32,000 nucleotides of DNA. It comes from an uncultured Pelotomaculum sp. (lineage in GTDB: Bacteria > Bacillota > Desulfotomaculia > Desulfotomaculales > Pelotomaculaceae). The notes under the pieces were generated by a model. The model was given only the letters and a program-made list of their open reading frames with translations. It was not told the origin of the DNA and ran no database searches. Shown here piece by piece: positions 1 through 32,000 of this stretch. Position numbers and translations under genes: made by a program. The stretch spans positions 183,765-215,764 of the forward strand of contig CAYPRB010000003.1 in the NCBI GenBank assembly GCA_964413055.1, in the 5' to 3' direction. Numbering within the stretch: position 1 is the first letter of the stretch; every line of letters starts with the position of its first letter.

Positions 1-296
1 CGAAACTGTGTGCCCCGTAAAGATTTTACCCGGTAACCGACGGAGATAATAACATCGAGATTGTAGTATGTTACCATCCTCTCAACATTTCTATCTCCCT
101 CATTTTGAACAGTTGCAAAATTTGCAACAGTTGCCCTTTCCTCTAACTCACCCTCAGTAAAAATGTTCTTGATGTGCCTGGATATAACTGATTTATCACG
201 CCGAAAGAGTTCTGACATTTGATTCAAACTAAGCCAGACTGTTTCCTCTTCCATACGCACATCGATTTTTATTGCGCCGTCCTCAGACCGGTACAT
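1..296 (-). CDS. rhuM: RhuM-family protein, N-terminal part (ORF runs off the window start)
   Basis: My own minus-strand translation from the ATG at 294-296 gives MYRSEDGAIKIDVRMEEETVWLSLNQMSELFRRDKSVISRHIKNIFTEGELEE...TYYNLDVIISVGYRVKSLRGTQF. This matches the conserved RhuM N-terminal blocks as I remember them. It is missing from the ORF track because it is open at the edge. It starts 16 nt after the hsdM stop. Confidence 0.85.
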   Translation of the reverse strand, partial: MYRSEDGAIKIDVRMEEETVWLSLNQMSELFRRDKSVISRHIKNIFTEGELEERATVANFATVQNEGDRNVERMVTYYNLDVIISVGYRVKSLRGTQF

Positions 297-312
297 AATA
301 ACCTCCGTGTCT

Positions 313-1803
313 TTAGAACTCATATCCGATCGCCCCCAAACGCTCTTTAATCTCCTCTTCCAGCTTATGGGATTTAACAAACATCTCGGCTAGTTCGGCA
401 GTCAACTTGGTCATTTTTTCATCAAAAGGCTCACTGTCTTCCTCCCCATTTTCTATTCCGACATATCTGCCCGGCGTCAGAATATATTCATGCTCCCTCA
501 CTTCTTCCAGCGATGCTGATTTGCAGAAGCCTTGGATATCTTCATACGCTTCTTGATCGTCTCGCCAGTTATGATAGGTATCACAGACTTGGGTTATTTC
601 CTCATCGGAAAGCTCCCTGTGCTTACGGGTTATCATGGTTCCCATCTTGCGGGCATCGATAAAGAGGATTTTATCTTTTCTGTTTGCTCTTTTTTTAGAC
701 AGGAACCAAAGGCAGACGGGAATGGTAACGTTATAAAAGAGGTTCGGCGGCATGGTAACAATACAATCCACCAACCCGCCGTTAGGTGCTTCGATAATAT
801 TTTTCCTGATTTCAGCTTCTGCTTTGGTAGACGTACTCATGGAGCCATTGGCTAGAACAAAGCCTGCTGTACCGCTTGGAGAGAGCTTGCTGATAATGTG
901 CTCAATCCAGGCATAGTTGGCGTTGTTTTTCGGCGGAATTCCATATTTCCAGCGGGCATCATCTTGAATCAATGTATAGTCGCTTACATTAAAAGGCGGA
1001 TTGGCCAGGATATAATCTGCTCGCAGGTTTTTGTGAAGGTCATTGCCAAAGGTATCGGCGTCCCTGTCTCCGAGGTTCCCGTCGATCCCTCTGATGGCCA
1101 GATTCATCTTACAAAGTTTCCAAGTGGTGGCAGTGTACTCCTGTCCGTATATATAGATATCGTCTTTGCGTCCCTGGTGCTCTTCGACAAACCGTGCAGA
1201 CTGGACAAACATGCCGCCGGAACCGCAGCAGGGGTCATAAACCCGGCCTTTATAGGGTTCAATCATTCCAACAAGAAGTTTAACGATGGTTGGCGGGGTA
1301 TAAAATTCTCCTTCGCTGGACCCGAATTTGCCCAAGAAATACTCATAGACCCTGCCCAGAATATCCTGGGCTCTGGCTTCTTTGCTGCCCAGATTAAACG
1401 AGAACAAATCAATGAGTTCCCCGAGCTTTGCTTTGTCCAGCTCAGGTCTGGCATAGTTCTTGGGAAGCACACCCTTAAGACTTTTATTTTCCCGTTCAAT
1501 GGCAATCATGGCTTCGTCAATAATTTGCCCAATGGTGCTCTGCTTGGCACTTTTTTTGATAAAGTCCCACCTGGCACCGGGTGGCACGAAGAAAATATTA
1601 TCTTCGATGTAAGCATCCCGGTCTTCCTCAAATCCGTCCCCTTCCGCTACCAGTTCATTATATTTTTCTTCAAAGCTGTCTGAAATGTATTTGAGAAATA
1701 TTAGTCCAAGCACAACATCCTTATAATCTGAAGGTTGAATGTTCCCTCTCAGTTTATCTGCCATCTCCCATAATTTGTTTTCAAACTCTAAATTTACTGC
1801 CAT
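313..1803 (-). CDS. hsdM: Type I restriction-modification system DNA methyltransferase subunit M (N6-adenine)
   Basis: 496 aa. HsdM N-terminal domain ([10 protein letters not shown]...[16 protein letters not shown]), SAM motif [13 protein letters not shown] and catalytic motif IV LANPPFN are all visible. Confidence 0.95.
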
Positions 1804-1815
1804 GGTTAACCCCTC

Positions 1816-3393
1816 CTACATTAATTGGTTATAGATACTGTCTTTGATATTTGACCAGCGGTCCTCAGCCTTTTTGATTGCTTCTTTATACACTTCTAAT
1901 TCCTTCCGGTACTGACGAATGATTTCCTCTTGTTTGGCTGCAGGCAAAAGTGGTATCTCCATTTCCATGATATCGGCATAATTGATATTCATGATGGTTG
2001 TACCGCGTTGGAAACTTTTGATGATCGCCATCCCGACAGGACTTTCAAAAAATATTTTTATAAACTCGCCCTTCACCTTTTCTTTGGGCCTAACGACAAT
2101 CAGGTTGGCGGAAGCAATAATAATATTGTCCTGCCTGGTAAATACAGCTGATTTAACCGCCGTCCCCCGGCAGGAAAGTACGACATCGCCTGTCGCCAGT
2201 TCGTAGCGTTTAATCTTTCTTTCTTCCTCATCAATGGTATCCATATCCCGATAGTCAATTTCTCCGTTTTCAATGTTGGAGATATTTAAGATGGAAATAT
2301 TCCCAAGGGAGGTGTCTTTTTTAAGTATGGATTTTCCTCTAAAGACCTCTGCCGCATTTTTTAATTTAATCTTTTGGATATTGGAGCTTTTAAATCTTTG
2401 AATGTTTTCATCATCATCCGCTAACAAGAGCTCAATGCGCCAGTCTTCGTGGGATAAAAACTCTTTGGTTGTAATAGCCTTCCTGTCTTTAATCTCAACG
2501 TTCTTCTTGTTCAATTCCAACATGCCGATTTCAACCTTATCTTTTCGCTCTGTTGAGATCGAAAACAGATAGGTTTTAATAGCAGTTACCGGTCTGAAAG
2601 TACCTTCCGGCAAAATGTAAATGCTCTCCACCTGATAATGATCAGTAATAAAAGCGCGCAGCTTTTCAAAACCCATACCGGCAAAGGTTATTTTTGCCGG
2701 AACAATAATATCCAGGGTTCCGCGTTCATCCAGATGTTCCAGCATATTTTCCATGGCGATACCGTCACTGTCTTTGGTGAGAAACTTTTTCTTTAAATCA
2801 TCCGCTTTATGTCCGAAATCCGGAAGAGAATAGATATAATCAAATTTGTCGTTCTGCAGACAGCTTGTATAGATTGACTCAAATTTAATGTTCACGTTTC
2901 TTTTATCGCCAAAGGCTAATTGCAGTAAGATATGCATTGGTTTTAATTGGGTCGTCAAGGTGAATTCTGCTGCTTTGAACTGATCGATCATTTCCCTGAG
3001 CCCGGATAGGTGCTTTTCAGCTTCGGCAATCAGAATCTTCTCAGGCTTAAGAGTCTTTATTCTGTCGTTGATATAATGGGTTAGATATACAGGGGAGAGC
3101 ACCATACCCATGCGATCGTTTTTATAGATTTCCAATGTGAAGTCGATGAGATTAATCTTCTTTAATGTTTCAAAGATAACAAAGAAATCATCTCTATCAG
3201 CTGGAAAGAAGCCTAATTCATCTTCGGTGTTTTTTTTCATTACTTGAAAAAGTTTCTCTTTGTCTTTCTGAATATCCGGTTCCTCTTGAAGCTTCTTCAA
3301 TATCAATTTCACACGAAGCATCTCCTTTAGAAGTTGCTCTCTGGAAGTTAATTGCCTTTGATATAAGACATTCAATGCTGTAGCGATGTTCAT
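1816..3393 (-). CDS. Atypical specificity protein: degenerate gamma-class MTase-like N-domain fused to a single HsdS-type target-recognition domain plus conserved helix
   Basis: The C-terminal ~190 aa look like one HsdS half (FRGKSILKKD...ELATGDVVLSCRGT...ANLIVVRPKE...GTTIMNINYADIMEMEIPLLPAAKQEEII, then a coiled-coil tail). The N-terminal ~330 aa carry MTase-like motifs in gamma order, but with the catalytic residues lost. Motif I is ILIAEAEKHLSG where DPACGSG is expected, and motif IV is YSLPDFG where NPPF/Y is expected. Motif VIII is recognisable as IYILPEGTFRPVTAIKTYLFSIS. The gene lies 12 nt upstream of hsdM. Confidence 0.7.
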   Translation of the reverse strand: MNIATALNVLYQRQLTSREQLLKEMLRVKLILKKLQEEPDIQKDKEKLFQVMKKNTEDELGFFPADRDDFFVIFETLKKINLIDFTLEIYKNDRMGMVLSPVYLTHYINDRIKTLKPEKILIAEAEKHLSGLREMIDQFKAAEFTLTTQLKPMHILLQLAFGDKRNVNIKFESIYTSCLQNDKFDYIYSLPDFGHKADDLKKKFLTKDSDGIAMENMLEHLDERGTLDIIVPAKITFAGMGFEKLRAFITDHYQVESIYILPEGTFRPVTAIKTYLFSISTERKDKVEIGMLELNKKNVEIKDRKAITTKEFLSHEDWRIELLLADDDENIQRFKSSNIQKIKLKNAAEVFRGKSILKKDTSLGNISILNISNIENGEIDYRDMDTIDEEERKIKRYELATGDVVLSCRGTAVKSAVFTRQDNIIIASANLIVVRPKEKVKGEFIKIFFESPVGMAIIKSFQRGTTIMNINYADIMEMEIPLLPAAKQEEIIRQYRKELEVYKEAIKKAEDRWSNIKDSIYNQLM

Positions 3394-3490
3394 GTGCGTA
3401 CTAGACCTTCCTTCATAAATAATTTCATAATAAAATTATATTTTTTATTATTTAGTATGTCAATACTATAATATAGGATGTTGTTATTAC

Positions 3491-3676
3491 CATGTCATAA
3501 CTGGGTCATTTTTTTTAATAATTGGGCCAGTTGGTTATTGAATTGGTGATCTTCACCCGCTATTATTAGAACAAAGCAGATTATCCAAAGGTGATGGTGG
3601 ATGTGTTATCCAAAATAAGAAAAAAACCGGCTTTTGGGGTAGCACCGGTTTTAAGCCTGTTGCTCGTTATTTTATT
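3491..3676 (+). repeat. Copy A of a duplicated promoter/5'-end module (partner at 10688-10835)
   Basis: Hand alignment gives roughly 90% identity over the shared blocks, at a constant offset of 7197 bp. Copy B lacks 38 bp that include the kinase RBS and start codons. Confidence 0.85.
3497..3566 (+). promoter_or_regulatory. Candidate LytTR-type operator plus sigma-A promoter of the kinase gene
   Basis: Three direct repeats AA(C/T)TGG start at 3499, 3520 and 3541, exactly 21 bp apart. TTGAAT (3538-3543) is followed by a 17-bp spacer and TATTAT (3561-3566). Confidence 0.5.
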
Positions 3677-5417
3677 GACTGTTGTTTTTATCCGGATGGG
3701 TAATTCTCCTTATATGGTCTCTAACATTACGGATATATCGGGTCAGTGGCAGTATTATACGGATCATGACCCGGCGCCGCAGCCAATCCGGCTTCCCCAC
3801 GGCACCAAGGGCGTGTATCTGAATGAAAACTGGTACATCACCCACACCCTGGCGGAACAAGGATATAATGCGGCCATCATGTTCAGGTCGGACTATTTGA
3901 GGGTCATTGCCGAACTGGATGGAGAGGTAATCTACCGCCACGGTTATGGGGAAATGCCTTTTGCCTCACCGGGGAAAAAACTGAACCTGATTCCCCTGCC
4001 CGGTGATTATGCAGGCAAGGAAATCACCCTTACCCTGACCCCCACCATGAACCTGCGTGCCTACAGTATCTACATGGGCGATCAGGCGTCCCTCATATCA
4101 TACGCCACGGGAAAATCTCTGCCCGTTTTTGGCATGGGCATCCTTGTGTTTGTCCTGGGGGCAACCTTACTGGGCGTATATTTTATCCACAGGAAAAATG
4201 GACAAGCAATGACGGCGGATTTCTGGTTCGGCGTTTTTGTGATTCTGGTCGGCTTGCATCTTCCCGGGAAAAGCTTGCTGTTTCTAATACTGCTTAATCC
4301 CTTACAGGCAACTTTTGTGCCCATGATTATCAACTACTTAATCCCCTGTTCGGTGCTATTATTCGTATATACATCCTGCAGCAGGTTCAAGGTTCCTGTC
4401 ATCATTGCCCTTTGCGTACATACGGCCGGTTATTTGCCCACTGCTCTGATGCAAATTTTCATGCCCAATCCCCCCACCGAGATTCTGGCTCTCTTTATAT
4501 ACCTTATTCCGGTTTATTACGGGTTGGGTGTGTGGGCCTTTGTCACGGAAATACGTGCCGGAGGAGAAAAATATCAAAGATTGAAATGGGCCGGTCTTTT
4601 ACTCATAGGCATGGTAATTGCGGGGAGACTAAACGGCGTACTGGGGAATCCGCTGCATGCCAGCGATGTGGAGATGTTCTCCAAAATGGGATTGTTTTTG
4701 TTTATCACCATCGAAGTAGTGGGCAGGATTAATAACTATTTTAAAGAAAACGCGCAGATTTTTGCGGATTTCGAGGCGGCTCAGGTTAAAAACAGGTTGG
4801 CTCTGGCCCATTTTAACGATATTCAGCAATACATGGAAGAGGTGCACATACTGAACCATGATATCAATCACCATTTTAACGCCCTCATGCTTTTAATGGA
4901 CCGGGGAGACCCGGCCCGGGCCAGGGAGTATTTAGCCCAGCTTACCCAAAACTATCCATTAACCAAACAGGTTGTTTATACAAAAAATCAGCTGATCAAC
5001 TATATTATGGGGTACGCGGCCAAAGAAGCCGAAAAGAAAAACATCGTCCTGAATCATAACCTCGAACTGCCGGAGAACATCAGCATCAGGGACAGCGACT
5101 TGTACAGCTTGTTTATCAATATTATCGACAACTCCATAGAGGCCTGTGCGACCATGGAAAATGTTAATGAGAGAAAAATGGAGCTGGCCTGCAATATGAA
5201 AAACGGGTTTTTGCATGTATTATGCAAAAACAGTAAAGAAAATACGGTGGTTATAGAGGATGGACGATACATTTCCACAAAACCACATAGTTCAAGGCAC
5301 GGATTGGGAATCAGTATTATTGAACGGGTGGTGGAAAAATATAATGGGGTACTGGATATCGAACATGGAAACAACTGGTTTGAAATAAGCCTGGTGCTTA
5401 AAGCCGAGTATCACTAA
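3591..5417 (+). CDS. Membrane sensor histidine kinase, HPK10/GHKL (AgrC/LytS-like) with an N-terminal extracytoplasmic domain and a multi-TM block
   Basis: 608 aa. It has a signal-anchor, a ~130-aa outside domain and ~7 hydrophobic helices. The H-region is HILNHDINHHFNAL, the N-box is INIIDNSIEA and the G-box is RHGLGISIIERVV. The exact start is ambiguous (GTG 3591, ATG 3594 or GTG 3603). Confidence 0.85.
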   Translation: MMVDVLSKIRKKPAFGVAPVLSLLLVILLTVVFIRMGNSPYMVSNITDISGQWQYYTDHDPAPQPIRLPHGTKGVYLNENWYITHTLAEQGYNAAIMFRSDYLRVIAELDGEVIYRHGYGEMPFASPGKKLNLIPLPGDYAGKEITLTLTPTMNLRAYSIYMGDQASLISYATGKSLPVFGMGILVFVLGATLLGVYFIHRKNGQAMTADFWFGVFVILVGLHLPGKSLLFLILLNPLQATFVPMIINYLIPCSVLLFVYTSCSRFKVPVIIALCVHTAGYLPTALMQIFMPNPPTEILALFIYLIPVYYGLGVWAFVTEIRAGGEKYQRLKWAGLLLIGMVIAGRLNGVLGNPLHASDVEMFSKMGLFLFITIEVVGRINNYFKENAQIFADFEAAQVKNRLALAHFNDIQQYMEEVHILNHDINHHFNALMLLMDRGDPARAREYLAQLTQNYPLTKQVVYTKNQLINYIMGYAAKEAEKKNIVLNHNLELPENISIRDSDLYSLFINIIDNSIEACATMENVNERKMELACNMKNGFLHVLCKNSKENTVVIEDGRYISTKPHSSRHGLGISIIERVVEKYNGVLDIEHGNNWFEISLVLKAEYH

Positions 5418-6136
5418 GTACTGTTTTGTTTTCCGATAAAGTTAATGAAAGCTTTTTTGGCCTCGGCATAATATGTTTTGCTGATGGGAATGGCCTGATT
5501 GCATATGGTGGTGAAACTGGTTCTGGTTATCCGGGTTACAAAGTTTAAGTTTACCACAAAGCTTTTATGGCTGGGTATGAACTTATTTGAAGGGAGCAGG
5601 TTGTTAAACTGGTTTAATGTGCCGTATGTCTCGTAATCGCCGTTTTTTGTGGCAATCTTTACTTTTCTGCCTTTGGACTCCAAATACAATATGTCATCGT
5701 GCCATATGCGGCACACAGAGTGCTTGAGTTTTACGTCCAGGAAGTTTTTTTCATTCCTGGTCCAGTCATATAACAATGCCCGGGCCAGTTTTTTTGTATC
5801 CACGGGCTTTAAAATATAATGCAGCGCCTGCACGTCATAGCCTTTAAAAACAAAGTTCGGCGAACTGGTTATAAAAACTATACTCACATCTTCGGCATGC
5901 TCCCTTATTTTTTGTGCCGCCGTAACACCGTCGACCCCGGTCATTAAAATATCGAGAAAAATAATATGGTAATTCTTTTTTTGCCTGACAATGGCATCCA
6001 GCACTTTTTCGCCGGACATAAACCTGTCTATGGCATATTTTGCATCATTGTCTTCAAGTATGCCGCTTATCTTGTCGCATAAATCATTCAGTTCTTCAAT
6101 ATCATCATCACATACCGCAACTCGATACTGATTCAT
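5414..6136 (-). CDS. LytTR-family response regulator (REC + LytTR DNA-binding domain)
   Basis: 240 aa. REC domain (VAVCDDD...IIFLDILMTGVDG) and LytTR domain (ILYLESKGRKVKIATKNGDYETYGTLNQF...FIPSHKSFVVNLNFV). RBS GGGGGGAT lies upstream of the ATG. Confidence 0.9.
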   Translation of the reverse strand: MNQYRVAVCDDDIEELNDLCDKISGILEDNDAKYAIDRFMSGEKVLDAIVRQKKNYHIIFLDILMTGVDGVTAAQKIREHAEDVSIVFITSSPNFVFKGYDVQALHYILKPVDTKKLARALLYDWTRNEKNFLDVKLKHSVCRIWHDDILYLESKGRKVKIATKNGDYETYGTLNQFNNLLPSNKFIPSHKSFVVNLNFVTRITRTSFTTICNQAIPISKTYYAEAKKAFINFIGKQNST

Positions 6137-6161
6137 TTACATCCCCCCGAGGGACGGACAT

Positions 6162-6460
6162 TTATCCATTTGTTGCTATTTTTTCTACACGGGCAGTGAT
6201 AATCCTGCTTTTAACCGGCTTATGTTTGCTGACTTTTCTTAGATGATCGATGGCGCAGCTGCGGGCAATCATAATAATCCCAGGTTTTAAATAAGGATTT
6301 ATCTTTTTCATACCGATCGATCCTCTTCCAGATGGTGAAGAGAAAATCGCTTACACATTCAGCAGCGTCTTCTTCACTGAGGTTGCCGATGATTTTAACA
6401 ATATAGTATAATAAGCCTCAAGTATTTATCCATCAGCAAGGAAGGAAACTTATCCCAAGG
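6162..6460 (-). pseudogene. Frameshifted, truncated sigma-70/ECF-type sigma factor remnant (region 2 only)
   Basis: My own translation gives KIIGNLSEEDAAECVSDFLFTIWKRIDRYEKDKSLFKTW. After a frameshift it continues IIMIARSCAIDHLRKVSKHKP. This is a typical sigma region-2 pattern with no region 4, and the N-terminal piece is in a third frame. Confidence 0.5.
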
Positions 6461-6677
6461 CACTAACCATCACTCCTCTCGCTGAATTTCATATAACTAT
6501 GCGATTTGTGTAATAACCAGGTGCGCTGAAACAGGCCTTGTTCCACAACGCCGAACTGACATGCACCTAAATGCAATGGTTAACCGTGCATCTGTTATAA
6601 TTATTAAACAGATGGAAATCTAGTAAACGCGTGACTTCAGCCGCGGTATAGACTCGATAGTTGAAAGGAGAGCGTCT

Positions 6678-7166
6678 TTGAAGATTATTGTGGATGCAGA
6701 TGCCTGCCCCAAGATGATTTTGCAGATCTGCCTGGAAAAAGGGTATCAATATGACCTGCCCGTCTGGACAGTGGCCAATTTTAACCACAACATCGAATCG
6801 GAGCATCATGTTATCGTGGGTAACGCATCCCAGGAAGCCGACATGAAATTATTAAACCTGGCGCAAAAAAATGATATTGTTGTCACCCAGGACTGGGGCC
6901 TTGCCGCCATGGTTTTGGGAAAGCAGGCAAAATGTTTAAGTCCTGATGGAAGGGAGTTTCAGCCGGACAATATTGATTTTTTGCTGGAAGAACGGGAGTT
7001 AAAAGCCAAATACCGGCGCAGTGGGGGAAGAACCAGGGGACCGAAAAAACGCACCGGGGAAAATGACCGCTGTTTTGAAGCGGGGCTGGAAAGAATTATT
7101 AAAAGAATTATGAAACAAAGTCTCTGTGCGGGGCCACCTAATCCGCCTACCGAAGAAAGTAATTAA
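6678..7166 (+). CDS. yaiI: YaiI/YqxD family protein (DUF188/UPF0178)
   Basis: 162 aa, [12 protein letters not shown]...[17 protein letters not shown]...; this resembles E. coli YaiI (as I recall it) along its length. TTG start with RBS AAAGGAGAG. Confidence 0.85.
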
Positions 7167-7189
7167 TTTTTAACTATACTGTCAACTCT

Positions 7190-7435
7190 CTAACCTGGTG
7201 ATTCTATTTTCATTGCATCAAGCAAGCTATTCAGCTTATCAATAGAACTCCTATCTTTGTGTAATATCTCACCCGCCAAATCTCTGGATTTATTATCAAG
7301 ATTACCCCGCAGTACTTTTTCGGCCATATTTACTCCCTTGGTTTCACCTTTCAGTGCTTTTTTAATAATTTCATCAGTATCAGCCTTTAAACCCAAGTCC
7401 ATGCTGACTTTCGTATCAGCCATCGTACCCTTCAT
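7190..7435 (-). CDS. Hypothetical small hydrophilic protein (81 aa)
   Basis: ORF only; I do not recognise the family. Confidence 0.35.
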   Translation of the reverse strand: MKGTMADTKVSMDLGLKADTDEIIKKALKGETKGVNMAEKVLRGNLDNKSRDLAGEILHKDRSSIDKLNSLLDAMKIESPG

Positions 7436-7629
7436 CCCAAGGTTTTCATGCGGTTGTCCGCCTATATTCTGAATATAATTAGCTAATATATTGATATTCT
7501 GCCGATGTCCGCCGGGTCGTATTCCACACCTAATTTTTTCACAGTCACATGCCTGATACGCTGATCTTCAAGAGGGCGGATTTAATATGTTTTCCTTAGC
7601 TTTTTTGTCCCCCGTTTTTTTCGGTTGCT

Positions 7630-9078
7630 TTAGAACTTATTGTATATCCTGTACAGAAACACCGCTGCTTCCGCTCTTGTGGTATTGCCCAGGGGATTGA
7701 CATTATCGCCGCTGCCCACAATCAATCCTTCCTTGACAACAGAGGCTACGCCGTTTACGGCATAGGCTGCCACAAGGGATTTGTCGGCAAACTGGTCAAG
7801 ATCCGCAGCCGTACCTTGCGCTTCAATCTTTTTAAGCATTCTTAATGCATTTTCGGTCAGTACCATCATGTCCTGCCTGGTGATGCTTGCATCAGGACTG
7901 AATTTGTTGTTTCCGGTACCGCTGGTGATACCCAGCTTTTTGGCTATGGCTATCTCTTTGTAGTAATAAGCATCACTGCTTATATCCTCAAAGTTCCCGC
8001 CAATTTTTGTATCCACACCAAGAGTTCTTACCAGGAAGTACAGAAAGTCTGCCCTGGTGATGCTTGCCTGAGGGTCGTATTCCGTTTCCGTTGCGCCTTT
8101 CAATATGCCCTTGGAGGCCAGGACTTCGATGGATATCTTTGCCCAGTCAACAGCTCCAAGATCGGTAAAGGTCTTTTCTACACAGACCACCGCAAAAATG
8201 CTGAAATGGGTAGTGCTGAAGGTGACCGTACCGGTAGCGGGATCATACCTGCCGCTGGGGACGGATACCGCGTTGCCGCTGCCGTCAATGTACCATACCG
8301 TAATATGCTCGGGGTCGGCAAGTTCTGCTTCTGTCGGTGTATATGGTATGGACATTGTTACGGGCGCATCGGAGTTGTTCCAACCTGTTGGCGTTTCATC
8401 CAATGTCAGGGTGAGCTGCACCACAGGCCTGTCGCCTATGATTGCTTTGACGTCCTCCGGCAATTTATCCTTATCTCCCTGATTGATGGTGATCTCTGCC
8501 TTGCTTCCTCTTATACCCGCAACGCCTGTCAGCATATTTAACGGAACTGTAATGCTGCCTGCGTCGGTATTGAAAGTCAGCGTATCATGCCCGTCGGGCA
8601 TTGACAGCTCCTGAACCGGTATGCCAACTGAATAGGAATCGACGCCGGGAATGGAGGGAACAGTGATGACAGTCCCGCCTGAAGTAAGATTCTGAGAGCC
8701 TATCTCTATGGCTGCACTTCCGCTTTTCTTATTGACTGTGACCGGAAGAGTCGTTTCAGCGCCATTTCCTGCTTTAACATTCGCAATATATGCCGGTGCT
8801 GACGAATTGCTTCTTCCCCCGCCACTGCTACTGCCGCCTCCACCGTCAGATGTCCATTTTGCGTAGACGGTTATATTGGCGTTGACCGTTGTCGCAGCGG
8901 TAAACTTTGTACCCGAGCCGTTTATTCCCGTGTACCAACCGCCGAAGGTGTAGCCGGTTCTCGTCGGATTCGGCAACCAGTTGCCGAATCCGATGCTCTC
9001 GCCGTCGTTGACGGTTCTGGTGGTATACACCGAGCCTCTGTTGTTAAAGGTTACGGTATAGGTGGTGAGTATCGTCAC
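7630..9078 (-). CDS. C-terminal portion of a cell-surface protein: Listeria-Bacteroides (flg_new) repeat, Ig-like region, three SLH domains; probably the 3' part of a frameshifted gene
   Basis: YTVTFNNRGS...GYTFGGWYTG...ITVYAKW is the flg_new repeat. There is a poly-G/S linker and three SLH repeats (FTDLGAVDWAKISIEVLASKGILKG; FEDISSDAYYYKEIAIAKKLGITSG; FADKSLVAAYAVNGVASVVKEGLIVG). It has no signal peptide and only a GTG start. Confidence 0.8.
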   Translation of the reverse strand: MTILTTYTVTFNNRGSVYTTRTVNDGESIGFGNWLPNPTRTGYTFGGWYTGINGSGTKFTAATTVNANITVYAKWTSDGGGGSSSGGGRSNSSAPAYIANVKAGNGAETTLPVTVNKKSGSAAIEIGSQNLTSGGTVITVPSIPGVDSYSVGIPVQELSMPDGHDTLTFNTDAGSITVPLNMLTGVAGIRGSKAEITINQGDKDKLPEDVKAIIGDRPVVQLTLTLDETPTGWNNSDAPVTMSIPYTPTEAELADPEHITVWYIDGSGNAVSVPSGRYDPATGTVTFSTTHFSIFAVVCVEKTFTDLGAVDWAKISIEVLASKGILKGATETEYDPQASITRADFLYFLVRTLGVDTKIGGNFEDISSDAYYYKEIAIAKKLGITSGTGNNKFSPDASITRQDMMVLTENALRMLKKIEAQGTAADLDQFADKSLVAAYAVNGVASVVKEGLIVGSGDNVNPLGNTTRAEAAVFLYRIYNKF

Positions 9079-10615
9079 CGTATGTCAGAGGAACCGCGCC
9101 GGCTTTGACGGTAGCCACGCTTGCCGCGCCGTGCCAGGTGATGGTTGTTGTCACATCTGCCTCGGCACCTTCCATAAAACTGCCCATGTCGGGAGATATA
9201 ACAGCCGGTCCGGAGTCCGATATATTTATTGTCAGGGTTCCGGTAACACCGTTATCGAAAACTACGGTCAGTTCCAGGCTTCCCAGCTCCTGCAGTAGTA
9301 GATATTCTTTTTTTATCGTCAGTGTATTTCCGTTGTAGCTGAAGCTACCTGCTCCTATTGATGTTCCCCCGTTCTTGATATCCGTTACCTGCGCATCTGA
9401 AGCCAGGGTTTTATCGGTACTCACATCGGCCTGCTGGGAAGGGTTCTTATCAAAGCTAACAGCGCTCGGGCTGACTGGAGAAAGGACGACGAAGCCGATA
9501 CTGTGGTCACCGGCATAGGTCTGTGCATAAGAGCCTTCAAAGCCGTGAATCCTCAGGTTTTCATTATGTAAATCAAATGTATTATCGCCAATGGATGTAA
9601 CGTTGTCGGAAATGATAATGTCGCTTATGTTGCTGCAGGAGTAAAAAGCCTCTTTATCAATACTGACAACGCTTTTAGGAATAATAAAACTGGATTCACC
9701 AAATACATTAGAAAGGTTGGTGCACAGGATAAAGGCACCAAACCCAATACTGGTTACCTGAGAATCCTCATAGGACCATGCCAAATTCGTCAAACTGCTG
9801 CAGCCATAGAATGTATTGGGTTCGATAGCCGTAACTCCATTTGGAATACTTGTTGCAAACAGATTGCTGCAGTTATAAAATGCGGCATCACCGACACTGG
9901 TAACGCTTTCCGGAATATAATAGAACTGCAATTTGCTGCGACTAAATGCACCGCTGCCGATTGTAGTAAGACTGCTTCCGGCATAAGATTCTATCACCCT
10001 GGTCAAGTTGCTGCAGCCGTAAAATGTGTTTTCTTCAATCGTTGTAACGCCGCTGGGAATACTTATCTTCTCCAAGGCACTGCAGCCGTAAAATGCATTT
10101 TTACCAATACTGGTAACACTATTCGGAATACTATAATCATCATCCGTTAGCATAACAATGCTTTCAAGGGAAGCGCATTGGGAAAATGCAGAATTTCCAA
10201 TGCTTTCAAGACCTGCTTGGTCATAATCATAATCGAATGTTACCTTGGTCAGGTTTTCGCAGTTGGCAAATGCGCCCCCTCCAATACTAACAACGCTTTG
10301 GGGGATGGTCACTTCCGTCAGGTCGGTTTTCCAGTTAAGAAAAGTTTCATCAGCAATAGCCGTGACGGGGTAACCGCCAAGAGTTTCCGGGATAAAGAGA
10401 TGACCGTCAAAGTCCCAAGGCAAATTGGGATAGAAAAAACCGTCTATAGTAGCCTCATCATCCGTTATCGTATACTCAAAAAAGTCTTCCGGGTTTTCTA
10501 GGACTTGGGCTGAACACGACGGTCCGTCAAAAGGCATAATCCCGACGGCTACAGCAACCGCCAAAATAAATAAAAAAGCAAAAACCCTTCTTTTTGTCCT
10601 CGCTTTTCTTAGCAT
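9044..10615 (-). CDS. Secreted BspA-type leucine-rich-repeat (LRR_5) protein; probably the 5' part of the same frameshifted surface-protein gene
   Basis: Signal peptide MLRKARTKRRVFAFLFILAVAVAVG...CSAQ. There are about 10 repeats of the IP.SVTSIG..AF..C..L type. The ORF overlaps the next one by 35 nt in a different frame. Confidence 0.85.
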   Translation of the reverse strand: MLRKARTKRRVFAFLFILAVAVAVGIMPFDGPSCSAQVLENPEDFFEYTITDDEATIDGFFYPNLPWDFDGHLFIPETLGGYPVTAIADETFLNWKTDLTEVTIPQSVVSIGGGAFANCENLTKVTFDYDYDQAGLESIGNSAFSQCASLESIVMLTDDDYSIPNSVTSIGKNAFYGCSALEKISIPSGVTTIEENTFYGCSNLTRVIESYAGSSLTTIGSGAFSRSKLQFYYIPESVTSVGDAAFYNCSNLFATSIPNGVTAIEPNTFYGCSSLTNLAWSYEDSQVTSIGFGAFILCTNLSNVFGESSFIIPKSVVSIDKEAFYSCSNISDIIISDNVTSIGDNTFDLHNENLRIHGFEGSYAQTYAGDHSIGFVVLSPVSPSAVSFDKNPSQQADVSTDKTLASDAQVTDIKNGGTSIGAGSFSYNGNTLTIKKEYLLLQELGSLELTVVFDNGVTGTLTINISDSGPAVISPDMGSFMEGAEADVTTTITWHGAASVATVKAGAVPLTYGDDTHHLYRNL

Positions 10616-10687
10616 TCTTAATTTCCTCCTTCCAAATTCCGCTTTAATACCACTATCATACCGGATTTAGACTGTTTTTCGTACAAA

Positions 10688-10835
10688 CATGTCATAACTG
10701 GGTTGTTTTTTGTAATAATTGGGTCAGTTGGTTAATGAATTGGTGATTTCCACCCGCTATTATTAGAACAAACATAAAAATAAAACCGGCTTTTGGGGTA
10801 GCACCGGTTTTAAGCCTGCTGCTCGTTATTTTATT
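10688..10835 (+). repeat. Copy B of the kinase promoter/5'-end module (orphan)
   Basis: The same three 21-bp-phased repeats occur at 10696, 10717 and 10738, with TATTAT at 10758-10763. The coding remnant KPAFGVAPVLSLLLVILL is retained, but the RBS and start codon are deleted. Confidence 0.85.
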
Positions 10836-11019
10836 AAATACCAGGGGAATACCAGGAATACCAGGGGGACGGTTCTTGTGGTTACGCTTTGAAAATAATT
10901 GATCTGTTTATCCCCGTTGTCGTTCTATTTGACTTATCAACAGACCTTTCTTTTTACTGGATATGCAAGATCTTTCCTTCCGTTACACCTATATCCTGGC
11001 AATTATTTATATTTATTCT

Positions 11020-11496
11020 TTATAAGTATTTGAGAGCTACTGTAATGATTCCAATCAAATATTCAGATTCTCTACGGATATGATTAATTACTACCACTGC
11101 TACTTCATTATTTCTTACCGCATTACTTTCAGCGATAAGCCGGTCCAAAAAAGCCACAAAGCCAAGACTTTGATTGCGAGCAAACACTACAAACTGTTTA
11201 ATTATTTCACATAATTCAGGGCTTATTGCCCCCTTCGATCTTATAACCGCTTCGATATAACGGACTGCATTTCCTTCCGCTTGAGCAAAAGCCAGTTCCC
11301 ATTCCTTAAGCTGCTGCACAAAACCTCTTTCCAGGTTATCTACAATCTGCCGGATTACTACAGTATGCTCACTTTCCTGTTGCTTCCACAGCTCTATTTC
11401 ATCCAGTACCCTTAGCGGGGTTTTATCACCGTAATAATATTGCACAAAACGCACCTCCCAATTTTCCCTGGCTATTGAACAAATGGTATTACTCAA
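11020..11496 (-). CDS. DUF2935-like (hemerythrin-like helical) protein
   Basis: 158 aa. The two helical motifs ELWKQQESEHTVVIRQ and INHIRRESEYLIGI resemble the FW...EH...I repeats of DUF2935. This assignment is from memory only. Confidence 0.5.
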   Translation of the reverse strand: MSNTICSIARENWEVRFVQYYYGDKTPLRVLDEIELWKQQESEHTVVIRQIVDNLERGFVQQLKEWELAFAQAEGNAVRYIEAVIRSKGAISPELCEIIKQFVVFARNQSLGFVAFLDRLIAESNAVRNNEVAVVVINHIRRESEYLIGIITVALKYL

Positions 11497-11676
11497 TACT
11501 ACTATATGGAGGGAAAATGAGGAAGGTGATTTAGATGCTCTATTTTTCTGGCAAAAGAAATTGAAACGCCTGCAGAGAAAGGTGTTTTTTTATGCCCAGC
11601 ACGCCAGCCGATTTGCAGGCGATCCTCGCATTATAAATGATACTGACTTTTTAGATCTGAACATTTTTCACCCTAC

Positions 11677-12558
11677 CTATTTTTTAGTAGCATTATCACG
11701 GAAATTTTCAACTTCACTTGTCAGCTGATAGTTATTATCCTTAACCAAGTCCATATATTCACTTAATGTTTTTAAATAATCGCTATTTCCGGTATCGGCA
11801 ACCGCTTTTGAATAATCCTCCTTAGCTTTAGGATTCATAGTTTTTGTGCCATATTGAAAAAGTGGAGTGTTGTTTAAACCATACAGAGTGAAGGTAAGAT
11901 ATTTATTATATAACTGCTCTACTTCGCTAATTCTGATGGAGTCCTTATGTTTATTAATAAATTCCTCCTGGTTCAATGCTCTTTCTATAACTTCATCCCA
12001 GCCGATAACAAGCGCCGCATCCTTTGCCGGAACTTTATCCGACTCCACCGCCATTATGTCGATATAGTCTTTCATATCAGAAGTAACATAAGAACTGAAA
12101 TCTTTATAGAAACTGTAATCTATGACAGGGAAGTAGGTCCCTTCAGCAGTTTCCACCTTATAGCCGCTATTTTTGGTTTTAGTTAATAAATCTCTAAGCT
12201 CTGCGTCCTTAATATCTGCTTGAGTTTTGATAGATTCATACTCGTTGTTTACCTTATTCTGTATGTTATCATTAAAAAACAATTCTTCATACTGCTGGTA
12301 ACTGTTTTTCTGTATTTTTTCAAACGCATCCACCATCTTTGAGGCGTCTTCTTGTGAAACTTCAGCAATATTGTTTTTTATAAAGTTAGCGACTTCTTCT
12401 ACACTGATATCATTTTGAGTCAGGCTAAGGAAATCATTCATTATCGTAACGCTCTTTTGTCCTTCCAGATTGTCAGGTCCAGTTTGATTATTCGTTGCAC
12501 ATCCGGCGGCAGCAACCAGACCCAGACATAAGATTATGACAGCAAGTTTTTTATACAT
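11677..12558 (-). CDS. Lipoprotein of unknown function
   Basis: 293 aa. Signal peptide with lipobox MYKKLAVIILCLGLVAAAGC. RBS AAAGGAGGAAAT. Confidence 0.75.
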   Translation of the reverse strand: MYKKLAVIILCLGLVAAAGCATNNQTGPDNLEGQKSVTIMNDFLSLTQNDISVEEVANFIKNNIAEVSQEDASKMVDAFEKIQKNSYQQYEELFFNDNIQNKVNNEYESIKTQADIKDAELRDLLTKTKNSGYKVETAEGTYFPVIDYSFYKDFSSYVTSDMKDYIDIMAVESDKVPAKDAALVIGWDEVIERALNQEEFINKHKDSIRISEVEQLYNKYLTFTLYGLNNTPLFQYGTKTMNPKAKEDYSKAVADTGNSDYLKTLSEYMDLVKDNNYQLTSEVENFRDNATKK

Positions 12559-12629
12559 TTATTTCCTCCTTTTACTTGGTAGGCACACCCTAAGGGGGTG
12601 CGCCTCCTTTTCTCTATAATTTTGACGCG

Positions 12630-12866
12630 TCAAGGTTTGAAATGGTTCAAAGGCGGCAAAATCGTTTTTAACCGGTTAACCTGCCCGATTCTATACACCG
12701 GGGTACCTGTGTCTACAATTTGCCCTACCGAAGAAAGCTTTGCTAACACCGTTCCGCCGGTGGGCGCCCTGAGCTGGTTTTTTGATTGATTAACCAAGGT
12801 GTACAAGCGGGAGACGTGATCTAACTTTGCCGTTTCAGTTTCCACCAGCTTGGCATCGCTGGTCAC
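12630..12866 (-). pseudogene. Fragment of an HlyD/RND-type efflux periplasmic adaptor
   Basis: LRAPTGGTVLAKLSSVGQIVDTGTPVYRIGQVNRLKT is the typical beta-barrel/lipoyl segment of membrane-fusion proteins. Only ~75 aa are present, with no N- or C-terminal remainder. Confidence 0.5.
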
Positions 12867-12905
12867 CGGTTCGGTCGAGCAAGCCTACCCGTATTTCCTC
12901 TTCCT

Positions 12906-13574
12906 TTAAGGTGCATTCTTACGGCGATCGGTTCCAGTAAGTATAAGAAACAAGAAAATTCCGATGCCCGCTAAAGAGAACACCATTAAGGAGCCAATTG
13001 CTATATACATTTCACCGGTGGAGAAACGGGTGACTACCGCTGTAAACAAACTAAAAAGCAATAGTCCTATGGACAAAGCATAAAGCACAGCGCGTATCTT
13101 ATTCATGGCATATTTTTTTCGGGTTTCTCTGGTCAGTAAGCTGTAAGTTACTAACGTTCCGCCGGCAACGATGAATATTCCGGAACCTGCAACACTTACT
13201 GCATCCAAGTCCATAAAATACAACATGGCCACCGTGAATATCCCAAATAGCCCAAGCAGCACTCCGGCAATTATGCCGGCCGTCGAAATACGCGCTGTCA
13301 TCGTAGAATAAACAGCCTGCTTCGCCGTATCCTGCCCTAGTTTACGCATGTCATCCACCAGCCCGCTCAAATCACCCATGGAAATCACCGCCTCTTTAAA
13401 AGCCTGCTTATCATCCATGCCCCGGGTTTTAAAATCTGCAGTTTTTTCTTTAATGTTTGTAGCAAGTTCCTCCTTTAGGTCAAACAGCTGTTGACTAGGC
13501 CCAACCCCGGAAAACAAGTTCTCGATGTATGCTGTTACTTTTTTATCCATGTGATTTTCAATCTTGGACATCAT
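12906..13574 (-). CDS. Membrane protein with a permease-prefix/DUF1700-like N-domain (PadR operon partner)
   Basis: 222 aa. The N-terminal block is YIENLF...LFDLKEELATNIKEKTADFKTRGMDDKQAFKEAVISMGDLSGL, followed by 4 TM helices. It overlaps padR by 17 nt. Confidence 0.75.
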   Translation of the reverse strand: MMSKIENHMDKKVTAYIENLFSGVGPSQQLFDLKEELATNIKEKTADFKTRGMDDKQAFKEAVISMGDLSGLVDDMRKLGQDTAKQAVYSTMTARISTAGIIAGVLLGLFGIFTVAMLYFMDLDAVSVAGSGIFIVAGGTLVTYSLLTRETRKKYAMNKIRAVLYALSIGLLLFSLFTAVVTRFSTGEMYIAIGSLMVFSLAGIGIFLFLILTGTDRRKNAP

Positions 13575-13911
13575 TAAGTCCCCCTGTAATCAATTTATCT
13601 AAGACACCCTTGGCAAAACTCCAATCTTTTTTTCTTTGTTCGTAGAGTTCTTTGCCTTTACCGGAAAGGCGATAATACTTGCGTCTACCGCCTTGGGTTT
13701 CATCCCCCCAGTAGGAAAGGATATAACCCTCTTGCTCTAACCGCCGGAAAGCGGTATATAATGTCGCTTCTTTTAATTCATACCGGTTGCCGCTCAGTTG
13801 GATAATTTTCTTGTAGATCTCATATCCGTAGCTATCACCTTGGCGTAGTATGTTTAAAATTATAGTGTCGGTATGACCACGTATGAGATCCGTTGAAATT
13901 GTAGCCTTCAT
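13558..13911 (-). CDS. PadR family transcriptional regulator
   Basis: 117 aa. LIRGHTDTIILNILRQGDSYGYEIYKKI...LKEATLYTAFRRLEQEGYILSYW...GGRRKYYRLSGKG. Confidence 0.9.
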   Translation of the reverse strand: MKATISTDLIRGHTDTIILNILRQGDSYGYEIYKKIIQLSGNRYELKEATLYTAFRRLEQEGYILSYWGDETQGGRRKYYRLSGKGKELYEQRKKDWSFAKGVLDKLITGGLNDVQD

Positions 13912-14360
13912 ATTTGTTCACCTCACAATGTATAATTTACACCACATTACTATGTCTGTCAATGTAATTTGCTAAAAAATTCCCCGCTTGTAATGAGATT
14001 GCTGCTCCCTCCGGCATAGTTCACCCGGTGCCGTTTCGGTATTCGGTTTGTTTGAATTGATATAATATTGCCGGTTGGTTATCCTCATCACTGATCTCCA
14101 AGTAAATACATACAAAAAAACCCCTTTGGGGGGTGCGGACAAAAAACTGGACTTAATATAAATCCGGGAGGTGCCGCATGTTTTCCTATCAAGATAGAGT
14201 CAAAGCTGTTCAATTATAAGGGTGACAAGTAAGGGTGACAAGGGACGGTTCTTTGTCACTTCTTTACTCTCTGAACCATGCCCCTCCCGATACCAAGGAG
14301 AAATGCTATCTGCCTAATAGAAAGATTCGACCTTTCTCTAAGTTCTACTATCAGTTCACG

Positions 14361-14486
14361 TCAGTTATTGCCCTGGCAGGGAATACCGGCAACTCCAGGG
14401 ATCCATACCTTCACCTTGAGGTTCAAAAAAACGGGGTACCTTTAGATCCCCTGACGTTATTGGAACAAGAGCGTTATTATGGCTAA
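14361..14486 (+). pseudogene. C-terminal fragment of an M23 (LytM) peptidase
   Basis: IALAGNTGNSRDPYLHLEVQKNGVPLDPLTLL matches the GxTGxSTGPHLHFEV..nG..vDP end of M23 domains. The upstream part of the 83-aa ORF is unrelated sequence. Confidence 0.55.
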
Positions 14487-14520
14487 GTTGCAGGGACTAA
14501 ACAGTTAAAAAGACGCTAAA

Positions 14521-14567
14521 AGGCCGCATCAGCGGCCTTTTAATTTTGCCCGGCAAATTTGCCGGGC
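14521..14567. terminator. Bidirectional intrinsic terminator pair
   Basis: AGGCCGC-ATCA-GCGGCCT flanked by A-run/T-run (14521-14543), and GCCCGGCAAATTTGCCGGGC (14548-14567). They lie between the M23 fragment (+) and ubiX (-). Confidence 0.7.
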
Positions 14568-14690
14568 AGAGGGGTTATATAAAGCTCGCGCTTCAGCAGC
14601 GGAGCAGTAACCAGTAAGCGGGACCGTCACTAGTAACGGCGAATTTTAAAGGGAAGTCGGGTTGAACCACCTAACAGTTAGCGGAACTAT

Positions 14691-15263
14691 TCAGGCAAGG
14701 GTAATCACTTTCTCCCATCTATTAACCAGGGAATTTCTAATCCCCAACTGATCAAATACCCGCCCTGTCGTCTGTTTAACAATATCTTCTATATCCCTGG
14801 GGCGGTTGTAAAATGATAGAACCGGGGGCATGATTACTACTCCGAGCCTCGACAGCTTGAGCATGTTTTCCAGATGAATGGGACTCAACGGGGTTTCCCT
14901 TACCAGAAGGACTAACTTGCGCCTCTCCTTGATTGTTACATCGGCGGCGCGGTTAATTAAATTATCTGCATATCCGTTGGCTATCGCGGAAAGAGTTTTC
15001 ATGCTGCAGGGAGCCACCACCATTCCCTGATGCAGATAGGAACCGCTTGCCGGTGGCGCCGCAATATCACTATTGGAAAACTTATGGCCGGCCAATTCTT
15101 GAATGGCTTCCAGTTTATAATCCGTTTCCAGCTGAATTGTCTTTTTTGCCGAATCACTAATGATTAACTGCGTTTCTATTCCGGCTTTTTTTGCTTCTTC
15201 CAGGAATTTGATGCCGTAAACTGCCCCGGTAGCACCCGATATTGCCACGACTATTCTAAACAA
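14691..15263 (-). CDS. ubiX: UbiX-family flavin prenyltransferase (B subunit), copy 1
   Basis: 190 aa. IVVAISGATGAVYG...VVAPCSMKTLSAIANGYADNLINRAADVTIKERRKLVLLVRETPLS.IHLENM. TTG start with RBS GGGAGGGGG. Confidence 0.92.
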   Translation of the reverse strand: MFRIVVAISGATGAVYGIKFLEEAKKAGIETQLIISDSAKKTIQLETDYKLEAIQELAGHKFSNSDIAAPPASGSYLHQGMVVAPCSMKTLSAIANGYADNLINRAADVTIKERRKLVLLVRETPLSPIHLENMLKLSRLGVVIMPPVLSFYNRPRDIEDIVKQTTGRVFDQLGIRNSLVNRWEKVITLA

Positions 15264-16295
15264 AAGAACCCCCTCCCTTTTTTATGCAAGAATCTTTCAC
15301 TAACTGAGCTGCTGAATATCTACCGGGTTAGGTGCCCGGTAATCTGCATTTATCAAAAGACATCATTTAGTTAGTACTATTAAGCACAGCACTATTTATT
15401 AGAACCTTTTATTTTTTATATAGCCTACCACACAGGTAAAACCCTTTCTATATTCAAGCAAGACAGGATATATGACAGGATGCTGTCTAAAACAACAGTT
15501 GTCATACGGGTAGATACAGGACAGTCCAATATAACAGTTTTCAAACCCCTCTAAAATAATTGTGAACAGATCCGGGCTTTGAAAAACTTTTTTATTGCAA
15601 CTTCAATATAAACTGGGACTAGCAAGCTTCAAAAACTGTTGTTTGTGTCGAATATATGCGTTATTTGTTGTAAGTTAAACAAAGAACAATATCTACAATT
15701 CTAACTATGGCATGTAATAGTATCGTTAATATTAATATACAATGTAATTTTATTGCAAACATTGATAGGCAAAAACGTCAAGTAGAGCGATATCAGTACA
15801 AAAGGTAAAAAGTTGGGACCACTGTTCGATGAGATAGTATATCGCAAAATATTCTACCTTGTTTGACTATAGCAAAGGTTATTCTTGCATGTTATATTTT
15901 AAGCAGTTAAAAATTAGGGGGGTTAATGTCTATAAGTATAGTGCCCCATTAGGATATTGACAACGCTTAAGAACATTTAACTGTAATGTAATTTGTATTT
16001 TGACAAAGCACATGCAAAACAAAAGCTCAATTTTGAACTATCCTTGTAGTAGGCAAAAATTTTAGCAAAAGATTTTAGGGTAGGCAAGGCAAAAAATGAG
16101 GTTGTTTAAGAAAAATTAGATGATGAGGTGGTGCTATGACGAATCAAGCTGGGCTAAAGGTTCGAGTCCAGCTAATATAAAAACAAGATACGGGAAAGTG
16201 AAAAGTTAATAATCTCGGGAAAAGCACAGGTGTTAAACCAAATTAACTTATGAAGCTCAGTTAGGGAATTCAGTCAAGAATCTTAAAACTTGTAT

Positions 16296-16460
16296 TTATT
16301 GCGTGAATATGGTCAGGATGAAGGAGCCGTGAAAGCGCCGGACCGGCGGCACCACGGATAAAAGTGTTCCTGGCAAAATTGGGGACGGGGAACTCAAGCC
16401 CGAGCATATTCCTGCGAGCCCTGGGTTGTGCAGCAGTACTTTAGCCACGGAGTAAAACCA
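16296..16460 (+). promoter_or_regulatory. GC-rich, hairpin-rich leader upstream of UbiD paralog 1 (possible cis-regulatory RNA; class unassigned)
   Basis: This is a visibly more GC-rich patch inside a ~1.2-kb AT-rich spacer. It contains the hairpin GCGCCG-GAC-CGGCGGC (16335-16350). CCGTG (16327-16331) can pair with either of two CCACGG copies (16352-16357 or 16445-16450). It ends ~40 nt before the RBS AAGAGGTGG. Confidence 0.3.
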
Positions 16461-16502
16461 TTGAATTTTAAATGAAAAATTTAACAAAGAGGTGGTTGCG
16501 CA

Positions 16503-17930
16503 GTGTATCGTGATTTGCGTGAGTTTTTAGCTAAATTAGAACAAGAAGGACAGCTTGTTCATATTAAAGATGAAATTTTACCGGAACCGACTATCCGGGA
16601 AATTGGCCGCGCAGCCGTAGATTTACCCAACGGCCCGGCACTCCTTATTGAAAATATCAAAGGTCACCCCGGCAAGAAAGTGGCTTTGAACGTCCATGGT
16701 TCCTGGGCAAATATTGCTTTAATGATGGGTCTGGATAAAAACACGCCGGTCAAGGAACAGTTCTTTAATTTTCTCGATAAATGGGACAGGTATCCTGGCG
16801 AAACCAAGTTTATAGATAAGAACAAGGCGCCCTGCCACGAAGTAGTGATCAAAGATAACATAAACATTGTTGAAATGCTGCCGATGTTCCGGATCAACAA
16901 ATGGGATTCCGGTATGTTTTTCTCCAAAGCATCAGTAGTTACCAGAGACCCTGATGATTCCGGCAACTTTGACACCCAAAACGTCGGCACCTACAGGATG
17001 CAGGTGATGGGCAAAGACCTGGTGGGCATCCAGGCTCTTGGCTTCCACGACATTGCCAGGCATATCACCCATGCGGAAGAACAAAACAAGCCGCTGCCAA
17101 TCGCTGTATGTCTGGGCGTAGATCCGGTGCTCACCTTTATGGCCAGCACACCGATCAACTACGATCAATCGGAGTACAAGTATGCCGCGGCGATTAACGG
17201 CATCCCGATGGAACTCACCAAAGCTGTAACCTGCGATCTTGATATAACGGCATATGCCGAGTATGTCCTTGAAGGTGAAATCATTCCTCGCGTACGGGTA
17301 CCGGAAGGGCCGTTCGGCGAATTCCCGGGTAGCTATTCAGGAACCCGTCTCCAGTCACAGTTCAGGGTGAAATGCATTACCCACCGTAAAAACCCCATTT
17401 TCGAGAACCTCTTTATGGGCCGTCCCTGGACCGAAATTGACTATCTGATGGGTCTTAATACCTGCGTGCCGCTTTACAAGCAGATGAAAGAAACCATGCC
17501 TGAAATAGTGGCTGTCAATGCCATGTATCAACATGGTTTAACCGCCATTGTTTCCACCAGCAACCGTTTCGGCGGCTATGCCAAGTCAGTTGCTTTCCGC
17601 ATGGCCTCCACACCGCACGGCATTTCCTATTGTAAGAACATCATCCTGGTTGACGCCGATGTCGACCCCTTCAACCTGGAACAGGTCATGTGGTCCCTAT
17701 CTACCAGGGTGCGCCCCGCCAAAGACGTTATTGTTGTTCCCAACACGCCCGGCATGCCGCTTGATCCCACCTCGGAACCTGCCGGTATGGGCGCCAAGTT
17801 CATTATTGACGCGACCCAACCCACTGATCCGGACGTGGGGCTGCGTGATACCAGGCTGATCGACAATCCAGATTCAAAAGGTTTTGAGAAGATAATTGCT
17901 GATCTGCAAAAAGTGGAGACTAATAAATAG
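16503..17930 (+). CDS. UbiD-family prFMN-dependent aromatic acid (de)carboxylase, C subunit, paralog 1
   Basis: 475 aa. LREFLAKLEQEGQLVHI...QNVGTYRMQV...FHDIARH...QSEYKYAAA...EGPFGEFPGSYSG...ILVDADVDPFN...VMWSLSTRVRP. These are the UbiD metal/prFMN and Glu-Arg-Glu region motifs. Confidence 0.92.
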   Translation: MYRDLREFLAKLEQEGQLVHIKDEILPEPTIREIGRAAVDLPNGPALLIENIKGHPGKKVALNVHGSWANIALMMGLDKNTPVKEQFFNFLDKWDRYPGETKFIDKNKAPCHEVVIKDNINIVEMLPMFRINKWDSGMFFSKASVVTRDPDDSGNFDTQNVGTYRMQVMGKDLVGIQALGFHDIARHITHAEEQNKPLPIAVCLGVDPVLTFMASTPINYDQSEYKYAAAINGIPMELTKAVTCDLDITAYAEYVLEGEIIPRVRVPEGPFGEFPGSYSGTRLQSQFRVKCITHRKNPIFENLFMGRPWTEIDYLMGLNTCVPLYKQMKETMPEIVAVNAMYQHGLTAIVSTSNRFGGYAKSVAFRMASTPHGISYCKNIILVDADVDPFNLEQVMWSLSTRVRPAKDVIVVPNTPGMPLDPTSEPAGMGAKFIIDATQPTDPDVGLRDTRLIDNPDSKGFEKIIADLQKVETNK

Positions 17931-17973
17931 TTACCAGATATAATACCGATTCTACTAAAAGGGGGATATATGC

Positions 17974-18201
17974 ATGAAGTGTGTGCGTTGTTTAAATGAT
18001 ACCGCAGCTAAGTTTGCTGAAGCTCCGGATAAGAGTGGGGCCTGGGAGATGTACATCTGCAGCAAATGCAATTTTTCGTGGCGTAATACTGAAGAGGAAG
18101 ATGTAATTAATCCGGAATTGCGGGATCCGAATTTCCAGCTTTCCAATGAAGCAATAGCAAATCTGCAAATTCTGGTGCCGGTTCCTCCCCTGCGCAAGTA
18201 A
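17974..18201 (+). CDS. Small D subunit of BsdBCD/VdcBCD/EcdBCD-type hydroxyarylic acid decarboxylase, paralog 1
   Basis: 75 aa with CxxC-N21-CxxC (MKCVRCL...YICSKCNFSWR) and a PVPPL tail. It sits directly downstream of the C subunit, which is the canonical position and size. Confidence 0.8.
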   Translation: MKCVRCLNDTAAKFAEAPDKSGAWEMYICSKCNFSWRNTEEEDVINPELRDPNFQLSNEAIANLQILVPVPPLRK

Positions 18202-18368
18202 GTTGTATTCTGTAAAATTTTTAAATAGTTAATGCGTTGGGTATTAATCTAAGATAAAATTAAATAAAACCTATTTGGTATGTCAAGTATTTAATTGTCG
18301 TAAGAATTTTTAAAATGTAACCGTGTAAGCCAATTCCTCCTCTCAGGGAAATGGATGGGGCTTGATGG

Positions 18369-18410
18369 GCCATCTGAAAAACTTAATAGATTTTCAGATG
18401 GCCTTTTTTT
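18369..18410 (+). terminator. Rho-independent terminator of the paralog-1 C-D operon
   Basis: GGCCATCTGAAAA-(10 nt)-TTTTCAGATGGCC followed by TTTTTTT. Confidence 0.85.
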
Positions 18411-18648
18411 CAAAATTTATCAGAAAATGAAGCTGACTATCGTGGATCCAGGCAAAAAAATTATTCAAAATTAAATTAAGACTTTCCATGGGTGATAATA
18501 TACCGGTTTTTTGTCCGCGAAAGACCGGATGCTATTTCATCTTTATATTCTGCGTAAATGTGGTCTTGTCTCATTTATTCTCAAAAAATTCAGGAAATTA
18601 CCTTGTTTAATGATATAATGATAGCAGATTCAAACAGCTCATAATGGG

Positions 18649-20598
18649 GTGGGGGTGAGTCTAATCGGTATTCAAGAAATGCAGATGGAAACAATGCTTA
18701 GATTGCAGGCCGGATTGGGTAAGAATTACTTAAAAGATAAGCGTGTACTAATTCTTAATGCCAAAGCAACCGGAATTCTGCGCAAAGATCTGATTTATAC
18801 CCTGGGTATAGAAAAAGCTAAGGGATTTTTAATCCGTTTCGGTTTTAACAACGGTTACCAGGATTTTGAAAACTCTGTTAAAAACCTCCCCCAAAACGCA
18901 AAAAATGATAGATATCAAATGGCTATTAATTTCCACAGGTTTATTGGTATGGCCAACGTCACCCCTCATTTGCACCATCGAGATGACGCCAATCATACCT
19001 GGACATGCGAAGGTACCTGGCATGATTCTTACGAAGCAGAGCACCACCTTAGGCATTTTGGTTCTGCAACAGAACCGGTATGCTGGACGCTGGTCGGCTA
19101 CGCCAGTGGGATCATGTCGGCTTTGTTTGGTGAAAGGGTAATAATCAAGGAAGTGTCCTGCGCTGCCATGGGTGACCAGTGCTGCCGTTACGTCGGCAAG
19201 AAGCTGTCTGATTGGGGCGAGGAGATAACTTCCGAGTTGCAGTACTACCATGGAACCAGTTTGGGCCAGGGGGCGGAGTGGCCGAATGCCAGTATTCAGG
19301 AGCAAAATGAGGTAATAAAACAATCACTGGCCATACAGAAGCAGATGACCAGGATGGTGTTAAATGGTGAAGAAATGTCAAAAATTATAAGCATGGTGGG
19401 CAGGATTATGGGCGCCACGGTAGTTGTGGAAGACCGGTCTTTTCAGCCGGTTGCCTATTATTCACCTACTATTTCAACTAAAAAAAATCCGACCACACAG
19501 GCGCCTTTTTCAACTAAAGACATCATCGGCGACTGGCGGTTGCGTCACCTGGCTAACACTTTAATTCAGGAAAAAAAGCCTGTAAGGCTCCCGGCGGAAC
19601 TGACCAGGAAAACTGTTTCCCAATTCATTTACCCAATAGAAATTAAACAGGAAGTCCTGGGTTATGTCAGTATATTTAAGCCCGAATTTAATCTAACAGA
19701 TCATGAAAAGATTATCATGGAGTATATGAATTCTGTCTTTGCCATCAAGATGGTACAGGACCGCACTGTTGCTAAAACTGAAACCCGTTTAATAGGTGAC
19801 TGCGTTTTTGAATTAATCGAGGGCAACTTTAAGTCTGAAGCTTCTATTATTGAAAGAGCGCGCTGTATAGGTTACAATCTTAAACTGCGTCATCAGGTGC
19901 TTGTAGTTGATCTAGATCGCACCGGGGTAAGTCTACCCAGAAGGTCGGGGCGGGGCGAAAGACAGGATCCCGGTTTAAAGGAACAGATGTGTGAAGCAAT
20001 TAACAGAGAGCTTAATATATATAATAAGTCCGGCACTGTGACAACCAATGGTCATTATATTATTGTCCTTGCAGCTCTGGAAAAGAACGCAGCCCCTGAC
20101 GTAACTACCGGGCTGGCACGGAATATTCAAAAGCTGATTGCAAGGAAGTTCCCGGTCACCGTTTCTATTGGTATAGGCCGGGTTTGTTATAAACCCAGGG
20201 ATTTTAGCCAGTCTTACCAGGAAGCCCGGTGGTCACTAAAGGTTATCAGAGGGTTAAACCAGGCTAATATGGTTATTTCCTTTGAAAGTTTGGGTACATT
20301 TGGACTCCTGTTTAACGCTGCCAATCAGGAAGACCTACTGGATTTTATGCAGGGACAACTGGGCAAATTGCTGGAATACGACACTAAGTACAACAGCCAG
20401 CTTGTAGAGTCACTGCATCATTATTTTAGTTGCAACGGCAATATTAAAGAGGCCGCCAAAGCTGCAGCATTGACCATAAGCGGTTTTAAGTATCGCCTCA
20501 AAAGATTATGTGAAGTAGGCAGCTTTAACCTGAAAGATCCGAATAAAAGATTTGATTTACAGTTAGCTTTGAAAATATGGTGTTTAATTAAAGGATGA
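18649..20598 (+). CDS. Hybrid transcriptional regulator: XylR_N + V4R aromatic-sensing module fused to a PucR-type body and C-terminal HTH
   Basis: 649 aa. The N-terminus ([41 protein letters not shown]...[17 protein letters not shown]...[17 protein letters not shown]) looks like the XylR/DmpR A-domain (XylR_N+V4R). The C-terminus ([36 protein letters not shown]) is the PucR HTH_30. There is no AAA+ sigma-54 domain. The start is ambiguous (GTG 18649/18655 or ATG 18679). Confidence 0.8.
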
Positions 20599-20940
20599 AC
20601 GACAGAGGTATATCCACATTTTTCAATAACAGACAACTTATTTTCGATTGTATCTATCTCTGGATAGGCATTAACCCAGTACTGCTGGATTTCCTCTGGT
20701 CTTGTATCGGTTAACCATGAGATTTCAGAAACAGCAATATAACCGTTATCCTTCAAATAATTTCTCCACAGGGACAGTCCCTTTTCAAAACCGATGTTGT
20801 AGATTGCCCCCTCCGACCATAAAATATAAAAACTGCGGTAGCATATCCACCGCTGTTATTTGTGCAGCTGTGTTATTTGCAAGGTTTAATGTTTGACCTC
20901 CAGTCCCACAGCCAATGTCCAATATTTTAGTTTTTTCATT
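20599..20940 (-). pseudogene. Class I SAM-dependent methyltransferase remnant (internal deletion plus frameshift, truncated at both ends)
   Basis: My own translation gives [38 protein letters not shown]. After a frame jump near 20818-20830 it continues [73 protein letters not shown]. Homology stops where the regulator gene ends. Confidence 0.6.
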
Positions 20941-20976
20941 CAATATTTGTCTCGTGTAATTCGATTTTCGACAGGA

Positions 20977-21022
20977 TACTACAATATATATTAGTACTGT
21001 TAGTATTAATATATATTGTAGT
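20977..21022. repeat. Near-perfect 21-bp inverted repeat (hairpin/palindrome)
   Basis: ACTACAATATATATTAGTACT (20977-20997) pairs with TAGTATTAATATATATTGTAGT (21001-21022), with one mismatch. Confidence 0.7.
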
Positions 21023-21246
21023 GATATTTTGCTTTAAACATCTTTATTATTTTAAAAAGTAATTTACTATTAAACTAGTATATAATATAATAAAAGAGTC
21101 AGTAATATAAAATAATACTAGCTTCTCATGCTCTAACAGTTTCCCCTGAAAAAGGGGGATTTAAAAAAACTTTAATCTTCATAATGCAGATAATCTTACC
21201 TGTTAGGTTTTTGGGGTCTAACTCATACTTAACTTGGCTAACTTGG

Positions 21247-21525
21247 TCAGGTTGTATGCAAATATTGAGTTGCCAACCCAGTATTTTGCGCCAGAGTTCC
21301 TCTGAACAGACTTCGTCTTAACCCGTACTTGCGTTTAAGATCTAGCAGCATTTTTTTACCCTTATAAGGTAAGCTAATTCTTTTCACGCCTTTAAGTTTT
21401 TTGACGAGGATGCAGTAAATCTGTTTTTGTTGCTTTTCAAGTTGTCTGTTTTTTTGTTTGATTTCCACTTTAGATATAGTTCCAAGCATCGTCCTACCGA
21501 TACTCCGCCCACAGACATGTTCCAA
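21247..21525 (-). mobile_element. C-terminal remnant of an IS1182/IS5-like DDE transposase
   Basis: EKQQKQIY...LDLKRKYGLRRSLFRGTLAQNTGLATQ resembles the ...EGK.IY...K...G.RR...RGL.KV...L.A C-terminus of IS1182/IS5 transposases. Only ~90 aa are present. Confidence 0.4.
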
Positions 21526-21626
21526 CCGCTGATTTTAACTGAAATTTTTCGGACAACATGAAGCGAACGCGTTATTACTATAAGAAACAGGTGCAGGTTT
21601 ACTAATAGTCAGCAGGGGTGATATTG

Positions 21627-22577
21627 ATGGAAATGCATCAGTTGGAATATGTCCTGGCCGTGGCAAAATATCATAATTTTACACGTGCTTCAGAAGTGTT
21701 GAAGACATCCCAGTCCTCACTTTCCCAGCAAATTATTAAATTGGAAAATGAGCTGGGCATCAGTTTATTCGTGAGAACAACCCGGTCTGTACAGCTTAGC
21801 CCGGCAGGAGAAGAATTTGTCAAGCATGCCAGGCGAATAATGTCAGAAGTAATTGAGGCCCGCCGGTGCATCCACGAGTATACATCCTTCGAAAAAGGCA
21901 ACCTGACGGTAGGAATCATACCTGTAGTGGGGCATTACCGTTTACCTAATCTGCTCTCATCTTATAAAAAAAACTTTCCCAGAGTAATTTTGAACCTCAT
22001 GGAAAGACAGTGCAATGAACTCATCCCCCTGTTGAATTCTCATAAAATTGACGCGGCTTTTGTTCATCAGACCGGTGAAGACCCCAATTTGCAATTTACC
22101 CCGCTGATAACCGATCAGATGGTTATTGTGACCAGTGAACGGCATCCCTTTGCCGCCAGGAAATCAATAAATATCAAAGAATTAGAATATGAAAAATTCA
22201 TTGCTCCACCACCTACTTCAGGCTACAATCAAGATTTTCAGAAAGCATGCCGGTCTGCAGAATTTAAACCCGAGATTATTCTGACTTGCTCTTCGGTTAA
22301 AACAATCCTTGGCTTGGTCCGTGAGGACCTCGGCATTGCAGCGTTGCCAGCCGGTGTAGCTTCAATGGACTGGGGGTTTGGGACAAAGAATTTAAAGCTG
22401 ATACCTACAATAAATTCAACTATTTTTCTGGCAACAAAGAATAAAGATTTATTCCCAACACTTAAAGAGTTTATAAAATTTACCTCAAAGTGGAGTCAAA
22501 AACAGACAAAACCGGACAATTATAAATTCATACCAATTAAATTATCTATCTCCGGACAAAAGTTGAAATTGGGTTAA
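21627..22577 (+). CDS. LysR family transcriptional regulator
   Basis: MEMHQLEYVLAVAKYHNFTRASEVLKTSQSSLSQQIIKLENELGISLFVRTTRSVQLSPAGEEF is the HTH_1 domain, followed by a LysR substrate-binding domain. I prefer the ATG at 21627 (SD AGGGGTG 6 nt upstream) over the GTG at 21618. Confidence 0.9.
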   Translation: MEMHQLEYVLAVAKYHNFTRASEVLKTSQSSLSQQIIKLENELGISLFVRTTRSVQLSPAGEEFVKHARRIMSEVIEARRCIHEYTSFEKGNLTVGIIPVVGHYRLPNLLSSYKKNFPRVILNLMERQCNELIPLLNSHKIDAAFVHQTGEDPNLQFTPLITDQMVIVTSERHPFAARKSINIKELEYEKFIAPPPTSGYNQDFQKACRSAEFKPEIILTCSSVKTILGLVREDLGIAALPAGVASMDWGFGTKNLKLIPTINSTIFLATKNKDLFPTLKEFIKFTSKWSQKQTKPDNYKFIPIKLSISGQKLKLG

Positions 22578-22663
22578 AATTTCTGTCTAGATTAGGAGAG
22601 AACCGGTTTGAGATTCAATCATCCTGTCCGGCTATTATTTGCGCAACTCTCTAACGAAAAAGA

Positions 22664-23191
22664 CTACAGCCAAACTACCAGCATGTCCCAGGCAATTTTC
22701 AGCCAGGCCGTGTAGGCATCCGGATGTTCTTTCATGTCTTTTTTTAAGTATTCCTTTGAGATCCACTTGTAATTAGCGACTTCTTTCTTATTCCTTTTCG
22801 GTGTACCTTCCCATTTCCCCACGAAGACATGATCATATTCCATTTCTGCCAAGCCATTTTCAAACTCAGCTTTATAAGTAAAGGAGAATATTTCCTCCAG
22901 CTCCGTGTCAAAACCCATTTCTTCCTGCAGCCTTCTGTGTACAGCTACCTTCAGGGATTCGCCCGGCCGTGGGTGGCCGCAGCAGGTATTCGCCCACAAC
23001 CCAGGACAGTGATACTTATATCCGGCACGCTGCTGGATTAACAACTCACCCCTGGAGTTGAAAACAAAAATAGAAAACGCCCGGTGCAGTTTTGGATTTC
23101 TGTGGGCATCGATCTTTTCAGCAGTGCCAATCATGTGATCATTTTCATCCACCAGAATTACATACTCATTATCTTTTCCGGTTTCTTTCAT
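22664..23191 (-). CDS. idi: Isopentenyl-diphosphate delta-isomerase, type 1 (Nudix)
   Basis: 175 aa. LHRAFSIFVFNSRGELLIQQRAGYKYHCPGLWANTCCGHPRPGESLKVAVHRRLQEEMGF...ENGLAEMEYDHVF aligns along its length to E. coli Idi as I recall it, including the catalytic Cys (TCCGHP) and the Glu region. RBS GGAGGTGG. Confidence 0.88.
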   Translation of the reverse strand: MKETGKDNEYVILVDENDHMIGTAEKIDAHRNPKLHRAFSIFVFNSRGELLIQQRAGYKYHCPGLWANTCCGHPRPGESLKVAVHRRLQEEMGFDTELEEIFSFTYKAEFENGLAEMEYDHVFVGKWEGTPKRNKKEVANYKWISKEYLKKDMKEHPDAYTAWLKIAWDMLVVWL

Positions 23192-23281
23192 AGCCCCACC
23201 TCCAGATCCTTTGAAAGCACCTGAATCTGAATATAGTTTTGGTCTTACCCAAACTATTTAACACTTGTTCTTAAAATCAAA

Positions 23282-23355
23282 CCAAAGCTATGGCACCCGG
23301 GATGGGGTATTCCCACCCCGGAATAGCAAGGTGCCGGTCCTTGCCATAGCTTTGG
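23282..23355 (-). other. 74-nt three-way-junction-like hairpin element downstream of the D subunit (copy 1)
   Basis: The basal stem is CCAAAGCTATGG(CA)/(TG)CCATAGCTTTGG. It encloses two sub-hairpins: CCGGGA-TGGG-GTATT-CCCA-CCCCGG and CAAGG-TGCCGGT-CCTTG. On the minus strand it is followed by TTTGATTTT, so it may act as a terminator. Confidence 0.45.
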
Positions 23356-23416
23356 CTTTGGCTATAAAGCCGAAAGCACACCACACTAGAGTCTTGTGAC
23401 TTTAAACAATCCCGGT

Positions 23417-23644
23417 TTACTTTTTGAGAGGAGGAACTGGTGAAAAAACCGGGATATTTTCGATTTCCACACCGGCCAGCTGGAACCAGGGATCTCTTTT
23501 TTCAGGGTCGATGACCTCGGGTTCCTCGGTTGAACGCCAGACATAATTGCACCGGTTGCAGATATATACCTCCCAGGCTTTGCTTCCGTCGGGCGCTTCC
23601 GCCACTTTAGCGGCGTTATCTGTTAAACAGCGGACACATTTCAT
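23417..23644 (-). CDS. Small D subunit of hydroxyarylic acid decarboxylase, paralog 2 (repeat copy 1)
   Basis: 75 aa with the four-Cys pattern MKCVRCL...YICNRCNYVWR. SD AAGGAG. It lies 22 nt after the C-subunit stop. Confidence 0.8.
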   Translation of the reverse strand: MKCVRCLTDNAAKVAEAPDGSKAWEVYICNRCNYVWRSTEEPEVIDPEKRDPWFQLAGVEIENIPVFSPVPPLKK

Positions 23645-23666
23645 GGTGAGAATCTCCTTTCGTGCT

Positions 23667-25100
23667 TTATCTGGCAGCAGCCTTTTGCAGGTCTACAAGG
23701 ATCTTTTGATACGGTTCCGCCTCGGGAATGCTGTCCACCATCCGTACCTCCCTGGATATTTCAGGGGCGGCGGGAGTTGTTGCGTCAATGATCAGTTTGC
23801 CGCCGATTCCCGGAGGCTCGGAGCATGGATCCAGAGGCATACCCGGCGTATTGGGGATTACGATTACATCTTTTTGAGGTCGTACCCTTGTAGATAAAGC
23901 CCACATGACCTGGACCAGGTTGAAGGGGTCCACATCCCCGTCTACAAGGATAATATTTTTGGCGTAGCTGGTACCGTGGGGGGTGGAAGCCAGTCTCATG
24001 CCCACCGTCTTGGCATAGGCGCCAAAACGGTTGTCTGTGGCGACGATGATCGTAAGGCCATGTTGATAAATGGCATTGACGGCTTTTACCTCCGGCATGG
24101 TTTCTCTCAACTGGAAATAAAGGGTTGCGCTTGTATTAAGTCCAATCAGGGTATCATGCTCCGTCCAGGGACGGCCCACGTACAGATTTTCAAAAATCGG
24201 GTTTTTGCGGGTGGTAACGGTATTAAGCTTAATCCGGAACTGGCGCCGGGAGCCCGAATAACTTCCCGGAAACTCACCGAAGGGTCCTTCAACGAAACGC
24301 TCTCTTGGTACAAATTCTCCCTCAAGCACAATTTCCGCATAGGCCGGGATGTCCAGATTAGCGGTAAGGGTCTTGGTTAAAATCTGGGGAGCTCCCATAA
24401 AGGCTGCCGCGTATTTGTATTCGGACTGGTCATATTGCAGGGGTGCGCTGGCCATCAGGCTGATCACGGGGTGGACGCCCAGGCATACGGCCACGGGCAG
24501 GGCCTTGCCCATTTCTTCCGCCTTGCGCAGGTGGATTCCGCCGTCATGGAAAGGCAACACCTGGATTCCCAGGGTGTCGGGTCCTTGGACCTGGATCCGG
24601 TACATCCCCACGTTCTGTTTATCCACATTATCAGGATCTTCCGGATCCCTGGTAACAACCGAGGCTTTGGAAAAGTAAAAGCCAGCGTCGTATTTGTTGA
24701 CCCGGAATAAAGGCAGGATTTCATAAAGATTAATATCTTTGGTGATTTTTACTTCCTGGCAGGGCGCGTCCTTAACCCATTTAATTTCGCCGTCACTGCC
24801 GCCGGCCCAGCGTCTGGCAAATTCAAAGAATTGATCTTTGAGCGGGGTGTCCTTGTCCATTCCCAGCATAACGGCATTGTTTGCCCAGGTGCCCAGAACA
24901 TTGATGGCAAGCCGCTTGCCTTTGTAGCCTTTGATGTTTTCGACCAGCACGGCCGGGCCTGTATTTCCCGCCGCTATATCCACGGCCGCCCGCCCGATCC
25001 GCCGGATATCCGGCTCGGGCATAACCTCATCGGTGTAGTGAACCAGCTGTCCCGTCTGCTCCAGCTTCTCTAAAAATCCGCGAAGACTGTTTCCTTCCAT
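23667..25100 (-). CDS. UbiD-family (de)carboxylase C subunit, paralog 2 (repeat copy 1)
   Basis: MEGNSLRGFLEKLEQTGQLVH...QNVGMYRIQV...FHDGGIH...QSEYKYAAA...EGPFGEFPGSYSG. The start is set at ATG 25098-25100, with SD AAGGAG at 25109-25114 and an 8-nt spacer. The GTG at 25109 used by the ORF track overlaps the SD. Confidence 0.92.
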   Translation of the reverse strand: MEGNSLRGFLEKLEQTGQLVHYTDEVMPEPDIRRIGRAAVDIAAGNTGPAVLVENIKGYKGKRLAINVLGTWANNAVMLGMDKDTPLKDQFFEFARRWAGGSDGEIKWVKDAPCQEVKITKDINLYEILPLFRVNKYDAGFYFSKASVVTRDPEDPDNVDKQNVGMYRIQVQGPDTLGIQVLPFHDGGIHLRKAEEMGKALPVAVCLGVHPVISLMASAPLQYDQSEYKYAAAFMGAPQILTKTLTANLDIPAYAEIVLEGEFVPRERFVEGPFGEFPGSYSGSRRQFRIKLNTVTTRKNPIFENLYVGRPWTEHDTLIGLNTSATLYFQLRETMPEVKAVNAIYQHGLTIIVATDNRFGAYAKTVGMRLASTPHGTSYAKNIILVDGDVDPFNLVQVMWALSTRVRPQKDVIVIPNTPGMPLDPCSEPPGIGGKLIIDATTPAAPEISREVRMVDSIPEAEPYQKILVDLQKAAAR

Positions 25101-25155
25101 TGTTGCCACTCCTTTTTGTTAAGTAAAGATAAACCTTTAGAGGCCTTCTTAAGTA

Positions 25156-25710
25156 TTAGCCGTTCCATCTCCTGCCGTTTACCTGCTTGATGCTGAACTG
25201 GTCAAGTAGTTTCATGACATGATGGCTTACTATATCTTCTATGTTCTCCGGGTGATTATAAAATGCAGGCATTGGTGGAACAATTTTTACTCCCATATTG
25301 GCCAGAAGCAGCATATTTCTCAGATGGATGGGGCTTAAGGGTGTTTCCCTCGGGCATACTACCAGTTTTCTTCCTTCTTTGAGCATTACATCGGCTGATC
25401 TTGAAATAAGGTTTTCACAGTAGCCGTTGGCGATAGAACTCAGGGTCTTCATGCTGCAGGGAACAACGATCATGCCGTCAGTGAGGAAGGAACCGCTGGA
25501 AGTTTTAGCACCAAGGTTTTTATTGTCATATACCGCTGCAGCCAGGTTTTCCAGATAATCCACAGAGCAGTTGGCTTCTAATCTCAGGTTTTCCTTGGCC
25601 CAGTGGCTCATGATCAGGTGGATATTTATATTTTTTTCTTTTAAAGCTTCCAACAACCTTACTGCGTAAATCGATCCTGTCGCACCAGTAATTCCCACGA
25701 CAATTTCCAT
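25156..25710 (-). CDS. ubiX: UbiX-family flavin prenyltransferase (B subunit), copy 2
   Basis: 184 aa. IVVGITGATGSIYA...IVVPCSMKTLSSIANGYCENLISRSADVMLKEGRKLVVCPRETPLSPIHLRNM. Confidence 0.92.
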   Translation of the reverse strand: MEIVVGITGATGSIYAVRLLEALKEKNINIHLIMSHWAKENLRLEANCSVDYLENLAAAVYDNKNLGAKTSSGSFLTDGMIVVPCSMKTLSSIANGYCENLISRSADVMLKEGRKLVVCPRETPLSPIHLRNMLLLANMGVKIVPPMPAFYNHPENIEDIVSHHVMKLLDQFSIKQVNGRRWNG

Positions 25711-25848
25711 TTTATTACCCCTTATTTAATAATAAAAAATCCTTTAATGAGCAGCGGTTCCAGGGTATTTAATCAATGCTAGGTCAAGGTTAATACGGAT
25801 ATCGTAGCACTGACGACGCAGGATTCTTAAAAGCCGGACGGGTATACC

Positions 25849-25922
25849 CCAAAGCTATGGCACCCGGGATGGGGTATTCCCACCCCGGAATAGCAAGGTG
25901 CCGGTCCTTGCCATAGCTTTGG
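25849..25922 (-). other. 74-nt three-way-junction-like hairpin element (copy 2)
   Basis: Identical to 23282-23355. It forms the outer edge of the 1838-bp repeat and has no adjacent U-run on the minus strand. Confidence 0.45.
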
Positions 25923-25983
25923 CTTTGGCTATAAAGCCGAAAGCACACCACACTAGAGTCTTGTGACTTTAAACAATCCCGGT

Positions 25984-26211
25984 TTACTTTTTGAGAGGAG
26001 GAACTGGTGAAAAAACCGGGATATTTTCGATTTCCACACCGGCCAGCTGGAACCAGGGATCTCTTTTTTCAGGGTCGATGACCTCGGGTTCCTCGGTTGA
26101 ACGCCAGACATAATTGCACCGGTTGCAGATATATACCTCCCAGGCTTTGCTTCCGTCGGGCGCTTCCGCCACTTTAGCGGCGTTATCTGTTAAACAGCGG
26201 ACACATTTCAT
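25984..26211 (-). CDS. Small D subunit, paralog 2 duplicate (repeat copy 2)
   Basis: The protein string is identical to 23417-23644. Confidence 0.8.
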   Translation of the reverse strand: MKCVRCLTDNAAKVAEAPDGSKAWEVYICNRCNYVWRSTEEPEVIDPEKRDPWFQLAGVEIENIPVFSPVPPLKK

Positions 26212-26233
26212 GGTGAGAATCTCCTTTCGTGCT

Positions 26234-27667
26234 TTATCTGGCAGCAGCCTTTTGCAGGTCTACAAGGATCTTTTGATACGGTTCCGCCTCGGGAATGCTG
26301 TCCACCATCCGTACCTCCCTGGATATTTCAGGGGCGGCGGGAGTTGTTGCGTCAATGATCAGTTTGCCGCCGATTCCCGGAGGCTCGGAGCATGGATCCA
26401 GAGGCATACCCGGCGTATTGGGGATTACGATTACATCTTTTTGAGGTCGTACCCTTGTAGATAAAGCCCACATGACCTGGACCAGGTTGAAGGGGTCCAC
26501 ATCCCCGTCTACAAGGATAATATTTTTGGCGTAGCTGGTACCGTGGGGGGTGGAAGCCAGTCTCATGCCCACCGTCTTGGCATAGGCGCCAAAACGGTTG
26601 TCTGTGGCGACGATGATCGTAAGGCCATGTTGATAAATGGCATTGACGGCTTTTACCTCCGGCATGGTTTCTCTCAACTGGAAATAAAGGGTTGCGCTTG
26701 TATTAAGTCCAATCAGGGTATCATGCTCCGTCCAGGGACGGCCCACGTACAGATTTTCAAAAATCGGGTTTTTGCGGGTGGTAACGGTATTAAGCTTAAT
26801 CCGGAACTGGCGCCGGGAGCCCGAATAACTTCCCGGAAACTCACCGAAGGGTCCTTCAACGAAACGCTCTCTTGGTACAAATTCTCCCTCAAGCACAATT
26901 TCCGCATAGGCCGGGATGTCCAGATTAGCGGTAAGGGTCTTGGTTAAAATCTGGGGAGCTCCCATAAAGGCTGCCGCGTATTTGTATTCGGACTGGTCAT
27001 ATTGCAGGGGTGCGCTGGCCATCAGGCTGATCACGGGGTGGACGCCCAGGCATACGGCCACGGGCAGGGCCTTGCCCATTTCTTCCGCCTTGCGCAGGTG
27101 GATTCCGCCGTCATGGAAAGGCAACACCTGGATTCCCAGGGTGTCGGGTCCTTGGACCTGGATCCGGTACATCCCCACGTTCTGTTTATCCACATTATCA
27201 GGATCTTCCGGATCCCTGGTAACAACCGAGGCTTTGGAAAAGTAAAAGCCAGCGTCGTATTTGTTGACCCGGAATAAAGGCAGGATTTCATAAAGATTAA
27301 TATCTTTGGTGATTTTTACTTCCTGGCAGGGCGCGTCCTTAACCCATTTAATTTCGCCGTCACTGCCGCCGGCCCAGCGTCTGGCAAATTCAAAGAATTG
27401 ATCTTTGAGCGGGGTGTCCTTGTCCATTCCCAGCATAACGGCATTGTTTGCCCAGGTGCCCAGAACATTGATGGCAAGCCGCTTGCCTTTGTAGCCTTTG
27501 ATGTTTTCGACCAGCACGGCCGGGCCTGTATTTCCCGCCGCTATATCCACGGCCGCCCGCCCGATCCGCCGGATATCCGGCTCGGGCATAACCTCATCGG
27601 TGTAGTGAACCAGCTGTCCCGTCTGCTCCAGCTTCTCTAAAAATCCGCGAAGACTGTTTCCTTCCAT
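26234..27667 (-). CDS. UbiD-family (de)carboxylase C subunit, paralog 2 duplicate (repeat copy 2)
   Basis: Identical to 23667-25100. The same SD and ATG are used. The 498-aa extension in the ORF track is rejected. Confidence 0.9.
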   Translation of the reverse strand: MEGNSLRGFLEKLEQTGQLVHYTDEVMPEPDIRRIGRAAVDIAAGNTGPAVLVENIKGYKGKRLAINVLGTWANNAVMLGMDKDTPLKDQFFEFARRWAGGSDGEIKWVKDAPCQEVKITKDINLYEILPLFRVNKYDAGFYFSKASVVTRDPEDPDNVDKQNVGMYRIQVQGPDTLGIQVLPFHDGGIHLRKAEEMGKALPVAVCLGVHPVISLMASAPLQYDQSEYKYAAAFMGAPQILTKTLTANLDIPAYAEIVLEGEFVPRERFVEGPFGEFPGSYSGSRRQFRIKLNTVTTRKNPIFENLYVGRPWTEHDTLIGLNTSATLYFQLRETMPEVKAVNAIYQHGLTIIVATDNRFGAYAKTVGMRLASTPHGTSYAKNIILVDGDVDPFNLVQVMWALSTRVRPQKDVIVIPNTPGMPLDPCSEPPGIGGKLIIDATTPAAPEISREVRMVDSIPEAEPYQKILVDLQKAAAR

Positions 27668-28316
27668 TGTTGCCACTCCTTTTTGTGGTTTTTTATTAAC
27701 TTCACTTTTTTTGAAAACAATCACATTCACTTTCTTTTAGATACATTCACCTGTCTATTCCTTTGTTTTTTGTTCTAATAGGCTTCACCCCTTAGATGCT
27801 GTATTTATGCAAATATTTTTTAAAGTCTTTTTTTGCAAACACGCGTTATCTATAATTCTTCTCATGTCAAAATTTTTACATAATTCATAATAGGTACTGG
27901 GAAGGTTATTAGTTAATTTAAAAAATGAACCGAGATTGATTTAAGTCTCTATTTTTATTATAATTTTAACATCAGTTAATGAAAAAAATGAAATATGTGC
28001 TTGCGATAGCATTATCGTTACTGAATATTAATTAACCGTTTAAAGAGATGGACTAAATTTGGAGTATTGTCCTCATAAGAGTGAAGTTTTACGTTTAGCT
28101 GCTACATCGTATATTACTATCAAGTATATGAATATATGCAATAATACACCCTATTCAATCATTATCTTGAGACTGTAAGAAGATAGTTTCCTGCACCTGG
28201 TTTACCTGGCGCATAAAACTGAAGTAAAATATAACTCAGCAGGTGGGTGACCATGTTAACGGTAAAAGCGGGGAAAACAGCAGGCTTAAAAATTTCTAAC
28301 CTGGAGCTGATAATTA

Positions 28317-28700
28317 ATGGGTATTATTGAAATTAATAAAGAATCCGATGGGTTGCATGTGCTTTTACAAGCAATCAATATGGGTAGGGATTGGAATGTG
28401 GTTATCACAGGCGGGGAAATTCCCCACCTGGGTTCTGTAGCTCTGGGCGTTCCGCGCCCCAGCTTGCAAGACCCTGAACATACCAGTGCTACGGTCTCTG
28501 TATTGACCCTGACCGGACACAAGGAAGATGAGATTGCCCGTCCGGCAGCTCATTTTCTGGCAAGCAGGCTTAATACACATGTCGTTGTTTCCTGCGGAAT
28601 CCACAACGATCAGATTAAACCCGGGGCTATCCGGCAGTTTGGTGAACTGGTGCGGGAAGGGTTAAACGACCTTGTTGCTGCTTGCAGCGAGGGGTCGTAA
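28317..28700 (+). CDS. LpdD-like small protein (putative prenylated-flavin chaperone/accessory subunit)
   Basis: 127 aa. VVITGGEIPHLGSVALG...LTLTGHKEDEIARPAA...VVVSCGIHNDQI resembles my recollection of the GG..PHIGAVA...H.ED...GIH signature of LpdD-type proteins found next to UbiD/UbiX genes. It is transcribed divergently from the C-D-B operon. Confidence 0.5.
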   Translation: MGIIEINKESDGLHVLLQAINMGRDWNVVITGGEIPHLGSVALGVPRPSLQDPEHTSATVSVLTLTGHKEDEIARPAAHFLASRLNTHVVVSCGIHNDQIKPGAIRQFGELVREGLNDLVAACSEGS

Positions 28701-29017
28701 GTAAGCTTTTGGGATTGTTCAAAGATAATGAAAGAAGGGGGGAAACGGCAGGCTCTCCGGGAACGGTGCGGAATTTAAGGAGCCGTTATCTTAAAGTTGT
28801 CCGTTGATTGTTCGGGGAAGCCCGGCAAATTTAAAACGCTGTTTTTTAACAGTCCTTTTACATGCGCTGTTAACTCATTGTATTTATTACTGAATATTAT
28901 TGAATACATTCAAATCATCTGAAAACGGAATATCGCAACGTAAATAAAATTTAAAATTATAACCTGCGGTGGTTGGACGTGCTGCAAAACAAGTACCGGG
29001 CCATAAAATAGTGCTTT

Positions 29018-29067
29018 ATAACTAAACCTGCTTGAACAGCAGGTTTAGTTATAGGTATTATTTTTTT
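29018..29067. terminator. Bidirectional hairpin terminator between the lpdD-like gene and the ligase
   Basis: ATAACTAAACCTGCT-TGAAC-AGCAGGTTTAGTTAT followed by a T-rich run (ATTATTTTTTT). Confidence 0.7.
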
Positions 29068-30700
29068 ATCTCTGTGTTTGAGCTGCCACTAAACTCATGG
29101 CACCGTATTTTTCCCTTAAAAGCGGCTTTTCAATCTTGCCGGTGGGGTTACGCGGAACTTCATCAAAAATAATTTTCCGCGGGCGTTTATAACGCGGCAG
29201 TGGGGTGCAAAACGGCTTTATATCTTCTTCAGTGCATTTGCAGCCCGGTTTTAACTCTATAATGGCAGCCGCTATTTCACCCAGACGCTTATCAGGTAAC
29301 CCAATAACCGCTGCATCCTTAATTGCATTATGTGTACGGAGAAAGTCTTCAATTTGTACCGGATATATATTTTCTCCACCGCTAATAATTACATCTTTTT
29401 TCCGGTCAACCAAATAAATAAAACCGTCTTCATCCATCCGCGCCATATCCCCGGTAAATAACCAGCCATCCTTGATTACCGCCGCAGTCGCTTCCGGATC
29501 GTTATAATAGCATTTCATCACACCAGGTCCCTTGACAACCAATTCTCCAACCTGTCCCTGGGTTACGGGGCTTCCGTTATCGTCGGTAATTTTTACTTCC
29601 CAATTATAACCCGGTATTCCGATAGCGCCGACTTTATGAATATTTTCAGTACCTAAATGGACACACCCGGGGCCGATAGCTTCGCTGAGACCATAGTTCG
29701 TATCATAAAGATGTCCGGGGAAATACTTTTTCCAGCGATGAATCAAGCTGGGAGGAACCGGCTGCGCGCCGATATGCATCAGCCTCCACTGGGATAGTTC
29801 ATAATCTTCCAGATTCACGTCCCCTCTTTCAATGGAATCAAGAATGTCCTGGGCCCAGGGAACTAAAAGCCAGACGATGGTAATTTTCTCCTCGGATACG
29901 GTTCTTAGGATCCATTCGGGCTTAACTCCGCGAAGCAATACAGCCTTGCTTCCCGACAGCAAACTGCCGAACCAGTGCATCTTGGCACCGGTATGATAAA
30001 GCGGCGGAATGCATAAAAAGTTATCTTCACGCTTTTGACCGTGGTGATTAATTTCCGTATAACATGCCGACATCAAACTCTGGTGCGTATGCAATATAGC
30101 TTTTGGAAATCCCGTAGTCCCCGAGGAAAAGTATATAACCGCATCATCTTCATCCATAAGTTTAACCTGCGGGTCTTCGGAGGAACAATTGGCCGTAAGA
30201 CGGTCATAATTTTCGGCAAATGAGGGACGGTTTTCTCCCGCAAAAAAGAGTGTCTTTACTTTAGGTATATGATCATAAATCGTTTCCACCCGGCCGATAA
30301 ATTCAGGCCCAAAAATCAGGGCACTGGTTTCAGATAAATCCAAACAATGTTTTATTTCCTCGGCCGTGTAGCGAAAGTTTAACGGCACTGCAATAGCGCC
30401 GGTTTTTAATATACCAAAATAAATCGGCAGCCACTCCAGGCAATTCATTAAAAGAATAGCTACCTTATCCCCTTTTTTTATCCCCCTTTTCAGCAGTAAA
30501 TTGGCCAGTCTATTTGCCTTCTCGTCAAAAACCCGCCAGGTCATCTCCCGCCGGTATTCACCTGCCGGGTTGTTTTCAATTAGTTCATACTCACGCCAGG
30601 TAACATTGTGCCTTTCCTGAAGATCCAAATTGATCTCAGTAAGGCATTTTTCCTGTCCATATAACCGGGCATTTCGCGTTAATATTTCTGTGATGGGCAT
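29066..30700 (-). CDS. Class I adenylate-forming enzyme / acyl- or aryl-CoA ligase
   Basis: 544 aa. AMP-binding motifs YFSSGTTGFPKA, YGLSE, FTGDMA, ISGGENIYP and PRNPTGKIEK. RBS GGGAGGAAAAGG. Confidence 0.9.
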   Translation of the reverse strand: MPITEILTRNARLYGQEKCLTEINLDLQERHNVTWREYELIENNPAGEYRREMTWRVFDEKANRLANLLLKRGIKKGDKVAILLMNCLEWLPIYFGILKTGAIAVPLNFRYTAEEIKHCLDLSETSALIFGPEFIGRVETIYDHIPKVKTLFFAGENRPSFAENYDRLTANCSSEDPQVKLMDEDDAVIYFSSGTTGFPKAILHTHQSLMSACYTEINHHGQKREDNFLCIPPLYHTGAKMHWFGSLLSGSKAVLLRGVKPEWILRTVSEEKITIVWLLVPWAQDILDSIERGDVNLEDYELSQWRLMHIGAQPVPPSLIHRWKKYFPGHLYDTNYGLSEAIGPGCVHLGTENIHKVGAIGIPGYNWEVKITDDNGSPVTQGQVGELVVKGPGVMKCYYNDPEATAAVIKDGWLFTGDMARMDEDGFIYLVDRKKDVIISGGENIYPVQIEDFLRTHNAIKDAAVIGLPDKRLGEIAAAIIELKPGCKCTEEDIKPFCTPLPRYKRPRKIIFDEVPRNPTGKIEKPLLREKYGAMSLVAAQTQR

Positions 30701-30860
30701 TTTCCTTTTCCTCCCGTTCTACCAACATACAAAGATATGATGTAAGGGTATTATGTATTTTAATAATAAAAAGCCGTACTGCATAATAACAGCTATACAC
30801 AATAAATTATAATTCGATACAAGCTGTTAATCAATAACTTCTTGCATCACACCACTATTT

Positions 30861-32000
30861 TCAGAATTCAGAAGCAGACACTGCAAAACTGCGTGAACTT
30901 AACCAGTAATCGCCTCTGGGGGTATTAGCAAACAACCAATTTTTGCGACCGATAACAAAAGGCTTAATGGAACGCTCACTGCGGTTATTATCCAGTTCCA
31001 AACGCCCGTCTTGCAGAAAAGCCGTCAACTTATTCCATTGTTTACGGCAATAACTAATCGCCTGGCCGAAAGCACTTTTGGGCAGTACTCTTGGACTCTG
31101 GTAGTTTAACCAGGTCCAAAAAGCATCCAGTACCGGTCGGCTATGCGTGAGCCGGGCTTTATAACGCTCATCCGGAGCAGCATCACGTAACTTACGTTCT
31201 ACGGCAAAAAGTTGATTGCAAAAATTCAATCCCTCTTGGGCAGCGACATCTTTAGCGCGTTTTTCCGCCGGTAATGCTTTGAGCGCTTCATCAAATTTAC
31301 GCCGGGCATGGGACCAACACCCGACCAGGGTGATGTCCGGGAGTCCGTTGTAACCAGCATAACCATCAACATGCAGATAACCTTTAAAACCGGTTAAAAA
31401 CCGCCGGGGATGCTTGCTTGCCCGGGTGGTTTGGTAGTCATAAAGCACTATTGGCGGGCCTGCGCCGGTGCGGTATAGCCACAGGTAAGATGTGCTTGCT
31501 GCCGGCCGGCCCGGTTCGCGCAGTACCTGCAGGGTTGTCTCATCGGCATGCAGGATGTCTTGTTTTAACAGTTGTTCGTGCATTCTTTCGTAGAGGGAAC
31601 CCAGCCATCGGTCGGCACCTTGGATGATCCAATTGGCCAGGGTTTGACGGGATAGTTCTACTCCCAGACGGGACCAGGTTTGCTCCTGACGATACAGCGG
31701 CATTCCCTCCACATATTTTTGGGTCATGATATAAGCCAGCGCGGAGGGGGAAGCCAAGCTTCCCGGTAGTACCGGGGCAGGCATGGGAGCGGTTACAATG
31801 GGGGTTTGGATATCATTTCGTTCGCAGCGGCGGCAAGCGTAGTTGTAACGCACATGTTTGACCACTTTTACCTGGGCGGGTATAATTTTAAGCTCCTGCC
31901 TTACCTGGGTGCTCATTTCATGTAAAGCACCACCACAACAGGAACAGACCTGTTTTTCGGGAGGCAGGCGGTATTCGACGGTCTCCACCGGCAGGTCTTT
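30861..32000 (-). mobile_element. IS66-family transposase (TnpC), open at the window end and degenerate at its 3' end
   Basis: Zinc-finger CSCCGG...[48 protein letters not shown] and GRKNWLF. After ANTPRG the frame decays where A..SA..YSLIETAK is expected. The reading frame continues upstream of the internal GTG at 31988. Confidence 0.85.

Follow-up and report, generated by a model that had tools for sequence, protein, structure and literature searches.

The window, a 32,000-nucleotide stretch of DNA from a member of the Pelotomaculum/Cryptanaerobacter lineage, carries between positions 14691 and 30700 two neighbouring sets of enzyme genes, each accompanied by helper genes for the prFMN cofactor, and the genes reported there by the original prediction were all confirmed at their coordinates. 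The first set, module A, comprises here ubiX-A, vdcC-A, vdcD-A, and a V4R-PucR regulator gene, with idi and lpdD as its ancestral partners; the second, module B, is a single operon in the order vdcC-vdcD-ubiX-vdcC-vdcD-idi. Downstream of the module A regulator lies a frameshifted pseudogene of a SAM-dependent methyltransferase (20600–20950, minus strand), in which three-frame translation recovers an 11-residue motif followed by the frameshift; comparison with L002–L004 revealed that it occupies the place of a second idi in close relatives.

The UbiD-family catalytic subunit of module A, VdcC-A (16503–17930, plus strand), a hydroxyarylic acid decarboxylase/phenol carboxylase by family, scores 713 against the NF041204 VdcC model (cutoff 650) and is 58% identical to ShdC of 7AE4 (E = 2e-181), with residues E268, E273, L179, and M418 conserved relative to the reference ShVdcC. 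Its partner VdcD-A (17974–18201, plus strand), a 75-aa four-Cys zinc-ribbon activator subunit, scores 82.9 against the NF041205 VdcD model (cutoff 30) and aligns with ShdD (7AE4_a; E = 5.6e-15) at all four Cys. The corresponding subunits of module B score 690 (VdcC-B) and 81.7 (VdcD-B) against the same models and cutoffs, and VdcC-B is 56% identical to ShdC (E = 2.7e-161). All of the 75-aa D subunits are VdcD zinc ribbons with Cys at C3, C6, C29, and C32. Types A and B share 63–64% aa identity (63% between the C subunits), and both retain the EGPFGE motif and the residues L182 and M423 that set the pocket size of ShVdcC, the roles of which are described in PMC8379154. Passing the VdcC and VdcD models and matching ShdC, the enzymes are of the BsdBCD/VdcBCD/ShdBCD type, as anticipated, and not UbiD of quinone biosynthesis; an NJ tree places the two C types in a subgroup rich in anaerobes, apart from the group of ShdC with Clostridium, Bacillus, and actinobacterial sequences. 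The three predicted C subunits with four-Cys 75-aa D subunits are all present; however, the "three paralogs" are two types and an identical duplicate.

This duplicate is part of a direct repeat of 1838 bp, in which 23282–25119 and 25849–27686 (minus strand) are 100% identical and each copy holds a ribosome-binding site, vdcC, vdcD, and 135 nt downstream. Copy 1 contains vdcC-B1 (23667–25100, from a probable ATG start) and vdcD-B1 (23417–23644), recognised by the VdcC and VdcD models, and the promoter-proximal copy 2 contains vdcC-B2 (26234–27667) and vdcD-B2 (25984–26211). As called, the paired genes span 23417–25109 and 25984–27730, respectively, on the minus strand. Perfect identity along 1838 bp and the single copy in the closest MAGs would suit an assembly artefact, which would leave the island with only two C/D pairs, but relatives preserve traces of the second copy that make this extremely unlikely. 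In L003, ubiX-B is still present, and after it a second vdcC-B survives as a 5' fragment of 182 nt joined to the 3' part of idi; this remnant matches the first copy in L003 at 90.7% identity. L002 has vdcC, vdcD, and idi without ubiX-B, as expected from inter-repeat recombination or assembly collapse. Furthermore, four independent metagenome contigs terminate within the repeat, approximately 130–140 nt in (L089–L091) or 224 nt in (L001). The vdcCD-B duplication is biological.

Two divergent flavin prenyltransferases, as originally proposed, are encoded (49% identical to each other). UbiX-A (14691–15263, minus strand; Pfam Flavoprotein), which makes prFMNH2, scores 265 on the TIGR00421 UbiX model (cutoff 109) and 270 on the VdcB model, under the cutoff of 290; its gene appears monocistronic, and the terminator scan placed a terminator-like hairpin beside it at 14516–14543. 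UbiX-B (25156–25710, minus strand; TIGR00421 score 243, cutoff 109) is encoded between the two repeat copies. The module B operon ends with idi (22664–23191, minus strand), which specifies a type-1 isopentenyl-diphosphate isomerase (NF002995 score 182, cutoff 127; TIGR02150 score 141, cutoff 106); aligned with 3HYQ, the protein retains every catalytic and metal residue. Divergent from the operon lies an lpdD-like gene (28317–28700, plus strand), the 127-aa product of which belongs to the PAC_bac/LpdD_chaperone family (PF21758 score 120.6, cutoff 27); a profile of 18 homologs matches the LpdD structures 8P4W, 8PZH, and 8PO5 (E = 1.2e-13), and the family adjoins vdcCD and ubiX across many phyla. 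LpdD is a chaperone that binds prFMNH2 (PMC10865409), and the same function is putative here. The proposed cofactor toolkit of UbiX, type-1 IDI, and LpdD-like protein thus stands, and it is kept with the enzyme in other genomes. In the chain of supply envisaged from these gene identities, Idi would raise DMAPP, UbiX would prenylate FMNH2 to prFMNH2, and the LpdD-like protein might take up prFMNH2 and pass it to apo-VdcC. Bacterial UbiX takes DMAP instead of DMAPP, and the island has no gene for converting DMAPP to DMAP, which counts against this model.

Each module is associated with its own regulator. That of module A (18649–20598, plus strand) fuses a phenol-sensor domain (XylR_N and V4R) to GGDEF_2 and a PucR-type HTH, and its Pfam domains do not include a sigma-54 AAA+ domain, so the predicted sigma-54-independent make-up is borne out. 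Its N-terminal region matches DmpR (6IY8), MopR (5KBE), and PoxR (5FRU) with E about 1e-34 and keeps both the phenol-OH anchors of MopR (H106 and W134) and its Zn ligands (C155, E178, C181, and C189). However, three pocket or gate residues of MopR differ (F132 to G, M100 to Q, and V116 to P), so that a substituted phenol, or even a hydroxybenzoate, may be the effector. The gene is kept next to vdcCD-A in relatives. Further relatives of the regulator adjoin phenylphosphate synthase and PpcB (score 610, cutoff 469) and a 4-hydroxybenzoyl-CoA-reductase-like Mo enzyme, and others adjoin aerobic phenol hydroxylase genes; no description of this V4R-PucR type was found in the literature searched. A phenolic compound is the probable inducer of module A. 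Divergent next to module B, the predicted LysR-type regulator is present at 21618–22577 (plus strand; Pfam HTH_1 and LysR_substrate).

At the far end, an AMP-forming acyl-CoA ligase (29066–30700, minus strand) had been taken to capture the product of carboxylation as a CoA thioester, which would make carboxylase, UbiX, and ligase a single pathway. The gene does lie 366 bp from lpdD, and the same logic is seen in Desulfosporosinus sp. BRH_c37, but with a different, PaaK-type ligase. The ligase here is FadD13-like: its best matches are the FadD13, FadD5, and long-chain-fatty-acid ligase models, every one under its cutoff, and it is 25% identical to a ligase from a phenol cluster and unrelated to PaaK-type ligases. 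It is convergent to lpdD, with a common hairpin between the two, and is flanked by an IS66-family transposase (30861–31988, minus strand; Pfam DDE_Tnp_IS66, NF033517), the complete 470-aa gene of which is found in L088–L091. Additionally, none of the 78 related loci carries the ligase within 10 kb of the island. Housekeeping genes come after lpdD in the syntenic relatives; L002 and L004 have a radical-SAM gene, prfA, prmC, and sua5 there. Homologs 87–91% identical stand alone in many Firmicutes that do not degrade aromatics, such as Syntrophomonas, Defluviitalea, Petroclostridium, and P. propionicicum. The ligase is not part of the island and is its neighbour through rearrangement; the coupling to the carboxylase, very unlikely on this evidence, is already largely refuted by synteny.

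A survey of gene neighbourhoods in related genomes had been suggested with the original prediction, and both modules proved to be conserved there. Module A forms a compact cluster of lpdD, ubiX, vdcC, vdcD, the regulator gene, and idi in at least seven relatives (L002, L004, L025, L026, L028, L029, and L038), and module B is kept together with the adjoining LysR gene in at least eight, the named loci being L002–L006, L009, and L010. Recurrence of these gene sets among relatives shows that their grouping is not due to chance. The module A of L025 is a compact insert of six genes with his/pur genes on one side and pcrA/ligA on the other, and no Pelotomaculaceae module A has a gene for a 4-hydroxybenzoate-CoA ligase or a 4-hydroxybenzoyl-CoA reductase within 10 kb. 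Some hosts of the modules (P. propionicicum and Ca. Syntrophopropionicum) are known for oxidising propionate and not for degrading aromatics.

Bacillus BsdBCD-type systems are detoxifying decarboxylases. It is possible, if rather doubtful, that both modules here merely detoxify phenolic acids (4-hydroxybenzoate, vanillate, and similar) to phenol and CO2, with a V4R regulator responding to either the phenolic acid or the phenol formed and no downstream catabolic pathway. The self-contained insertion of module A among housekeeping genes, the lack of a nearby ligase or reductase, and the propionate-oxidising syntrophs among the hosts agree with such a role, as do the classic LysR and BCD layout of module B, the assay of characterised family members as decarboxylases (PMC8379154), and the Gly at the MopR F132 position, where the pocket could hold a para-substituted phenol. 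However, the regulator conserves the phenol-OH anchors of dedicated phenol sensors, and its relatives flank phenol-catabolic genes (phenylphosphate synthase/carboxylase and the HCR-like enzyme). In Desulfosporosinus sp. BRH_c37 (L080), moreover, regulator, PaaK-type CoA ligase, vdcC, vdcD, ubiX, and type-2 IDI genes form a co-directional, closely spaced run, and a ligase gene placed immediately before vdcC would have a purpose only where the enzyme forms the acid, which supports the carboxylation direction. The lineage also includes Cryptanaerobacter, a relative of Pelotomaculum in which BCD homologs of 4-hydroxybenzoate decarboxylase are proposed to carboxylate phenol; conversion of phenol to benzoate via 4-hydroxybenzoate is reported for this group (PMC5946492), and the claim of an undescribed pathway was thus overstated.

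The island is most likely a reversible, non-oxidative 4-hydroxybenzoate decarboxylase/phenol carboxylase system that provides its own prFMN, formed by two adjacent VdcBCD/ShdBCD-type systems, modules A and B, in a Pelotomaculum-like strict anaerobe; to this explanation as a whole, we assign a probability of about 0.55. A phenolic compound would bind the MopR/DmpR-like sensor domain and switch on module A, the regulator activating transcription independently of sigma-54 through its PucR-type DNA-binding output domain. Phenol would then most likely be carboxylated to 4-hydroxybenzoate by the VdcC6D6 enzyme, the entry of a Cryptanaerobacter-type route via 4-hydroxybenzoate to benzoate/benzoyl-CoA, for which the genes of the CoA ligase and the dehydroxylating reductase would lie at other sites in the genome. 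Under its BsdA-like LysR regulator, module B may add another isoenzyme from two gene copies, probably in response to the acid. Other substrates are also conceivable, namely terephthalate/isophthalate for decarboxylation, or benzene/naphthalene for AbcA-type carboxylation: Pelotomaculum species degrade phthalate isomers, with UbiD-like genes reported as induced by terephthalate (PMC9516798), and the nearest genomes are MAGs from bioreactors and metagenomes. This is very improbable, however, given that the C subunits of both types are recognised by the VdcC-specific model, are paired with VdcD, fall far under the phenylphosphate carboxylase models (157 and 130; cutoffs 469 and 565), and conserve the ShVdcC pocket residues, and that the regulator carries a phenol-OH anchor. 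The phthaloyl-CoA-type route of PMC9516798, furthermore, opens with a CoA ligase or CoA transferase, and none of the island's own genes is of this kind.

Among known systems, the reversible vanillate/4-hydroxybenzoate decarboxylases ShdBCD/VdcBCD of Sedimentibacter hydroxybenzoicus (7AE4) and BsdBCD of Bacillus subtilis share with the island a UbiD-type C subunit (56–58% to ShdC), a 75-aa four-Cys D subunit, and an adjacent UbiX; ShdBCD shares the EGPFGE catalytic motif and the pocket residues, and the divergent LysR regulator of module B resembles bsdA. In contrast, the island has the order C-D-B instead of B-C-D, extra idi and lpdD-like genes, a tandem vdcCD-B duplicate, and, in module A, the V4R-PucR regulator in place of LysR. 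The Cryptanaerobacter sp. G14 homologs, comparable by description, belong to the same bacterial family and enzyme family and have the same proposed role; the report covers BCD genes only, with ligase and reductase elsewhere in the genome, and without regulator, idi, lpdD, second paralog, or duplication (PMC5946492).

LpdD of the Lactiplantibacillus plantarum gallate decarboxylase LpdBCD (8P4W, 8PO5; PMC10865409) is of the same Pfam family, PF21758, as the LpdD-like protein, with which it shares the GG..PH.G, HK, and GIH motifs and the linkage to ubiX and a UbiD enzyme. However, the island combines an LpdD-like protein and VdcD with the same enzyme, the partner is VdcC-type and not LpdC, and O2-dependent prFMN maturation is unavailable in the strictly anaerobic host. 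The NtrC-family activators MopR/DmpR/PoxR/XylR have the homologous sensor (A) domain and likewise sit beside phenol-metabolising genes; in contrast to MopR/DmpR, the island regulator lacks the sigma-54 AAA+ and Fis-type HTH domains, its output is GGDEF_2 and PucR HTH_30, and the hosts of its type are Gram-positive. The BRH_c37 cluster, for which no describing paper was found in the literature searched, has an orthologous regulator (53% identical), a sister VdcC (734 bits), VdcD, UbiX, and an IPP isomerase in one run. It differs in its ligase upstream of vdcC, its single C/D pair, its FMN-dependent type-2 IDI as opposed to the type-1 enzyme of the island, and a PNPOx-like protein where the island has the LpdD-like one.

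The genes named in the original prediction were all recovered by ORF listing combined with Pfam and NCBIfam scans. Module A comprises ubiX-A (14691-15263, minus strand), vdcC-A (16503-17930, plus), vdcD-A (17974-18201, plus) and a regulator gene encoding XylR_N, V4R, GGDEF_2 and PucR-HTH domains (18649-20598, plus; Pfam). Module B consists of a LysR regulator gene (21618-22577, plus; Pfam) and, on the minus strand, genes for a type-1 IPP isomerase (IDI; 22664-23191), vdcD-B1/vdcC-B1 (23417-25109), ubiX-B (25156-25710) and vdcD-B2/vdcC-B2 (25984-27730); beyond these lie a PAC_bac/LpdD-like gene (28317-28700, plus; Pfam), an AMP-forming ligase gene (29066-30700, minus) and an IS66 transposase gene (30861-31988, minus). 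Three paralogs had been counted, and three C/D pairs are present; the distinct enzyme types are two, since pairs B1 and B2 lie inside an exact 1838-bp direct repeat (23282-25119 = 25849-27686, zero mismatches). Types A and B share 63% identity in their C subunits, 64% in their D subunits and 49% in UbiX. The repeat unit starts with a ribosome-binding site and ends 135 nt past vdcD, with probable ATG starts of vdcC-B at 25100 and 27667, and because of these start and end points the minus-strand operon is read as vdcC-vdcD-ubiX-vdcC-vdcD-idi.

An assembly artefact as the source of the repeat is ruled out by three lines of evidence, and the duplication of vdcCD-B is real. In one related MAG (locus L003), ubiX-B precedes 182 nt from the 5' end of a second vdcC-B, joined directly to the 3' portion of idi, an arrangement that equals a deletion of window 22879-24924; this remnant is just 90.7% identical to L003's own first copy, and the duplication is therefore old. 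The closest MAG, Pelotomaculum sp. UBA1371 (L002), carries vdcC-vdcD-idi without ubiX-B, a layout which would be exactly the product of inter-repeat recombination or assembly collapse. Additionally, four independent metagenome contigs end within the repeat, three of them 127-140 nt in and one 224 nt in. Gene conversion or recent re-duplication, rather than an artefact, is therefore indicated by the 100% identity of the two copies in the window. Just 3' of vdcD-B, a weak, stop-interrupted lpdD-like remnant was observed at 25820-25927 (minus strand; 39% identity over 36 aa), and the same remnant occurs in repeat copy 1 at about 23282-23360, which suggests that module B formerly had its own lpdD.

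Both catalytic subunits pass the NCBIfam VdcC cutoff (NF041204; C-A 713.1 and C-B 690.0 vs 650) and contain the UbiD_N, UbiD and UbiD_C domains, while they are far from reaching the cutoffs of the quinone-biosynthesis UbiD models NF008175 (197/181 for C-A/C-B vs 788) and TIGR03701 (227/210 vs 496); they are thus enzymes of the hydroxyarylic acid decarboxylase type rather than quinone UbiD, as had been predicted. The phenylphosphate carboxylase models TIGR02723 (157/149 vs 469) and TIGR02724 (130/125 vs 565) likewise score below cutoff. The E(D)-R-E catalytic motif is present in both types, with E273/E278 of ShVdcC corresponding to E268/E273 of C-A and E274/E279 of C-B, as are the arginine of NVG(T/M)YR, the EGPFGE catalytic loop and the pocket-size-limiting ShVdcC residues L182 and M423. 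Both match the ShdC/VdcC crystal structure of S. hydroxybenzoicus, 7AE4 (C-A, E=2e-181, 58%; C-B, E=2.7e-161, 56%), at a distance from ShVdcC equal to that between the characterised ShVdcC and BsVdcC (PMC8379154). The VdcD proteins, whose genes lie directly downstream of vdcC, score 82.9 (D-A) and 81.7 (D-B) vs 30 with NF041205, and their CxxC...CxxC cysteines line up with the zinc-binding C3, C6, C28 and C31 of ShdD. C-A and C-B thereby add new members to a family that is already known and characterised structurally. Terephthalate, benzene and quinone-biosynthesis roles were considered and gained no support from the family-model scores. An NJ tree built on 80 VdcC sequences, to be read as indicative only because it is distance-based and midpoint-rooted, places both types in a subgroup rich in anaerobes and distinct from the ShdC/Clostridium/Bacillus/actinobacterial group, with type A as sister to Desulfosporosinus VdcC and type B as a Pelotomaculaceae clade. 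The nearest matches are from Pelotomaculum MAGs (99% aa identity for VdcC-B, 89-93% for the other proteins, 87-91% nt overall); the host family is Desulfotomaculaceae, to which Cryptanaerobacter also belongs.

The proposed cofactor toolkit of two UbiX proteins, a type-1 IPP isomerase and an LpdD-like protein was borne out by family models, residues and profiles. UbiX-A and UbiX-B score 265 and 243 vs 109 with TIGR00421, and 253 and 241 vs 188 with NF004685; with the strict VdcB model NF041206 they reach 270.1 and 272.5, just below the cutoff of 290, and for this reason both are filed as UbiX-family rather than strict VdcB proteins. The Nudix-fold protein is a type-1 IDI by two equivalog models (NF002995, 181.9 vs 127; TIGR02150, 140.7 vs 105.8), and in alignment with 3HYQ it retains all catalytic and metal-binding residues (equivalents of H25, H32, C67, H69, E87, Y104, E114, E116 and W161; roles as in E. 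coli Idi). A literature search found no description of an IDI linked to UbiX clusters. The 127-aa LpdD-like protein scores 120.6 vs 27 with PF21758, a family named LpdD_chaperone by one annotation source. A single-sequence phmmer search with it gave no match; a profile built from the protein and 17 homologs matches the LpdD structures 8P4W, 8PZH and 8PO5 (E=1.2e-13). LpdD is a prFMNH2-binding chaperone that aids UbiD activation (PMC10865409).

The prediction had been made to depend on conservation of the neighbourhood elsewhere, and both modules do recur in related genomes. In a tblastn comparison of the window proteins with 78 genome loci, the module A order lpdD(+), ubiX(-), vdcC, vdcD, regulator, idi(+) was found in five further Pelotomaculaceae/Desulfotomaculaceae genomes (L025, L026, L028, L029 and L038) at 63-81% identity; in L025, it has been inserted as a compact block that separates pur/his genes from pcrA-amj-ligA-gatA. 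Module B together with the LysR gene recurs in L002-L006, L009 and L010, and the vdcC-B/vdcD-B pair appears alone in L007, L008 (P. propionicicum) and L011 because their contigs stop there or nothing else matched. Among the 78 loci, only L002 and L004, from the closest relatives, carry modules A and B side by side, and lpdD-like genes accompany vdcCD and ubiX in many phyla. In L003 (616-10001), lpdD lies ~9 kb from vdcC-B instead of ~0.6 kb, so that something has been inserted between them. In close relatives, the genes for the LysR and V4R regulators are separated by a second idi, which the window lacks; its 20600-21600 region holds instead a frameshifted SAM-methyltransferase pseudogene (20600-20950, minus), a 45-nt near-perfect AT-rich palindrome (20978-21022) and a 92-aa ORF without a Pfam match (21247-21525, minus).

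The module A regulator is a 649-aa protein whose N-terminal 200 residues match the phenol-sensing domains of DmpR, MopR and PoxR (E about 1e-34). The phenol-hydroxyl anchors (MopR H106 and W134) and the zinc ligands are kept, and the pocket or gate positions F132, M100 and V116 of MopR are replaced by G, Q and P, respectively. The Pfam scan found no PF00158 sigma-54 AAA+ domain; the C-terminal half consists of GGDEF_2 (66.8 vs 24.5) and HTH_30 (50.7 vs 27), which classes the protein as PucR/CdaR-type. A non-sigma-54 V4R regulator is therefore present as predicted, its family being annotated solely as hypothetical or "XylR N-terminal domain-containing" proteins, with no paper on V4R-PucR regulators found in a literature search. 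An exhaustive HMMER search returned full-length alignments to it in ~65 of the best 150 clusters (clustered at 50% identity). Paralogs that are 47-55% identical lie beside phenylphosphate synthase, PpcB (610 vs 469), a 545-aa ligase and an HCR-like subunit (L087, 688-11950), beside a 4-hydroxybenzoyl-CoA-reductase-like Mo enzyme and an ADP-forming CoA ligase (L083, 2365-12180), and beside a PaaK-type ligase and a TRAP transporter (L085, 6070-9959), and distant Bacilli relatives (L081, L082) adjoin aerobic phenol hydroxylase and meta-cleavage genes. From these genomic contexts, the V4R-PucR family looks like a set of Gram-positive regulators responding to phenol, and in Desulfotomaculaceae several steps of anaerobic phenol catabolism seem to be under the control of this one family.

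The spacer between ubiX-A and vdcC-A (15264-16502) is 1.24 kb long, AT-rich and devoid of ORFs of at least 60 aa, far exceeding the ~500-bp spacer of L025-type loci; apart from 15592-15820, it aligns over ~1 kb with L002 (about 87-88% identity), and it presumably holds divergent promoters or operators. A riboswitch or RNA element, looked for in the spacer and elsewhere, was rejected on the Rfam and folding results, with zero matches at gathering scores over the whole window, zero at E<=1 in the spacer, and a GC-rich leader (16285-16502) whose predicted fold does not surpass that of shuffled sequence (z = -0.64). Conservation of the upstream region between the window type and the L025 type was not found. 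In L025, L026 and L029, an inverted repeat CTGTC-N-GACAG (CTGTCAAAT..GGACAG then TTATTGTGTCTGTTCAG; alignment A2, columns about 55-75) is situated ~250-300 nt upstream of vdcC-A and is a candidate operator for the V4R-PucR regulator; it is degenerate in L028 and L038 and absent from the window and L002. On the other side of ubiX-A, ~800 bp away, a PadR-family regulator gene (13558-13911, minus) overlaps that of a membrane protein with a "permease prefix" domain (12906-13574, minus); in some Firmicutes, phenolic acid decarboxylases are under PadR control, but no link of this pair to the island was found. The region 313-10615 is unrelated to the island and encodes a type I R-M methylase (HsdM), a 525-aa N6_Mtase/specificity hybrid, a GHKL histidine kinase with a LytTR response regulator, a YaiI-family protein and two surface proteins (SLH + Listeria-Bacteroides repeat; BspA-type LRR + CBM_X2).

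Coupling of the carboxylase to the neighbouring acyl-CoA ligase, which the original prediction had assumed, is contradicted by family scores, orientation, flanking sequence and distribution, and the ligase does not belong to the island. Its best NCBIfam model is the long-chain-fatty-acid ligase PRK06187 (428.7, below the cutoff of 476), its best PDB matches are FadD13 and FadD5, and it is 25% identical to the ligase of one phenol cluster and unrelated to PaaK-type ligases; the combination of similarity to aromatic-acid ligases and conserved carboxylase linkage that marks an aryl-CoA ligase is lacking. The gene is convergent to lpdD over a strong shared hairpin, with IS66 on its opposite flank, and it is absent within 10 kb of all related loci; the genes next to lpdD in L002 and L004 are instead, in order, a radical-SAM gene, DUF1385, prfA, prmC and sua5. 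Homologs that are 87-91% identical stand alone in Syntrophomonas wolfei, Desulfosporosinus, Defluviitalea, Petroclostridium and P. propionicicum, in the last on another contig than vdcC-B. The same identity extends to Desulfallas, Phosphitispora, Desulfitibacter and one Bacteroidota MAG (P0050-P0169; L092-L095), always as ~544-aa, stand-alone proteins in unrelated contexts, an unusually strong conservation for a FadD-like ligase across very distant Firmicutes.

The cluster of Desulfosporosinus sp. BRH_c37 (L080, 8001-16059) is a better fit to the carboxylase-plus-ligase logic than the window. There, the orthologous regulator is followed by a PaaK-type CoA ligase, a 61-aa ORF, VdcC (734 bits), VdcD, UbiX, a type-2 IDI (371 vs 281) and a PNPOx-like protein, in a co-directional, closely spaced run that is an apparent complete operon. 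IPP isomerase has thus been recruited twice, from two unrelated enzyme classes (type 1 and type 2), which speaks for a functional link of IDI to the supply of prFMN, and the independent recruitment of the type-2 enzyme in Desulfosporosinus argues that prenyl-donor supply is truly limiting. The PNPOx-like protein was also considered as a PhdC-like prFMN maturase, a candidate rejected on zero PDB sequence matches.

With a probability of roughly 0.3, we propose that the six-gene unit of lpdD, ubiX, vdcC, vdcD, V4R-PucR regulator and idi may serve strictly anaerobic Desulfotomaculaceae as a phenol carboxylase cassette that is self-sufficient and independent of ATP. Phenol would induce it via a hitherto unrecognised, sigma-54-independent Gram-positive sensor family that would also act on the phenylphosphate and 4-hydroxybenzoyl-CoA reductase steps in relatives, with the LpdD-like protein and an IDI-fed UbiX providing oxygen-independent prFMN loading and maturation. 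On the more general reading that we favour, Idi would raise DMAPP, UbiX would form prFMNH2 and the LpdD-like protein would hand it to apo-VdcC. VdcD would steady the catalytic loops, as in ShVdcCD, and the holoenzyme would convert phenol plus CO2 into 4-hydroxybenzoate (or an analogue close to it) and back. The direction is where the main rival differs, according to which both modules are merely a detoxifying decarboxylase; this is a doubtful but serious reading, in line with the missing downstream genes near module A and with hosts known as propionate oxidisers. Phenol-induced carboxylation is nevertheless favoured for module A because its regulator has a dedicated phenol-OH anchor, because relatives of the regulator control phenol-catabolic genes, and because the sister cluster in Desulfosporosinus has a CoA ligase directly upstream of vdcC. 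The original interpretation thus survives in its enzyme type, cofactor kit and sensor, and fails in its ligase coupling and third paralog.

The literature searched describes neither the conserved packaging of the enzymes with IDI and LpdD, nor the V4R-PucR family, nor the homogenised tandem duplication. UbiD/prFMN enzymes attract interest as a means of fixing CO2 onto aromatics, and a compact strict-anaerobe module of enzyme, UbiX, IPP isomerase and LpdD homolog is a defined gene set bearing on prFMN supply and oxidative maturation without O2. A regulator joining the MopR/DmpR sensing domain to a sigma-54-independent output would be a new biosensor scaffold and, in Gram-positive bacteria, a marker of phenol metabolism under anaerobic conditions. 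Furthermore, the island offers a genetic handle on the route from phenol via 4-hydroxybenzoate to benzoate in the Pelotomaculum/Cryptanaerobacter syntrophs of methanogenic reactors; Cryptanaerobacter converts phenol to benzoate via 4-hydroxybenzoate, and BCD homologs were earlier proposed as its phenol carboxylase (PMC5946492). Compared with the NtrC-family phenol sensors XylR, DmpR and MopR, the module A regulator is alike in its XylR_N + V4R sensing domain only and is not a member of that family. The LysR regulator, conserved in relatives, stands divergent beside module B just as bsdA adjoins bsdBCD.

What the first reader, a model, noticed from the sequence alone, without database searches (positions are those of the whole stretch)
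23282..27686. Apparently 100% identical 1838-bp direct repeat duplicating the C+D decarboxylase pair on both sides of ubiX
Regions 23282-25119 and 25849-27686 are offset by exactly 2567 bp. Every ORF on both strands translates identically in the two copies. The repeat covers the RBS, the C gene, the D gene and the 3' hairpin element. It is not a simple tandem duplication: the layout is R-U-R with unique outer junctions, not RU-RU. That points to a recent dispersed duplication, gene conversion between older paralogs, or an assembly artefact. Functionally it doubles C+D dosage relative to UbiX. It also creates a RecA substrate that can delete ubiX plus one copy, or amplify the 2567-bp unit, so the locus may vary in copy number.
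Basis: seen in the sequence. Interest (0 to 1): 0.7.

Follow-up and report, generated by a model that had tools for sequence, protein, structure and literature searches.

The report
Duplicated decarboxylase genes kept identical
A Pelotomaculum operon carries two copies of its aromatic-acid decarboxylase genes, one on each side of the cofactor gene ubiX; the duplication is old, and recombination between the copies has kept them letter-for-letter identical, which is a clean but not unprecedented case of concerted evolution.

Summary
Window 23282-25119 and 25849-27686 are a perfect 1838-bp direct repeat, offset 2567 bp.

Each copy carries a ribosome-binding site, vdcC (a UbiD-type subunit, 477 aa), vdcD (a zinc-ribbon subunit, 75 aa) and a 135-nt tail. 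ubiX lies between the copies and idi follows the second.

It is not an assembly artefact. Independent metagenome contigs cover all four junctions. A sister species shows the same layout in several assemblies, including a 3.14-Mb contig.

It is not a recent duplication. The sister species has the same junctions and its own perfect 1827-bp repeat. Yet the repeat differs between the two species by 117 substitutions, about as much as the flanking single-copy genes. A third lineage carries a decayed second copy at the same junction. A lineage with about 16% DNA divergence shares the ubiX-to-second-copy junction.

So the duplication is old and the copies are homogenised by gene conversion or unequal crossing-over.

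The "3' hairpin" is the relic of an lpdD chaperone gene.

Doubled VdcCD dosage relative to UbiX is plausible but not shown. Copy-number variation is unresolved, because the one-copy contigs look like short-read collapse.

This is a new example of a known phenomenon, of moderate interest.

The parts
25849..27686 (-). Repeat copy R1 (upstream copy in the operon): RBS + vdcC1 + vdcD1 + 135-nt tail
   Evidence: Exact identity to 23282-25119. The promoter-to-R1 junction is seen in L006 and the R1-to-ubiX junction in L001 and L002.
26234..27667 (-). vdcC1, UbiD-family decarboxylase subunit C (477 aa, ATG at 27667)
   Evidence: Pfam UbiD_N/UbiD/UbiD_C. NCBIfam VdcC 690 bits against a cut-off of 650. 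Best PDB match is 7ae4 chain A, the C subunit of the S. hydroxybenzoicus VdcCD structure, E 3e-161.
25984..26211 (-). vdcD1, 75-aa zinc-ribbon subunit D (CxxC...CxxC)
   Evidence: NCBIfam VdcD 81.7 bits against a cut-off of 30. Matches ShdD of PDB 7ae4, E 1.6e-16.
25776..25983 (-). Pseudogene relic of an lpdD-like chaperone gene between vdcD1 and ubiX. Its first 135 nt belong to the repeat; the rest is unique.
   Evidence: tblastn with the window's intact LpdD finds two frames (E 3.7e-7 and 1.4e-5). DNA local alignment z = 13.6. The relic is fuller in L087 (37% over 118 aa, with stops, E 5e-18). The gene is intact at this position in L185, and its first 45 codons are intact up to the end of the contig in L183.
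25849..25922 (-). 74-nt two-tier hairpin at the 3' end of R1 (lpdD codons ~20-44)
   Evidence: Exact pattern located. Fold of the copy-2 tail: -64.6 kcal/mol, z -4.7. Inner stem 88.8% paired across 8 relatives, with 5 of 10 pairs changed on both sides.
25156..25710 (-). ubiX (flavin prenyltransferase, 184 aa), single copy, inside the unique segment U (25120-25848)
   Evidence: Pfam Flavoprotein. NCBIfam UbiX family 243 bits against 108.9; VdcB-specific model 272.5 bits, below its 290 cut-off.
25120..25155 (-). 36-nt spacer between the ubiX stop codon and R2. This junction is shared with L087, L008 and L185.
   Evidence: Alignments of the junction.
23282..25119 (-). Repeat copy R2 (downstream copy): RBS + vdcC2 + vdcD2 + 135-nt lpdD relic
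   Evidence: Exact identity to R1. The ubiX-to-R2 junction is seen in L001, L002 and L005, and the R2-to-idi junction in L003, L004 and L005.
23667..25100 (-). vdcC2, identical to vdcC1
23417..23644 (-). vdcD2, identical to vdcD1
23282..23355 (-). Hairpin at the 3' end of R2
22664..23191 (-). idi, type-1 isopentenyl-diphosphate isomerase (175 aa), last gene of the operon. It would supply the dimethylallyl donor for UbiX (inferred).
   Evidence: Pfam NUDIX. NCBIfam IPP isomerase equivalogs 181.9 against 127 and 140.7 against 105.8. idi recurs next to vdc clusters in other genomes.
27957..27985 (-). Best sigma-70-like promoter match upstream of vdcC1, in the AT-rich region 27687-28316. No promoter-like site lies upstream of vdcC2 on this strand.
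   Evidence: Consensus scan only, 10 of 12 matches. Weak evidence.
28317..28700 (+). Intact lpdD-like gene (127 aa), transcribed divergently from the operon
   Evidence: Pfam PF21758, 120.6 bits against a cut-off of 27. PF21758 is labelled LpdD_chaperone. The family's function is described in PMC10865409.
21618..22577 (+). LysR-type regulator, convergent with the operon. This neighbour is conserved in all close relatives.
   Evidence: Pfam HTH_1 + LysR_substrate; synteny.

Best explanation
The locus is one operon of a prenylated-FMN-dependent hydroxyarylic-acid (de)carboxylase of the VdcBCD/ShdBCD type, in a Pelotomaculum species. The gene order is vdcC-vdcD-(dead lpdD)-ubiX-vdcC-vdcD-idi.

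The second vdcCD copy arose by an old duplication. That event copied the RBS, vdcC, vdcD and the first ~135 nt of the then-following lpdD gene to a site 36 nt downstream of ubiX. The two copies did not diverge afterwards. Homologous recombination between them has repeatedly overwritten one with the other. The recombination could be non-reciprocal gene conversion, unequal crossing-over with re-contraction, or both. As a result the copies are identical within each genome while the pair as a whole drifts between species. This is concerted evolution.

Shown:
- the repeat is real and exact;
- the junctions are shared across lineages;
- there are 0 differences within a genome against 117 substitutions between species.

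Inferred:
- the recombination is RecA-dependent;
- all six genes are transcribed from one upstream promoter;
- the arrangement persists because two doses of the stoichiometric VdcC-VdcD complex per dose of the catalytic cofactor-maker UbiX are advantageous;
- loss of ubiX plus one copy by repeat-repeat recombination is counter-selected.
For: (1) The repeat is exact over 1838 bp.

(2) Contigs from five other samples, which share no assembly with the window's source contig, reproduce all four junctions. They break at, or within 6 nt of, a repeat edge, or at a variant near one, as expected for an exact repeat in short-read graphs.

(3) The sister species has C-D-ubiX-C-D-idi with a perfect 1827-bp repeat (offset 2702) in at least 5 assemblies. 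One of them is GCA_040769005.1, a 3.14-Mb contig with proteins MGI5942241-246 in that order.

(4) The window repeat differs from the sister repeat by 117 substitutions and 15 indel positions (93.6% identity). The substitutions are spread evenly, and vdcC has 81 synonymous against 6 non-synonymous codon changes. This is the same level as single-copy ubiX (94.6%), idi (91.1%) and lysR (91.9%). Both repeat edges are homologous to within 3 nt.

(5) L008 and L189 keep a decayed second copy at the same ubiX/R2 junction. It consists of 58 codons of vdcC fused by a microhomology deletion to idi codon ~103.

(6) L185, whose C subunit is 89.9% identical in protein and whose DNA is about 84% identical, has the end of vdcD, then lpdD, ubiX, the same 36-nt spacer, then vdcC-vdcD. 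In Pelotomaculum sp. FP the unit is a stand-alone 1840-nt contig whose ends match the window's repeat edges to within 5 nt.

(7) In two metagenomes the R1 tail carries a 2-nt deletion and a T>C change that are absent from R2. This shows that the copies can differ transiently near the edge.

(8) VdcD is needed stoichiometrically by VdcC in a hexameric complex (PMC8379154). Co-duplication of C and D therefore preserves their ratio.

(9) The same logic (conserved synteny plus near-identical paralogues) is used for amoCAB and other cases in PMC6053082.
Against: - No reads were available. The copy number in the window's own genome (2 rather than 3 or more) and the identity of its copies therefore rest on the assembly plus short independent contigs.
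- Close relatives L009, L010, L011, L014 and L015 are truly single-copy (C-D-ubiX-lysR). If the duplication is as old as L185 and FP imply, several independent losses, or a lateral transfer of the operon, must be assumed.
- For FP the second copy is inferred only from the contig boundaries.
- Nothing here measures expression, so the dosage benefit is conjecture. The genome also holds a paralogous vdcC'D' and ubiX' set.
- Gene conversion cannot be told apart from amplification-contraction using these data.
Confidence: 0.8

Rival explanations
1. Recent duplication in this strain: the copies are identical simply because they are young.
For: Zero differences in 1838 bp. The closest outgroup, L009, has a single copy.
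Against: The same junctions, the same 36-nt spacer and the same repeat edges occur in the sister species, in L008/L189 and in L185, whose DNA is 6-16% diverged. The repeat has accumulated 117 substitutions between species, yet none within either genome.
Confidence: 0.03
2. Assembly artefact: a single vdcCD was written twice, or two slightly different copies were polished to identity.
For: MAG assemblies can mis-resolve repeats. Five sister-species contigs show a one-copy form. L001 and L002 show 3 nt of difference in the R1 tail that the window lacks.
Against: All four junctions are found in contigs from other samples. ubiX is flanked on both sides by repeat sequence (L001, L002). The two-copy form is found in at least 5 assemblies of the sister species, including a 3.14-Mb contig. 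Short-read contigs break at the repeat edges, which requires near-perfect identity.
Confidence: 0.04
3. Homogenisation by copy-number cycling rather than gene conversion: unequal crossing-over makes R-U-R-U-R and single R, and contraction back to R-U-R resets the copies to identity. The locus would then be truly copy-number polymorphic in populations.
For: A 1.8-kb perfect direct repeat is a good substrate for this (general knowledge). One-copy contigs L086, L088, L091, L092 and L093 lack exactly R+U and are otherwise 99.7-100% identical to the two-copy genome.
Against: A single-R product has lost ubiX and cannot regenerate R-U-R. No contig with three copies was seen. The one-copy contigs appear, from their naming and assembler type, to come from short-read assemblies, where skipping the R-U loop is a known failure. 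A strain with the same lysR frameshift as the one-copy contigs L088 and L093 does carry ubiX-R2 (L100).
Confidence: 0.15
4. The two-copy operon spread laterally among Pelotomaculum lineages, so the shared junctions reflect transfer rather than age.
For: The two-copy state is patchy on the vdcC tree. The window clade, L185 and FP have it, while L009, L010, L011, L014 and L015 do not. L185 has a different downstream neighbour.
Against: Within the window, sister and L008 clade the flanks (lpdD, lysR, xylR-type regulator, vdcC'D') are syntenic and equally diverged. That is vertical descent, and it is enough on its own to require homogenisation.
Confidence: 0.1

Closest known systems
VdcBCD / ShdBCD / BsdBCD non-oxidative hydroxyarylic acid decarboxylases (Sedimentibacter hydroxybenzoicus VdcCD, PDB 7ae4; Bacillus subtilis BsdBCD)
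   Same: UbiD-fold C subunit (E 3e-161 to 7ae4 chain A), zinc-ribbon D subunit (E 1.6e-16 to ShdD), and a UbiX-type B gene in the same operon.
   Different: The known operons, and the related loci surveyed here, carry one C and one D. Here C+D occur twice, on either side of ubiX. The operon also ends in idi, has a dead internal lpdD, and has a live lpdD transcribed divergently. The substrate is unknown. Relatives such as Cryptanaerobacter are proposed to use this enzyme type to carboxylate phenol (PMC5946492).
Concerted evolution of duplicated bacterial genes by gene conversion (tufA/tufB in Salmonella; amoCAB, haoAB and cycAB copies in Nitrosomonadales; rRNA operons)
   Same: The paralogues are identical within a genome and diverged between species, with conserved synteny and junctions showing that the duplication predates speciation. 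The genes encode subunits of one complex of a key catabolic step (PMC6053082, PMC5485169).
   Different: The copies here are only 729 bp apart, in direct orientation, inside one operon, and they bracket an apparently needed single-copy gene. Neither UbiD nor any decarboxylase is mentioned in the main text of that survey of 26 genes.
LpdD prFMNH2-binding chaperone of gallate decarboxylase LpdBCD (Lactobacillus plantarum)
   Same: The gene at 28317-28700 belongs to PF21758. C-D-lpdD-ubiX is a common gene order in Clostridia (PMC10865409).
   Different: In the window the operon-internal lpdD is a pseudogene. Its 5' end has become the hairpin at the end of each repeat copy.

Membership tests
VdcBCD-type prFMN-dependent hydroxyarylic acid decarboxylase | UbiD-family C subunit that reaches the curated VdcC model cut-off | tested here: met
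   NF041204 VdcC 690.1 bits against a cut-off of 650. All three Pfam UbiD domains are present.
VdcBCD-type prFMN-dependent hydroxyarylic acid decarboxylase | Small zinc-ribbon D subunit with four cysteines, encoded directly after C | tested here: met
   NF041205 VdcD 81.7 bits against a cut-off of 30. Cysteines at positions 3, 6, 29 and 32. Aligns end to end with ShdD of 7ae4.
VdcBCD-type prFMN-dependent hydroxyarylic acid decarboxylase | UbiX-type flavin prenyltransferase (B) in the operon | tested here: met
   UbiX family models passed (243 bits against 108.9). The narrower VdcB model scores 272.5, just under its 290 cut-off.
VdcBCD-type prFMN-dependent hydroxyarylic acid decarboxylase | Reversible decarboxylation of 4-hydroxybenzoate or vanillate | not testable with these tools
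   No biochemical data. The substrate is inferred from homology only.
Concerted evolution by gene conversion | Paralogues within a genome are more alike than orthologues between species | tested here: met
   0 of 1838 (window) and 0 of 1827 (sister) differences within genomes, against 117 substitutions between them.
Concerted evolution by gene conversion | The duplication predates the species split (shared junctions and synteny) | tested here: met
   Homologous P/R1, R1/U, U/R2 and R2/idi junctions in the window and L087. The U/R2 junction is also present in L008 and L185.
Concerted evolution by gene conversion | Conversion tracts visible as patchy differences between the copies | tested here: inconclusive
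   There is only one hint. The R1 tail differs from R2 by a 2-nt deletion and a T>C change in L001 and L002, but not in the window.
Concerted evolution by gene conversion | Dependence on homologous recombination (RecA) | not testable with these tools
   Needs genetics.
Simple tandem duplication or amplification (RU-RU) | Head-to-tail units with a single novel junction, and U present after every R | tested here: not met
   The layout is R-U-R. There is no second U, and there is no homology beyond the repeat edges.
Mobile element or composite transposon | A transposase or terminal inverted repeats bounding the duplicated unit | tested here: not met
   There are no inverted-repeat pairs of 30 nt or more in 20-32 kb. 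The only transposase (IS66, 30861-31988) lies 3 kb outside the unit, and the sister species has other genes in that upstream position.

The most novel reading that the evidence does not exclude
The R-U-R architecture works as a recombinational dosage switch. RecA-mediated exchange between the perfect repeats continually produces cells with one vdcCD and no operon ubiX (relying on ubiX'), or with three or more units. On this reading the five one-copy contigs of the sister species, which are 99.7-100% identical in both flanks, are real alleles and not assembly collapse. The population would hold heritable, reversible-by-selection variation in decarboxylase dose. In addition, the hairpin salvaged from the dead lpdD gene would be retained as an RNA element that sets the vdcCD : ubiX/idi expression ratio.
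Probability: 0.12. Interest if true: 0.55.

Novelty: new member of a known kind. Interest (0 to 1): 0.4.

Why it matters
- For UbiD/prFMN enzymology, this is a natural operon design that doubles the stoichiometric enzyme subunits (C and D together) while keeping single genes for the cofactor synthase and the prenyl-donor isomerase. It has been maintained across lineages with up to about 16% DNA divergence. That suggests VdcCD amount, not cofactor supply, is limiting in these syntrophic anaerobes.
- For genome evolution, it is a compact and well-dated case of concerted evolution inside an operon, with a needed gene trapped between the repeats. It also documents alternative fates: homogenised, decayed by microhomology deletion, or absent.
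- For metagenomics, it is a worked example of how a 1.8-kb exact repeat makes short-read MAGs silently drop ubiX and one gene pair. That would distort pathway and copy-number calls for these organisms.

Tried and rejected
- Homology beyond the repeat edges, which would indicate an originally larger duplication. Local alignments of the 5' and 3' flanks in the window and in L087 score no better than shuffles.
- Higher G+C of the repeat (about 52% against about 44%) as a sign of foreign origin or biased conversion. vdcC is equally G+C-rich in single-copy relatives.
- A known RNA family for the hairpin. Rfam gave only two sub-threshold, unrelated hits in 20-29.5 kb.
- The hairpin as an intrinsic terminator. 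There is no T-run, and it is not picked up by the terminator scan.
- A promoter inside U for the second copy. None was found on the - strand.
- A scan of metagenome contigs for the window's R1/U junction gave 0 hits. A scan with UbiX protein gave only relatives of about 55% identity or less.
- The P0010 lineage as another two-copy case. It has a stand-alone vdcCD followed by a terminator-like hairpin, in another genomic context.
- An exact look-up of the FP vdcC protein found nothing on record.
- A literature search for the sample and assembly accessions gave no hits.
- An integron or transposon origin. There are no inverted repeats and no recombinase at the unit.

Full report
**The observation**

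Comparing the window with itself at an offset of 2567 bp gives a single uninterrupted run of identity. Positions 23282-25119 equal 25849-27686, which is 1838 bp with no mismatch and no N. The sequences outside all four edges are unrelated. Shuffle tests find no residual homology beyond the edges, either in the window or in the sister species.

**What the genes are**

Everything is on the - strand. In the direction of transcription the order is as follows:

- an AT-rich upstream region, with the best promoter-like match at 27985-27957;
- vdcC1 (27667-26234);
- vdcD1 (26211-25984);
- a 273-nt spacer;
- ubiX (25710-25156);
- a 36-nt spacer;
- vdcC2 (25100-23667);
- vdcD2 (23644-23417);
- a 225-nt spacer;
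- idi (23191-22664).

A LysR-type regulator gene (21618-22577, +) converges on the operon. An lpdD-like gene (28317-28700, +) diverges from it.

The gene assignments rest on these results:

- C has the three UbiD domains and passes the curated VdcC model, 690 bits against a cut-off of 650.
- D passes the VdcD model and has the four cysteines of the zinc ribbon.
- The best solved relatives of C and D are the two chains of Sedimentibacter hydroxybenzoicus VdcCD, PDB 7ae4.
- ubiX passes the UbiX family models, and idi passes the type-1 IPP isomerase equivalogs.

In VdcCD the D subunit is an integral, stoichiometric partner of a hexameric C (PMC8379154). LpdD is a prFMNH2-binding chaperone (PMC10865409).

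The locus is thus a self-contained prFMN decarboxylase module: enzyme, cofactor synthase, prenyl-donor isomerase and chaperone. The same window also holds a paralogous vdcC'D' pair (16503-18201, about 63% protein identity) and a ubiX' (14691-15263).

**Is the repeat an artefact?**

No. Exact-protein look-ups returned contigs from five other samples (JGI 3300033167, 3300037528 and 3300033428; ENA ERZ27252280 and ERZ27252287; Logan SRR12613930). Together they cover all four junctions:

| Contig(s) | What it covers |
|---|---|
| L006 | promoter into R1, ending exactly at the repeat's last base |
| L001, L002 | R1 tail, ubiX and the head of R2 |
| L005 | ubiX, all of R2 and 6 nt of the idi flank |
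| L003, L004 | start exactly at the repeat's first base and run through R2 into idi and lysR |

This is shown. Breaking at or next to the repeat edges is what short-read graphs do with an exact repeat.

The same protein look-ups show that the window comes from a 215,766-nt contig deposited at NCBI.

**The sister species**

The organism is a Pelotomaculum. The closest genome in the species-representative set is Pelotomaculum sp. UBA1371, with 99% protein identity for vdcC.

The vdcC protein of that species carries two accessions three apart in one genome, GCA_040769005.1, on a 3.14-Mb contig. The proteins run MGI5942241 to MGI5942246 in the order C, D, UbiX, C, D, IDI.

Fetching this locus and others shows C-D-ubiX-C-D-idi in at least five assemblies from different samples (L085, L087, L089, L090, L094 and more). 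In every one there is a perfect 1827-bp repeat at offset 2702.

**Age of the duplication**

The repeat edges of the sister species are homologous to the window's to within 3 nt. So is the 36-nt spacer between ubiX and the second copy.

Yet the window's repeat and the sister's differ by 117 substitutions and 15 indel positions (93.6% identity). These differences are spread evenly along the unit. In vdcC there are 81 synonymous and 6 non-synonymous codon differences. This is the same level of divergence as single-copy ubiX (94.6%), idi (91.1%) and lysR (91.9%).

Each of those 117 changes is present in both copies of one genome or the other. Independent parallel mutation cannot do that.

With zero differences in 1838 sites, the last homogenisation lies within roughly the most recent 2.5% of the time since the two species split. 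This is my own Poisson bound, calculated from the numbers.

Three further lineages point the same way:

- **L008 and L189.** L008 (vdcC 97.5% identical) and the independent assembly L189 have C-D-ubiX followed, at the same junction, by the first 58 codons of a second vdcC. That fragment carries a stop and an 11-nt insertion in the RBS region. It is fused to idi codon ~103 across the microhomology CTA-AAAG. This is a second copy that escaped homogenisation and decayed. The remnant is closer to the window, sister and L008 vdcC genes (13-19 differences in 182 nt) than to outgroups (23-35 differences).
- **L185.** This contig (vdcC 89.9% identical in protein, about 84% in DNA) reads: last codons of vdcD, intact lpdD, ubiX, the same 36-nt spacer, then vdcC and vdcD.
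- **Pelotomaculum sp. FP.** Here the unit is a stand-alone 1840-nt contig whose two ends coincide with the window's repeat edges to within 5 nt. That is the classic signature of a collapsed repeat.

Against a very old origin, L009, L010, L011, L014 and L015 are truly single-copy (C-D-ubiX-lysR). A collapse cannot create a ubiX-lysR junction. Either the second copy was lost several times, or the two-copy operon moved laterally. Neither alternative affects the conclusion for the window, sister and L008 clade, whose flanks are syntenic and equally diverged.

**Mechanism**

The best-supported reading is concerted evolution. An old dispersed duplication of [RBS-vdcC-vdcD-5' lpdD] has been kept identical by recurrent homologous recombination between the copies.

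Gene conversion is the simplest route. Unequal crossing-over followed by contraction would give the same pattern and cannot be excluded.

There is a hint that the copies do differ transiently. In L001 and L002 the R1 tail has a 2-nt deletion and a T>C change that R2 lacks in the same sample series and that the window lacks in both copies.

The nearest described parallels are tufA/tufB and the multi-copy amoCAB, haoAB and cycAB operons. For those the same argument is used: near-identical paralogues plus conserved synteny (PMC5485169, PMC6053082). Neither UbiD nor any decarboxylase is mentioned in the main text of that survey of 26 genes.

**The '3' hairpin element'**

The 135-nt tail of each copy folds into a strong two-tier hairpin (74 nt, -64.6 kcal/mol for the 159-nt region, z -4.7). 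It is not a free-standing element.

The spacer between vdcD and ubiX gives translated matches to the window's intact LpdD in the window, L087, L008 and L009. These matches are interrupted by stops and frameshifts (37% over 118 aa, E 5e-18 in L087). L185 carries an intact lpdD at that position, and in FP its first 45 codons are intact up to the end of the contig. C-D-lpdD-ubiX is also the usual order in Clostridia.

The repeat's 3' edge therefore lies at about codon 44 of a now-dead lpdD. The inner stem of the hairpin is the coding sequence for GGEIPH (GGTGGGGAAATTCCCCACC).

After the gene died, the inner stem was kept with compensatory changes. Across eight relatives 88.8% of cells are paired, and 5 of 10 pairs changed on both sides. 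The structure beats all slid controls. Lineages that deleted the rest of lpdD (L010, L011, L014, L015) still retain the hairpin.

I infer, with moderate confidence, that it has been co-opted as an RNA structure at the end of the vdcCD segment. Possible roles are a 3' stabiliser or a processing site. It has no T-run, so it is not a canonical terminator.

**Function of the doubling**

C and D act as a 1:1 complex, while UbiX makes a cofactor catalytically. Duplicating C and D together doubles the enzyme-subunit genes per ubiX and idi gene. No promoter-like site precedes the second copy, so a single transcript is likely.

This part is inference. No expression data were available.

The arrangement persists through at least 6% DNA divergence, and probably about 16%. 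It persists despite a perfect 1.8-kb direct repeat that should readily delete ubiX plus one copy. That argues for selection to keep it.

**Copy-number variation**

Five sister-species contigs (L086, L088 = UBA1371, L091, L092, L093) show promoter-R-idi without ubiX. They lack exactly one R+U unit. They are otherwise 99.7-100% identical to the two-copy genome on both sides, and L092 has 0 differences in 17 kb.

Judging by their names and assemblers (SPAdes NODE, MEGAHIT k141, Logan, an early UBA bin), they are short-read assemblies. The two-copy contigs include the 3.14-Mb and 639-kb contigs. A strain with the same lysR frameshift as L088 and L093 does carry ubiX-R2 (L100).

Collapse is the more likely explanation. 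Real deletion alleles are not excluded, and this can be settled only with reads.

**Verdict**

The artefact and 'recent duplication' readings are rejected. The 'gene conversion between older paralogues' reading is supported. The dosage and copy-number ideas are plausible but untested.

This is a new, well-documented example of a known evolutionary process in a known enzyme family, with one small twist (a pseudogene-derived hairpin at the repeat edge). It also carries a practical warning for short-read MAGs.

Noticed in passing
window 14691-18201 and 18649-20598: There is a second, divergent decarboxylase set: ubiX' (14691-15263, -), vdcC' (16503-17930, +; 63% identical to vdcC and passes the VdcC model at 713 bits) and vdcD' (17974-18201, +). 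It is followed by a XylR_N/V4R/PucR-type regulator. The set is syntenic in L007 and L009.
   Followed up: partly
window 20600-21600; L087 14053-14574; L008 12859-13005 and 14709-15200: The two idi paralogues have been lost reciprocally. The sister species has idi (after vdcD2) and idi2 (between lysR and the xylR-type gene; about 80% DNA identity). The window has only idi, with an AT-rich stretch where idi2 would be. L008 and L189 have only idi2, with idi truncated.
   Followed up: partly
window 28317-28700 (+) and the coding sequence of lpdD in L185 16-401: The intact lpdD gene itself contains the near-perfect palindrome GGTGGGGAAATTCCCCACC (codons GGEIPH). A hairpin therefore pre-exists inside the live gene. 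It is unknown whether it has a role there.
   Followed up: no
window 29066-31988; L087, L089 and L090 upstream regions: The region upstream of the operon and lpdD is rearranged between strains and species. The window has an acyl-CoA ligase (29066-30700) and an IS66 transposase (30861-31988). L087 has a radical-SAM gene and L31. L089 and L090 have CoA-transferase and heterodisulfide-reductase-like genes and no lpdD directly upstream.
   Followed up: no
L085 19537-19856: A 161-bp exact tandem duplication is present in one sister-species assembly and absent from L087.
   Followed up: no
L024 8241-11690; L046 8194-11650; L050: Other taxa show other duplication states of vdcCD. There is a diverged tandem C-D-C-D in a Korobacteraceae MAG (the copies are 64% and 62% identical to the query). 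There are C and D fragments next to an intact C-D in Pectinatus haikarae. There are two adjacent C genes in a Coriobacteriia MAG.
   Followed up: no
L088 12526-13475; L093; L100 3516-4465: The lysR regulator is split by a frameshift in some sister-species strains but intact in others (L087, L085).
   Followed up: no
window 27730 vs 27667 and 25109 vs 25100: Gene callers give the two identical vdcC copies different lengths. The upstream copy is called at 498 aa from an upstream GTG outside the repeat, and the downstream copy at 477 aa. This hides their identity in protein-level comparisons.
   Followed up: yes
window 313-3393 and 28975-29050: Type I restriction-modification methylase and specificity genes lie at the left end of the window. 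There is a weak, sub-threshold Rfam hit (OrzO-P, 33 bits against 60) between lpdD and the ligase gene, most likely chance.
   Followed up: no
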